The notes under the pieces were generated by a model. The model was not told where the DNA came from. It did no database searches and saw only the letters and a list, made by a program, of their open reading frames with translations. Positions 1-64,000 of a stretch of 64,000 nucleotides of DNA are shown here, one piece after another. The translations under genes and the position numbers were made by a program. The number at the start of each line of letters is the position of its first letter. The first letter of the stretch is position 1. The stretch comes from Isurus oxyrinchus (taxonomy: Eukaryota), in contig JANJGN010000021.1 of the NCBI GenBank assembly GCA_026770705.1, positions 79,608,001 through 79,672,000 on the forward strand, given 5' to 3'.

Positions 1-273
1 ATGGATAATTATTCAATGATAACCTAAACTTGAAAGCTAATTAGTTAAATACAGAAAAAAGGATGACTGTGATGTAGCTGTAGCACTTGGGACACAATAT
101 TAATTGAACTTAAATTCCCCAGATGCTTTAGTGGAATTTTAACTCATGTTTCCAGATTATCTCTGGATTACAGTGAGCCCTCAGCATTCTATCACTGCCC
201 AGAGGCACGAAGTATGAGGTTTGATTGGTATAAAACAAGATGTGTCAAGGATTATTCCCAGTGGTGTTAGTTC

Positions 274-2365
274 ACATACAAACATACTAAATAGGAGCAG
301 AAGTAGGCCATTTGGCCCCTCAAGCCATCACCGCCATTCAATAAAATCATGGCTGATCTGTTTGTGTTTCGAATTCCACATTCAGATCTACCCCCAATAA
401 TCTTTGATTCCCTCGCTTAACAAGAATCCATCTACCTCTGCTTAAAGATATTCAGTGACCCTGCCTCCACCACCTTCTGAGGCAGAGTTCCAAAATCGCT
501 CAACCCTCAGAAAAAAATTCTCCTCATCTCTATCCTATAAGATCGACCCCTAATTTTAAAACAGTGCCCCCTGGTTTTAGACTCATCCACAAGAGGAAAC
601 TTTTCACATCCACCTTGTCTAGACCATTCAAGACCTTGTATACTTCAATCAATCATCCCTTACGTTTCTAAATTCCAGTGGAAATAAGCCCAGCCTGTCC
701 TACCTATCTCATAAGACAACCTACTCATTCCAGGTATCAGTCCAATAAAGCTCCTCTCAACCGCCTTCAATGCATTTAAAAAAATCATTCACAGGATATG
801 GGCTTCGCTGGCTGGGCCAGCATTTATTGCCCATCCCTATTTGTCCTTGAGAAGGTTGTAGTGAGCTGCCTTCTTGAACCAACGCAGTCCATGTGGTGTA
901 GGTACACCCACAGTGCTGTTCGGGAGGGAGTTCCAAGATTTTGACCCAGCGACAGTGAAGGAACGATGATATATTTCCAAATCAGGATAGTGACTGACTT
1001 CATGGGAAACTTCCAGGCAGTGGTGTTCCCATCTGTTTGCTGACCATGTCCTTCTAGATGGTAGTGGTCATGAGTTTGGAAGGTGCTGTCTAAGAAGCCT
1101 TGCTGAGTTTCTGCAGTGCATGTCGTAACTGGTACACACTGCTGCTAATGTGCACCCAGTGGTGGAGGGAGTGAATGTTTGTCGATATGGTGCCAATCAA
1201 GTGGGCTGCTTTGTCCTGGATGGTGTCAAGCTTCTTGAGTGTTGTTGGAGCTGCAATCATCCAGGCTATTGGACAGTATTTCATCAGACTCCTGACTTTT
1301 GCCTTGTAGACGGTGACAGGCTTTGGAGAGTCAGGGGGTGAATTACTTACCATAGAATTCCTAGCCTCTGACCTGATCTTGTAGCCACAGTACTTATATG
1401 GCTAGTCCAGTTCATTTTCTGGTCAATGGTAACATCCAGAATGTTTTAAGTGGAGATTCAGTGATGGTAATGCCATTGATTGTCAAGGGACAATGGTTAG
1501 ATTCTCTCTTGCTGGAGATGGTCATTGCCTGACACTTGTGTGGTATGAATATTATTTGCCACTTGTCAGCCCAAGCCTGGATATTATCCAGGTCTTGCTG
1601 CATTTGGACATGGACTAATTCAGTATCTGAGGAGTCTTGAATGGTGCTGAACATTGTGCAATCATCAGTGAACATCTCCACTTCTGACCTTATGATGGAA
1701 GGAAGGTCATTGATGAAGCAGCTGAAGATGGTTGGGCCTAGGGCACTACCCTGAGGAACTCCCGCAGTGATGTCCTGGAGCTGAGATGACTGACTTCCAA
1801 CAACCACAACCACCTTCTTTTGTGCCAGGTATGACTCCAACCATTGGAGAGTTTTCCCCCTGATTCCCATCGACTGCAGTTTTGCTCGAGCCCCTTGATG
1901 CTACACTCGGCCAAATGCGGCTTTGATGTCAAGGGCAGTCATTCTCACCTCACCTCTGGAGTTGAGTTCTTTTATCCATGTTTGAACCAAGGCTGTTATT
2001 TACAAGGCTGCACTTACATCCTTCCTTAAGTAGGAAGTCCAAAACTACACACAGTATTTCAGGTGCGGCCTCACCAATGCCTTAACTAAAGCTTAACATC
2101 CTTACTTTTATGTTCAATTCCTCTTATAATGAAGGCCAACATTACATTAGCCCTCTTAATTATTTGCTATACCCGCATACTAACTTTTTGTGACTCATGC
2201 ACAAGAACACCTAGATTTGCCTGCACCTCAGTATTCTGCAGTCATTTTCTATTTAAGTAATACTCTGCTTTTTTATTCTTCCAGCCAAAGTGAACAACGT
2301 CACATTTTCCCACATTAAACACCATCTGCCGATTTTTGCCCACTCACTGAACCTATCTATCACAA
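274..2365 (-). mobile_element. CR1-type LINE 3' fragment interrupted by another LINE (779-1997)
   Basis: Reverse complement matches the RT C-terminus and 3' tail of the CR1 copies at 13910, 46410 and 61540. Confidence 0.8.
779..1997 (-). mobile_element. 5'-truncated LINE (CR1/L2-clade RT, second family)
   Basis: RT motifs GVPQGSALGP and MFTDD; GGGATGGGCAATAAATGCTGGCC-type 3' tail. Confidence 0.85.
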
Positions 2366-2455
2366 TCTGTTTAACTACTGACTTTATAACGATTGGAGAG
2401 TCTTTGGGATAGGCTGGGGCTGTTAATAATCTCCACTGTACACAGATCCAGAATC

Positions 2456-2509
2456 AAACCTTCACCAACATACTCTACCCAGCGACCGATGACTCCTCTA
2501 TCTGATTGG
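2456..2509 (+). promoter_or_regulatory. Orphan S-X1-X2-Y module (candidate distal enhancer)
   Basis: AAACCTT-15nt-CCCAGCGACCGATG(ACTC)-10nt-CTGATTGG. Confidence 0.6.
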
Positions 2510-2984
2510 CTGTGCGGTAGTCAAGATAATGTTTTCACAACATTCTGGTATTAATCAGACTGTGCAATGTGGAGTCGGATGCACCTTCAGAGACAGGGGT
2601 TTTCCAAAAAACCTCCAATTACCAGCGATGCACAACCTGCCCTTCCTCAGAACTACAAACTACAGGAGTCAATGCCAATTTTCATTCCAGTCCCGGGGAC
2701 AGGAAGGGTTGATAAGGTGACTGGGAAAAGAACCAGAGGCCACATGACAAAACTTCTTTTACACAATGTGTGGTTAGGATTTCTATTTAAGTAATACTCT
2801 GTTTTTTTATTCTTCCAGCCAAAGTGAACAACTTCACATTTTCCCACATTAAACACCATCTGCCGATTTTTGCCCACTCACTGAACCTATCTATCACAAT
2901 CTGTTTAACAACCCATATTCTTAGCATGTGGGCATTCCTGGAAAAGCAGGCACTTGTTGCCCATCCATAATTCCCCTTGAATCA

Positions 2985-3310
2985 TAAAATCATAAAATAG
3001 TCCAGCACAGAATGAGATGATTCGGCTCATTAAATCTGCGTTGACTCAAAGAGCAATCCAATTGTTCCCACTTACCTGCTCTTTTCCCATATCTCTGCAA
3101 AATTTTCTTCTTCAAGCAACTATACAATTCCCTAGTGAGGGTTATTATTGAATCTGCATCCACCGCCCTAACAGACAGTGCATTCCAAATCCTAACCACA
3201 CATTGTGTAAAAGAAGTTTTGTCATGTGGCCTCTGGTTCTTTTCCCAGTCATCTTATCAACCCTTCCTCCATTAGAAACAGTTTGTCCTTATTTACTCCA
3301 TCTAAATCCT
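2985..3310 (-). mobile_element. CR1-type LINE 3' end
   Basis: VVRIWNAL...VDADSI motif and short tandem tail. Confidence 0.7.
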
Positions 3311-3386
3311 TATTTTAAACGTTCAACATGCTGAGCATATCCAACATTTTCTATTTTTAGGCGGAAACTTCTGTTCTGGAGACTAA

Positions 3387-5528
3387 GGGTGGAATTGTCT
3401 CAAATTTGCACTATGTGGAAGTGGGTGGGAAAAAGTATTTCTTACCCGACAGCTGTCATGGTGTCTTTTTGTGCCGTATTGACCCGTTCCTTGTGTATCC
3501 GGCCTAATTCATTGTGCATTCCCGGGAAACACGTCAATATTCGCATACCCCGCCGTCATCTCAGGTCTTCAGTAAACCGGACGCCATATTTGAAGGCCAC
3601 CCCTGCACAGAGCCAGCTCTCTTCAAGGGATAGGAAGATCCTGGGACTTGATGGCTGCCAAAGGGAGGAAACATGCTGCCCCCAGATTTAGCCATGCCTC
3701 CATCGAGTGCCTATTGGACACATTGAAAGCCCGTCACAAAGTCCTCTACTCCCCGCTCTGGGCTGAGACCAGCAAGCCAGGTCACCAATCCAGCATGGGT
3801 GGCGGTGGCAGCGGTGGTCAGTGCCAAAAAAGGATAAATGCTCTCATCTTCTCCACCAGGGTAAGTCACTCTTCTCATCACTCCCAACTCACACACTTAC
3901 AAACCCATCACTCATCCACAGGGATCTCACACCTCAAGGAACAACACCACTAACTCTCACACACACCCTCACATCTCCATCAGGCCTAAATCCTCTTGAG
4001 CTTGGGTCCTCATCCCATCCATGGCCCTACTCACCACACAAACGTTTCACGTAGTGCCATGTGTCCTGCTCGCACTCTCACGATCTGTTTTCATGCAGGA
4101 GAAACTGGTTCACAACAGAGGACCCAGACTGGGGGTGGATGGGCCACATTAGGCCCCTCATTCACTTTGAGGAGTGTGTCATCGCATTGACTGGTGAGGA
4201 CGTGGACTGTGCCTGCAGTGACGGTGAGGTTGGCGATGAACGCCCACGTGAGAATCCTGCACCACATCGTCCCTATCTCAACACAACTGTGAGAGCTCTC
4301 TCTCCTGCTTTTGACTCTGCTGCCATGCATTAATTATCTCTACTTTATCTCACAGGGAGCTCTGCCAAGCGACTGACACCCTCAGCCAGCCATCCAGTCC
4401 CTCAGCTCCATCCAGGTCCTCACCTCCAGCCAAGAGGACACCTCCTCCAGTGAAGAGGTGGAAATAAGCAACCTAGAAGACCCATCACAACGTTTACCCA
4501 CACCCTTCTCCAGCGCAAAGACACATACCTCGGTGGGTCCTAGATCTAGAGCAGGCTCGGGTTCACAATCAGGCGGTCACTGCTTGTATCCACAGCAGGA
4601 GGTAGGTTTGACTGAGCTCCTCACAGCCTTTAAAAAGTACCTGGATGAATACTTGGCACGTCATAACATTCAAGGCTATGGGCCAAGTGCTGGTAAATGG
4701 GATTAAGTAGGTAGGTCAGGTATTTCTCACGTGTCAGTGTAGACTCGATGGGCCGAAGGGCCTTTTCTGCACTGTGATTCTGTGATTCTCTGTGATTCTG
4801 TGAACTCTCCCCCTTACACCTACCTCCCCAGTTGCTGCATTCTCCCCCATTACACCCTCCTTCCTCCATACTCCCTCCCCTGCCCGACCTCAACCCCCCA
4901 CCCCTGACACATTTGCTCCCCCCATCCAACGTCATCACCCTCCCCGGTACACCTTCCTCTCCTACTCACACCTGGACCTTCCTCTTCCCCCCCTCGCCAA
5001 TCATCCGTAGCAGCCCATGGCCAGGACCGTGACATTCCGAAGCAGACCCCAGACATCAACAGAGACCTCCCACCTTCCGTGAGCTGCTTCGTGGTGGAGC
5101 CATGTCCATGAGAATCCTCCCAGCATGCAATGCACATGTTCCTCCAGAGACTGGTAGCTGTAGGGCTCCAGCATCTACTGCCCCTCAGATGTCTGCAATG
5201 TGCAGCAGGACTTGACGGGTAAGTCCCGACTTCTGCACGTCACACTAATTAAGGCATGTTCTGGGCCGGCCTGTTTTCCCACCGACATGGGCGGTAAATT
5301 TGACATGGGGAGATGATTCCAATGGGCAAGTAAGATGATGAGATGCAAGCGCATTGAAATAAGGTTCCTGATGTTGATTGGCGGGAAAGGTGGATCGCCA
5401 TTGATGGGCGGAGTGCATGATGGCTAACTGGTTTCACGATGGCATAAAACTGATTTTGGCCACTTGCCACATTGTCCACTCACGCCTGCCATGATACCAC
5501 ATGTCAACTGGGCTGGAAAATTCCAGCC
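3387..5528 (+). mobile_element. PIF/Harbinger-type DNA transposon, non-autonomous, with Myb/SANT-like ORF remnant
   Basis: Termini GGGTGGAATT / AATTCCAGCC (9/10 inverted match) flanked by TAA at 3384-86 and 5529-31. ORF MAAKGRKHAAPRFSHASIECLL resembles Harbinger Myb-like proteins. A LINE tail is nested at about 4627-4800. Confidence 0.72.
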
Positions 5529-6403
5529 TAAGTGTGGTGGCAGACAAGAAAGTCGGTGTGATTCGTGCGAGCTGTTAGTGTGGATTCTTGCATCAGATTG
5601 TCTGCTTTTCAGCTTCTTATTTATGCATCAACAAGAAGCTTGTCAAACCTTGTGGCTGGGATTTGTCGCTCCTGCCTCATGGGATTGAATGTCCAGGCAC
5701 CACACACACATTCACTCTCTGCAGCCCAGGAATTGTTTTGGCGAATGATACACCCTCATCCCTCCAACCCAAAGAAACAAGCCCTCCGACACCAAATTTA
5801 GTGATAGGTCCCTGGAGTGACACCTCCAGGCAGTCCAGGACCAGCAGGGGATCCTCTATCCTCAGGCCTCCATTGGACATGATAAGATCACCTCAGACAA
5901 CAGGGCCTACTCCCACTGGAGTACGGGTTCCCCACGGGCACTGACTCTCCCCAGGGTATGGGTCACTCCCTCACAGGCACCGACATTCCCTGGGTGTATA
6001 GGTCCCCCCAAGGGATCCGACCTTCCCAGGGGCCTCCCTACAGGACACTCCAAGGTAGTCCAGCTGCTTCAAATCCCTCTCCCCTGTCAGGAGGCTGCGG
6101 ATGTTGGGGATGCACCAATGTGTAGCGGTAGATTTAGAAAAATTAAGCAGTACTGAGAGGTGGCCTGGGTGTCCAATCACTTTGCAGCTTCATGAATATA
6201 TTTTGCTTTTCTGCCTCAAAGTCGCTGCTAGTGAATGGCTCTTCTATGTGATGCAATGTTCTGAGGTCATCCAAGTGTAACAGATGCCTCCCCCCTCCTC
6301 ATGTATCTCCCGTTGTATGTCTCAGTTCTATGTTATCTTGCTCAATCTCAGCTCAGTTTATGTTCATATAAGCGAAATGAACAAAGCCAGTTCCTATTTG
6401 AAC

Positions 6404-6600
6404 TTGAAAACAAAAAATGCTGGAAAAACTCAACAGGCCTGTCAGCATCTGTGGAAAGAGAGAGACAAAGTTAATGTTTCGAGTCCATATAACTCTTCAT
6501 TGTTAACTCTGTCTCTCTCTCCACAGATGCTGTCAGATCTGCTGAGTTTTTCCAGCATTTTTTGTTTTCATTTCAGATTTCCTGCATCCGCAGTATTTTT
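6404..6600. mobile_element. Fold-back mini-element made of two inverted Penelope-like 3' ends
   Basis: Inverted copies of the CAGATGCTG..CTGCTGAGTTTTTCCAGCATTT tail, flanked by a TTCCTAT(T/A)TGAAC duplication. Confidence 0.7.
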
Positions 6601-8149
6601 CCTATATGAACATGGTGGTTGGACAATGCATATGTAAGCCTCATGTCATAGGATCATTTAATATGGCCTCATGGATGTAGATTTTGGAAAGTTTCTTATT
6701 ATCCTGGTGCAGCTGCTCTGGAGTCTATTCTGTAGTTGTTATAGTTCTTGAATGTGACCTGCGTTGGAGTCATTCCAATCAAGAGCACTTTTCAATGGCT
6801 TCCATGTAATTACTGTCAGTTTGGGTTCCATTTAAATAATCACTGAGGACCATAGCCTGCCAGGCTGCAGTGTTAACTTGTGGCCGTGTTCACTGATAAA
6901 CATTATATTAATTCCCTCTTTCCACATACGTGATGCAGAGCAATGGAAATAGTTTGCACTTGGTGACTCTTGAATCGACTACGAGACAGCAATGAGTCTG
7001 CAATGTTATAGGTGTGTGCCTAGTTTCATGATGCCGGCCTATTACATGTGGGGACGCTAGTGTGCACCTGATGGCCTGGCTAATCCCTGTGCCAGGTCTC
7101 AGAAGGGCAATCGCCATGGTTCTCTAAACGTGACAGTGTCATCAGTGTTTTAGGCTTCCTCGTACATATTGCTATCTGGCAGAATGAAAATGTGGAGGAC
7201 TGTAACTGTAATGTGGAGACTCTAATGGGATGAGAATGAAGCTCATATACATGTCCTGCATGGTCTTTAGTATTTACAAGGCTACTAATTTATACTTAAA
7301 CGCTGTGTTGAGACTGTGCCACAGCTCTCCCAGTTGCCAAGGTAATGCTGGATGTGAACTTGGGAAGCTCCTGGTGTGGGCAGGGTCATGAGTGTTTGTC
7401 AATGATCATATGATGGTCCACTGAAGCACTCCATGTCCTTACATAGTTAAGGTGACTCACAGATCACAGCACCCTGAAGAGTGATGTCATCCTGGGGGCT
7501 CAGCATCAGGATGAGGCCTGAGTGTTATTCATGCATGAGGGATGGCATTTGGAGAGATGCTGCTGTTGGATTTAGATCAGTCCTCAGGCGGTCAAGCAAT
7601 AACCAGTGACTGAGGATTGTCCTCCTTGAGGCACCTTGCAACACTCCAGGCATACTGCCATGAATGCACTGAGGTTCACAGTGCTGCTCCTGCCTCTTGA
7701 AGGCTGCCTTGGGCAGTCAAATATTGGCACAATCCTTGAAAGGACTGGAACATGTCCATTTGCTGCAGATTGAGCGCTGGTGGAGTTCTTATCCCATTAT
7801 GGAAGGGCCATATTCTCCATAGGGTGCCTAGCCTTCCGGGGATGAAGCAAAATTGTGACTATTCACTCTAAGATTGATGTCCTTCATTGAGATGTTGAGG
7901 ATCACAAAGAAGGTTAATGTCTACCCTGCATTGGAAGGACAGGTGAAATGCCCTCTCATGAGCTTGTCTTCTTCATCACCCTGGAACCTTGCCACTGTAA
8001 GGATCTCATGTACACATCTGCCACATCTTGCCCTTGCAATATTCTTTTCCTGTGGGACCTCATCATGCTCTCTCCCTTCGATATCATCCCTTTCAGCGTC
8101 CTCCTAGAAGACATTCAACTCCTCCATCTCGCCATGTGGCAACTCATAC

Positions 8150-9441
8150 TGTTAGGGTCCTAGCTGATGTTACTATAGGACAAGCCAGGTCCCAGGGTGG
8201 AACCTGACTTGATAGATCCTAATTTTTATTTGTTTGTTTAGATACGTGGAGAGTAGCTACTGAACAGAGTCACAGGAGTCAGCTGATGAACTTTTAACAA
8301 AAGAATAAAATATTTATTAAACAAGAAAAGATGAACTATATTACAATACTCCTTCATTCACAACTATACCTTTACAGATACTCAGACTCATAAGGATAAC
8401 ACAAGTTACAAAAGGTAGCTTATTCTCTCATGATCACAGTAAGTGCACAGTCCATGTAAACCAATAGGTGACCTGTGGTCAGGCACACCACACACTGAAA
8501 CCAAGTGACAGAGGCCATCCCAACCAGATGCTATAGATCCCTGATCAATTCCCTCCAGACACTTGTCACACCATGAGCCAACTGGTCTCACAGAATTCTG
8601 TCTTTCATACGAGGGTTTTTGATCTCCACTCTCCAAGACCTCGCATTGGAATCTTCTCTCAAACTGACGGTTTCTCTCAGATGCCTTCCACAAGGATCTA
8701 CCTCCAGGGCTTCAAACTCTCCTTCCGATGTTCCTCTCCCCTGGATCGCCATGTGCATTCAAGCTTCCTTCCACGCACTCTCTCTGATATACTCAGCCAT
8801 ATCAACAGAACACCACTACTTCACATGCACACAGTAAAGAGTTACAGGCCTTAGGCTGTCTCCTTTTAAGCTTGGAGCCTTCCTCTCTGCTCTTTGCTTT
8901 TACTTCCACTGAACAGGATTTTTTCCATGTTCTTGCCCTTCTCTTGACTAAAATACCTTCTTGGGACCCCTCCTTTCTGTCTCATTCCTTGGCTTTGGGA
9001 TCTTTCTGTTCTTTTGGGAAATCTGTTCTCTCAGCAGTTCCCTCTGCTATATCCGTTTCTTCTGGCTCCTGGCTTCAACTTTAGCTTGGGACTTGCTATC
9101 TGTCTGTCTCCTTTGCTGCTCCTACTGGCAACTCCTTTCTACTTATTGCACAATGACCAACTGAACTCAAACTGCTTTTCTGTTTCTCTCTGTGTCCATG
9201 TGTGGGGCTCCTGTTGCTAGGCAACAGCCTAGCTTTTTCTACCTTGTGTTTGTTTTAACTCCCCTTCAACAGTCGTAAAATTTCATTAAAATTCAGGCAT
9301 CTTTTAAAGTGAAACTAAAATTCAAGTTCCCCCTTTCTTAACACCAATACAGAAACTCAAATTAAACTTAAACCTAAAACTCATTCCTAACACCCACAAA
9401 TACACATATAATGTACTTAAAACTACCTCTAGCTCCTAACA
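8150..9441. mobile_element. Solo LTR (1292 bp)
   Basis: TGTTAGG...CCTAACA termini; 4-bp TSD ATAC (8146-49, 9442-45). Confidence 0.85.
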
Positions 9442-11314
9442 ATACCACCTTTGGAACGCCAGGTTGTGTAGGGAGCAGCAAACCTCGGTGATGCGGGACA
9501 TTCTCTGGGGAGGGTACCGGAGAGTGCCACCTGATTGGTCCATACATCTGGAATGAATCTTCAATATGTCAATGTTCTGCTCAATGAAGGAACTTGTTGC
9601 AGAATGTGCTGCATTGTACCTCTCCTCTCAAGTGCTCTGTGGCTGTTGAACAGGCATCATTAGCCACATCATTCTGGGTAGCCTTTATCACCCATGACGC
9701 AACCCTGAACATGCTAGGGCCCTCAAAGATCAGTGGCACCTGTGAGTGACTTAAGATGTAAGAATTGCGTGAGTTCCCAGGGCACTTTGCACAGACCTGT
9801 ATAATCTGCTTTCGGTGATCACAGATCAGCTACACATTGAGAGAGTGGAATCCTTTTTAATTTGATAAATCTCACTGGCTTCTGCCAGAGAGCTCTTAAG
9901 ACTCAGTTGATGACACCCTACACTTGTCGGAAGAGAGATAACTGATCTGATAGCCTGGCTGGCTATATCCAGGGAGAATGGGATATAATTGTGTGCCTTA
10001 TTGAACAGAGCATTGGTGACCTCCCTTATACATTTATGAGTGGAGGATTGTGATATTCCACAGAGATCCCCAGTGGAGCACTGGAATGAGATGCTTGCAA
10101 AAACATTGAGTGCAGTGGTCACTTTAAGAGCCAAGGATGGCCTCCCAGGCTGTACGGCATCAGGTCTTCCCGAGGAATGTGGCAGATGTGACCCACAACA
10201 TCACTTGACAAGATAGAAAGTGCCTGTGGCACTGTCTCTCGCCCATCTCCAAGTATGAGAGACATCTTCGGTACACCCTGGATCGTGCTAAATGCCTCCA
10301 TGGAATCGGTCTGACCTCCTCAGTTCCTGGGTCTTGCTGGGTCCCCATTGCCCATGTTCCTCAGGGTAAGGCTCTTCCATTTTCCCTGCCTGAGGGCAAA
10401 GGGCCCATCTTCTCCCCTCAGTTACATCAAAGCCATGAGAAAAGCAGCGTTGTCTGCTGCCTGCACCTTGCCGTCCTTCTCATGTCTGTGGAAAAATTGA
10501 TCAGAGACATGATTGAACATAACTCTGCAATGATCACCTTCCATTGCCAATCTAGGGAGTCACTGTGAAGCCATTGGGCTGTCCTCATTCCAGACATTCC
10601 ATCCCCAGACCCTCCCTTGCAGCTGAAGCACATCCTGAAGGATTACAGGTAGCTGAGCTCCCACTGCCCGCCAACAACCCCACACCCTCCTGGCCACTGC
10701 CTCAAGCATGACAGCTCAGTTACAAAAGGGATCAGATCTGGATGAGTACAGCCAGGCACTGTCAACCTCAGTCAGGGCACTGTCACAAACCATGAGTTAA
10801 GCAGCCCAAATCCTTCAATTAGCATTTGACTCTTCCTAACATGTTTCAGCTGAGCCTTGATCTCCATGTCCTGAGCCGGTAATTATTCGGGTGCCCCTTC
10901 AATTAGCCCAAATGTTCATTAGTCGACTCCTCCCACATGCCCTTAGACTCCTCTGCTGGCGATATTTTTTCCAAGGTTGTTTTTGCACTGTGTCATTCCA
11001 TTGGGCTGTCAAGACAGTTTTGCTACGATTGTACTTTGAGACCAACTTCCAACCTCCCCCTGTTACCATCCAAGTCCCTCCTATCCTTCTAGATCCTGAC
11101 CATATCCAGGTTTCCATTCTTCCAATCACTCTCCTGCCCCTGCCTTTGATCATTGTCATCATTGTCAATATTCCTGTCCTCCCCAAAACCATTTCCTGTC
11201 CATGTCCCCATGCCCCATGTCGATCTCACCCTCCTCCCATCTTGAGGCCCTATACACTGTGACCTACAGGTACAACCCCATGAGACCATCAAGTACCCAT
11301 CCTTACCTACCAGT

Positions 11315-11470
11315 TAAAAGCAAAATACTGCGGATGCTGGAAATCTGAAACAAAAACAAAAATGCTTGAAAAGTTCAGCAGGTCTGACAGCATCTGTGCA
11401 GAGAGAAACAGAGTTAATGTTTCGAGTCTGTATGACTCTTATTCAGAGCTAAGGAGAAGTACAAATGTAC
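11315..11470 (-). mobile_element. Penelope-like 3' terminal fragment with decayed hammerhead motif
   Basis: Similar to the tail at 15867-16010. Confidence 0.7.
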
Positions 11471-12114
11471 TTTTGTACTTCCCCCTCCCTGGACCGGGAT
11501 CAAGACATGCATGCCAGGCATAGCCCTGTAACATGATCTGCACTGACTCAGGACTGCCTTTAAATTCTGACCTGACAATGTGGTCCACACTGCCCCAGGA
11601 CAGTCTTTAGATTCTGGCCCTGGCATTGTGCACTGCGCTGCCCCAGGTCTGACTCACACTTATCCATGCTCTTCTTTTAACCCCCACCCCCACTCATGTG
11701 TCTCTGTCCACCTCTCCCCTCCCGGATTCCAGTCAATGTCCCAAGTCTAATTTTCCACTGATGAGGCAATTAGATTTGGAGGGGGAACATGATTCCGGAG
11801 AGCTGGGTTTTTAATGAGCATTCATGAGATGCAAAGAGATGCAAATACAGTTTCGGATATAATGCAGTGGTCAACCCAACCCACCGTGAAAGTTGGGAAG
11901 GGATGATTCCAACTTATTTTCCTGCTGGCGGAAAGCTAACTTTTGCCATCACGCCAAATTTTGTGCCTCCACCTTCCACGATTCTCGCCGCTAGCAGGAC
12001 TGGAAAATTCCATGCTTTATTTCAGATTTCCAGCATCTGCAGCATTTTGCTTTTGTCATGTAAGTAAGGAGCAGTGCTGATCTCTCCCTGGGCAATAATT
12101 GCAAACCAACTTTA

Positions 12115-12157
12115 CCCAGCAACTAATGACACCGTTCAGGAACTGGCATTTCATTGG
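12115..12157 (+). promoter_or_regulatory. Orphan X1-X2-Y module (candidate distal enhancer)
   Basis: CCCAGCAACTAATG(ACAC)-21nt-TTCATTGG. Confidence 0.6.
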
Positions 12158-12519
12158 TCAGTCCCAGCTATTCCTCACATTCCAACCTGGTGAAATTCCA
12201 TTTCTGATTCAGTTAAAATCTCTGTTCAGTGCTGATAGGATCAATGACATTGAGTGGGAGCCAGAGGCTTTCACATGAAACTTCCCCTAGACCAGGAAAT
12301 ATTTCAAGTTCCTACCCACTCATTACTGAGACTTACAACCTCACTGCAGGTATTGACTGGTTAGCAAGACATATGTGAATGTGAATTAATCTCAGCGGGG
12401 TAATCCCCAGTTCTTTATCACACTGAAACAATAACCCTTCACTATACAAACTGTTAACCTCAGTCATTACAGAATAATTTCATCCTGTGAAATGTGAATG
12501 AATTTTACCGACAGTATAA

Positions 12520-13680
12520 GAACATATGGACATTAGAAATAGGGGCAATAGGGCACCATACAGCCCATTGAGTCTGTTCCGCCATTCAGTGTGATCATGG
12601 CTGAATTTCACTTTTCCAACCGTTCCCCATAACCTTCGATTCCTTCAGCGATCAAAAATCTGTCTTAGCCTTAAGTATATTCCATGATGCCACATCCACA
12701 ACCCTCTGGGATACAGAATTTCAAAGACTCACCACGTTTTGAGTGGATAAATTTTTCCTCATCTCAGTCCTAAATGATTGGCCCTTTATCCTGAAATTGT
12801 GTCCCCGTGTTCTAGATTCCCCAGCCTGTCCATCTTAAATGTCCACCCTCTCAAGCTCCTTCAGAATCGTGCCTGTTTCAATGAGATCACCTCTCATTCT
12901 TCTAAACTCCAGAGAGTATAGGCCAAATGACTCAGCCTCTCCTCATAGGACAACCCTGTCATCCCAGGGAGCAATATAGTGGACCTTCCATGTATTGCCT
13001 CAAATGCGAGTATATCCTTTCTTAAATATGGAGACCAAAACTGCATGCTGTTCTCTAGGTGTGATCTCGCCAAAATCCTGGATAATTGTAGCAAAGCTTC
13101 TTTTTCCTGTACACCAATCTCCTTGTATTAAAAGCCTACATGTTATTTGTCTTCTTAATTGCTTGCTGTACCTGCATGCTAACTTTCTGTGTTCCTTGTA
13201 TAAGTACACCCAAGTCCCTCTGAATATCAATAATTACAAGTTTCATGCCTTCTAAAAAGTATTCTGCTTTTCTATTCACCCTATCAAAATAAATAATTTC
13301 ACTGTTCCACACATTATACTACTTCTGCCACATTGTTGCCAACTCACTTAACCTGCCTTTTTCTCTTTGCAGCCTCTTTGTGTCCTCCTCGCAGCTTAAA
13401 TTCCCAACAAGCTTTGTATCATCAGCAAACTTAGATGCATTATTCTGTCTCTTCATCCAAGTCATTGATATAGATTGTAAATAGCTGAGACCCAGCATTG
13501 ATCCTTGCAACACGGTACTAGTAACAAACTGCTAGCTTGAAATGCCCCATTTATTCCTGCTCTTTGTTTTCTGTCTCGTAACCAATCCTCTATCCATGTT
13601 AATATATTATGCCCAACTCCATGATCTTGTATATTAATCTTTAGTGTGGCAGGTTATTAAATGCTTTTTGAAATGCCAAC
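12520..13680 (-). mobile_element. CR1-type LINE, truncated
   Basis: KFADDTK and QFWSPYLRKD motifs; several frameshifts. Confidence 0.85.
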
Positions 13681-13909
13681 AGTTTAATTTTATTTTCCTC
13701 ACTGGTGGGTTTGTAGGCCGGGGGTGACTGTATTTCTCGAATGCCCTTCCCACCGGACTCCCGTCCGCTCTAACCTCTCTGCAATTTTACATTGGGATGG
13801 ATGTTGGGATCACATTCACTGGACAGTATGATGCAGACTGTCCCTCACTACACTGGAGTCTGATCACATTCACTGGACAATACAGTGCAAACTGTCCCTC
13901 ATTAAACTA

Positions 13910-15435
13910 CAGTGAGATAGTTGTGTTGGCTATAATTTTCCAAAATTCTCTAGATTTGGAGAGAGTTCCATTAGATTGGAAAACAGTGAATGCAACTCCT
14001 TTATTCAAAAAGTGAGGGAGACAGAATTCAGGAAACTACAGGCCATCTGTCATAGGGAAAATGCTAGAAGCTATTAGTAAAGATGTGATGGCAGTGCACT
14101 TGGAAAGTTTCAGGGTAATCAGGCAGAGTCAACATGGTTTAGTAAAAGGGAAATCATGTTTAACAAATTTATTTTATTCTTTGAAGGAGTCATGTGCTGT
14201 GGATAAAGGGCAACCAGTTGATGTACTGTACTTAGATTTCCAGAAGGCATTTGATAAAGTGCCACATCAAAGGTTATTGCAAATAATAAAAGTTCATCAT
14301 GTAGGGGGTAACATATTGGCATGGATAGAAGATTGGCTAGCTACAGGAACCAGAGGGTAGGCATAAATGGGTCATTTTCAGGTTGGCAAGATGTAACGAG
14401 TGGTGTACCACAGGGATCAGTTCTGGATCCTCAACTTTTTGCACTTTATATAAATGGCTTGGATGAAAGGATCAAAGGTATGGTTGCTAAATTTGCTGAT
14501 GGCACAAAGATAGGTAGGATAGTAAGATGTGAAGAGGGCACAAGGAAGTTACAAAAGGATATAGATAAGTTAAGTGAGTAGGCAAAGACCTGGCAAATGG
14601 AGCATAATGTAGGAAAATATGGAATTGTCCATTTTGGCAGGAAAAGTAAAAAAAAACATAAAAAGCATATTATCTAAATGGTGAAAAATTGCAGAGCGCT
14701 GAGGTGCAGAGGGATGTGGGTGTCCTAGTGCATGAATTGCATAAGGCTGATATGCAGGTACAGCAAGTAATTAGGAAAGCTAATAGAATATCATTTATTG
14801 AGAGGGGAATTGAATACAAAAGTAGGGAGCTTGTGCTTCAGTTATACAGGGCATTGGTGAGTTGACATCCAGAGTGCTATGCACAGTATTGGTCTCTTTA
14901 TTTAAAGAAGGATGCAAGTGCATTGGAGGCAATTCAGAGAAGGTTTACTGGACTAATACCTGGAATGGGCGGGTTGTTTTATGAGGCAAGATTGGACAGG
15001 CTAGGCTTGTATCCGCTGGAGTTTAGAAGAGTAAGAGATGACTTGATTGAGAAATATAATGTCCTGAGGGGTCTTGACAGGGTGGAAGTAGAGAGAATGT
15101 TTCCTCTTGTGGGAGAACCTAGTATTAGGGGTCACTGTTTAAAAACAAGGTGTCGCCCATTTAAGACAGAGATGAGAATTTTTTTCTCTCAGAGGGTTGT
15201 GAGTCTTTGCAACTCTCTTCCTCAGAAGGCAGTGGAAGCAGAGTCTTTGAATATTTTTAAGGCAAAGCAAGACAAATTCTTCATAAGCAAGGGGTGAAAT
15301 GTTATTGGAGATAGGTGGGAATGTGAAGTTGCGGTTATAGTCAGATCAGCCATGATCTTAGCGAATGGCAGAGCAGGCTCAAGGAGCTGGGTTGTCTACG
15401 CCTGCTCTTAATTCATATGCTTATATATATGTTCT
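13910..15435 (+). mobile_element. CR1-type LINE, truncated
   Basis: YLDFQKAFDKVPH, GVPQGSVL and KFADGTK motifs plus 3' tail. Confidence 0.9.
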
Positions 15436-15866
15436 TACAGGGTCTGATCACATTCACTGGGTAGTGCAGTATAGACTGACCTTTACATACTGGGGTCTGA
15501 TCACATTCACTGGATCAGATCCTATTTTCTGTATTAACTACCTTTTCTTTCTTTGCTGAAACCAGAGTGGATGCAGAAGGCTGAAGATTTCCCTCAGATT
15601 ACTACACAGCAGGAAGATAAGCACTCAAAATGATGCAAAACCTGTCTCCATTTCCACCTTGGAAGGTATTGTCTCGTGTGCAGTCTGTTTCCCCTTGTGA
15701 AGAGGTTCTGGGTATTGACCTGTGATGGGACAATCTGTATCTGTGGTTATTGTCCTGTTAAATGTGTGGGAGATCTGTTCTACTAAAGTGTTTCAGCACA
15801 GCTAAGCTCAGGGAACTGGATTGCCAACTCACCCCGGAGAACAAAGTGATGGAGTTTTTTCTCGGA

Positions 15867-18101
15867 TAAAAACAAAAAAACTGCAGATGCTGGAAATCCA
15901 AAACAAAAACAGAATTACCTGGAAAAACTCAGCAGGTCTAGCAGCATCGGCGGAGAAGAAAAGAGTTGACGTTTCGAGTCCTCATGACCCTTCAACAGAA
16001 CTGAGTGACTCCAAGGAAGGGGTGAAATATAAGCTGGTTTAAGGTGTGTTGGGGGGGTTTGGGTGGGGGGAGAGAAGTGGAGGGGGGGTGTGGTTGTAGG
16101 GACAAACAAGCAGTGATAGAAGCAGATCATCAAAAGATGTCACAGACAACAGAACAAAAGAACACATAGGTGTTAAAGTTGGTGATATTATCTAAACGAA
16201 TGTGCTAATTAAGAATGGATGGTAGGGCACTCAAGGTATAGCTCTAGTGGGGGTGGGGGGCATAAAAGATTTAAAAATAATGGAAATAGGTGGGAAAAGA
16301 AAAATCTATATAAATTATTGGAAAAAAACAAAAGGAAGGGGGAAGAAACAGAAAGGGGGTGGGGATGGAGGAGAGAGCTCAAGACCTAAAGTTGTTGAAC
16401 CCAATATTCAGTCCGGAAGGCTGTAAAGTGCCTAGTCGGAAGATGAGGTGTTGTTCCTCCAGTTTGCGTTGGGCTTCACTGGAACAATGCAGCAAGCCAA
16501 GGACAGACATGTGGGCAAGAGAACAGGGTGGAGTGTTAAAATGGCAAGTGACAGGGAAGTTTGGGGTCATTCTTGCAGACAGACCGCAGGTGTTCTGCAA
16601 AGCGGTCGCCCAGTTTACGTTTGGTCTCTCCAATGTAGAGGAGACCACATTGGGAGCAACGAATGCAGTAGACTAAGTTGGGGGAAATGCAAGTGAAATG
16701 CTGCTTCACTTGAAAGGAATATTTGGGCCCTTGGATGGTGAGGAGAGAGGAAGTGAAGGGGCAGGTGTTACATCTTTTGCGTGGGCATGGGGTGGTGCCA
16801 TAGGAGGGGGTTGAGGAGTAGCGAGTGATGGAGGAGTGGACCAGGGTGTCCCGGAGGGAGCGATCCCTACGGAATGCCGATAGGGGGGTGAAGGGAAGAT
16901 GTGTTTGGTGGTGGCATCATGCTGGAGTTGGCGGAAATGGCGGAGGATGATCCTTTGAATGCGGAGGCTGATGGGGTGATAAGTGAGGACAAGGGGGACC
17001 CTATCATGTTTCTGGGAGGGAGGAGAAGGCATGAGGGCGGATGCGCAGGAGATGGGCCGGACACGGTTGAGGGCCCTGTCAACGACCGTGGGTGGAAAAC
17101 CTCGGTTAAGGAAGAAGGAGGACATGTCAGAGGAACTGTTTTTGAAGGTAGCATCATCGGAACAGATGTGACGGAGGCGAAGGAACTGAGAGAATGGGAT
17201 GGAGTCCTTACAGGAAGCGGCGTGTGAGGAGCTGTAGTCGAGATAGCTGTGGGAGTCGGTGGGTTTGTAATGGATATTGGTGGACAGTCTATCACCAGAG
17301 ATTGAGACAGAGAGGTCAAGGAAGGGAAGGGAAGTGTCAGAGATGGACCACGTGAAAATGATGGAGGGGTGGAGATTGGAAGCAAAATTAATAAATTTTT
17401 CCAAGTCCCGATGAGAGCATGAAGCAGCACCGAAGTAATCATCGATGTACCGGAGAAAGAGTTGTGGAAGGGGGCCGGAGTAGGACTGCAACAAGGAATG
17501 TTCCACATGCCCCATAAAGAGACAGACATAGCTGGGGCCCATGCGGGTACCCATAGCCACACCTTTTATTTGGAGGAAGTGAGAGGAGTTGAAGGAGAAA
17601 TTGTTCAGTGTGAGAACAAGTTCAGCCAGATGGAGGAGAGTAGTGGTGGATGGGGATTGTTCGGGCCTCTGTTCGAGGAAGAAGCTAAGGGCCCTCAGAC
17701 CATCCTGGTGGGGGATGGAGGTGTAGAGGGATTGGATGTCCATGGTGAAGAGGAAGCGGTTGGGGCCGGGGAACTGGAAATTGTTGATGTGACGTAAGGT
17801 GTCAGAGGAATCACGGATGTAGGTGGGAAGGGACTGGACAAGGGGAGAGAGAAGGGAGTCAAGATAACGAGAAATGAGTTCTGTGGGGCAGGAGCAAGCT
17901 GAGACGATCGGTCTACCGGGACAGTTCTGTTTGTGGATTTTGGGTAGGAGGTGGAAGCGGGCCGTCCGAGGTTGGGCGACTATCAGGTTGGAAGCTGTGG
18001 GAGGAAGATCCCCAGAGGAGATGAGGTCAGTGACAGTCCTGGAAACAATGGCTTGATGTTCAGTGGTGGGGTCATGGTCCAGGGAGAGGTAGGAGGAAGT
18101 G
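15867..18101 (-). mobile_element. Penelope-like element (RT + GIY-YIG endonuclease), 5'-truncated and frameshifted
   Basis: RT motifs MDIQSLYTSIP, GVAMGTRMGP and RYIDD. The Cys-linker and GIY-YIG region is nearly identical to the copy at 22922. Confidence 0.93.
15964..16002 (-). ncRNA. Minimal type-I hammerhead ribozyme motif in the Penelope 3' region
   Basis: AGTT-CTGTTGA-A-GGGTC-ATGAG-GACTC-GAAAC-GTC-AACT: stem I, core, stem II, GAAA and a GUC cleavage triplet. Confidence 0.7.
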
Positions 18102-21100
18102 TCAACTCGCAGACAAAGTTTTGCTGTGAATATTGTGATTCAATTTTTGACTATTCTGATCCTTCTCTACCTTCCCCTCTAAGATTGGAAACACCAAACT
18201 TAGCCTTGTAACAAGGCAGCATTTCATCAACAGTTTAGACAGTGCAGTACCTGTAGTTGTGTGAGGCGTCATTCGGTAATTGAGAAAAAAACAGGAAAGT
18301 TGAATTTCAATGGTACCTTCTGATAATCTCTTCATTCAAGATTTGAACGTTTGGGCAGCTCTCTCTGCTAAAACATTTGGTGAGGGATGAAATGGTGCTG
18401 CTCTGATATGTTTGATTTCATTCTGACACATGAAATTTTGAAAATCTGCACCAGTGAAAACAGTATTGTTATCTGAAACGATGACTTCTGGTAAGCCAAA
18501 AGTGCTAAAACAATGACAAAGATTTTCAATAGTAGCTTCATACACGTCCATCCATTTAGAATGTGTGTCAGTAATCAACAGAAACATTGTACTTAAGAAT
18601 GATCCTACATTGTCAACGTGCAGTCTTACCCAGGGTTGGCCAGGCTACATCCATGAATGTAGGGGAACTGCTGTTGCTGGCACTGTAGGCAGCATTTTAC
18701 CATACTCTCAATATCACCATTGACTCCTGGCCACCAGACGTAACTCCTAGCCAGCATCTTCATTTTCGAAATACCAGGATGCACATTACGAAGCTCTACT
18801 AACAGCAGTTCTCTTCCTCAGGAATCACAGAATCACAGAGAATCACAGAATTGTTACAGTGTAAAAGGAGGCCATTTGGCCCATCGTGTCTGCACTGGCT
18901 TTTTGAGCTTCATGCCAATCTCCTGCCTTTTCCCGTAACCCTGCACATTTAAATGTTTAAATAATCATCCAATGCCCTCTTGAATGCCTCAATGCATCCT
19001 ACCTCCATCACATTCCGCAGTGCATTCCAAACCTTAACTACTCACTGTGTGAAAAAGGTTTTTTCTCACTTTGCATTTGCTTCTTTTGCAAAACACTTTA
19101 AAACTGTGCCCTCTGGTTCTTGATCCATTGAGCGGGAAATATTTCTCCCTATCTACTCTGCCCAGACCTTTCATGATTTTGAAAACTTCGATCAAGTCTC
19201 CTCTCAGCCTTCTCCTCTCCAAGGAAAACAGTCCCAACTTCTCCTATCTTTCCTCATAACTGAAATGTCTCATCCCTGGAACCATTCTCGTAAACCTCTT
19301 CTGCATTCTCTCCAGTGCTTCACATCCTTCCTTTAGTGTGGTGCCCAGAACTGTACACAATACTCCAGCTGAGGTCTAACCAGTGTCTTATATAAGTTCA
19401 TCATAACCTCCATGCTCTCGTACCCTATGTCCCTATTAATGAAGCCTAGAATATTGTATGCTTTTGAAACAGCTCTCTTTACAATTGATCCCCATAATAA
19501 GATTCCATCTTGAATACTCAACTCTGTTTTTTGAACATGGAATGGTCTCATCTCCTCGGACATTGGTGACCCTGACCACCCTTGCAATACTAAGTCTCGC
19601 AATCTTGACACTCTTTGTTTTTCCAATTCTTCACCTGTTTTGTGCATAGTGGCGAAGAATCCAAGAAATTTAATACCAATACAGCTTCTTGTGGTACAGG
19701 AGCACGTCCAATGCTATTTACTTTAGCTGTTTCAGCTTCCATGTCGGATTAACCTTTTCTGTTCTGGTTTCCGTCTTTTCCTTTCCTGTTTGCCACTGAG
19801 TTTTGCCTTGTCTGCCATTTTGGTTTCATAGACGTCCAAGTCTCTTTCTGGTGAAATCTTGATTTGTTTCGGTTTGGTGGTTGAGCTACTCATGGCTTCA
19901 TTTTCCACTCGCATCTTGGGAAGTTCTACAACTCTTCCTTTCAATATCTTTTTTGATTCCTGCAGCTGATTCCTCAGCCATTTGGATTCCCACTTGTATC
20001 TCTTGGCTTCCTCCTGGAATATAGAACATTGTTGAGTCTTCATTGCCAATTGTTTCTTCAGTTTGTTCAGAGTGGCACTAAGTTCATCCTGTTTCTTTTC
20101 ATGATTTTCCAGAGGAACTAGTTTTGATCTGAGGGACCCTTAGGTTTCTCTAACTCATTCCAAAATACACTATCACATTCCCTTATCAACTCAGGATCTC
20201 TTCCTGTTCTAACTTGAAAAAATTCTGACCATTTGAGCTTAATCTTTTGCAACCAATCCTGGCCTAAGAGACTAGGTCCTTCACCTGTTACAATTATCAA
20301 TGTGAGTTGCCTATAGTGCACAGCTACAGTGGCAATGCCTTTTACCTGTATTGCCTCTCCATTGTACGTCTTCAGCTGAGCTGTGGTCGGGTCCAGATTC
20401 AGTGGCTGGGTACCTTCACTTAGGTATTTAAATGTATGTTCTCCCACCACTGTGGTTGAGGCTCCTGTGTCTCCCTCCATGACTAGAGGTTTCCCATTCA
20501 CTTGAAGGGTGACGGTGATTGGTTCAGTTTTTACTGCTTTGCCATTCTATAGGGAATATGTATCAGTATCAGCAGCTTCTGGTTCTGTTATATTGTGCAC
20601 TTCAATCATCTTGGTCTGCTGGTTGATGGACTGCCTCGATTTCACCCTGCATTGCTTTATAACATGCCCTTTTTTGTGACAGTAGTGTCATTCTACCTCT
20701 TTGAACCTGCAAAGTTCGGGTAAATGGTTAGCCCCAATTTAATTTCTGAATTGCTGATGAGATGCTTCCAGTATGCTTTTTCGTTTTTTGAGCAGCAGAG
20801 ACTGTCCTCTGCTTCGCGGCTGTCTCTCTGGTTTTTGCGTCACACCCGGTGGTAGGTTCCTGCCCCAACTGAAGAACGGTGCCATGTTGCACACTCTGTA
20901 AAGCCTGCGAGTCCCTCTCAGCACTCTCCATTGCTAGCACTATTTCCATGGCGTACTTCAAATCAATGTTAACTTCTGCAAATAAACGGTGCTGAATGAC
21001 ATCTTCATGTACGCCACAAACCAAATGATCTCTCAACGTCATAAGTGTATCTCCGAAGTCGCCGTGCTCAGTTAACTGTTTCAACTTCGCGATATAATTT

Positions 21101-21710
21101 GCGATTGATTCACCCGAGGCCCATACTCTAGAGTTGAACTTGAATCTTTGCATAATCACTGATGGCTTCGGCTGAAAATTTACCATCAGGAGGTCTACCA
21201 GCTTGTTAAAAGATCTGGAATTTAGCGCATTCAGGGCTGTCAGATTACAGGTGAGGTTACATGTTTTGCTCCCACAGACACTGAGAAGAATTGCCTTCTA
21301 CTTCTCCTCCGCTGTTATTGCATTCAACACAAAATAAAAACCCCCTTGGCACTCTATGTAATGACTCCAGTCTTCCATGGATGAGTCATAAAGGTTGATT
21401 CCGCTGAAGAGTGGCCTGACTGATGAGTACACCTTTCTTTCCTCCCCTAAGAACTGATGTACCCACATTCACAGGGTGAGGTGCAGCATCGGAGCTATTT
21501 ATCCTCATTGCCAATAGTAATAACTTTGTGATACGAACAGGTTTCTTACTTGAAACAGATAACTTTATTTACAGAGTGTTAGAAGAAGCTACATGCTTGA
21601 AACAAGTCCACAACTAGAAAAAATTTCCCCCTAAGATTACTTATGCAGTGCTGATTCATCAATCCGATCACATAAGCCTTCAAACAGCAGGAATGGTTTT
21701 AACCACAATC
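18102..21710 (-). mobile_element. Ty3/Gypsy LTR retrotransposon remnant (LTR, PBS, gag, protease, integrase; RT/RNaseH not seen)
   Basis: gag QRFKFNSR..GESIANYIAKL..LRDHLVCG; CHYCHKKGHVIKQC knuckle near 20650-20695; protease DTGAS; integrase FGLPEVIVSDN..APFHP..N.LAER; PBS-like TGGCAATGAGGA at 21513-21502. Confidence 0.88.
18820..19470 (-). mobile_element. CR1-type LINE 3' fragment nested in the Gypsy integrase region
   Basis: LYKTLVRPQLEYCVQFWAP and LFSLERRRLRGDLIEVFK; (TTCTGTGA)n-type tail. Confidence 0.85.
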
Positions 21711-21714
21711 AGTA

Positions 21715-22797
21715 CACAAGTCTTCAGCCAATTCGATTCACTATGTGTGATATCAAGAAATAGCTGAAGACCCTGGTTACTGCAAAGGCTTTGGGTCCTG
21801 ACAATATTCCAGCAATTGTACTGAAGACTTGTGCTCCAGAACTTGCTGCGTCCCTAGCCAAGCTGTTCCAGTACAGCTACAATGCTGGCATCTACCCAGC
21901 AATTTGGAAAATTGCCCAGGTATGTCCTGTACACAAAAAGCAGGACAAATCCAACCCGGCCAATTACCGCCCCATTAGCCACTCTCCATCATCAATAAAG
22001 TGATGGAAAAGGTCATCAGCAGTGCTATCAAACAGTACTTGCTTAGCAATAACCTGCTCACTGATGCTCAGTTTGGGTTCTGCCAGGGCCACTCAGCTCC
22101 TCACCTCATTACAGCCTCGGTTCAAACATTGACAAAAAAGCTGAACTCTCGAGGTCAGGTGGGAGTGACTGCCCTTGACATCAAGGCCACATTTGACCGA
22201 GTGTAGCATCAGAGAGCCCTAGCAAAACTGGAGTCAATGGGAATTAGGGGAAAGCTCTCTACTGGTTGGAGTCATACCTAGCCCAAAGGAAGATGATTAT
22301 GGTTGTTCGAGGTCAGTCATCTCAGCTCCAGGACAACACTGCAGGAGGACCTCAGGGTAGTGTCCTAGGCCCAATCATCTTCAACTGCTTCATCAATGAC
22401 CTTCCTTCCATCATTAGGTCAGAAGCAAGGATGTTTTCTGATGGTTGCACAATGTTCAGCACCATTGGCGACTTCTCAGTTAATGAAGCAGTCCATGTCC
22501 AAATGCAGTAAGACCTGGACAATATCCAGGCTTGGCCTAATAAGTGGCAAATAACATTCGCGCCACACAAATGTCAGGCAATGACCATCTCCAAGAACAG
22601 ATTATCTAACCATCACCCCTTGACATTCAATGGCATTACCATCACTGAATCCCCCACTATCAACATCCTTGGGGGTTACTATTGACCGGAAACTGAACTG
22701 GACTAGCCATATAAGTACTGTGGCTGCAAGAGCAGGTCAGAGGCTAGGAATTCTGCGGCAAGTAACTCATCTCCTGACACCCCAAAGCCTGTCCACA
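21715..22797 (+). mobile_element. LINE RT fragment (second family)
   Basis: GPDNIP, NYRPIS, ALDIKATFDRV and PQGSVLGP motifs. Confidence 0.88.
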
Positions 22798-22921
22798 ATT
22801 GGGGAAGATTTCAAAATCAATAATCTGGGACAATATAAACAGCCTATAATGGACAGTTGCTACAGACCATGAGGTGATAAGGAAATTCTCTTGTATCCAA
22901 ATAAACCTCCAAAATCACATT

Positions 22922-24284
22922 ACAAACCCACCGACTCCCACAGCTATCTCGACTACAGCTCCTCACACCCCGCTTCCTGTAAGGACTCCATCCCATTCTC
23001 TCAGTTCCTTCGCCTCCATCGCATCTGTTCCGATGATGCTACCTTCAAAAACAGTTCCTCTGACATGTCCTCCTTCTTCCTTAACCGAGGTTTTCCACCC
23101 ACGGTCGTTGACAGGGCCCTCAACCGTGTCCGGCCCATCTTCCGCGCATCCGCCCTCACGCCTTCTCCTCCCTCCCAGAAACATGATAGGGTCCCCCTTG
23201 TCCTCATTTATCACTCCACCAGCCTCCGCATTCAAAGGATCATCCTCCGCCATTTCTGCCAACTCCAGCATGATGCCACCACCAAACACATCTTCCCTTC
23301 ACCCCCCTTATCGGCATTCCGTAGGGTTCACTCCCTCCGGGACACCCTGGTCCACTCCTCCATCACCTCCTACTCCTCAATCCCCTCCTATGGCACCACC
23401 CCATGCCCACGCAAAAGATGTAACACCTGCCCCTTCACTTCCTCTCTCCTCCCCATCCAAGGGCCCAAACACTCCTTTCAAGTGAAGCAGCATTTCACTT
23501 GCATTTCCCCCAACTTAGTCTACTGCATTCGTTGCTCCCAATGTGGTCTCCTCTACATTGGAGAGACCAAACGTAAACTGGGCGACCGCTTTGCAGAACA
23601 CCTGCGGTCTGTCCGCAACAATGACCCAAACCTCCCTGTCGCTTGCCATTTTAACACTCCACCCTGCTCTCTTGCCCACATGTCTGTCCTTGGCTTGCTG
23701 CATTGTTCCAGTGAAGCCCAACGCAAACTGGAGGAACAACACTTCATCTTCCGACTAGGCACTTTACAGCCTTCCGGACTGAATATTGAATTCAACAACT
23801 TTAGGTCGTGAGCTCCCTCCCCCATCCCCACCCCCTTTCTGTTTCCCCCTTTCTTTTTTTTCTTTCCAATAAATTATAAAGATTTTCCTTCTCCCACCTA
23901 TTTCCATTATATAAAAAAAAACACCCCCACTAGAGCTGTACCTTGAGTGCCCTACCATCCATTCTTAATTAGCACATTCATTTAGATAATATCATCAACT
24001 TTAACTTTAACACCTATGTGTTCTATTGTACCATTGTCTTGACATCTTTTGATGATCTGCTTCTATCACTGCTTGTTTGTCCCTACAACCACACCCCCCC
24101 CCACTTCTCTCTCTCTCTCTCTCTCCGCCCCCCACACACACCTTAAACCAGCTTATATTTCAACTCTTTCTTGGACTCGAACTCAAGTTCTGTCGAAGAG
24201 TCATGAGGACTCGAAATGTCAACTCTTTTCTTCTCCGCCGATGTTGCCAGACCTGCTGAGTTTTTCCAGGTAATTCTGTTTTTG
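22922..24284 (+). mobile_element. Penelope-like element, 5'-truncated (RT thumb, Cys linker, intact GIY-YIG frame)
   Basis: PCPRKRCNTC...NLVYCIRCSQCGLLYIGETKRKLGDRFAEH...GLN; 15-bp TSD CTCCAAAATCACATT (22907-21, 24285-99). Confidence 0.95.
24186..24224 (+). ncRNA. Minimal hammerhead ribozyme motif (Penelope)
   Basis: AGTT-CTGTCGA-A-GAGTC-ATGAG-GACTC-GAAAT-GTC-AACT. Confidence 0.65.
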
Positions 24285-24302
24285 CTCCAAAATCACATTC
24301 TG

Positions 24303-24344
24303 CCTAGCAACTGGTGACATATTGCAGTTGTGTAATTTCATTGG
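24303..24344 (+). promoter_or_regulatory. Orphan X1-X2-Y module (candidate distal enhancer), with its S box displaced by a Penelope insertion
   Basis: CCTAGCAACTGGTG(ACAT)-20nt-TTCATTGG. S-like AAACCTC lies at 22903-22909 on the far side of the insertion. Confidence 0.7.
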
Positions 24345-24544
24345 CTGGAGCATGTTTGTCTTTATCGCATATGAATTACAGTTGGCAGATTAAGGCATTG
24401 CAGTAAATCTGTTTATTTGCTGTTTGTAGTCGGGGATTTTCCACTCAAGCCCTTCCCCCACACTGCAATCTGGAGTGAAAGTGGAGCTGTCTTTCTTTGC
24501 AAGCCCTATGTTTCTCAATCTAGTATAAACATACCATATCTTCA

Positions 24545-25270
24545 TAAAGGTCCCATCCACCCTCCTGCACCTAGCTGAACTTGTTCTCACTCTGAACAAT
24601 TTCCTCTTGAACTCAACTTATTTCCCCCAAATGAAAGCTGTTGCAATGGATACCTGCACGGTTCTTAGCAATGCCTGCCCTTTTGTGGGATATGTGGAAC
24701 ATTCCTTATTTCAGTCCTACTCAGGCCCCATTTTCATCTATTTTTCCAGTACATTGATGTCTATATTGCTGCTGCTTCCTGTTCATGCCATGATAAGGAA
24801 AATTTAGTTGATTTTTTTCCAACTTCCACAGTTTCTCACCGTTAGCGGGTCCATTTCTGACCTTTCCCTTCCTTAACTACTCTGTCTCTGTTTTTGGCAT
24901 ATGCAATTAATGAATATTATCTATAAGCCCACTGACTCCCACAGCTACCTTGATTATGCCTCCTCACTGTTGTAATATTCCTTTAAGGGATAGCAGCATG
25001 ACATCACTAGAATGAAGTGTGTCATGTGTCATGTTTTTGCTTCTGAGCAGAGCACACACAGCTTTGCTGCTGATGTCTTCAAGTTTACTATTCATGTATA
25101 TGCGTTCTCACATGCCTATCTTAATAAATAAACCCACAACATGTTTACCCAATCCTTTATGAGTAACGGTGCCTTTATATTATTATAACAACACAATACT
25201 CACATCCCACTTTCTGTCTGGTCTGTATTCTATTTTCCTAGTTTCTGTGTCACATCTGCTCTGACAATTT
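24545..25270 (+). mobile_element. Older Penelope-like RT remnant
   Basis: LLHLAELVLTLNNF, AVAMDT and YKPTDSHSYLDY, homologous to the RT at 16706-17743. Confidence 0.8.
24968..25198 (+). mobile_element. Short solo LTR nested in the Penelope remnant
   Basis: TGTTGT...ACAATA termini, 5-bp TSD CTCAC, internal AATAAA. Confidence 0.65.
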
Positions 25271-26900
25271 TTAAAATTCATTCAAGGGATGTGGGCTTTG
25301 CTGGTTAGGCCAGTGTTTATTGCCCAAGCCTAATTGCCCTTGAGATGGTGGTGATGAGCTGCCTTCTTAAACCACTGCAGGTCATGCAGTGTAGATACAC
25401 ACACAGTGCTGTTAGGGAAGGAGTTGCAGGATTTTGGTCCAGCGACGGTGAAAGAACGATGATATATTTCCAAGTTAGGATGGTGAGTGGCTTGGAGAGG
25501 AACTTCCAGGTGGTGGTGTTCCCATGTGTCTGCTGCCCTTATCTTTCTAGATGGTAGCGGTTGTGGGTTTGGAAGGTGCTGTTGAAGGAGCCTTGGTGAA
25601 TTCCTGCAGTGTATCTTGTAGATGGTGCACACTGCTTCCACTGTGTGTTGGTGTTGGAGGGAGTGAATGTTTGTGGAAGGGGTGCCAATCAAGTGGGCTG
25701 CTTTGTCCAGGATGGTGTCAAGCTTCTTGAGTATTGTTGGAGCTGCACTCATCCAGGCAAGTGGGGAATGTTCCATCACACTCCTGACTTGCGTCCTTTA
25801 AATTGTGGACAGGCTTTGGGGAGACAGGAGGTGAGATACTTGCTGCAGTATTCCTAGCCCCTGACCTGTTCTTGTAGCCACAGTATTTATATGGCTAGTC
25901 CAGTTCAGTTTCTGGTCAATGGTAACCCCCAGGATGTTTTAAGTGGGGGATTCAGTGATGGTAATGCCATTGAATGCCGAGGGGCGATGGTCAGATTCTC
26001 TCTTGTTGGAGATGGTCATTGCCTGGCACTTGTGTGCTTTGAGTTACTTGCCATTTGTCAGCCCAAGCCTGGATATTGTCCAGGTCTTGCTGCATTTGGA
26101 CATGGACTGCTTCAGTATCTGAGGAGTCACCAATGGTGCTGAAAATTGTGCAATCATCAGCAAATATCCCTTCTTCTGATCTTATGATGGAAGGAAGGTC
26201 ACTGATGAAGCAGCTAAAGATGGTTGGGCTTAGGACACTAGCCTGAGGAACTCCTTCAATGATGTCCAGGAGCTGAGATGGCTGATCTCCAACAAACACA
26301 ATCATCTTCGTTTGAGCTAGGTATGATTCCAACCAGTGCAGAGTTTTCCCCCGATTCCCATTGACTCCAGTTTTGCTAGGGCTCTCTGATGCCACACTCA
26401 GTCAAATGCTACCTTGGTGTCAAGGGCAGTCACTCTCAACTCCCCTCGGGAGTTCAGCTTTTTTGTCAATGTTTGAACCAAGGCTGTAATGAGGTGAGGA
26501 GCTGAGTGGCCCTGACAGAACCCAAACTGAGCATCAGTGAGCAGGTTATTGCTAAGCAAGTGCTGTTTGATAGCACTGCTGATGACCTTTTCCATCCCTT
26601 TACTGATGATGGAGAGTGGCTAATGGGGCGGTAATTGGCCGGGTTGGATTTGTCCTGCTTTTTGTGTACAGGACATACCTGGGCAATTTTCCACATAGCC
26701 GGGTCGATGACAGTGTTGTAGCTGTACTGGAATAGTTTGGCTAGGGGTGCGGCAAGTTCTGGAGCACAAGTCTTTAGTACTCTTGGGGGAATATTTGTCA
26801 GGGCCCATAGCCTTTGCAGTATCCAGTGCCTTCAGTCATTTCTTGATATCACGTGGAGTGAATTGAATTGGCTGAACACTGGCATCTGTAATGCTGGGGG
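25268..26900 (-). mobile_element. LINE (second family), truncated
   Basis: RT motifs FADD and GVPQASVLSP plus the family 3' tail. Confidence 0.88.
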
Positions 26901-27434
26901 CCTCTGGAGGTCACTAACACTTCCAAAATGCCTTCCTTTTTCCTCAAAGGAGGGTTTCCATTGTGATTGAGAGGGCCCTCTATCATGTCTGTCCCATTTT
27001 ATGGAATTCAAACAGCTCAAGTCTTGGTCATGTGACAAAGTGGTTTTGGGTTGAGCCCCTCAGCTAATGAGGTATCTGGTTGAAACCCATTGTATTTTGT
27101 GGCAGAGAATGGCGGTGTCGTTTGCACAACATTGGATATTAGTAGTCGCACATACCTCTACCTTTGTCCATAGCTGACTGTTGAAGACTTATCGTCTATG
27201 AGTCCTAAGTATTGGTTTGGCTGGGATGTTTATACAAGTCACATTTCAGGTAGCCTTTGTCCACTGGAACAACTTGGAATCTTCCAGAAACCAGCATGTG
27301 ATTAGCAGCAACCATTTTAACAGCCCAGCCATTTGTCCATTTTCAAAAAAGTAATAAGTTTTTAAGTAGCCAGGATGTTTCATATATATATTGCACATAT
27401 ATATATTTATATTCCTTCCTGGCTTCTGGCCAGG

Positions 27435-27765
27435 ACACATGGAACAACAATTTACTTGTACTTCTTTCAATTTAGTATACTGCTTTCAATGCTCACAATG
27501 CAGTCTGTCCTACATTGGGGAAAGTAAATGCACACTGCGCGATGTCTTCCAGAACACCTCCATTCAACCCCAAAACATGACCCTGAGTTTCCTGTTGTTT
27601 GTAATTTTAATTCTCCACCTTGGTCTCACTCTGACCTCGCTGTCCTTGACCCCCTGCAGTGTTGCAATGAAGCTCAAAGCAAGCACAAGGAACAGCACCT
27701 TATCTTTCAATTGAACAATTTACAGACTTCTGGACTCAACATTGAGTTCAACAATTATAGATTAT
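27435..27765 (+). mobile_element. Old Penelope GIY-YIG remnant
   Basis: NLVYCFQCSQCSLSYIGES...EQHLIF..L..GLNIEFNN. Confidence 0.8.
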
Positions 27766-28124
27766 AATCACTGGTCCCATTATTTTGTGAGGGGAACATA
27801 ACCTGTGATGGTCCTTCTCCAGTACAACTTGTTGAATGTGCTCCAATTTCCCACCTGCTCCCCAAATTCCTTGATTCACTGAGAGATCAAAAATCTCCCT
27901 ATCCCAATCTTGAATGTACTCAATGATGGAGCATCCACAACTCTTTAAGCTAAAGAATTCCAAAGATTCACAACTCTCTAAGTGAAGACATTTCTCCTCA
28001 TCTCAGTCCTAAATATTCAACCCCTTATCCTGAGGCTGTGTCCCCATATTCTAGATTCCCCTGCCAGGGGAAACAACCTCTCAGTGTTTACTCATGTCTA
28101 ATCATGTGATTAATAGTCTGGTAG

Positions 28125-28346
28125 AATATTGCTGAGAAAAGACTTTTTGTGAAAGCTTTTTGTCTTGCACTCATCAGGACAATTGTGAGAATACCAATGT
28201 CAGGGGAAACAGCTTTATGCTGTATGACTGCTGATTGGTTGGCAAGTGGACACTGGTGCATTCTCCATGGCAATGCCTCTACCAATCAGTGTCCAGATGA
28301 GTATGAGATGAAAAACTTTGACAAAATGTCTTTCTTTAGCAATACT
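28125..28346. repeat. Inverted repeat (about 57-bp arms) carrying decayed canonical hammerhead motifs
   Basis: Left arm on the minus strand reads TGTC-CTGATGA-GTGCAAGAC-AAAA-AGCTT; the right arm is a diverged inverted copy. Confidence 0.6.
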
Positions 28347-28643
28347 CAAGTTCTGTGATATCAAATGACTATTAGCCTGGTAGGAAGTAAATTAGAATGG
28401 ACCCTGGTCTTTATCTACCTTCCCATGACAGGAAGTTTATGCTTTCTGTCTCCAGGCAACAGATTTATGAAGAGATTCAACGCCATAGCTTTGCAGCAGT
28501 TCTTCCACCTTCACTTTAGTTCGGGAAGAGCATTAATAGAGGGCGCAACCTCCATTTTATTATAATCCAGCATCACTGGTGGATGTGTTTGTATTGACTA
28601 ACACAACTGAGGCTTCAGTTTGAGTCATGGTATGTAATAGGCT

Positions 28644-28686
28644 CTTAGCAACTCATGACAAGTGGATATTGGAGGGGTTTCATTGG
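28644..28686 (+). promoter_or_regulatory. Orphan X1-X2-Y module (candidate distal enhancer)
   Basis: CTTAGCAACTCATG(ACAA)-21nt-TTCATTGG, with an AP-1 site TGAGTCA at 28621-28627. Confidence 0.6.
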
Positions 28687-29319
28687 TAATCTGGTACAGC
28701 GATGACCCAAATAACGTTTACAGGTGGGATGGTGTAATTTCCAAATAGAAACTGCTGGTTTCTGGTTAGTCCCCTTTCTGACAGTGAATCTGTTACTTTA
28801 TCACTAACAGACAAGAACATGTCCTTATTTGGACACGAAGGTAATGTTGTTTGGAACAGTCTCATGTGTTGAACCAAAGTTCCTGTTTTATCTCATTTTC
28901 ACTTCCTCATACCAGAGAAAGAGGATTTGAAATCAGGACAGTGTTGGTGTGTGGTATTGTGTGTTAGTGTGTGTGTCAGATGGTTGGGGTGTGGGGCTGG
29001 GGCAGCACGGAGGAGCTGCATTTGCAATAAATCTGCTGTTGCCATTAAAGCCCATTTTCAGACTGGTGATGCGTTGTTCGATATTATACAATTGTCATTT
29101 TCATTAAAGCTTGGGAATAATATGATTATCGTCAGAATCCTCAGTTTTATTTTGTTATCTGAAGCAAAACGATTACAGCTATTGTTTGATGATGATGGTG
29201 TTGCCATGGGAACCAATTCCAAGTTTCTGAAGTCTTTAAATTCTTCCTTTCCAGAAAGATCTGTTTACAGCATAATTTCTTCATTAAATATAATTTCCAA
29301 AAACAGTTATTTTGAGCAA

Positions 29320-32300
29320 CTGCCACATCCCCCTCACTCACTGAGGCTCCTGCCCAGCAAACCCGCTGGAGCCTATCTTTGCCAACCTACCACTGCCTAT
29401 TCCAGTGAATCAGCTTTCACTGCCTCACTCAACATCTCCCTCAAATCCTCTTTCTCTGGTACGTGGAAGTGAAAATGAGATAAAACAGGAACTTTGGTCC
29501 AACACGTGAGACTGTTCCAAACAACATCTGCTCACTTGTGAATAAGGCTTTGCCACCCAGGACCTTATTGAGGATGACTGCATTAACATGATGGATTTGG
29601 GGAAACTTGGCTGATGGATGACAACCGTTTCCCTCTTAATGAAGCCTCCCTGCCTGTCTATACCTTCCACCACCTGCTCTGCAGAGATCATTGCAGTAAC
29701 ACTGTGGGCCTTATCGGTTCCTCTGATACTTTCTCCCATCCTGCCAGCCTCTGTTTTAAAGTCAAAAGCAAAATATTGCTGATGCTGGAAATCTGAAACA
29801 AAAACAAAAATAGCTGTTGAAGGGTGATATGGACTCGAAACGTTAACTGTGTTCCTCTCCACAGATGCTGTCAGACCTGCTGAGTTTTTCCAGCTATTTT
29901 TATTTCTGTTTTAAAGTCTGTGCTGTCGACTGCCCTCCAAACCCCACCTCACGTTTGAGGTTTCCTCAATCCTCTCCCAGCTTCTGCGCTGAGTGACTCC
30001 TCATCCTCAGTAGTTCAAACCCCCCTCAACTCACCCTGCTCTCTCCTGATTTCACGGGCCTCCTGTCCTCCATTAAGCCTCTTCTTCCATATAAACTCAT
30101 CCATATTCATAACCACCCTCCTGAAGTTGCCTCGTCCATGACATCGCTAAATCCTCAGATGATGCGACTCTTTAACCACTTCATGTCCCTCTCAATTCAT
30201 CCAATCCAGTGCCTCCTGTTTCTACCCCAAGAAAAAATTCCTCCAAAATCACTTACAGCAGCACTTAAATGTTTCAAACTCTTGTCTTTACCCCTATTTA
30301 CTGAAATATTTCTGCAGCTGTTATTCTGTCTAGCCTCTCCCCTACCTCCACTTTTGATGCCCTTGTCCCAGTGACATCTTAATCTTCCCCAACCTGGATA
30401 TAGTCTTGATCCATGTTTACTTAAGCACAAGGCTGCAAATTTCAGCATATCAGGCATATGACTGGTTTAACCATGATCACTAGATCTGTCTAGGTCACGT
30501 CAGGGTCATATCTGCTACTGTCAGGCTTCTCTCCTCAATGCTAGAATTGCTCATTATTTCAGGATTGTTCTGGAATGCAAAAATAGCCAGGCTACTTTTC
30601 TCCACTACAAACTCTTTAAACCCCTCTCCTCTCCACCCTCAACCTCCAGCGTGAGGAGCTCATGGATTCTTTGTCATAGAGATCATTCTTTCAGTTGCCT
30701 CTGCTGCTTTCCTCCTTTCCCTGTCCCACCAGGCTAAGCCAGCTCTCCTCCCCCACCCTACACCTGAACTTGTGCTTTCTCTAGTTTCTCCAATGTCTTC
30801 TTCACGTTTTTCTCCTAGAGAGCCATCTCTTGTTCACTCGACCCCATTCTGACTAAACTACTTTTATTTTAATTCATTCATGAGATGTGGGCGTTGCTGG
30901 TCTGGCCTGCCCATCTCCAATTGCCCTTTAGAGGGCATTTAAGAGTCAACCATGTTGCTGTGGGTCTAGAGTCACATGTAGGCCAGATGAGGTAAGGAAA
31001 GCAAATTTCCTCCCCTAAAAGACATTAGTGAACCACTCAATTTCCTCTCCTGGTCCCACGTTAACTGATAGTTAATAATTTTCTCCCTTGAAGTATGTCC
31101 ACCTCCTGTTCAAATCTGCTGCTATTACACTTCCACCTTTGCCCATCCTTTCAAACCACCACCCCATATCAACCTCAGTTGTCTCTTCAAAATCCCTCAA
31201 CTTGTTGTCCCCTCCCAAATTCACCCCATCTTTCCTCCAACTCAATGTCTGAATCCTTCTAGACTTCTGACCCTTCCACAGCATTGAAACAATAATCAAT
31301 GTCATAAACTGCATCCTGTGACTGTGACCAGGATGTACCATCCTTTCCCAACCACTATCTGCCTCTGGCATAGTTAACAAAGCTCAAAGCTAACCACCTC
31401 TGATGTCCAGCTCAGTGGGACTGTGCTGATCTGGTTCCACTCTTGCCTATCTGATCACCACCGCAGCATCTCCAGCAGTGGCCTATTTACTGACTCACAG
31501 TTGAGTCCCTAACTGATTAAATGTATTCTTGGATGTTTCATCCCATGTTCATCCCATGACTTGCCCCTACACTCCAGCCATTAGTTGGCCAACACATCCA
31601 TCCTTGTAGCATACTGCCTTCCTACACCAACTGGAAAGCAAAGACTCATTAACCAATTGGATGATGCTTGACTGTCAGCCAAAATAGCCTTTTTTTCCCC
31701 ACTTTGAACATTACCAGATATCAAAATATTGAAAGAAAATGACAAAAAACCTTTTTTAATGTCCCAGTGAATTTTCTCCAGGGTTGCACATAGCAGTGTC
31801 CTGAAGGTAGGTCTTCAATTCCTGGAAGTTCCAAAGCAATCCCAGAGGGTCTATCTTTCACCCATGCCATATCTTCATCCACAGCCATGTTTCACTATAT
31901 ATGCACTAACTATTGCATTTTATGCCTTAGAGCTATGCAGCAATAACTCTCATCAGGTTGTGTGTGAACAAGAGTTTAATTTCGTTGCTTTTAAAATATC
32001 TGCTTTCTCATAGTTCAAGCTTAGTTTCACAGGCTCAGCTAATAACACAGCACAGGGAGCAGCTGACAGACACACAAACACCAAATCATTGAAAAAGTCT
32101 GACATTTCTCAATCCTTCCAGTGCCTGTTCATTTATTAGACGGCTAGTCCAATTAGCAGTCTTGGATCAGCAGCAATTTCCTCCTGTTAAATATTGGAAG
32201 GACCGAAGACAATGACCCTGGTCCTGGACAATCTCTGAACCCGTCACCGATTATACCTCTCTACCTGCCTATTGTCACTAGTTGAACCAGACCATCTGTG

Positions 32301-32500
32301 ACACAAGCAGAGTTTCTGACTCTACAGTCTTGATCAGATGACTTTCTCCACCTACCTCAAACACCAGCCTCCAGCTCATCTGCCACTGAAACACTCACCT
32401 ATGTTTGTTTACAACATACGTGATTATTCCACTCTTTTGACTGGCCTCCCATTCCCCATCCTTCATAAATTTCAGCTCATACAAAATGAACCTGCCCTGT
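29320..32500 (+). mobile_element. Old L2-like LINE remnant (APE endonuclease to RT), interrupted by younger inserts
   Basis: NI.SLVNK...PLNEASLP.YTFHH (APE), LDPI.TKL and WFHS.LSD (RT), and a C-terminal QLIQN-like motif. Confidence 0.65.
29764..29905. mobile_element. Fold-back Penelope-tail mini-element with hammerhead-like motif
   Basis: TSD TCTGTTTTAAAGTC (29750-63, 29905-18); CTGTTGAAGGGTGATATGGACTCGAAACGTT. Confidence 0.72.
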
Positions 32501-33954
32501 AGGAGCCTCTCCCACAATGACTTCTGTTCTTACCTCTGCAGTTACTTCAAGAGTCTACCCAAGGATCTATCCTTTACCTCCTATTTCTTATACATGGTGA
32601 CTATACTTGCAGCCGTGGGTCTCTGCAAACATATGATGCAGAGCACCAAGATCACAGGTATGATGGAACTGAAACAGTCAGCTGGTGTATTTAGTTCTCC
32701 ATGGATACCCTCATTGTCTCTTGATCTCCCATGGGAATGTTTGGGACTTAATACTTTGTGACCCATAGAGAGGCCTTGAAGTCATGCTCACCTTGAGTTA
32801 ACCACAACTCCCATCAGGCATGCCTATTACATAATTGTTAAGACTGATTCAACAAGCAGAACTCAGTGAATGAATCCAGAAACCTCAGTCATGCCTGTTC
32901 AAATTCTCCTAGTCATGGATATGTCATACATCACTCAAATCTGTACAGGAAAATCATCTATGTTGAAAGATCTGAGATAATGCAAATAGAAATTCAAGAG
33001 GCAGCTTACTCAGTTCACATCCTCAAGTCCCAAAAATCAATATAGGGATAGTTATTCAATAAATGGTGACCAGTGTCCCTTCGGGATAGACAGAAGATGG
33101 TTATTCAAGAATATAGTCAGTGACCTATTGTAAGAAATGGCACCTTTAATAAAGGGTACTTTACAAGGTATAGAATTCCTTTGGAATTGGTAGGCATAGC
33201 ATTAAGCCACTTTGGCAGAGAAACTGTCTTCTTTCTCTGGAAAAGAGCTCAAATTGTCTCTAGCAATGTTGAACTTTCCTGATTCAGGTTTCCATGTTGA
33301 CATTCCTAAGTCAATAAGATGGTGTCTTGCAATCTCAACTCTTATCTATACAAATGTTTGTTATCAAATGGCCCAATACTAGGTAAACTAAAGGTGACAG
33401 AGCTAAATTGAATGGGCCGGGGGAGGGGGGCAGGGTGGGAAACTAGCCTGACATCTTGGGCACCTGTCCTGTAGTCATGGGCTAGAAGGGTCCTAACAGA
33501 TGATTGCCATAGGGTGAATTACCAGCCCCAGGAAGTATATTAACAGGTGCTTGGAGGTAGCTGGTTTCTTAGATGGAAGACAACCAGGGAAGATGGAGAA
33601 AGATGCAAGAGGAGCTTCTCAATACTATGGCTCACAAGCTGCTCAGATCAATACCCTCTGCAGGTCCCATTTGTTCATCCTCTTGGATCAGTAAACTATT
33701 CAACTGTCATGGGTCATATGATTTTCCTACCTAATTAGCCTATGCATCATATCTAAATCATCTCTTTATAAACTTAAACTACCTTAAAGAATCTGATCCA
33801 AATTGAAGCAACATTTATAATACAGCTTAAACAGTGATTAAATGTGAGTGAGTGAGTAGTTGCAAAGCCTAATCAGGATTACAATGGCATTGGCACATTA
33901 CTGGGCACTGCAAATAGATAGCAGTGAAATCATGCGGAGAGTGATTCAGCTTTT

Positions 33955-34330
33955 TAATAAATTATTTCATGGGATGCAGATGTCACTGCCAAGGCCAGCA
34001 TTTGCTGTCCATCTTTAATTGCCCTTGAACCAAGTGGCTTGCTAGGCCATTTCAGGGGGCAGTTAGTCAACCCCATTGCTGTGGGCCTGGAGTTACATGT
34101 AGGCCAGACTTGGGAAGGATAGCATATTCCCTTCCCTAAAGGCATTAGTGTGAAGCAGATTATTGTAAAAATCCATTTATGATAGAGGTCATGATCATAG
34201 AGATCACTGGGTGTATTAATTGAACTTAATCTCCACCAGCTGCCATAATTATTTGAACCCATGCCCATCAGGGCATTAGCCTGATCCTCTGGATTGCTAG
34301 TCCAGTGACAGTACCACTAGTCCATTGCAT
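33955..34330 (-). mobile_element. tRNA-derived SINE sharing its 3' tail with the second LINE family
   Basis: Box-B-like GGTTCAAAT and the common tail. Other copies near 30870, 45400, 50510-50770 and 51040-51360. Confidence 0.7.
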
Positions 34331-35453
34331 GGTCCACCACCAACAATTGCAGGAATTCTATTACATAGGTCTATGCCCCATTCTAATAAGGGATCACAGA
34401 ATCTCAGTGAAGAGGCCCTTCAGCCCATTGAGTTTGCACTGTGGGAGAGGTTAATCTGAAGTAACTATGTATTTGGATGTCCTTTCCAAATGTTGACACC
34501 CTGCAATCAGTTATATTTACACTGAAACCAGTGTTGACCCTAAAACAGTTTTGTTGTGAGTGATGTTGAGCAGTCTTGTGGAGACACATCCACCTAACCA
34601 ACATCCCCTATACCCCACTGATGGGGGAAGGGCTGTGCGGAGTAGAGTATTAGGTACTTACTGCAGAATACCAAGTCTTTCCTATTAAATGACAGCTCGT
34701 TTTTGTACAATGGGACAGTTAGTATAGAGGGTGCAGAGGGGAACTAGGCTCAAACCAAAACTCAATGCACATCAGCTCCATACTGCCAGCCAAAAAAAGT
34801 GTAAGTTTCTGCACATGTGTGCTTTGATTTTAAAGGACCTAAAATGTATTAATTAGGAATGATAGTTTGATCTCAAAGTGTGGGAGTGGCAAGAGAGTGT
34901 AAAGGACCAACACCGGCAGTCCCAAGTACAAATAGTCTTTATCATCAAACTGGTTCCACTATGACAAACACATTCAAAGATCATTAAAAGGTTATTAAAT
35001 CACAAGCTGCATAAAATCATTTAGATATAAAGTCAGAGAATTTGACAAGTAAATAATGTAGATTTCAAAACATTTACAAGGCTGAATGAACTGGACAAGG
35101 AAGTGTAAAAATAGGAAAGACTCAGACCTATACCCAACTCTGATCCCTGTATCTCACCTGGGGCGGGGGGAGAAAGGAGGAGGGAGGTTAGCCACTCATC
35201 ATGAGTCATGACAGTAAGTGGTACACTGATCATATCCCTGTTTTTAAGCTGTGTATTTAACATAAACAAGCTGCAATGTAAAAATCTCCATATTTCATAA
35301 AATTAATCATAAGCTGTCAAAAGCCAAGGTCAAGTCAAGTGAGCTATAGTCACTTTGGATACAGAGTCAGGAGAAGGGGTTAAGATGCATTTCAAAGCTG
35401 TTTTATCCTGTCTGCCATTGATGTTTCCAATCGAATCTGTGCAAGTGGGTCAG

Positions 35454-35479
35454 TTAACTGACAGCTGGACTCATCAAAC
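35454..35479 (-). CDS. mhc2b: MHC IIB exon 6 coding part (RLMSPAVS*)
   Basis: TTTGTTTCAG| acceptor, then GT TTG ATG AGT CCA GCT GTC AGT TAA. Unique non-repeat sequence (putative 3'UTR) follows. Confidence 0.8.
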
Positions 35480-38400
35480 CTGAAACAAAGATTACCAGGA
35501 TTAGAAAGTGCAGAGCCCATCTACTCAGCACATGCACACACTACTAATGTGAATCACTAAAGGGCACATGGTCAGCCTGCCATTAATCTCAATGGACAGA
35601 TAGCATTGGGCTAGAACTGTACAATACACTAGCACAATGGAGCTCTACAAAATGCACTTGACAGATTGTACAAATTCCACAGAAGCTGCCAAAACCATGG
35701 AAATGATCAAATTTTAGGTGGAGTCAGGGGTCACCTTTGTGATAAAGGAAACCTAGATTAAGATCTTCAGATGGAGTGTTTTCACCAATACGGCTAATCA
35801 GTTTGTGATAGCTTAGGGTCACAGACAGTTTAGCCTTGGGAAAATATCTCCCTAGTTTAAATTCTGTTATAATAGTCAAAACTGACTTCATTTGAAAGCA
35901 CTCACCCCTTCAAATCTAAAATAATTCTCTGCTAGGGTACTTACGTGGGCCGTGATTGCTGGAATCCAGGATTGCTGAAAGGGAAAGTAAACATGATTAG
36001 TTTGTCTGAGATGAAGGTTGTTGCTTTAAGGCCCACTCCAGGATTTTAGCGCAAAATGAGGGGACACTCCAGTGCAGTACTGTGGGAATGCTGCACCTTC
36101 AGAGGTACGAGCTTTCAGGTGAGATGCTAAGAGGCCCATCAAGTGGGTACATGATTCAATATCTTGAATGAGGAACAGGAGAATTATCCTTTGTGCCCTA
36201 AATTTCACCCAACAAATCAATATTAAGATTAGCTAGCTCATGTTTTTCCAGAACAGCCTGACAATCCCACAATACTATATCAAACACAGGGTCCCCATTT
36301 CCCCTTCACAGCCTGCTCTGAACTTCACCTCATTGTCAGTAACCCAGTCAATCTAGCAGCTACCAGACTGTAGAACTTGAAATATGAGTCTGTGTGTGAA
36401 TATATTACCATTTAATACAAGTGGAATTTCAATGAGTCTTGAAAATGTGGCTGTTAAATCTGTAGAACATGGGAGATGAGTATGTTGGTATAGGACCAAA
36501 GCACACTTATATCCTGGGTTACTGTTAGTCCATTATACATCTGGCCCTTTGCTCCTGAACCAAGAAAAATCCTACCCTGATGTTACAGCTACTTTTAACT
36601 GGCAAAATCCTGCTCTGGGATAGTAGGGCAATTGCAAGGAATTTCCTGCTCTGCTTTTAGTGTGGATGGAATGCTAAAGTGCAAAATCCTAGTTACCTTG
36701 TTCTAATTTTTAAAATCATTTACAGGATGTGGGTGTCATTGGCTAGGCCAGCATTTATTACCCATCCTTAATTGCCCTCAGTGAGCTGCCTTCTTGAACT
36801 GCTGCAGTCTTTGGTGTAGGTATATGGAGAGCTGCTAGGGAGGGAGTTCCAGGATTTTGACCCAGTGACAGCGAAGGAACAGTGATATATTTCCAAGTCA
36901 GGATGGAGAGTGTCTTGGAGGGGGAACTTCCAGGTGGTGATGTTCTCATGTATCTCCTGCCCTTGTCCTTCTAGATGGTAGTGGTCATGGTTTGGATGAT
37001 GATGTCTATGGAGCCTTGGTGAGTTTCTGCAGTGCATCTTGTAGATGGTACACATTGCTGCCACTATGCAGTGGTGGAAGGACTGAATGTTTGTGGATGG
37101 GGTGCCAATCAAACAGTTTGCTTTGTCCTGGATGGCATCAAGCTGCTCACGTTGTGGGAGCTGCACTCATCCAGACAAGTGGGGAGTATTCCAGCACACT
37201 CCTGATTTGAGAGTTGTAGATGGTAGACAGGTTTTGGGGAGTCAGGTGATGAGTTACTCACTGCAGGATTCCTAGCCTTTGACCTGCTCTTATATCCAGT
37301 AATTATATGGCCAGTCCAGTTCAGTTTCTGAAAAATGGTAACCCCCAGGATGTTGATAGTGGGGGAAATCAGTGATTAAATGTCAAGTGGCAATGGTTAG
37401 ACTCTCTTGTTGGAGATGGTCATTGCCTGGCACTTTTGCACAATTTTGCTAGGACTTCTTGATAACAGTCAAATGCTGCCTTGATGTCCAGGACAGTCAC
37501 TCAACTTACCTCTTGAGTTCAGCTCTTTTGTCCACAATTGAATCAAGACTATAATGAGGAGCTGACTGACCCTGGCAGAACCCAAATGGAGTATCAGTGA
37601 GCAGTTATTGCTAAGCTAGTGCTTCTTGCAAGCACAGTTGATGACCCCTTCCATTACTTTACTGATGGAGAGTAGACTGATGGGGCAGTAATTGGCCAGG
37701 TTGGATTTGTCCTGATTTGTGTACAGGACATACTTGGGCAATTTTCCACATTGCCAGATAGATGCCAGTGTTGTAGCTCTGCTGGAACAGTTTGGCTAGG
37801 GGCGTGGCAAGTTCTGGAACACAAATCTATCACTAAGTATTATTTTAGGAATATTTTTAGGCTCATGGTGTAATGTGAAAAACAAACTGCAAAGGCCAAG
37901 TCCCAAGGCAACACTAGCTAACTCTCAATGTGAGGGAATTGCCCTGCTAGTAGCAACAATGTCAAATTACTGGATTTCAGGGTAGCATTTGAGACTTAAA
38001 TTGATAACTCTACATTCCCTACCATCAGTTTTACTTTGTATAGTACAATATGAACAGCTTCCAGTTAGCCCAGGGTCAGCCGAAGACAGCAACCTGAGGG
38101 TAGGAGTGCCTTGTACTCTCCACAGAGACAGGAAGAGAATCTCACCTTTAGCATTCTTCAGCTTCATTATCACTCCAGCCAGCAGAATGATCAACCCGAT
38201 CCCAAAGCCCAGGGCTCCAACAATGATCTTGGGTTTCTCTGATTCAGGTGTGCTCTGTACTTCTGTGCAAGTAAAACAAGTGTTAGTGCAGCATTAGGTC
38301 CCCCATGGTAACAAAGCCTGCAGCCACACCACCACAGAATGGGATTCCAACTCAAATCCTTGTTCAGATGGGATTGCAATTGGGGGGGGGGGGGGGGGGG

Positions 38401-41400
38401 TGCACAAGAGAACTGAGAATCTGTAGACAGTGAGCTCAGAGGAGAAAGGGGATGTGCAAGGTGCTGACTGTACTAGACCTCCAAGCACACTCCCACCCTG
38501 TTCCAAAGGGTACTCAAATCCCAGCACTGTAGGGTCTTTTTGTCTAATGGTTAATGTTGTCACATCCTTTCCAAGTGATTATTACACAGGTCCCTGTGAA
38601 TGTGAGCTTAAAGGGACTGACTTCAGCATCCTCAGTGGAAGAGCTGTCATTATTACTATTACCTTCAACCATCTAATAAACTGCTCTGGGTTGGAAATGT
38701 GCATTACTGGATTTGATGGCATGAGAGAAATTGCCAATACTTTACACCGAAATAAGGAATTTCCAGCACTCATTAACCTATTCATCCAGCTATTTGAGCT
38801 GAGGGGTAATCATGGAGTGATTACAATAATTCCACCATGGGAATTTGGGGGACAGAGGAAAGGAGGAGCAGAGTGGGCTCACTGCAATTACAAGTTTAAA
38901 TTCTCAATGTTTACTGAGCTACCATTTCTAGTTAATCACAGGAAGGGATAGATGTTTGGTCCCTGCAGGATGTGTTGAGTAGCAGATGCTATCCCAGACA
39001 AAAATCAACCGTGGGAAATGTCTCCAACTGAGATTACTACAGCTTAAGATATCAGAGGGGGCTTTGGACACAATTGACATCACTATGCAGAATTCTGGAA
39101 CAAACATTTGAGAATATTCATTCCACTGAGATAGGGAGCAGACACTAGTAAGGGAGTGCAAGTTCACAGGTGGTCAAGGGAGGGATTATAGTGACACCTA
39201 AACCAAAAAACAAGGTTCAAGTGTTGGCAGGGGTAATTAATGATTCAGACAGGAATGCCGTAATAAGAAAACTTGATACTTAGAGTGGGTAGAACGATGG
39301 GCATCATTTGCAATCCAGATTTGGTGCTGTTGTCCCTTATCCTAGCTCCTAGGAGTCATTTTGTAAATATAATGGCCAGGGACAGCCACATGGAGCTACT
39401 GGAGATAGGAAAAGGCAGTTGTGAAGGATGGTAATCTCTGGATGCCAGCTATGATCCAGGATAGGAAGATCAGGAAGTTCAACATATGGCTAATTTTAAA
39501 ATTCTCTTTAATGGGATGTGGGTTGTGCTAGATAGGCCAGCATTTATTGCCCATCCCCAATTGCCCTTAAGGTGGTGAGCTACCTTCTTGAGCTGCTGCA
39601 ATCCACGTTGTGTAGGTACACCCAGTGTTGTTAGGGAGTGCCAGGATTTTGGCCCAACAGTGAAGGAACAGCAATATATTTCCAAGTCAGAATGGTGAGT
39701 GATTTGGAGGGGAACTTGCAGATGGCATTCCCATGTGTCTGCTGCCCTTGTCCTTCTAGATGGTAGTGGTCATGGGTTTGGAAGGTGCTGTTAAGGAGCC
39801 TTGGTGAGCTAGTGCTGTATATCTTGTAGATAGTGGCTGCTGCCACTGTCAGTGGATGGCAGAGACATTGAAGGGGGTGGAAGGGGTACCAATCAAGCTG
39901 GCTGCTTTGTCCGGGATGGTGTCAAGCGTCTTCTATTGCTGGAGCTGCACATCCAGGCAACTGGAGAGAAATGTTCTATTTAATGGGGTATTGACACTAG
40001 CTTTGGGAAGGATAGATAACACTTGAACAGGACAAGTGCTAATGAAATAGAGAAAAAATAAAAAGAATTATTTAAACCAACAAGAAAGCACAAGGAAAAT
40101 AAAACAATTCAGAATGAACAAAGGTTGTTCTAAATATAGATTTGGAAGTATAAATAGAAGGTAAGCATGCAATTTGCACAGTTTAGGTTTAAAAACTTAT
40201 TTAAAATGTTGCACATCAAATGGATCAAGTCATAAAATACTGGGTTTTATGGTCATAGATATCAAATATAAAAGCTGAGATGCAAGGGTTTGTGTTTAAA
40301 GCTCTACAACCCATTTGCAAAAGCTGTAGTATGTTATACTATGTCTCTTACCCCAGTCAACACTCCTGGGCTCATTCAGGCTGATGTGTTCCACGCGGCA
40401 GGTATATTTATCCCCAGACACTGGTTGATATTGGAGGAGTTCCTCCACTTGATAGGTCCAGTCACCATCTGATAACAGGGCAGTGTTGAGGACACTATCA
40501 GGAAGTGGCACACCATTTTTCAGCCACGTGACTTTGATTTTGGAAGGGTAAAATCCAGTGACACGACACGAGAGCAGGGCCGACTGTCCAGAATGTTGGG
40601 AGATTTTAGGTCGGACTGTGACTGTAGGTTTGACTGGAACAGAAAGAAAGAGGTAACTTTAGAATCCAAGAAAAGCAGAGTATAATGATAATAAATGATT
40701 TCTTTCATGTCTGATTCGCTCAGCCACTGATATCGGTCTACAGTTAATATCAGACAATATCCTTGTCTATAAGTTTCATTCTTAATTTTGATGAAGATCA
40801 ATCTATGGAAAAAAGGCAGGGATTTCCATTGACTAATGACAGATATATTGTAAACTATTTGCAGTACCAAATATTCACGGTGCAAAAACCTCTGCATAAC
40901 CCACACCAGGGAAGTGATGTTAGATTCACTGACTGCAGTCTACACTGGGCTGCACTACCTCCAAACTGAGATCCGTATTGTGTAACCAATTCTGCAGAAA
41001 CATTGGACTCTCATGGCCATGGTTTTATTTGGTTTAGATCTATTAAGTTGAGCAATTATCTTGAATAATAGGAAGCTAATGGGCTTCAGTAGGTTCAGTG
41101 CAACCAGTCTGGTTCCAATGCATTTGGCTGAACACTGAGCAGCACTGACATGGTTAACAGGAGGAGGCAGAGGTCTCTGGGTAACTCAGCAGCTAAACCT
41201 CCCAGGCCATCATCACAACTGGCCAATGCAATACTAGCAAGAGAGCAGGTCCTGGTAGCCACCAATTTATTGACACCTTGATGATAGAAAGGCCATCTTC
41301 AGATGCTGCAGAAGGTGCTAAGGAGCCAACCACATCCCAGGATCCCTCCCAAGGATCTGCCTTCCACTGGGGCAGCACAAGTGGAAATTAGAGACCTTCA

Positions 41401-44400
41401 CATTATCACCATGGGAGGAACCAAACCATTAAAGGCGTCTACCAAATAAACTAGGCCCATGGATTGAACCTTGGTGCTGCAGTTTGTTTCATCCCACATT
41501 ACTGTTTCAGGCTATAACTGAATATGTGGAGATGGGGGGGTGGGGGGGACAGTACTGGCACTGGGTAATACATGGGGGATGGAGACAGCAACAATAGTGC
41601 AGTATAATGGAGAATGTTAGACTAAGTCCCATAGAGGGTTGACTGTAATAGTCTGATGTCATGGAAAGAAGTGACAGACTCTGATCACAAGTGCAAGAGA
41701 AGGAGCATGAAAAGGAGCTAGTGTAGGGAATGCAGCAAGTCCTCACTAAGTCAGCCCACTTAGCATTGACTTTAATGCCATTTATTCTTGTGTCTTTTCA
41801 ATTTACATTGCCATTTAATGTTGTCTGCACCCATCCCCCAACCATGCTGCACTCTGGGCCAGCCACTGCCATGCTCTGATGCCAGAGACACCAGTCACCA
41901 GAGACCCAGGCTGTGGAGAGAGAGCAAGGCCTGAGATCTAGGAGCAGAAGTGCTTGGCTGGGATGGGGAAGCTGCCAGTCACCAATTGGTGATGAACTGC
42001 AAGTAACCCAGGCCAGCTGCAACCCCTCTGGCTTCTCCCACAACCTTCTGAAAACTGAGGAAGGGGTCCAGGCTGGAGGAGAGGGGCTTGGAAGTTGGAG
42101 AAATACAATTCCCACTGTTCTCCCCACCACTCCCAAAGAATCACTCAACAGCTTCTCCCCCTCATTCAAGCAACTCCTGCCCCATATCCAAGCTCACTCT
42201 GGCCCTCCCACTCCTTTGTACTTCTGTGAAACAGCTTCACCAGAATGTCAACCTCACCAGGCTGGGTAAAAAAAGTCAAAAATTTCCTTTTGGTAAATCT
42301 GGCATTACATAAAAGTACCCTTTTAAGACAACACATTGAAGATGGTAGGGCATTGAGGAGGCAGTTAATAAGGCATATAGTATCTTAGGCTTTAATAGGG
42401 GCATTGAGTACAGAGTAAGGAGGTCACGTTGAACTTATATAAGACACTAGTTATGCCTCATCTGGAGTACTGCATCCAGTTCTGGGCGCTGTACTGAGGA
42501 TGTGAAGACATTGGAGAGTGTACAGAGGAGATTCACAAGAGTGATTCCAGGCATAAAGAACTGTAGCTATGAGATAGATTGGAGGGGTTGGGCTTGTTTT
42601 CCTTAGAGAAGAAAGGAGGATGAGAGGAGACTTGATTGAGGTATTCAAGATCCTGAGGGTGTGGACAGGGGAAATAGTGAGAAACTGTTTCCACTCAAGA
42701 GCATCAAGAACTAGAGGGCACAGATTCAAAATAATTGGCAAAAGGAGTAAAAGTGATGCAAGGAAATTTTTTCATGCAAAGGGTGGCTGGAGTCTGGAAC
42801 AAACTTCAAGAGGGTGGTGGAGGCAGGTTCAATTGAGATATTCAAAAGGTTTGCTATCTGAAAAGAGAACATGCAAGGTTACAGAGATAAGGCAGGGGAG
42901 TGGAACCAGAGAGAATGCCCTTCTGAGTGCCAGTGCAGACATGGGTTGAAGGACCTTTTGCACTGTAAACGTTCTGATATGCTTTACCTTGGGAGCAAAA
43001 GTACTGCACATTGGGAACCACCTAACTAGCTAAACTGTTCTTCAAAAGCCAAAATGGACATGACAGGCCGAATGGCCTCCATCTGTGCTTTAACCATTCT
43101 ATGACTCAAGAACATGAATTGGAGTCAACAGGGGCCTGAAACAGCAATTTGACTTGTTTGAGCGCTCGGAGGAACATCCTAACCTCAACCCCACCCTCAT
43201 CAGCCACAATAACTTTGAAGAGGGGGCAGTGCGACACTGGAACAGAGCCCAAAGAGCCCTGCAGCAAGGGACGTACCAGAGAAATGTGCAAGAATATCCT
43301 CGAACGGAAGTGGGACAGTCGCAGGGGGCATGGGGAAAAGAGGGAGAAGAGTCACTCTGGGGCATAGGCCGTAGCCTCACTTCACAAAGGCCGTGACAGG
43401 GGGAATGCGGGTCAGCGTGGGGGTGGGACACAGGCCCCCGCTCCCCCCGGGTCAGCGTGGGGGGACGGGGGGGGGGACACAGGCCCCCGCTCCCCCCGGG
43501 TCAGCGTGGGGGGGGGGGGGGGGGGGGGGGGACACAGGCCCCCGCTCCCCCCGGGTCAGCGTGGGGGGGGGGGGGGGGGGGGGAGACACAGGCCCCCGCT
43601 CCCCCCGGGTCAGCGTGGGGGGGGGGGGGGGGGGGGGGACACAGGCCCCCGCTCCCCCCGGGTCAGCGTGGGGGGGGGGGGGGGACACAGGCCCCCGCTC
43701 CCCCCGGGTCAGCGTGGGGGGGGGGGGGGACACAGGCCCCCGCTCCCCCCGGGTCAGCGTGGGGGGGGGGGGGGACACAGGCCCCCGCTCCCCCCGGGTC
43801 AGCGTGGGGGGGGGGGGGGGACACAGGCCCCCGCTCCCCCCGGGTCAGCGTGGGGGGGGGGGGGGACACAGGCCCCCGCTCCCCCCGGGTCAGCGTGGGG
43901 GGGGGGGGGGGACACAGGCCCCCGCTCCCCCCGGGTCAGCGTGGGGGGGGGGGGGGGGGACACAGGCCCCCGCTCCCCCCGGGTCAGCGTGGGGGGGGGG
44001 GGGGACACAGGCCCCCGCTCCCCCCGGGTCAGCGTGGGCGGGGGGACACAGGCCCCCGCTCCCCCCGGGTCAGCGTGGGCGGGGGGACACAGGCCCCCGC
44101 TCCCCCCGTGGGGGGGGGGGGGGGGGGGACACAGGGCCTCCTGACATTCAGCACCGCTCCCCACCCGGTTGCAGAGGTGCCCGGTGACAGGGAGTGTCCG
44201 GTGGGTGGATGGTGCCGGCTTCCCCCGCCCCCGGTGCTGGGGGGGGGGGGGGGGGGGGGGGGGGCGGTGACAGACAGGTCACAGTGAGGGGCTTCCCCCA
44301 ACCCCCTCCCGGGTCTCACCTCCTCCACCCACCAGCTCCCCCCGGGTCTAACCTCCTCCACCCACCAGCTCCCCCCGGGTCTCACCTCCTCCACCCCCAC

Positions 44401-47400
44401 CCCCCCCCACCCACCCCCCCCGGGTCTCACCTCTCCGGGTCAGAACCTCACTCTCATAGATCGGAATGTTATTCTGACAGACGCCGATCGCTTCCTGGTA
44501 CGTCGCTTCCGCGCTCTCTTGATTCCATCTGTCCACATTACTCTTCGTCCAATCCTTCACCGCGATGTACTTCTTCTGGGCAAAGTCGAAATACACGATC
44601 AGCTCTTGATCATAGACAAACTGATAAATAGAGGTCCAGGTCCCGGTGCTGTTAAACTTACATCCGAAAATCCGGTTATAGGTGTGAGCCCCTGAGAGAG
44701 AGAGAGAGAGAGAGAGAGAGTTACTGACCGACACACCCGACCCCAGGGTGGGGATAAAATCCTCTGGTCCGAAGCGACTCCTTCACGGGGAGGGAAATCA
44801 AACTTCACTCGGGGCTCGGGGGCGGCGCAATTCGGGCAGCTCCCATTGCCGGGGGGGTGGGCTCAGCCTTCAAACCGGGCCCCGTCTCTAACCCAGCAGC
44901 AGGAAGGCGGAGGCCAGTCCCCAGCCCATCCCGAGGGGGCGGGGTGGGGGGGGTTGGGAACCGATCACTGCATCACTGGAAACTTGTGTTTCTCCCATTC
45001 ATTCAGTCTCGGCACCCGAGTCTCACTGATGCAGCAAGCATGCCAGCTACAACTGGAATGACAGCAGGAAATGGGCCATCCCACCCAAACCACAAATCCA
45101 AGTCGTTCTGCATTCTAAAGGGACCATTCCTTCCACAACACCCTGGTCCACTCCTCAATCACTCGTCCCCTTCCCACAGCACCTTTGCAAACACAGGAAA
45201 TGCAACACCAACCCTTCTCACCAAGGACCAAACTCCACTCCCAGCTGGATCAGCAATTTACTCTTTCAAATTAGTATATTGCACAATGTAGTCCTCTACA
45301 TGCCACCCAATCTGCATTTTATATCCCCAATGTTCCTTCTAATTGTCCCAACGTGTGGAATCAGTTTTGTGTACTCGACCAGAAAACAAAACTATTACCC
45401 AGATCAGGCCTGCACATGACTCCAGACCTACAGCAATGTAGTTGACTTGTAACTACTGAGCTCGCCTAGCAAGTCACCCAGTCGTCAAGGGGCAGCTCAC
45501 CACCACCTTCAAGGTGACTTAGGGATGGGCAATAAATGCTGGCCTAGCCAGTTACACCCACATCCTGTAAAAAAAAACTTAACTGTCTTTGGGATATCCT
45601 GAGATGTCCCAAGGTGCTACAAAATTGCAAATTCTTCGGAATGGTTACAGCACAGAAGGGGGTCATTCAGTCCACCATGCCTATGCTGGCTGCCTTCTTC
45701 AGCAACCCAGTTAGTCCCACTGTCCTGCCATTTCCCACACTTGAATTAGTCTCCACCATAATCCCAGACAGTGCATTCCAGATCTTACTTGCTGCAGAAA
45801 AAGCTTCACCACCTGTTGCCATTGGGTCTTTTGATAATCATCTTAAATCAGTGTCCTCCAGTTCCCAGCCTGCCCACCAATGGGAACAGATTCTGTGCCT
45901 TCCTCAGACCTGTTCAAAATGAGGGGGTCTATCAAATTGCCTCTAATATCTTCTCTTCTCCAAGGAGAAGAGCTCCAGCATCTGTCCACATAACCGAAGT
46001 CCCTCATCCCAGGAATCACTTGTAAATGGTGTTACTATGTACAGAAACTGAGGCAAATCTGCAGTGGAATGGGAGTTCTTCTAGTCAGGATTTTTGCAGG
46101 TATTTACATTGTTTGAGAAACCTTGTTGCCCTGCATAGCTAGTATTCCTTATGTTATTCATAGTTCTTATTGATTAAAACATGATTTACAGTTGAGGGTT
46201 TGCTGGTTGTGTATTATGTTTGAAGATTAATTGTTAGAGTTGACTATGTAATGGCAGAGTAGGATGCCCCATATTGCTGAAATACTTATTCCAGCCAACA
46301 CTACACCCTCAAGAAAACAAAATTAAGAGCTAAGAAGAGTCTCAATTGATCAAGCTTGTCATTACCTTGTCAATAACAATTAAATACTGTTTTCTGACAG
46401 CCATTTGGTTCTATAAAGGGAGGACGAGGCAACCATGGCTGACAAGGGAAGTCAGGGACAGCATAAAAGCTAAAGAGAAAGCATAAAATGCAGCGAAGAG
46501 CAGTGGAAAACCAGGAGATTGGGAAGCTTACAAAGGCCAACAGAGGACAACTAAAAAAGAAATGAGGGAGAAGATTAAATATAAGGGTAAACGAGCCAAT
46601 ATAAAATGAGTTTTTTTAAAGATATATAAAGGGTAAGAGGCAAAAGTGGACATTGGGCCACTGGAAAATGACACTGGAGAAGTAGTAGTGGGGAGCAAAG
46701 AAATGGCAGAGGAACTGAATAGGTACTTTGCACCAGTCTTCACAGCGGAAGATATGAGTGACATCTCCAAAGTTCAAGAGAGTTGGGGGGCAGAGGCGAG
46801 TATGGTGGCCATTACCAAGGAGAAGATGCTAGGAAAACTGAAAGGTCTGAAGGTGGATAACTCACCTGGGCCAGATGGATTACACCCCAGAGTTCTGAAG
46901 GAGATAGCTGAAGAGATAGTGGAGGCATTAGTGGTGATCTTTCAGGAATCACTGGAATCAGGGAGGGTTCCAGAGGACTGGAAAATTGCTAATGTAATCC
47001 CCCTGTTTAAGGAGGGAGTGAGGCAAAAGACAGGAAATTACAGGCAGATTAGCCTGACCTCGGTTGTTGGTAAGATTTTAGAGTCCATTATTAAGGATGA
47101 GATTTCAGAATACTTGGAAGTGCAAGGTAAAATAGGGCAAAGTCAGCATGATTGTCAAGGAGAGGTCATGCCTGACAAATCTGTTAGAATTCTTTGAGGA
47201 GGTAACAAGCAGGTTAGTCAAAGGAGAGCCAATGAATGTTATCTACTTGGACTTCCAGAAGGCCTTTGACAAGGTGCCACACAGGAGGCTGCTCAGTAAG
47301 ATAAGAGGCCATAGTGTTAGAGGCAAGGTACTAGCATGGATAGAAGATTGGCTGTCTGGCAGGAAGCAGAGAATGGGGGCAAGGGGGGTCCTTCTCAGGA

Positions 47401-50400
47401 TGGCGGCCGGTGACAAGTGGAGTTCCACAACTTTTCACTTTATACATTAATGATCTAGATGAAGGAACTGAGGGCATCCTGGCTAAGTTTGCAGATGATA
47501 CAAAGATAGGTGGAGGGACAGGTAGTATTGAGGCGGCAGAGAGGCTGCAGAAGGATTTGGACAGGTTAAGAGAATGGGCAAAGAAGTGGCAGATGGAATA
47601 CAATGTGGGGAAGTGTGAGCTCATGCACTTTGGTAGGAAGAATAGAGGCATAAACTATTTTCTAAATGGGGAGAGAATTCAGAAGTCTGGAGTGCAAAGG
47701 GACTTGGGAGTCCTAGTCCAGGATTCTCTTCAGGTTAACTTGCGGGTTGAGTCAGTAGTTAGGAAGGCAAATGCAATGTTGGCATTTATTTCGAGAGGAC
47801 TAGAATATAAAAGCAGGGATGTGCTGCTGAGGCTTTATAAGGTTCTGGTCAGACCACATTTAGAATATTGTGAGCAATTTTGGGCCCCATATCTCAGGAA
47901 GGATGTGCTGGCCCTGGAGAGGGTCCAGAGGAGGTTCACAAGAATGATCCCAGGAATGAAAGGCTTAACATATGAGGAACGTTTGAGGACTCTGGGTCTA
48001 TACTCGATGGAGTTTAGAAGGATGAGGAAGGATCTGATTGAAACTTGCAGAATACTGAAAGGCCTGGATAAAGTGGACATGGGGAAGATGTTTCCATTAG
48101 TAGGAGAGACTAGGACCCAAGGGCACAGTCCCTGAGTAAAGGGAAGACCTTTTAGAACAGATGAGGAGAAACTTCTTTAGCCAGAGAGTGGTGAATCTAT
48201 GGAATTCATTGCCACAGAAGGCTGTAGAAGCCAGGTCATTGAGTGTATTTAAGACAGAGATAGACAGGTTCTTGATTGGTAAGGGGATCAAAGGTTATGG
48301 GGAGAAGGCAGGAGAATGGGGTTGAGAAACTTAGCCATGATTGAATGGTGGAGCAGACTCGATGGGCCGAATGGCCTAATTTCTGCTCCTAGGTCTTATG
48401 GTTTATACTGAAATATCAGAGAGCTGGAAGAATTTAAGCACAAAATGCATCTGGATTTTATTGTTTCTGTTGGGTTTATTGAAACTGTTATTCTTGAAAC
48501 CATTTGTTTTGCAAAAGTCAAATTCCCTAAAACCACTCAACTGTGAAGAAGGTTGCATGACAAAAGCCACTGTCACCAGTCTGGGCAGAGTTAGATGTTA
48601 GCTATTGCAGTTAGCTGGGCAATACAACTTAAAAGTCCCCATTTGAGATTGGTATAAAAACAGATTTAGGCTGATCTGAACACTCTTTAAACTGAAGTCA
48701 AGCCTATCCTGCCTCACAAGCTTATTGACTACAGGGATATTTTCCAAGTCTCCCCCGTGCCAAATCCCTTGACCTGTGAATCAGTAGTTGACAGCTTCTG
48801 AAGCTTAGTCTATTGCAGGTGTTCTGACACTGTTTCCTCACTTTCCAGTGACACTTCAGGACACAGCTGCTCCTCCCTCCAGTTCAATCTTGCTGCTTGC
48901 CCAAAGCTGCCACTTTTTCCACATTCTTGCTCAGGAGGCAGCTGAGATGGATCATCCACTCACTTTTGGCTGAAGATGGCTACAAATGTTTCAACCATGT
49001 CTTTGCACTATGTGCTGGGAATGATGGGATATTTGTGGAGCCTCCTCCAGTTAGTTGTTTAATTGTCCACCTCCCACATCTGGTTCTGAATGGTGGCCTA
49101 CAGAGCTTGCTGCTTTTGTTTGGCATGCATCCCTCATGATGCAGCAGGACTGCAGAGCTTAGATCTGATCTGTTAGTTGTGGGATTGCTTAGTTCTGTCT
49201 CTAGCATGCTGCTTGACATGGGAGTAGTCCTGTGTTGTGGCTTCATCAGGTCGACACCTCATTTTTAGGTATGCCTGGTGCTGTTCCTGGCATGCTGTCC
49301 TGCACTCTTCATTGAACCAGGGCTGATCCCCTGGCTTGACAGTAATAGTAGAGTGGGGGTATGCCAGGTATGAGATTACAGATTGTGTTCAAGTACAGTT
49401 CTGCTGCTGATGGCCCACAGTACCTCATGGATGCTCAGTCTCGAGTTGCTAGATCAGTTCTAAATCTAGCCCATTTAGCACAGTGGTAGTGCCACACAAC
49501 ATGGAGGGTATCCTCAATGTGAAGGCAAGACTTTGCAGTGGTCACTGCTACCAATATTGTCATTGAAAGATGCATCTGCAGCAGGCAGGTTGGTGAGGGT
49601 GAGGTCAAGTATGTTTGTCCCTCACCACCTGCTGCAGACTCATTCTAGCAGCTATGTCCTTTAGCACTCAGCCAGTCAGGCAGTAGTGGTGCTACCGAGC
49701 CACTCAGTGATAGACATTGAAGTCCCCTGCCCAGAGTATATTCTGCACCCTTGGCACCCTCAGTGGTTCCCCCAAGTGGTGTTCAACATGGAGGAGCATT
49801 GATTCATCAGATATGGAGGAAAAATGATAATTTTTCTCCCACTTAAGTTGGGAGAATCAGGAACACTACCTAAAATCTTTTTATGGAATTGGTTTCAGGG
49901 ATTTGGGGAGGTACATTACTGGAGAATTGGAGGGAGAAACTGGCAGGGTTACAGACAGCTAAAGATGGAGGGGGAAAAATACATAGCTAAGCACAAGTGC
50001 TGTTCCAAAAGAGCCAGCATAGGCACAACAGGGTGAATGGCCTAGTCTGCATGAATTCCATAAACATCATTAATGTTGCTTTATAGTAGTTTACTGTACA
50101 GAACACAAGCTTGAGGGGGAAGACAGTGATCTGATGTCTGTGGGAATGATCTAAGTGGGATGAGATTACAAAGATCACATTAGACTTGTGCAGTGACAAC
50201 AATTATTGGGGTTTGGTGGATAACATGTCCAGCATTTAAACTTTCTATTACTCCATGAGGGCGTATACAAGGAGGCGCTCAGGTTTTGTAGTCAGAAAGT
50301 CAACCCCAGAGATCTGGGGAAGTCAAGATTCAAGGAGACTAATCAGCTGTAAAAGGTCAAAAGAATTTTGACATGGTCCCATTCTTCTGGTTCTTCCTGG

Positions 50401-52573
50401 GAATACTGGTGGAGGAATGAGGCTGCAGGGTCTGCCTTCCTTTCCAGTTAAGGTTCTGAAGGATTGGAAGTATCATAATATTAGTTGTTCCCCTCCTATT
50501 AATAAAACTATAATAATATAAGCTAGTCTCTAATGGTGACAGAAATCAGATTGTTGCAAAAACCCATCTAGGTCACTGATGTCCTTTAGGGAAGGAAATC
50601 TGCCATCCTTATTTGGTCTGGCCTACATGTGACTCCAGATTCACAGCAATGTGGTTGACTCTTAAGTGCCCTCTGAAATGGTCTAGCAAGCTACTCAGTT
50701 CAAGGGCAATTAGGGATGGGCAACAAATACTGGCCTTGCCATCAACACTCACATCCCATAGGAGAATTTAAAAAGTGACCCCCAACATACTACCTAAAGT
50801 TGCAATAGCTGGAGGGTCTTGCAGCTAAACAATTTCTAATATCAATATGGTAAAGTAATTGAAAAGTGATAATTCAGTGAAAAATAATAGTGAATACATC
50901 ACATGCATTTTACATCATATATACATTTTACATCATCTATACAAACAAAATTCAGGCTTACATAGATAAGCTAAAATTTAGTATCACTGGGCACTCCTAG
51001 GAGTAGGTACCATAACTTCACTACCAAACTTTACTATCCACTGGACTAGTAATTTAGAGGTCCAGGGCAATGCTCTGGCAACTTAGGTTCAAATCCCACT
51101 GCAGCAGCTGGTGGAATTTGAGTTCAGTTAATAATATCTAGAACATAAAGCTAGTTTCAGTATAGTATAGTGACCATGTCAATTGTCATAAAAACCCATC
51201 TGGTTCACTATCGTCTGTTAGGAAAAGAAATCTGCTGTCCTTACCTGGTCTGGCCCTCTGCAATGGCCTTGTAAGCCACTTAATTCAAGGGCACTTAGGG
51301 GTGGGCAACAAACCCATAGGCCTTGGCAGTGACATCCACATCCCATGAAAGAAAGAATTTTAAAAATCCACTTAAATAACTGTGTAACCATAAGATTTAT
51401 TTATTGAAAAAAAGTGACTTCCAGTTGTTCCAGAAGTTGTACTGATCAACCTATTATAAACTGTGAAACTTGGCTTTAATATTAGAGAACAGATTTCCAG
51501 TGAAATGCAATAAATTTCTTAGTCTGTCATAATCCAACAGCTAGCAATAACTCCACACTGCATGCTAGCTTTAATCTGAACCCTCAGCTTCTCACAGGGG
51601 TGGAGGTGGGGCAAGGAAAAAAAAAGACTTTCTGCCACTGTTCCAAGTATAGAATGCCCAAAATGGAGATAAGCAATTTAACAAGTAATATCCTGGCATG
51701 CCAATTAATTTGGCTCAAATATTAGAAATAGGCTCTGGTCAACATCATTGACCCTTAGTTCACTGAATCCAATTACAAACTACAAGCATCATTACTACTA
51801 AAAGCAAAACACAACAGATACTGAAATTGTCAAGTCAGATAACTCTGTTTCTCCCTCTACAGATGCTAACATTTCAGGCTGATGACTTTTCATCACAACT
51901 GGAAAAAGTTAGAGATGCAACAGGTTTTAAGTATGTCAGAGGCAGAGGAAGGAAACAAACACGAAAATGGTGGAAGGCAGGAGAGATTAAATGACAAGGA
52001 GGTAATGGTACAAGACAAACAAAGATTTTTAATAGGACAAATAAAGAAAGAAATATATAATACAAGCTCACTTATGCATGACAAATAAGTAAAAAATTTC
52101 AAACTTCACAATGGCACCAGACAATAGACCTTTCCTGGGCTCCTCAGTGAGGAAGAAGTGAGCAGAGATCGGGTGTGAGAATTTACACCTGTTCATCAGT
52201 AAAACCCATTTTTAAAAATCATTAAAAAAGAGTCAAGGTGAGGTTATTAGTAGCTGAGTACAGGAATGATCAGAGACAGCCCAAACCCCCTGACCCTTTA
52301 TCAGAGATAAGGTTATTACTGGGCTGGGGTTTCCCTGAAAAGCAGCAAGAGTCCTGGGAATGATCTCTGATAATTTTAATGGGTTTAACTGTCGGGTTTC
52401 CCACTGAGTTTAGTTTAATTCGGGTCTCTCTCCTCCCCACAGACTCTGACTCCCCCCGGGCGGCACTTACCAACCCCGTTGTCTCCCTGCCCATTGAAGA
52501 TGAGTGAGACGCATATGAAGAACGGGATCCTGAACCAGAGAGAACGGGGACCAATGACCCTGAACAGCGACAT
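35454..52573 (-). CDS. mhc2b: MHC class II beta chain gene, 6 coding exons: join(52573..52471,44691..44431,40633..40352,38262..38146,35974..35945,35479..35454), 272 aa
   Basis: Assembled by hand. All five introns are GT..AG and phase 1, and the frame is open from ATG to TAA. Domain order is leader, beta1, beta2 (IgC1), TM and two cytoplasmic exons, as expected for class II B genes. Confidence 0.96.
35945..35974 (-). CDS. mhc2b: MHC IIB exon 5 (cytoplasmic, AILDSSNHGP)
   Basis: 30-nt phase-1 exon between CTTTCCCTTTCAG| and |GTAAGT; keeps the frame. Confidence 0.82.
36005..36230 (+). mobile_element. DeuSINE-like (SacSINE1/AmnSINE-type) remnant in intron 4
   Basis: GACACTCCAGTGCAGTACTGTGGGAATGCTGCAC resembles the Deu-domain as I recall it. 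Confidence 0.55.
36710..37830 (-). mobile_element. LINE (second family), internally deleted, in intron 4
   Basis: Homologous to 25268-26900. Confidence 0.82.
38146..38262 (-). CDS. mhc2b: MHC IIB exon 4 (connecting peptide + transmembrane)
   Basis: EVQSTPESEKPKIIVGALGFGIGLIILLAGVIMKLKNAK, with the class II beta glycine-patterned TM. Splice sites are GCACAG| and |GTGAGA. Confidence 0.95.
39495..39970 (-). mobile_element. LINE 3' fragment in intron 3
   Basis: Homologous to the 3' part of 25268-26900. Confidence 0.8.
40352..40633 (-). CDS. mhc2b: MHC IIB exon 3 (beta2 Ig C1 domain)
   Basis: 282 nt: VKPTVTV...LLSCRVTGFYPSKIKVTWLKNG...DGDWTYQ...YTCRVEHISL...VDW. Acceptor is TTCCAG|; donor is |GTAAGA. 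Confidence 0.97.
42350..42980 (+). mobile_element. CR1-type LINE 3' fragment in intron 2
   Basis: MRGDLIEVFKIL..RTRGHRFK. Confidence 0.82.
43408..44135. repeat. GC-rich minisatellite, about 15 units of GACACAGGCCCCCGCTCCCCCCGGGTCAGCGT + G(n)
   Basis: Read directly; invariant core with variable poly-G spacers. Confidence 0.97.
44308..44435. repeat. 33-bp-type repeat that reiterates the exon 2 splice donor
   Basis: CCCGGGTCT(C/A)ACCTC occurs four times, the last copy being the real donor. Confidence 0.9.
44431..44691 (-). CDS. mhc2b: MHC IIB exon 2 (beta1 peptide-binding domain)
   Basis: GAHTYNRIFGCKFNSTGTW...DRWN...CQNNIPIYESEVLTRR has the C15-C79 pair, an NST glycosylation site, W61 and N82. 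Acceptor is (CT)nCAG; donor is G|GTGAGA. Confidence 0.97.
44694..44720. repeat. (GA)n microsatellite forming the polypyrimidine tract of the exon 2 acceptor
   Basis: Read directly. Confidence 0.95.
46410..48405 (+). mobile_element. CR1-type LINE, relatively young, in intron 1
   Basis: SPGPDGLHPRVLKE, YLDFQKAFDKVPH and KFADDTK motifs; few frameshifts. Confidence 0.92.
48900..49810 (-). mobile_element. LINE endonuclease-region remnant in intron 1
   Basis: Minus strand gives an APE-like GDFNV motif and the downstream linker region of the second LINE family. Confidence 0.6.
52471..52573 (-). CDS. mhc2b: MHC IIB exon 1 (leader): MSLFRVIGPRSLWFRIPFFICVSLIFNGQGDNGV
   Basis: Hydrophobic leader ending G|GTAAGT (phase 1). 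It lies just downstream of a TATA-like element and the CCAAT/X-box promoter. Confidence 0.88.
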
Positions 52574-52630
52574 TCCGAAGTAAGATCGAGAAGCAAACCC
52601 CGAACTGAAAGTGACAGAGAATGAGCGGGC

Positions 52631-52977
52631 TTTAAATAGGGAGCAAGTAAAGAGAGACCAATCAGAACTTGGCACAGAGTGACCAATCAGAGTCAGGTAA
52701 AGGGCGCTCAATCAGAACCAGGCACGCAACGACCAATCAGAGCAAGGAAAAAGGGTCGAATCCGCTCCAGGTAAAGAGAGACCAGCCAGAGAGAGGATAG
52801 AACGACCAATCAAAGTCCGGAGTTAGACTGCGGGGAGCCCAATTAAGGCCAGGCAATGGCCAGAGCGTGTCCAATTAAAGCCGAGGTATTGGCAGAAAGC
52901 GGCCAATCAATGCCGGCGGGTGGGAGGCGAAAGGTACCAATCAGGGCCGTAGAACACATTCGTCACCTGTTACCCGG
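52631..52977 (-). promoter_or_regulatory. MHC IIB proximal promoter: TATA-like element, CCAAT/Y-box array and X1-X2-Y module
   Basis: TATTTAAA at 52638-52631. Eight perfect ATTGG on the gene strand between 52658 and 52941. CCGGGTAACAGGTG (X1, overlapping TGACG X2), 19 bp, then CTGATTGG (Y). Confidence 0.85.
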
Positions 52978-53068
52978 CCGAAGTGAACCAGGGAATAAGA
53001 ATAAGAAACAAAAACAGAATTACCTGGAAAAACTCAGCAGGTCTGGCAGCATCGGCGGAGAAGAAAAG

Positions 53069-53107
53069 AGTTGACGTTTCGAGTCCTCATGACCCTTCCA
53101 CAGAACT
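53069..53107 (-). ncRNA. Minimal hammerhead ribozyme motif (Penelope)
   Basis: AGTT-CTGTGGA-A-GGGTC-ATGAG-GACTC-GAAAC-GTC-AACT. Confidence 0.65.
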
Positions 53108-53280
53108 GGGTGAGTCCAGGAAAGAGTTGAAATATAAGCTGGTTTAGGGGAGGGTTGGGGGGGGCGGTGGGCGGCGGAGAGAGATAGAAGTGGAGGGATT
53201 GGTGTGGTTGTAGGGACAAACAAGCAGTAACCCGCCCCCCTAAACCAGCTTATATTTCACCCCTTTCCTGGACTTACTCA

Positions 53281-53319
53281 AGTTCTGTCGAAGGGTCATG
53301 AGGACTCGAAACGTCAACT
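53281..53319 (+). ncRNA. Minimal hammerhead ribozyme motif (Penelope)
   Basis: AGTT-CTGTCGA-A-GGGTC-ATGAG-GACTC-GAAAC-GTC-AACT. Confidence 0.65.
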
Positions 53320-53438
53320 CTTTTCTTCTCCGCCGATGCTGCCGGACCTGCTGAGTTTTTCCAGGGAATAAGAACCTGTGATGACCCCGCTGTTGTAAGG
53401 CTCAAATAGACCACTCAGAGTTAGAACCGGACGACAAC

Positions 53439-53502
53439 CCAATTGTAGCCAGCCACAGCTAATCGTCATCTGTTGCCAGGCGGTTGGTTTATTTAAAGTT
53501 GC
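53439..53502 (-). promoter_or_regulatory. Second, upstream X1-X2-Y module of MHC IIB
   Basis: CCTGGCAACAGATG (13/14 to the HLA-DRA X box CCTAGCAACAGATG), TGACG X2 half-site, and ATTGG at the same distance as in DRA. Weak S-like GCAACTT 15 nt upstream. Confidence 0.8.
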
Positions 53503-54059
53503 CATGATGTGAATGATGGTTGGTGTTGGGTACGGGTTAGTGGGTGACAGGGAGACCACAATGTCCTATCCCCAGGAGTTGGGAAGCTGCACCAGGAGGA
53601 GAAATAATCAGGGGGCCAGTACCAGATTAATAACAACAACAAAAAACAATCCCACATTTTATATTTGACAATGATTTGGGAATTATATTGTTCATGTGTA
53701 TATACATACATACAGTCATATTCAAAATGCCACCATGTTATTACTTGGGTGCCTAGAAATCTAAAATGATCACAAAATGGACACAAATATTGCAGTTAAC
53801 ACAAATGTATTTCTTAGATCTTACCATGTGCTGTGGAATTACGTGTTGTTAATTCGGTACACACTGCACTGCAGTAGTGATTGATGTGGTGTGAAGGAAT
53901 AAGGGTCAAATAGTATAGAATTAATATAGGAATATTAGGTTAAAAGTTATTTTGGGTGAACTCACAGTAAAATATATTTTAACGGGTCAAAACTAACTTG
54001 CAAAAACAGCAAGGTTAGCACCCTTCACAACAATTTCTTTGTGTTCTATGGTTCTCGCC

Positions 54060-54545
54060 ATTGCAAGTATGCATACAATATATAATGAATTTGTGTCACC
54101 GAGCTGGTTTCTTGTAAGAAACAGTAAATTTTATTTTCAGAGCTCCCTGATGAAGTTACATGCTTGTACCCAAACCAAGGCTAGAAAACCCCACCCCTAA
54201 GATTACCCACACTTAGGGCTGATTCGCCCAGTCACACTATCCCCATAACAGTATGAAACGGTTTAACTTACAATTGCTACATTCCTCCCCCTTTAACTTC
54301 TTTTTACATGCCTTATTTACAATAAGATCTTAACACAAATCGTATACAAATATATACAGATCAAGCAATCATAGATTTAGTCTTTGAGGAGGTTTCCTGA
54401 TTTGAGTAGAGGGACGCAACTCTACAACTGGAGGTTCTTCCATTGGATTGACTTGACCAGGAACTGCAGCATCAGGGACTTCCTTTGATCATGGCAATTT
54501 AGCATTATTTACTTCAATTGAGATTGGGATTATCTGGTTTTGCGA
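54060..54545 (-). mobile_element. Gypsy 3' end: pol tail, polypurine tract and LTR
   Basis: AAGGGGGAGGAA immediately before TGTAGCAA (54281); LTR resembles 21540-21705. Confidence 0.65.
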
Positions 54546-56399
54546 TTTATGCTTTGCATATAACCATTAGATTACATGCTTTCTTATTATAATAAATTTG
54601 TGTGTACTTTATTCACAGTATCACTTATATGGTAGGATGTTATGCCTCCATCTTATAGATTTGGTATTCATCACCCTCAGTGATGAGTTGGTGCTAGGGT
54701 TGCCAATTCTGACTGAAGGTATTCCGGGAGATTTTATCCCCCAACCTGATGTAATATCATTAATTGTATTATTCGACCCATTCACAGCATCATGGCATCG
54801 TGTGTCTGGCCTGCTGACGTTGCACACTGCTGGTCAATGCTCATTCTCTTTTTCCTGCTCTGGCAAACTTAGGGTCAATAACAAATTAGCTTTCCTTGTT
54901 GCATTGAATAATAGCTCGCCTTTTAAAAAATCTATCTTACATATGTACCACTGTTTCTACCTGTTTGTGCACAGTGTACTTTGAATGATGTTGCTGATGA
55001 GTTTATGATCTTGGGGGAGCAGTTCATTGGCCCTTAGTTGGAATCACACAATCAATGAAATTTCAGGTGGTGATTCAACGTCATGTGAACCTCCTGGAGC
55101 GATTGCACACAGTGAGTTGCTGCTGATTTGTAACATCCGGCATTGTCACTTGTGGCTGAGTACCTGCCACCTTTCTTTATATTTGCTCTGAGTGAATATT
55201 AACTTTTGCCTTTATTAAAATATTCTTTAAAATCTCTCAGATTGCTTTCAATAGCCACAGGAGATAGATGCCAATTCCGTTAGACTCCCAGCCAATCCAG
55301 GGGTGATGGCTACCCTCTTGTCCAGTAAACTGTAGAGAAAAGGTTTAATACCAGGGGGACCTGATACTGATCTAATTATGATTCAATATCACATGGTTAA
55401 GAAACTTAGATCTGATGTGCAGCAGAAGTAGAACCTCCTGTATAGTGCTGGGATGTACATATATATCTGTAATAAACAAGAATTGTTTTTACAAATAACA
55501 GCCTATAGTAGCATCCTTAAGGTAACAAGCAAACCCCAAGGTGAAACATAAACCATCAGGCATCAGCATGGACTGATGGTGTCTTTATATGGGGAAGAGT
55601 GGTAATTACAATTGTGTGAGGGGGAGTGGTGGGGGAAAGGGGATGCACTGAGTCTTCTGTTACTGGGGAATATGGAGAGCTGGCTGGAACCTACACAAAT
55701 AATAATAACATTTTTACAAAGTACTCCAGGACATATTATTATGGATGGGAGGGAGTTTAATTTAAACAGCCCTGATTTCTCCTCTCACCAACCATATGTA
55801 AACAGAAAGGTGTTTCTTGATTTTGATTTCTCCCTTTATAAGTGGTGGTGTATTTGTCCAATCCTTCCAATTGGAGTGATCCAATTTCTATTAATAACCC
55901 CACAGCAACCTCGAGATACAGTGAACTCAAGAGGGTTAGTTTATTCACACATACTCAAAATGCTGGAGGGGAGTGTCGCCACATAGCCACCTGTGCAGTC
56001 ATACAATAAACAAGGGATAGAGAAAGAAAGATTTACGGGGCAAAGACCACATAATAAAGAATTATTGTTTCATGTGAGTCCACAGTCCAGATTCAAAAGC
56101 CCAATGGTGTATTCCTTTATAGAGGTCAGCAGGCTGAACTGATGCTGGATAATTTACTTTTCCAGTAGAGTTGATTTCCATGATGAGATTGGCACACAGA
56201 GATGAATTAGCCTTGTAGGTGATGGCATAGAAGTTGAGAAGTTTATTGACTTTGTTCAGTGTCAACACTTCTCATCGCCACCCAGTGTCCCAGCTATCTC
56301 CTCTTTATATGTGTTCAAATATCTATCGTCTGTTTCCGTTAAAAATGTAATTGACATTAATAAACCTTAATAATGGAATTGACAAGACATTGACACTCC

Positions 56400-59300
56400 A
56401 TGTCTCCCTCAGGTAAGACATTCCCCCTTTGTTGCATGAGGGTTGTGCAGGGTGCAGCAGACAACACTAATCTGGGTCACTCTTTGTGGTTGATTGCACC
56501 CTGCACTTGTGGGAATCCTGAGATTGCTGCAAATCCCAATGCTCTTGCAGCCTGGCTGTTGGGCTAAATTGGGCAAATATATACCCTCTCCTGAACAGGG
56601 CATCTGTGACCACCCTTATGCACTTGTGTGTCATTGACCATGCACTTGTATGTCCATTCACTCACAAGAATGGCGATTTGGAGTCACGAGTTGACTACCA
56701 TCCACCAGCCGTGCCCCTTGGAGTCATCTACCACCCTCCCTCCCTTCATCACTACCCCTGGCTGCAGCAGATGGCAAAGGGCACAGAAGGAACAGCAGCT
56801 CCACACCTTGCTGGGATCTCGATGTTATGAGGCCCACGAGTTGGGAACAAACCTGCTGTTGTGTAGGTTCACCATAGAGTGGAGAACACAACTGAGCATG
56901 GTTCTCAACCAATTGCCTCTTAATTATTACGGTGTCCCTTTAGTCAGCCAATTGTGCTGACCTTGAACTCAACCCACCAGAAAAGACTCTCCTCCCACTT
57001 CGTGAGATCTCACTGATTGGCTAACTGAGTGGTCAAGGTCAGATTTTTAAAAATGGTGTAAGTCAAATGTTATAAATACATGCCTCCAAGAACTATTTTT
57101 TTTAACCATTGGTTTAAACATTGCTTTTGTCTGCACTGGAGTGCTGTTTCAGTCTGCATTAGAGTGCTTAAGTTGGAGATGGGTGAGAGAGGGACTTTTA
57201 AGGGTTAATTTCTATCTGTCTAGTTTTTCTTTAATTTAGCAACTAACTAAAAGTTGCTCTTTGGGTCGGGAGAAGGTTTTAGTCCAGCTTTAAAACAGGG
57301 GTTATACAGGCTCTGCTTGCAGCTGCAGCTGCAGCTAGTTAATTAGAGAACTGGCTTAAACATGTTTTCAGAAGCTAGATTCAGACAGGAAGGTCACCCA
57401 ATTCACTTTCTCCCTGACTCGACTGGAATTCAGTGCAATTAGCAGTCCAACTGGAAATTCTCATCTCAGTATAACTTGTCTGTATTCAGAAACCTGAGAA
57501 GCTGAGATGAGAGCGAGAGATCCCAAAGACATGGATCTTGCTCTGTTCTCTTTCACACCAAAGCTCCTTTGGAAAGAACTTCCAGATAACTACTGTGACC
57601 AGTGATCCATCTTCGTAGGAACAGCAGGTCGAGAGTGTCAAAACCCTCTGAACTTTATCCTTTTTCATAAATTTTCCTATTGACCAAAAGGTGTTTCTTT
57701 TCCCCTTAAACTTCAACCTCTGCAGGGGTCCTATTTGTTTTGTCCTTTGTGTGTACGTGTGTATGTTGGGACTTAAAGGGGTAGATAAATACACATCCAA
57801 ATTACAAACTGTGTTAACCAGTTTTTGGCAACTTGCTTTCAAAAATAAGTTTTGTTTCATAATAAATCAATCATCTGAGTTTATTGAAAGAAGCCTGTTA
57901 AAGTCTCTTTTATTTTGGGGCTAACAATAGCAAAAGTAAACAATTGACAATTTTGGTGAATGAATTAAATATTTACACTTATGGTGCGACCTGAGGAGTA
58001 GCAGGGCTAGAGAAACTGCGCACTCCTCCCATCCCAGTTGTAACACATCTTTCAATCTCACTTCACTACCATCTACTCTCCCCCTGTCATCCACCAACTT
58101 CCTCCCATCATCACTGACCCACCCAATATCACCATTCTTCTCCCCTCTGTCGCCGTTGAACCTCCCCCCTAGTACCCATGCACCTATCACCACCCACCTC
58201 CACATGCATTCCCTCCCCACATAACTGACACTGGTTACAGTGCCCATGCCCACCCTGGCCCTGATCTCTCCCTTTATCTGAGCCATCTGTGTAGTCCATT
58301 GCTGTGACCCCTCTTTCAGCTACCCGACTATCACCTTGGACCTGTGACCCCACCACATCCCACTCCCTACCAAGTGACAGGTCGCTCCTCTGCCCAACAC
58401 CCTCAGTTCAGACCCCAGGGCTCCACTATCAACAGCATCCACCAGACCCTCTGGGACACGTTCTGTCCAACCATCATCACCTGTAAGCCCCTTTCCCCTG
58501 CCCAACCACAGGACACACAGACCCAATAAGAAAGGTCCTTCCCTCCATCCAACGTTGCTGCACCCTCGCATTCCTTCACTGCCTGACTTCCTTTCCTGGA
58601 TATTCTTGCCCCCTTCCCTGACTCTCCTCCCCTCCTTCTCAGGGCAGTCTCCCCTCATCCCTTCACCAGACAGTCTCCACCCCCGCCCCCCTTCCCTGAA
58701 CACCTCTTCCCTGGACAGTCTCCCCCACTTTCCTAAACAGTCTTTCCACCCTTTTACTATTTGTCCCTGTCTGGAGAAGGGTGGGAGACTGTCTCATCCC
58801 CTTTCCCAGACAGTCTACTCCTCTTTCCTGGGCAGTTTTCCAGCATTCCCCGGACAGAGACAGCCTTCCCACTTTCTCAGATGGTCTCCCACCCTTTCCC
58901 AGACATTCTTCCTCCCTTACCCAGTCTTCCACCCTTCCCTGGATATCTCCTGCCTTTCCTTACATCCCTTTCCCTGGATATCTCCTGCCTTTCCTTACAT
59001 CCCTTTCCCTGGACAGTATCCCACCCTTTGCCTGCCCAGCCTCTATTCCATCCTTCCACCCTACATCCCCACTTCTATCCTTCACTTGCCTCCGCTGTCC
59101 AACCTTCACTTCACCCTTTCCTGCTGGCCCTGGCTCCCATTTCCAGCCTTGTTACTGGTATAAATGAAGTTAAGAGCGGTCCCCAGGAAGGCAAAAGCAG
59201 CATCTACTTACCTCAAAGTCATGGAAGAAATGAAGCTTCCCTGGTGCACCCCACTTATATAGTCATAAAATTTCTCACTGGCGGGGAACTTAGTTTGGAG

Positions 59301-59547
59301 GGGCAACTTAATTCTGGTGAGGTGGCCTTTTAATGATCATGCATGACATGGTAATGTATGCAAAAGGGCTTCCTGACATTGTTTAACATGAAGCTCGATC
59401 TGCCTTTAAGCCATCTTTAAAACCCCAGGAACAGAATTCCTGCAGTTCATTCCAACACCAGGAAACTGATTTTTGGGCTCATGGCAAATTAAGTTCCCTG
59501 TGTCAGCCATGCTTCCAGCTACTGTTGGGACTGGAAAATTCCACCCT
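56400..59547 (-). mobile_element. Degenerate Harbinger-like remnant with nested LTR
   Basis: THKCIRVVTDALF transposase fragment; terminus CTGGAAAATTCCACCC at about 59531-59546. Extent uncertain. Confidence 0.5.
57068..58045 (+). mobile_element. Probable solo LTR
   Basis: TGTTATA...TGTAACA termini and internal AATAAA; TSD not clean. Confidence 0.55.
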
Positions 59548-61539
59548 ATATCTCAATGACTGCATGGTTAACCTATGGAACAACAGGCCCCCTTGGGAGA
59601 CAGTGGAAACAGCCAGCACAGGTTCATTAAAATGCAAATTAAGTAGGTTTCTTTCAGAAAGTATTTGGGGATCCAATATATCAGCAATTTGAGACATGGC
59701 ATGCGGTAAATGTAGAATACTTGGAAGATGTGACTTTGTACCTATGAATCCCAAAGCTTCCACCACTGGGGTTTTCTTCATCGTATGCCCGAGTCTGGTG
59801 TTGACTACTTGATGGAGGTTGATTGCTAATGTTAGGCAACAACTCCATTTTGTGGTATCATGTGACTAACAGGATGATAGGAGGTAAACTCCTAGCCCCA
59901 CAAGCAAAACTTAGGCCTCCACTGTCACAAACTCCATCTATTTTCTAATCACAAGACCCTTTAAAACCCCTGCCTGACTGACTTACCCGAGCATCTGAGG
60001 ATTTTTTCCAACATTCATTCTGTTTCCCACTGGTTTTGGTGGATGCACAAATGAGGTCTCACAGTTAAAATCTGATGGGCTTCAAATTACCAAGGTTAAG
60101 GGCTGAGGGGTTTTGGCACTTGTAGTGATATGATGTAACTCTTTCAGAGTCAAACAATTACTAAATTAACAAAATGAGGGATAAATTAAACACAGCCCCT
60201 AAGTTAGGTTAGCTGTAAAACCGAAGACAAAGTTTAAAGAAAACTTACAAACATCGAAGAAAATGTGATTAAGAGGGTCGATAAAGCACCCCAGCCCCCG
60301 CAGTGCCCACCGGGCATGGAAGACCTCGTTGTGATATGATGTACATGTACCTAAAGGGCTGAGTATCTTAAACACCTATTAATCACTACCAACTTGACAA
60401 AATGTGATGCAGTAGTCCCATCACTTGTATTCAGTTTACAAACAACAGCAGTAGGGATCAAATGTATTTAGACTCCTAGTTAACTCTCTCTCTCTCTCTA
60501 TATATATATATGGTCTTATCTTCAAATGAAGAACTCACATTATTGTTCCACCAGTCCTTGTGTGTGATTGGTAAGTTTACTTTGAAAAGAAACTATCATG
60601 GTTGCAGCATTATTTTGAAGATTGGATGAAGAAATATACAAGGTTCAACCTTCCTACATCCAGCAGAAGGATTTGTGTGGAAAAGAAACAACTATCAAGA
60701 TTTACCGTGTGTATATGGTTTTGCAGCTCTGTAGAAATCCTATACATTGTACATTCTCTGACATTGTCACACTCTCAGAGAGCAGGCACTAGGTTCTAGT
60801 AAGATTGGTCAAATTTTGGGGATTTTAATCAGTATAACGTGAATTGGGACAGAATATAATGTGAAGCAGGAACAGAAATTAAATAACTCAGTCTGGGAAG
60901 TCTAATTTTAAGCAGAACTGACAGACAGGAGAGAGGCTCCATGACTGCTGCTGCTCTCTCTCCAGGAGATCAGGGTAAATTAAAATACTGAAGACTGGGC
61001 TAGGAATAAGAATCTATCAACAGCTAACAACTGAAGAAGCCTGTAAAAAGTCCTTTTTCACTGTTTTGAAGTCTGCAGTCCTTATTCACGCCTAAATCAC
61101 TTTTGTGGATGGAGCTTCAGTAAACCAGGAAAAATCAGAAAAGGTTCAACAGCATCACCATTGCATCAAGCAATAACCTATGAACAGCTAACATAGTGAC
61201 CACCAAAGGTTCTGCAATTCAGTGTTTCATTCATTTTAGAAGAGTTGTCAAATCAGCCTTAATCGCAGTCAACTGCTCCAGATAGCATTGATAACCCTGC
61301 AAAAAGATAAAAGATGACCACAAAATTTCAAGTCCAGACAAACAAGTCATTAAAATGGAAATTGCTACAAGCAATGAAGGCCTCCAGAGACAGAAAAACC
61401 TCAGGTCTGTCTGACGATCATCTCAAAAATCCAGATAAAATATTGTTAGCACTTGAAGATCAATTATGCATGACGAACAACTTCAGAAATGACCTCAGAA
61501 TAAACTCACCCCTAGGCCAGCAGTGACCACAATATGATT

Positions 61540-63760
61540 GAATTTTATATCCAGTTTGAAAGGGAGAAGAGTGGGTCTAAGGCTAGTATCTTAAACTTAA
61601 ATAAGGGCAACTATGTGGGGGTGAAAGCTGAGCTAGCTGAAGTGAACTAGGAAACTGGGCTAGAGGATCGATAAATAGAGAAGCAGTGGCAGACATTTAA
61701 GAGGATATTTCAGAGTATTCAGAATAAGTGCATTCCTACTATAAAGAAAAATTCTAAGGGGAGGTCCCACCATCCGTGGTTAACTAGAGATGTTAAGGAA
61801 AGCATCAAACCTTAAGAAAAAGCATGCAGCTCCGCAAAGGAGTGCCAGGACAGATGATTGGACAGAATATAAAGAACAGCAGACATTGACTAAAAGGTTA
61901 ATCAGGAGAAAGAAATTAAGAGTGTGAGAGGAAGCTAGCTAGAAATGTAAAAACGCATAGCTAGAGTTTCTGCAGGTACTTAAAAAGGAAAAGAGTAAGT
62001 GAGTGTTGGTCCTCTATAGAGTGACAGTGGGGAGTTAATAGTAGACAATAAGGAAATGGAAGAAATGAACAAATATTTTGCTTCTATGTTCACTATAAAG
62101 GATACAAAAAACATTCCAGTAATAGCTGCAAATCAGGAAGTGAAAGGGAGAAAGGAGCTTGGTGAAATTGAAATCACTAGGGAAATGATACTGAGCAAAT
62201 TGATGGACCTGTGGGCTGGCAATTCTCCGGGTCCCGATAGACTACATCCTAGTGTCTTAAGAGGTGGCTAATGAGGTAGTTGATGCGCTGGTGTTAATTT
62301 TCCAAAATTTGCTAGATTCTGGAAAGGTTGCATCAAGTTGGAAAGTAACAAATATATTCCTTCTATTCAAGAAGGAGTGAGGCAGAAAACAGGGAACTAC
62401 AGGCCAGTTAGATTGACGTCTGTCATGGGGAAGTTATTAGAATCGATCATTAAAGAGGTTATAGCTGGGCACTTAGAAGAGCACAAGGCAATTGGGAAGA
62501 ATCAGCATAGTTTTGTGAAAGGAAAATCATGTTTAACCAATTTATTGGAGGTTTTTGAAGGACAGTGGATAAAGGGGAGCCTGTAGATGTACTGTACTTG
62601 GATTTCCAGAAGGCATTTGATGAGGTGCCACATTAAAGGTTATTGTGGAAAATAAAAGCGCATGGTGTAGTGGGTAACATATTAGCGTGGATAGAAGATT
62701 GGCTGACTGGCAGAAAGTAGAGAGTATGTATAAATGGATGATTTTTGATTGGCAGGATGTTATGAGTGGCTTCCCACAGGGATCTGAACTGAGGCCTCAA
62801 CTTTTTACGATTTACATCAATGACTTAGATGACGGGACTGAAGACGTAGCAGCTAAATTTACAGGTGACACAAAGATAGGTAGGAACGTATGTTGTGAAG
62901 AACACATGAGGATGTTGTAAATGGATATAGATAGGTTAAATGAGTGGGCAAAGATCTGGCAAATGGGGTTTAATGTGGGAAAATATGAAGTTATTCACTT
63001 TGGCAGGAAGGACAAAAAAAGCAGAGTATTGGTTAATTGGAGAACAGCTGCAGAATTCTGAGGTGCAGAGGGATCTAGGTGTTCTAGTATGAGTCACAAA
63101 AAGTTAGTACAGCAAGTAATTAAGAAGACTAATGCAATGCTATCCTTTATTATGAGGGGGATTGAACATAAAAGTAAGGATGTTATGCTTCAGTTATACA
63201 GGGCATTGGTGAGACCGCACTGTGTGCAGTTTTGGTCTCCTTATTTAAGGAAGGATGTAATTGGAGGTGGTTCAAAGCAGATTTACTATATTGACACCTG
63301 GAATGAGTGGGCTGTCCTTTGAGGAAAGGTTTGACAGAGTGGGCTTGTTTCCACTGGAGATTAAAAGAGTGAGGGGTGATTTGACTGAAGTATACAAGAT
63401 CCTGAGTGGCCTTGACAGGGTGGACATTGAAAGGATGTTTCCTCTTGTGGGTGAGTCCAGGACTAGGGGGCATTGGTTAAAATTATAGGTTGCCTTTTTA
63501 GGACAGAGATGAGGAAAAAATGTTTCTCTCAGAGGGTTGTGTAACTTTGGAACTCTTAGAAGGTGGTGGAGGCAGGGTCACTGAATATGTTTAAGGCAGA
63601 GTAGATAGATTCTTGTTAGGTAAGGGAATTAAAGGTTATCAGGGTTAGATGGGAATGTGGAAATCGATACACAATAAGATCAGTCATGATCTTATTGAAT
63701 GGCAGAGCAGGTTCGAGGGGCTGAATGTCTACTCCTGTTCCTATTTCTTATGTTCTTAAT
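61540..63760 (+). mobile_element. CR1-type LINE, truncated
   Basis: SPGPDRLHP, NYRPVRLTS and GFPQGS motifs plus 3' tail. Confidence 0.9.
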
Positions 63761-63778
63761 ACATCATCTGGAATTCAT

Positions 63779-64000
63779 TGGTGGAATTGTTCCAGATTTG
63801 CATTGTGTGGTAACGGGCAGGTAAAATGATGTTTTACCTGCCGGCCGCGATGGCGGGTTTTCACAAAGTATCGTCCCAAACCCGCCACATTATTCATTCA
63901 TTCTCAGGAAACACACCGTTTCCATGGTGGGTGGGTTCTCATTTGCCCACATGCTATTACCTCGCCGCTTCATCACAGGGCCCTCACTCACTGCCAGTTC
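63779..64000 (+). mobile_element. Left end of a Harbinger element related to 3387-5528, running off the window
   Basis: GGTGGAATTGTTCCAGATTTGCA matches the terminus at 3388. Confidence 0.65.

Follow-up and report, generated by a model that had tools for sequence, protein, structure and literature searches.

Six X1-X2-Y composite motifs around a shark MHC class II beta gene, a candidate class II enhancer array

Introduction

Mammalian class II genes are coactivated through a composite module at each promoter and through extra distal copies of that module, and the S box of the mammalian module helps to recruit CIITA. Masternak et al. reportedly described distal S-Y (S'-Y') enhancers in the human MHC class II locus in 2003. 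Such distal S-Y enhancers, active in either orientation, are established for the human class II locus and for the invariant chain (Ii) gene (Krawczyk et al. 2004, as cited in PMC1802633; review, PMC7866136). Matches to an S-Y profile have been reported to be reliable predictors of RFX/CIITA enhancers that work in both orientations (PMC1802633; PMC7866136). The S-X-Y module of human class II genes is described as promoter-proximal, and strict X-Y spacing is stated for MHC modules (PMC7866136; PMC1802633). Induction of class II in zebrafish and salmon reportedly proceeds via IRF1/ISRE and not via the enhanceosome (PMC7573153). The presence of the motif is therefore no guarantee of mammalian-type use, and this bony-fish work, which suggests interferon-driven IRF1/ISRE control, bears on the age of the mammalian design. 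CIITA and NLRC5 orthologues have been reported in the whale shark (PMC8455134). The literature searched contained no account of regulatory modules in shark class II genes, and the main paper on elasmobranch MHC organization mentions neither promoters nor SXY. Here, we describe six X1-X2-Y composites surrounding a class II beta gene of the shark Isurus oxyrinchus.

Results and Discussion

The window, by which we mean the whole 64-kb stretch of DNA analyzed, contains no N. Exon-by-exon matching to reference class II proteins identified a classical class II beta gene of six exons on the minus strand, running from 52573 to about 35454. Exon 1 (52471..52573) carries the ATG and a leader that aligns to P0007, and it ends in a phase-1 donor, GTAAGT. 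Exon 2 (44431..44691) encodes the beta1 domain, exon 3 (40352..40633; 282 bases) the beta2 Ig C1 domain, exon 4 (38146..38262) the connecting peptide and transmembrane segment, and exon 5 (35945..35974) cytoplasmic sequence. The coding part of exon 6 (35454..35479) reads RLMSPAVS followed by a stop codon, matching the C termini of P0007 and P0006. A TATA-like element, TATTTAAA (52631..52638, minus strand), precedes the ATG by about 58 bases. Between it and the nearest module, m5, nine ATTGG (Y-type) boxes were detected on the same strand (52640..52941): the first is the Y box of m5 itself, the upstream boxes are 32 to 34 bases apart, and the spacing near the TATA-like element falls to about 25.

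All six motifs that the earlier note had placed in this region were recovered at the coordinates and on the strands that it gave; we refer to them as m1 to m6 in order of position. On the plus strand, m1 (2478..2510) joins the X1-X2 box CCCAGCGACCGATGAC to the Y box CTGATTGG across a short spacer, with an offset of 24 from the X1 core to ATTGG. The next three plus-strand modules, each with a spacer, share the Y box TTTCATTGG: m2 (12115..12157; X1-X2 CCCAGCAACTAATGAC; offset, 35), m3 (24303..24344; CCTAGCAACTGGTGAC; offset, 34), and m4 (28644..28686; CTTAGCAACTCATGAC; offset, 35, with an extra ATTGG at offset 21). On the minus strand, m5 (52937..52977) has the X1-X2 box CCGGGTAACAGGTGACGAA, the weakest X1 of the six, followed after a spacer by CTGATTGG at offset 33, and m6 (53439..53480) has CCTGGCAACAGATGACGAT, a spacer, and the Y box CAATTGG at offset 34. 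The X1 boxes were judged as RFX5-type half-sites resembling CCYAGCAACAGATG, and five of the six lie within two mismatches of CCTAGCAACNGATGAC (0.11 expected), with four mismatches in m5. TGAC, a half-site only, overlaps the end of X1 in every module: in m5 and m6 it takes the form TGACG (CRE half-site), and in m1 to m4 the form TGACA/T. Of the seven X1-X2 cores in the window, six are followed on the same strand by ATTGG (inverted CCAAT). The offset is 33 to 35 in five modules; the Y box of m1 is closer by exactly one helical turn (10 less than in the others). The X-Y spacer lengths first given were each 1 below our counts from the end of TGAC to ATTGG (11, 22, 21, 22, 20, and 21). Because the discrepancy is always 1, it is only definitional.

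These motifs are real, non-random X1-X2-Y composites. At up to two mismatches, CCTAGCAACNGATGAC matched five times in the window versus 0.11 expected, and five or more matches arose in 0 of 100 shuffles. The string AGCAACNNNTGAC followed after 15 to 25 bases by TTTCATTGG matched three times (0.00 expected). A looser core, RGYRACNNNTGAC, was found seven times (0.7 expected), six of them with ATTGG at 8 to 24 bases, versus 0.02 expected and a maximum of 1 over 300 shuffles. In leave-one-out weight-matrix scans, every module stayed within the top six, with m5 (52977) marginal at a score of 19.5 versus 18.7 for the best background site.

Could chance, or an old dispersed repeat carrying X- and Y-like words, nevertheless have produced these matches? 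We regard this as extremely improbable, given six composites where 0.02 per window is expected. Spacer identity between modules was 0.34, compared with 0.33 in shuffles, and self-BLAST and local alignments detected no flank homology among modules beyond a retroelement tail adjoining m3 and m5. Spacers and flanks are therefore no more similar than shuffled DNA, which argues against a repeat family, as do the absence of the composite from the many transposon copies in the window and the single-copy depth of the m4 island both in this shark and in a close relative. The description of the modules as sitting in unique islands between transposons was likewise borne out: reverse transcriptase, integrase, protease, and GIY-YIG open reading frames lie between them, repeats flank them, and the island at 28644 has single-copy depth.

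Since spacer identity is at shuffle level and the flanks are unrelated, motif and spacing have been kept while neutral positions are saturated. Modules m2 to m4 have preserved their spacing and at least 19 motif positions, and the sharing of TTTCATTGG by these three modules across unrelated spacers, also pointed out in the earlier note, was confirmed. Its proposal that this pattern fits selection on the motifs is supported as well: if factor binding were under selection, motif and spacing would be expected to persist within otherwise randomized sequence, as seen here. In the close relative, where m4 alone was readable, all 19 core positions of this module are identical. Three non-core differences fall in or next to the module, compared with six across the other 534 bases; this comparison gives no sign of extra constraint on m4, and a divergence of ∼1.6% gives it no power.

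We compared the shark modules with the described human elements. As with the human distal S-Y enhancers, free-standing X-Y composites are spread over tens of kilobases in addition to a promoter module, some modules are inverted relative to the gene with the same box order, and the X-to-Y distance is equal to the human one within 1 base (m1 excepted). In contrast to the human elements, the shark modules belong to a cartilaginous fish; their four distal copies share one orientation, and all are 3' of the single gene in view; they have no conserved S box; the distal X2 is TGACA/T and not a CRE; TTTCATTGG is common to three modules; and one Y box is a helical turn nearer. The HLA-DRA promoter module (W/S-X-X2-Y) is most like m6, which faces the gene, has an equal ATTGG offset (CCTGGCAACAGATGACG versus human CCTAGCAACAGATGCGTCA), and is the closest match among the modules to the human X1-X2 box. 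The human offset, 34, was derived from the literature strings CCTAGCAACAGATGCGTCATCTC and TCTCAAAATATTTTTCTGATTGG, with the junction presumed to lie at their common TCTC. Unlike the HLA-DRA module, m5 and m6 lie about 300 and about 800 bases, respectively, from the TATA-like element, and the Y-box array and a fold-back retroelement insert part them from it. Human XL elements such as XL9 are also intergenic RFX-type sites within the class II region (PMC7866136); whereas they consist of an X box alone and some act via CTCF, the shark sites carry the full X1-X2-Y composite.

Upstream of X1, no motif column corresponding to a W/S box was conserved across the six modules. The only S-like match at the expected place is TTGCAA, 18 bases upstream of the X1 core in m2; a second GGCAAC occurs in m6, 23 bases upstream, and in m3 and m5 the expected S position is taken up by retroelement tail. 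Because no S box is conserved, we call these sequences X-Y modules and not proven S-X-Y modules. Retroelement tails lie directly 5' of three of the six modules, in the same orientation, at tail-to-X distances of 19, 32, and 55 bases; Penelope-like tails end 19 bases before the start of m3 and 32 bases before m5. The fold-back insert (53009..53369), made of two inverted Penelope-like tails, parts m6 from m5. We considered 3' transduction, in which a Penelope-like element would have carried a flank along with its tail, and rejected it: the sequence following the tail is unrelated in 10 of 10 tails, which also speaks against a repeat origin of the motifs, and the three tail-to-X distances differ. 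Possibly the modules are factor bound and open in the germline, which would account for retroelement 3' tails having inserted 19 to 55 bases 5' of three modules in matching orientation.

In each module, RFX would recognize the X1 half-site, a CREB/AP-1-type factor the TGAC half-site that overlaps it, and NF-Y the inverted CCAAT box, which lies at a fixed distance. We think it somewhat probable that all six are genuine X1-X2-Y composites of the MHC enhanceosome type, with predicted RFX, CREB/AP-1, and NF-Y sites, and that the distal four serve as distal enhancers. Under this proposal, m6 (53480) and m5 (52977) would be part of the class II beta upstream control region. The distal four would be cooperatively bound by RFX, a bZIP factor, and NF-Y and would act as orientation-independent distal enhancers of one or more class II genes, which could be the beta gene, a partner beyond the window, or both. 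Our inferences from the motifs concern factor binding, recruitment of CIITA, activity as enhancers, and the identity of the target gene. Of the earlier proposal of an MHC class II enhancer array, the real, non-random, non-repeat composites with kept motif and spacing stand, but no conserved S box accompanies them; its "locus control system" label is an interpretation and not a finding.

The locations of the modules relative to the gene bear on this proposal. Upstream of the start of the beta gene lie m5 and m6, while m1 to m4 lie 6.8 to 33 kb beyond its stop codon and 3' end, with no exon after them. The four plus-strand copies are indeed on the strand opposite to the beta gene, as previously stated, but they are downstream (3') of it and not upstream. 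We considered, and rejected, the idea that the distal modules belong to additional class II genes: a tblastn search with 150 representatives, including alpha-beta fusions, detected no further class II or C1-set exons in the window, where only the beta gene and transposon fragments matched, and no class II alpha gene is present within these 64 kb. The distal four are therefore not promoters of recognizable class II genes. They might instead be orphaned promoters, now non-functional, left behind when the coding parts of class II genes (or of other SXY-driven genes) were lost. The number of alpha and beta copies in elasmobranch class II regions varies among species from one to four, making gene loss plausible (PMC10751288), the shared orientation of the four is as expected of tandem gene copies, and retroelements have heavily invaded the region. 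However, no trace of a class II exon was detected nearby, even at E-value thresholds relaxed from below 0.01 to 10, and neutral decay would not produce the retention of motif and spacing amid randomized spacers and flanks that is seen in m2 to m4. We consider such orphaning unlikely, though it is possible that the distal modules originated as promoters and were then kept as enhancers.

A further alternative is that the modules bind RFX-family, AP-1/bZIP, and NF-Y proteins but act outside CIITA and class II, as general or germline regulatory elements or as boundary elements. This would fit the lack of a conserved S box and a distal X2 that is TGACA/T and not CRE-type TGACG. The position of three modules just 3' of retroelement tails could reflect germline-open chromatin, and in humans, some X-box-like elements are CTCF-bound insulators (PMC7866136). 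Nevertheless, composites with X and Y spaced as in human modules are a specific feature of MHC-type modules (PMC1802633), and these sites adjoin a class II gene; we judge a role outside class II to be quite unlikely.

The distal S-Y element of human DRA is known to show extragenic transcription. The plus-strand modules could also be promoters of unannotated plus-strand transcripts, either non-coding RNAs or those of a gene diverged beyond recognition, which we rate as very unlikely. Consistent with this idea, short low-depth contigs in runs presumed to be RNA were found just downstream of m3 (24325-24480) and m4 (28733-28879), and m2 and m4 are each followed by a GT donor (at about 12349 and about 28841, respectively). 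In contrast, the RNA nature of those runs is a guess, comparable scattered contigs occur elsewhere in unique sequence, and splice joints were not seen. The apparent "donor" after m4 coincides with the edge of an inverted-repeat element (28844-29527), no open reading frame of a Pfam family follows the modules, and they have no consistent TATA box or initiator.

If the distal modules are enhancers, as we favor, they bear on the history of class II regulation. Mammal-like X1-X2-Y modules in a shark, with spacing within one base and in several free-standing copies, point to a design ancestral to jawed vertebrates. Judged from these motifs, the data suggest that scattered multimodule X-Y control at human-identical phasing may already have existed in the ancestor shared by sharks and mammals, and that the mammalian design of a promoter switch plus several distant ones may be about 450 million years old. 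The shark modules are short, defined sequences that can be used directly in existing assays based on human CIITA- or RFX5-deficient cells.

We also surveyed kappaB-consensus sites, of which the whole window contains only 14. Matches in m2 and m4 were looser and not significant. A perfect GGGRNNYYCC follows the Y box in m1 and m3 only: GGGGTTTTCC (2596..2605, plus strand) lies at +86 from the m1 Y box, and GGGATTTTCC (24433..24442, plus strand) at +89 from that of m3.

Six X1-X2-Y modules in the window

All six motifs described in the earlier note, each an RFX-type X1 site with an overlapping TGAC half-site (X2) and a downstream Y box (ATTGG, the inverted CCAAT of NF-Y), match exactly the positions and strands claimed for them. 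On the plus strand, the distal four carry the X1-X2 sequences CCCAGCGACCGATGAC at 2478 (m1), CCCAGCAACTAATGAC at 12115 (m2), CCTAGCAACTGGTGAC at 24303 (m3), and CTTAGCAACTCATGAC at 28644 (m4), followed by ATTGG after 11, 22, 21, and 22 bases, respectively. On the minus strand, the promoter pair consists of CCGGGTAACAGGTGAC at 52977 (m5) and CCTGGCAACAGATGAC at 53480 (m6), with ATTGG after 20 and 21 bases. The X-Y spacer lengths claimed earlier are each 1 below this recount, a constant offset due to a different start of count. Measured from the X1 core, the distance to ATTGG is 35, 34, 35, 33, and 34 bases in m2 to m6 and 24 bases in m1, exactly one helical turn shorter. Two subtypes can be told apart: GGYAAC with a CRE-type TGACG in the promoter pair, and AGCRAC with TGACA/T in the distal four, three of which have TTTCATTGG.

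The X1-X2 pattern put forward in the earlier note, with up to 2 mismatches, occurs 5 times in the window versus 0.11 expected, and 0 of 100 shuffles of the window had at least 5 matches. AGCAACNNNTGAC followed by TTTCATTGG at 15 to 25 bases was found three times in the window, with none expected. The looser core RGYRACNNNTGAC matched 7 times (0.7 expected), and ATTGG lies within 8 to 24 bases after 6 of these 7 (0.02 expected; maximum of 1 in 300 shuffles). In leave-one-out scans with a composite weight matrix (X1-X2, a gap of 6 to 18, then Y), each module remained among the six best sites of the window; the margin was narrow when m5 was left out of the matrix (score of 19.5 versus 18.7 for the best background site). 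The match counts and these scans thus bear out the six-motif observation, with m5 as its weak member, and the number of modules excludes chance. The weight-matrix scan found no further X1-X2-Y module elsewhere in the 64 kb.

Repeats, islands, and flanks

Pairwise spacer identity among the modules was 0.34, compared with 0.33 for shuffled spacers, and similarity among module flanks (150 to 200 bases) was not above that of shuffles, the sole exception being a Penelope-like tail upstream of m3 and m5. These values agree with the claims that the modules are not a repeat family and that three of them have a common Y box, TTTCATTGG, with unrelated spacers. Their placement in unique islands between transposons was also upheld: open reading frames for reverse transcriptase, integrase, protease, and GIY-YIG lie between modules, and public contigs on 24000-29900 show transposons at repeat-level depth and the m4 island at single-copy depth (4 to 43) in the source species and a related species. 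The islands of m1 to m4 span approximately 2379-2700, 12071-12555, 24285-24551, and 28531-28843. The randomized spacers and flanks exclude recent common descent of the modules. It is barely credible that the motifs are chance matches or an old dispersed repeat: the former is contradicted by the six core-plus-ATTGG composites against the shuffle expectation, the latter by spacers and flanks without homology and by the low depth of the m4 island.

Tails of Penelope-like retroelements lie at 12016-12070, 24140-24284, and 53009-53149, with others at approximately 6405, 6570, 11351, 15904, 29908, and 53369. Modules m2, m3, and m5 begin 55, 19, and 32 bases downstream of such a 3' tail in shared orientation, and there are only ∼10 tails in 64 kb. 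We rejected 3' transduction: the sequences after the window's other tails are unrelated, as is the sequence following the tail in each case, so the modules were not carried by that element. The proximity may have arisen because the retroelement targets DNA that is open and bound by factors, or because transposons have trimmed the islands to a functional minimum.

The m1 island comprises 401 bases between 133-base direct repeats (2246-2378 and 2780-2912; 97.7% identical), each containing a LINE fragment 5' end and 18 more bases. An 82-base inverted repeat pair (2701-2782 and 3187-3268; 98.8%) overlaps the right side of this region; the arrangement is a recent rearrangement. Right after the m4 island begins a low-copy element (28844-29527) with 87-base inverted ends (95% identical). 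In both species, contigs from presumed RNA runs break at 29190 without a splice signal, one of them having 2191 bases at a depth of 49.

Position of the modules relative to the class II beta gene

The window holds one class II gene, of classical beta type, on the minus strand. Its first exon (52573-52471) begins with the ATG, ends in a phase-1 donor, and lies downstream of a TATA-like element, TATTTAAA (52638-52631). Exon 2 (beta1) lies at 44691-44431, exon 3 (beta2, 282 bases) at 40633-40352, exon 4 at 38262-38146, and exon 5 at 35974-35945; the last exon, the sixth, begins at 35479 with the codons for RLMSPAVS and a stop. This model rests on exon-by-exon reference searches. The 273-residue class II beta protein P0007 aligns to every part of the gene, including the leader (RSLWFRIPFFICVSLIFNGQGDNGVG in the gene versus RSLWFRVALLFCSLLLRGQHDVGVG in P0007), and the other close relative is a skate "DR-1 beta chain-like" protein. 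Two repeats in intron 2 (within 43408-44408) give rise to long spurious open reading frames on both strands: a minisatellite rich in G/C, with ∼12 copies of a 45/91-base unit, and a 33-base repeat that immediately follows exon 2.

Both m5 and m6 lie upstream of the gene and are oriented towards it, at unusually long distances of ∼300 and ∼800 bases from the TATA-like element; a 361-base fold-back insert falls between m6 and that element. Between m5 and the TATA-like element are nine minus-strand ATTGG boxes (52640-52941), spaced ∼32 to 34 bases apart upstream and ∼25 near the TATA, which Tandem Repeats Finder did not call an array.

Modules m1 to m4 lie 6.8 to 33 kb past the stop codon on the opposite strand. 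Searches with 150 representative proteins, alpha-beta fusions included, detected no class II or C1-set exon in the window apart from those of this gene, and no class II alpha gene was found within the 64 kb; hence none of the distal four is the promoter of a recognizable class II gene. Descent from promoters of lost class II genes would account for their shared orientation but is unlikely, since it leaves intact motifs amid saturated spacers unexplained and no exon remnant is present in the window. That the modules are promoters of unannotated transcripts is very unlikely: the support consists of contigs that are short, low in depth, and derived from presumed RNA runs, and such contigs cover other unique stretches too.

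Comparison with known class II control elements

In mammals, the S-X-X2-Y module is bound cooperatively by RFX, CREB, and NF-Y to form a platform for CIITA, and the order, orientation, and spacing of its boxes are all fixed (PMC7866136; PMC1802633). According to one report, RFX and CIITA also bind additional distal S-Y modules of the class II locus and the invariant chain gene; these modules are enhancers active in either orientation, and sequence-profile matches predict such enhancers reliably (PMC1802633). A CIITA orthologue has been reported in the whale shark (PMC8455134). In teleosts, IRF1/ISRE rather than the enhanceosome has been held responsible for inducing class II genes, which speaks against a mammalian-type reading here (PMC7573153). 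Among known systems, the array comes closest to the distal S-Y enhancers of humans and to the promoter module of the DRA type. The distance from X1 core to ATTGG is 34 in human HLA-DRA and 33 to 35 in m2 to m6, the human value being obtained by a presumed join, at their common TCTC, of CCTAGCAACAGATGCGTCATCTC (PMC4806502) and TCTCAAAATATTTTTCTGATTGG, a string that occurs in an HLA-DRA paper. We found no literature on X-Y modules of this kind in cartilaginous fish, and the main paper on elasmobranch MHC organization mentions neither promoters nor SXY (PMC10751288).

The six modules share no S box at a constant position upstream of X1; they are therefore named X-Y modules and are strictly that. 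TTGCAA stands 18 bases upstream in m2 only, and the human S-to-X distance is probably also 18 bases; the expected S position of m3 and of m5 is taken up by a retroelement tail. Use of these RFX/bZIP/NF-Y sites outside MHC regulation would agree with the missing S box and with the non-CRE X2, although we consider it quite unlikely.

What the modules retain is the three boxes, their order, strand, and X-Y distance. Motif and phasing kept amid a saturated background are the hallmark of selection for factors that bind cooperatively, and on this pattern we read all six as predicted working X1-X2-Y elements. From binding onward, the mechanism would most likely be that of mammals, with RFX, CREB, and NF-Y as a platform for CIITA. 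Most likely, m6 and m5 would serve as the beta gene's own upstream control, and m1 to m4 as distal enhancers of this gene and/or of a partner gene outside the window. The array bears on the age of the mammalian class II control design, and its modules are sequences directly open to testing.

The m4 module in a related species and other nearby sites

The related species shares ∼40% of 31-mers with the source species. Its m4 island differs from that of the window at 9 of 579 bases, a divergence (∼1.6%) that is uninformative on constraint either way and at which 0 of 19 core positions differ. At 28654, a noncore position of X1, C>G brings the relative nearer the consensus, and two further differences directly follow ATTGG (28687-28688 TA>CT). 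The relative's m4 reads CTTAGCAACTGATGAC ... TTTCATTGGCT and is nearer the consensus than the window copy at all three differing positions.

Perfect kappaB-consensus sites, only 14 of which occur in the window, were seen on the module strand 86 bases after the m1 Y box (GGGGTTTTCC, 2596-2605) and 89 bases after the m3 Y box (GGGATTTTCC, 24433-24442); the sequence from Y box to site is not conserved between the two. Palindromic pairs of IRF-like half-sites lie downstream of m2 (CTTTCACATGAAACT, 12264-12282) and m4 (AGAAACTGCTGGTTTCT, 28746-28762).

Follow-up and report, generated by a model that had tools for sequence, protein, structure and literature searches.

Among living lineages that possess MHC class II, the cartilaginous fishes are the oldest. 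In human class II genes the S-Y modules all lie 50-100 bp from the transcription start and typical TATA cores are lacking; in HLA-DRA, an unrelated spacer of 80 or 150 bp lowers activity, and the 150-bp spacer abolishes the normal start through nucleosome masking and shifts the start upstream (PMC2677874, in excerpt). NF-Y keeps promoters nucleosome-depleted, guards start-site choice and blocks ectopic starts (PMC6624317, in excerpt), and double NF-Y sites, which also occur in RFX5-bound regions, lie 24-28 or 35-37 bp apart, with none closer than 19 bp (PMC4889920, in excerpt); PMC2627899, PMC3730095 and PMC2278383 (all in excerpt) served as further background for the comparison. The literature searched (subscription papers lay outside its scope) yielded no description of a class II promoter from a cartilaginous fish. 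A 2019 review by Dijkstra and Yamaguchi of ancient features of the class II pathway may show fish promoter motifs, and may bear on novelty. The word 'promoter' is absent from the main text of PMC8010645, PMC4219347 and PMC9992475, and PMC6523485 mentions conserved promoter elements for teleosts only.

The promoter of a class II beta gene of Isurus oxyrinchus (B1) resembles the mammalian S-X-X2-Y module, for example that of HLA-DRA (PMC2677874 and PMC2278383, in excerpt), in having X1, X2 and an inverted Y in the same order and orientation, in an X1-Y distance of 19-20 bp (in both B1 modules and in alpha promoters) and in lying upstream of a class II gene. It differs in its distance from Y box to predicted start (about 330 bp against 50-100 bp), in ten extra CCAAT slots and in having a tandem X-Y pair and a TATA-like element, with no S box identified. 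With double and multiple CCAAT modules, including those of cell-cycle promoters, it shares same-strand boxes 24-25 bp apart in CpG-rich DNA, and RFX5 is among the factors found on the human modules (PMC4889920 and PMC3730095, in excerpt). Unlike these modules, B1 has eleven slots rather than two or three, a visible tandem-repeat origin and a coupling to X boxes and to an immune instead of a cell-cycle gene. Cetacean class II promoters also carry a regulatory motif duplicated locally in the proximal promoter, but as single duplications of 11-22 bp that include a T box, against some 250-300 bp of Y-box units in two shark paralogues (PMC6155461). The B1 promoter would thus combine the action of a class II S-X-Y promoter with that of an NF-Y platform of many CCAAT boxes.

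The B1 promoter and its CCAAT array

The window, that is, the whole 64,000-nucleotide stretch that was analysed (C21:79,608,001-79,672,000, where C21 is contig JANJGN010000021.1 of assembly GCA_026770705.1), belongs to a genome of 4.98 Gb, whose class II sequence and repeat content point to a shark. A sequence-only reading had assigned the CCAAT array to a class II promoter, and the gene whose promoter holds it is indeed a class II beta gene, on the minus strand, recognised by its Pfam MHC_II_beta and C1-set domains, with exons 1-4 in frame and bounded by GT-AG sites (Table 1). B1 and a paralogue, B2, both read SDGDWTY, with D rather than N at what we presume, from the mammalian motif, to be position beta-150. 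D at beta-150 is a mark of the shark DBB lineage (PMC8010645, in excerpt), and by this residue both genes would be placed there. Window 43400-44430, where intron 2 begins right behind the peptide-binding exon, holds a G-rich minisatellite with about 12.6 copies of a 45-bp unit, together with a 33-bp repeat; the paralogue has related sequence at this place.

Read along the minus strand, the promoter runs X1, X2, Y, ten extra CCAAT slots, TATA-like octamer, initiator-like sites and ATG, the box names being those we take to fit the consensus motifs. X1, X2 and inverted Y stand in the expected fixed order and orientation in the B1 modules, and X and Y lie 19 bp apart in the proximal module, 20 bp in the distal one and 19 bp in three alpha promoters, the standard spacing being 19-20 bp. 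By eye, neither module has a match about 16 bp upstream of X1 to what we take to be the S consensus, and a scan of 52401-53600 returned no GAS-, ISRE- or NF-kB-like pattern in the form in which we take these motifs. The X-linked Y box is 303 bp from the TATA-like element, in agreement with the earlier estimate of about 300 bp, and 368 bp from the ATG. B1 thus has the order, orientation and spacing of a class II promoter but, measured to its predicted start, lacks the distance of 50-100 bp, and is a variant rather than an ordinary member of the class. The genome encodes an RFXAP domain (PF15289) and an NF-YA domain (PF02045), and a pattern derived from the B1 modules finds 15 genome matches, nine of them on C21, against none in a reversed control. 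The idea that B1 shares the array with an alpha gene lying head to head was rejected, since the alpha gene closest by has the same orientation and a promoter some 70 kb distant. About 14 kb beyond exon 4 and facing B1, an X-Y-like module with 20-bp spacing (window 24303-24344, plus strand) has an X box that is decayed in the paralogue's 87%-identical flank; we did not count it as part of the promoter, and it is possibly a distal enhancer or a chance match.

Table 1. Features of the B1 gene and its promoter (window coordinates unless a locus is named)
Feature	Position	Strand	Details
Exon 1, coding part, leader peptide	52471..52573	-	ATG at 52573
Exon 2, beta-1 domain	44431..44691	-	Pfam MHC_II_beta
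Exon 3, beta-2 domain	40352..40633	-	C1-set
Exon 4, connecting peptide and transmembrane segment	38146..38262	-	read from sequence
Predicted start region	52606..52612	-	matches to the initiator consensus; initiator-like A at 52612 (26 bp below TATA) and 52606 (32 bp below)
TATA-like element	52631..52638	-	octamer
Proximal array	52658..52810	-	7 slots, 24-25 bp period, 4 perfect and 3 decayed
Distal array	52839..52907	-	3 perfect CCAAT, 32-34 bp period; spacers without measurable mutual relation
Perfect CCAAT slots	52658, 52683, 52733, 52806, 52839, 52871, 52903, 52937	-	sequence
Mismatched slots	52708, 52757, 52782	-	two mismatches at 52782, one in each of the others; sequence
Y box of proximal X-Y module	52937..52944	-	inverted CCAAT, 19 bp below X1
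X2, presumably a CRE half-site	52961..52965	-	TGACG, kept in paralogue; sequence
X1 box of proximal module	52964..52977	-	RFX-type half-site, by the consensus we assume
14-bp direct repeat around Penelope-type fragment	52988-53001 and 53361-53374		
Young Penelope-type end fragment	53002..53374		373 bp, inverted arms, between the two X-Y modules; 14-bp direct repeat
Distal X'-X2'-Y' module	53439..53480	-	20-bp spacing
Penelope-type ends near X-Y modules	24186-24284, 53006-53107; L030:6222-6311; L094 (C21:98.955 Mb)		

The array (52631..52977) holds 11 CCAAT slots on one strand, eight of them perfect and all at the positions that the sequence-only reading had listed, with spacings in gene direction of 34, 32, 32, 33, 24, 25, 24, 25, 25 and 25 bp. 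This clustering is not chance: the densest 300 bp of the array contains eight same-strand boxes, against at most four anywhere else in the window, at most six in dinucleotide shuffles of the whole window (n=200) and at most four in shuffles of the 347-bp stretch itself (n=10,000). The full NF-Y consensus, RRCCAATSR, is matched by five of the 11 slots, and those at 52839 and 52871 are weaker CCAATTA sites. The stretch is CpG-rich (observed/expected 0.73 against 0.24 for the window), and adjacent slots are never less than 24 bp apart in the array of B1 or of B2. An analogy with cell-cycle promoters, drawn from the spacings, holds loosely: the main period of 24-25 bp falls in the 24-28 bp class of double NF-Y sites, while four of the ten B1 spacings (32-34 bp) lie between the reported peaks (PMC4889920, in excerpt).

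Tandem amplification of Y boxes had been proposed for the array as a whole. The seven proximal units share spacer sequence (identity 0.556 against 0.316 when shuffled, p = 5e-5), which shows an origin by tandem duplication, whereas the four distal units do not (0.356 against 0.300, p = 0.14). Since a Tandem Repeats Finder run did not report the array, the duplication is old. Derivation from an LTR or another repeat is not supported, a DNA search of the genome having returned the array itself as its one match (the search skipped common words and scored one candidate, and may miss old copies). Searching with the promoter DNA likewise turned up no further copy and missed even that of the paralogue, which was recognised through protein searches and its own DNA.

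Because an unrelated spacer in HLA-DRA cuts activity and the normal start (PMC2677874, in excerpt), the 300-bp gap in B1 needs an explanation. Taking this together with the work on NF-Y and on double sites (PMC6624317 and PMC4889920, in excerpt), we favour a reading to which we assign an even chance: NF-Y bound side by side on the ten extra slots keeps about 300 bp nucleosome-free, and the predicted X-Y complex starts transcription below the TATA-like element. NF-Y trimers would line the array, and once packed they would exclude nucleosomes and leave an open bridge from the enhanceosome to the core promoter. A predicted RFX/CREB/NF-Y/CIITA complex at the X-Y modules would then act on the TATA core 300 bp away, the promoter would depend on CIITA and its middle boxes would be under selection.

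The distal X'-X2'-Y' module was overlooked in the sequence-only reading; 35 of its 42 bases are the same in the paralogue, and it is better conserved than the proximal module. The Penelope-type fragment that separates the two carries a repeat that also ends elements with RT plus GIY-YIG inside the window, and without these 373 bp the two X boxes of B1 would be 130 bp apart. Two other loci (L002, L003) match window 52980-53050 over 71 identical bases, some 20 of them beyond the usual end of the repeat, and are possibly transduced or duplicated copies of the B1 insertion. Four of 20 X-Y modules have a young Penelope-type end no more than 120 bp upstream (gaps of 18, 28, 93 and 118 bp), against a background of 16 ends in the 359 kb of DNA examined (binomial P ~4e-6, or 1e-4 without the B1 copy, with the 120-bp limit set after the data had been viewed). 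Such elements may insert in germ-line chromatin held open by RFX and NF-Y.

Transcription start and array length in sequencing runs

None of the 24 runs listed is recorded as RNA, and the RNA labels used here are guesses; four runs (X6, X15, X18 and X21) were compared. If transcription began 50-100 bp downstream of the X-Y module, as is usual, most of the array would be 5' UTR. This agrees with the rule for all human class II genes (PMC2677874, in excerpt), with the lack of any ATG in the B1 array and with a 180-nt contig of depth 4.1 from run X15 (the window's species, RNA by guess), which covers 52702-52880 and has its upstream end 57 bp below the Y box. The X15 contig, however, has no partner on exon 1, and may be DNA or a minor upstream transcript. 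In run X18 (a related species, RNA by guess), a 288-nt contig with a depth of 1869 aligns over 52470-52592, begins near 52594 and leaves the window sequence at the exon 1 donor, its other 163 letters lying outside the alignment; there is no depth over 52628-52963. The X18 contig fits a spliced transcript starting just below the TATA-like element, but contigs cannot show a start. Since it begins below TATA, the array is probably not 5' UTR, and the retained TATA-like element, the initiator-like sites 26-32 bp below it and the four ATGs between Y box and start codon in the paralogue likewise stand against a transcribed array, which we regard as very improbable. A main start below the array, as opposed to a transcribed array, is thus suggested by this one deep contig, with the faint X15 contig in disagreement.

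Expression tuned by the number of units had also been envisaged. In run X6 (the same related species as X18) the array is covered by two allele-like contig sets with 2-10 differences each, and their lengths agree within 1 bp across the array, so that no unit was gained or lost there; this very small sample gives no sign of copy-number tuning. With about 4/100 of run X21 read, its raw reads hardly covered the unique part, so that no second individual of the window's species was seen.

Arrays in the paralogue and at unrelated loci

The genome contains two full beta-1 exons, those of B1 and B2 (C21:80.88 Mb), plus a fragment on C10, two alpha-1 exons and, near C21:80.31 Mb, the broken remains of alpha and beta promoters. 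The promoter of B2 has the same layout as that of B1 with largely diverged spacers, and blastn aligns little beyond exon 1. It carries an X'-Y' module with 20-bp spacing, followed by an X-Y module whose spacing of 17 bp is outside the 19-20 bp range. A separate Penelope-type insertion (244 bp, with a 9-bp flanking repeat) sits at a different place in B2 than in B1, and without it the two X boxes of B2 would be 142 bp apart. The B2 array consists of six perfect and two decayed slots (spacings 37, 24, 40, 32, 24, 25, 26 and 25), and its TATA-like element, a variant of the B1 octamer, lies 248 bp below Y, with one further box below TATA. By comparison, each of the three alpha promoters has one X-Y module, at 154-161 bp from its ATG, and they carry 0, 1 and 0 extra boxes. 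Seven extra same-strand boxes lie within 330 bp of the proximal module in B1 and again in B2, against 0-2 for the 18 others of the 20 X-Y modules that were examined (the three alpha promoters and 15 more). The array layout is therefore common to both intact beta genes and absent from the alpha promoters, a point that the sequence-only reading had missed.

The main and serious rival to an NF-Y-lined open bridge is neutral minisatellite growth of a unit with a Y box, by slippage or unequal crossing-over, with the middle boxes as passengers; in this account only the X-linked Y box and one or two TATA-side boxes would matter, and the X-Y modules would act as nearby enhancers. We consider neutral growth possible, if somewhat doubtful. 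The slots that have decayed (three of ten extra slots in B1, two of eight in B2) are the middle ones in both genes. A third, broken beta promoter retains the TATA octamer of B1 and the last CCAAT box. Of the seven substitutions in 52631-52977 among those listed for the related species, none falls in a perfect box, which is no significant avoidance (chance P = 0.42), seven changes giving the test no power. Against neutral growth, the spacers have diverged far beyond the boxes, both within the array and between paralogues, and seven extra boxes in B1 and six in B2 are still perfect between Y and TATA, even though exon 3 differs at ten of 40 four-fold sites and exon 1 at 38 of 103 aligned bases. 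Given this exon 3 divergence beside a 3' flank that is 87% identical, it is uncertain how old the split is. Over six aligned slots, 36 of 42 box bases are kept between B1 and B2 against 35 of 90 spacer bases, a contrast inflated by the anchoring of slots on boxes. Both genes have an intact X-linked Y box and intact copies of the two boxes that adjoin the TATA-like element, which fits the NF-Y bridge. In-register spacer homology gave p = 0.14 by permutation and 19/2000 by spacer shuffling, so unit-to-unit orthology of the two arrays is only weakly indicated.

CCAAT units have also grown in tandem elsewhere in the genome. Three CCAATCAG boxes at 24-25 bp have 716 genome matches, the first 100 of which fall at at least 12 loci; among six such loci inspected, five are CpG-poor and mostly homogeneous repeats. 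These arrays show that growth of this kind is not unique to B1, and we count them on the side of neutral growth. No enrichment of the 24-25 bp period is claimed, because the reversed controls swing from 10 to 497 and a few satellites dominate (24-25 bp, 716 matches against 10 reversed; 15-16 bp, five at four loci against 497 reversed). The decayed middle slots, the 17-bp proximal spacing of B2, the CCAAT arrays at other loci, the X15 contig inside the array and the weak in-register spacer homology all tell against the open NF-Y bridge.

At one of these loci (L119, C6:55.8745 Mb, minus strand), nine CCAAT boxes recur every 24-25 bp in a promoter that is CpG-rich; an exon matching UFL1 follows about 180 bp downstream, and a Penelope-type element lies directly upstream. 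This locus resembles B1 in its multi-CCAAT array of about 25 bp, its CpG-rich promoter setting and the Penelope-type element; it is unlike B1 in that its units are more homogeneous (0.76), its boxes have the opposite orientation relative to their gene, its spacer is unrelated, no X box was seen and the gene is not an immune one. This likeness speaks for the proposal that the array has made the B1 promoter an NF-Y/TATA one, largely independent of CIITA and with expression that is broad or tuned by copy number, a proposal also in line with a CpG-rich multi-CCAAT promoter that has a TATA-like element and with the drift of the paralogue's proximal X-Y spacing to 17 bp. We judge it improbable. Between B1 and B2, X'-Y' is 83% and X-Y 79% identical, against an identity of 70% in the array and 63% in exon 1, and X boxes better conserved than exon 1 would argue for continued dependence on CIITA; in addition, the alpha partners keep ordinary single X-Y promoters, and unit number is unchanged in the contigs of the related-species run. 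CIITA independence and a start near the module both fit less well than NF-Y bridging or neutral growth.

Several features of the wider class II region were noted. The broken pair (L057 and L062, C21:80.311-80.315 Mb) consists of alpha and beta promoters that face each other about 3.4 kb apart, the alpha promoter being followed by an exon 1 with a stop and the beta side being a promoter remnant. Directly 5' of the X'-Y' module of B2 lies a histone H2B-like pseudogene (L030:5330-5870, C21:80.878 Mb) with a stop near its start, a frameshift near its end and four ATTGG boxes upstream; no counterpart was found upstream of B1. Long tandem arrays of 35/70-bp period lie beside both alpha genes (L024 and L036, L032), and the two alpha loci share a 5.3-kb block at 97.9% identity although their sequences on either side agree at about 84-87%, which suggests recent gene conversion. 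A cluster of related X-Y promoters at C21:98.95-99.15 Mb (L094-L098), with one copy at C16:53.57 Mb (L089), precedes similar leader exons by about 200 bp in surroundings rich in C1-set exons; the genes are probably class I-like.

A beta-specific promoter design

The layout described here is an old, beta-specific promoter design, known from the sequences of one genome and one close relative. More speculatively, and with considerable doubt, we suggest an ancient shark beta design in which tandem X-Y enhanceosomes would drive a TATA core from a distance of 300-800 bp, over a selected lattice of closely packed NF-Y sites, and so escape the human 50-100 bp rule, with 25-bp CCAAT amplification as a recurrent route to long nucleosome-free promoters in the lineage. 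Should neutral growth be the true account, the array is a promoter minisatellite of local interest. B1 offers a natural promoter at three to six times the human distance, filled with NF-Y sites, on which it can be tested whether NF-Y arrays extend the open region. The presence of the array in the beta but not the alpha genes could mean that regulation differs between the alpha and beta chains in sharks.
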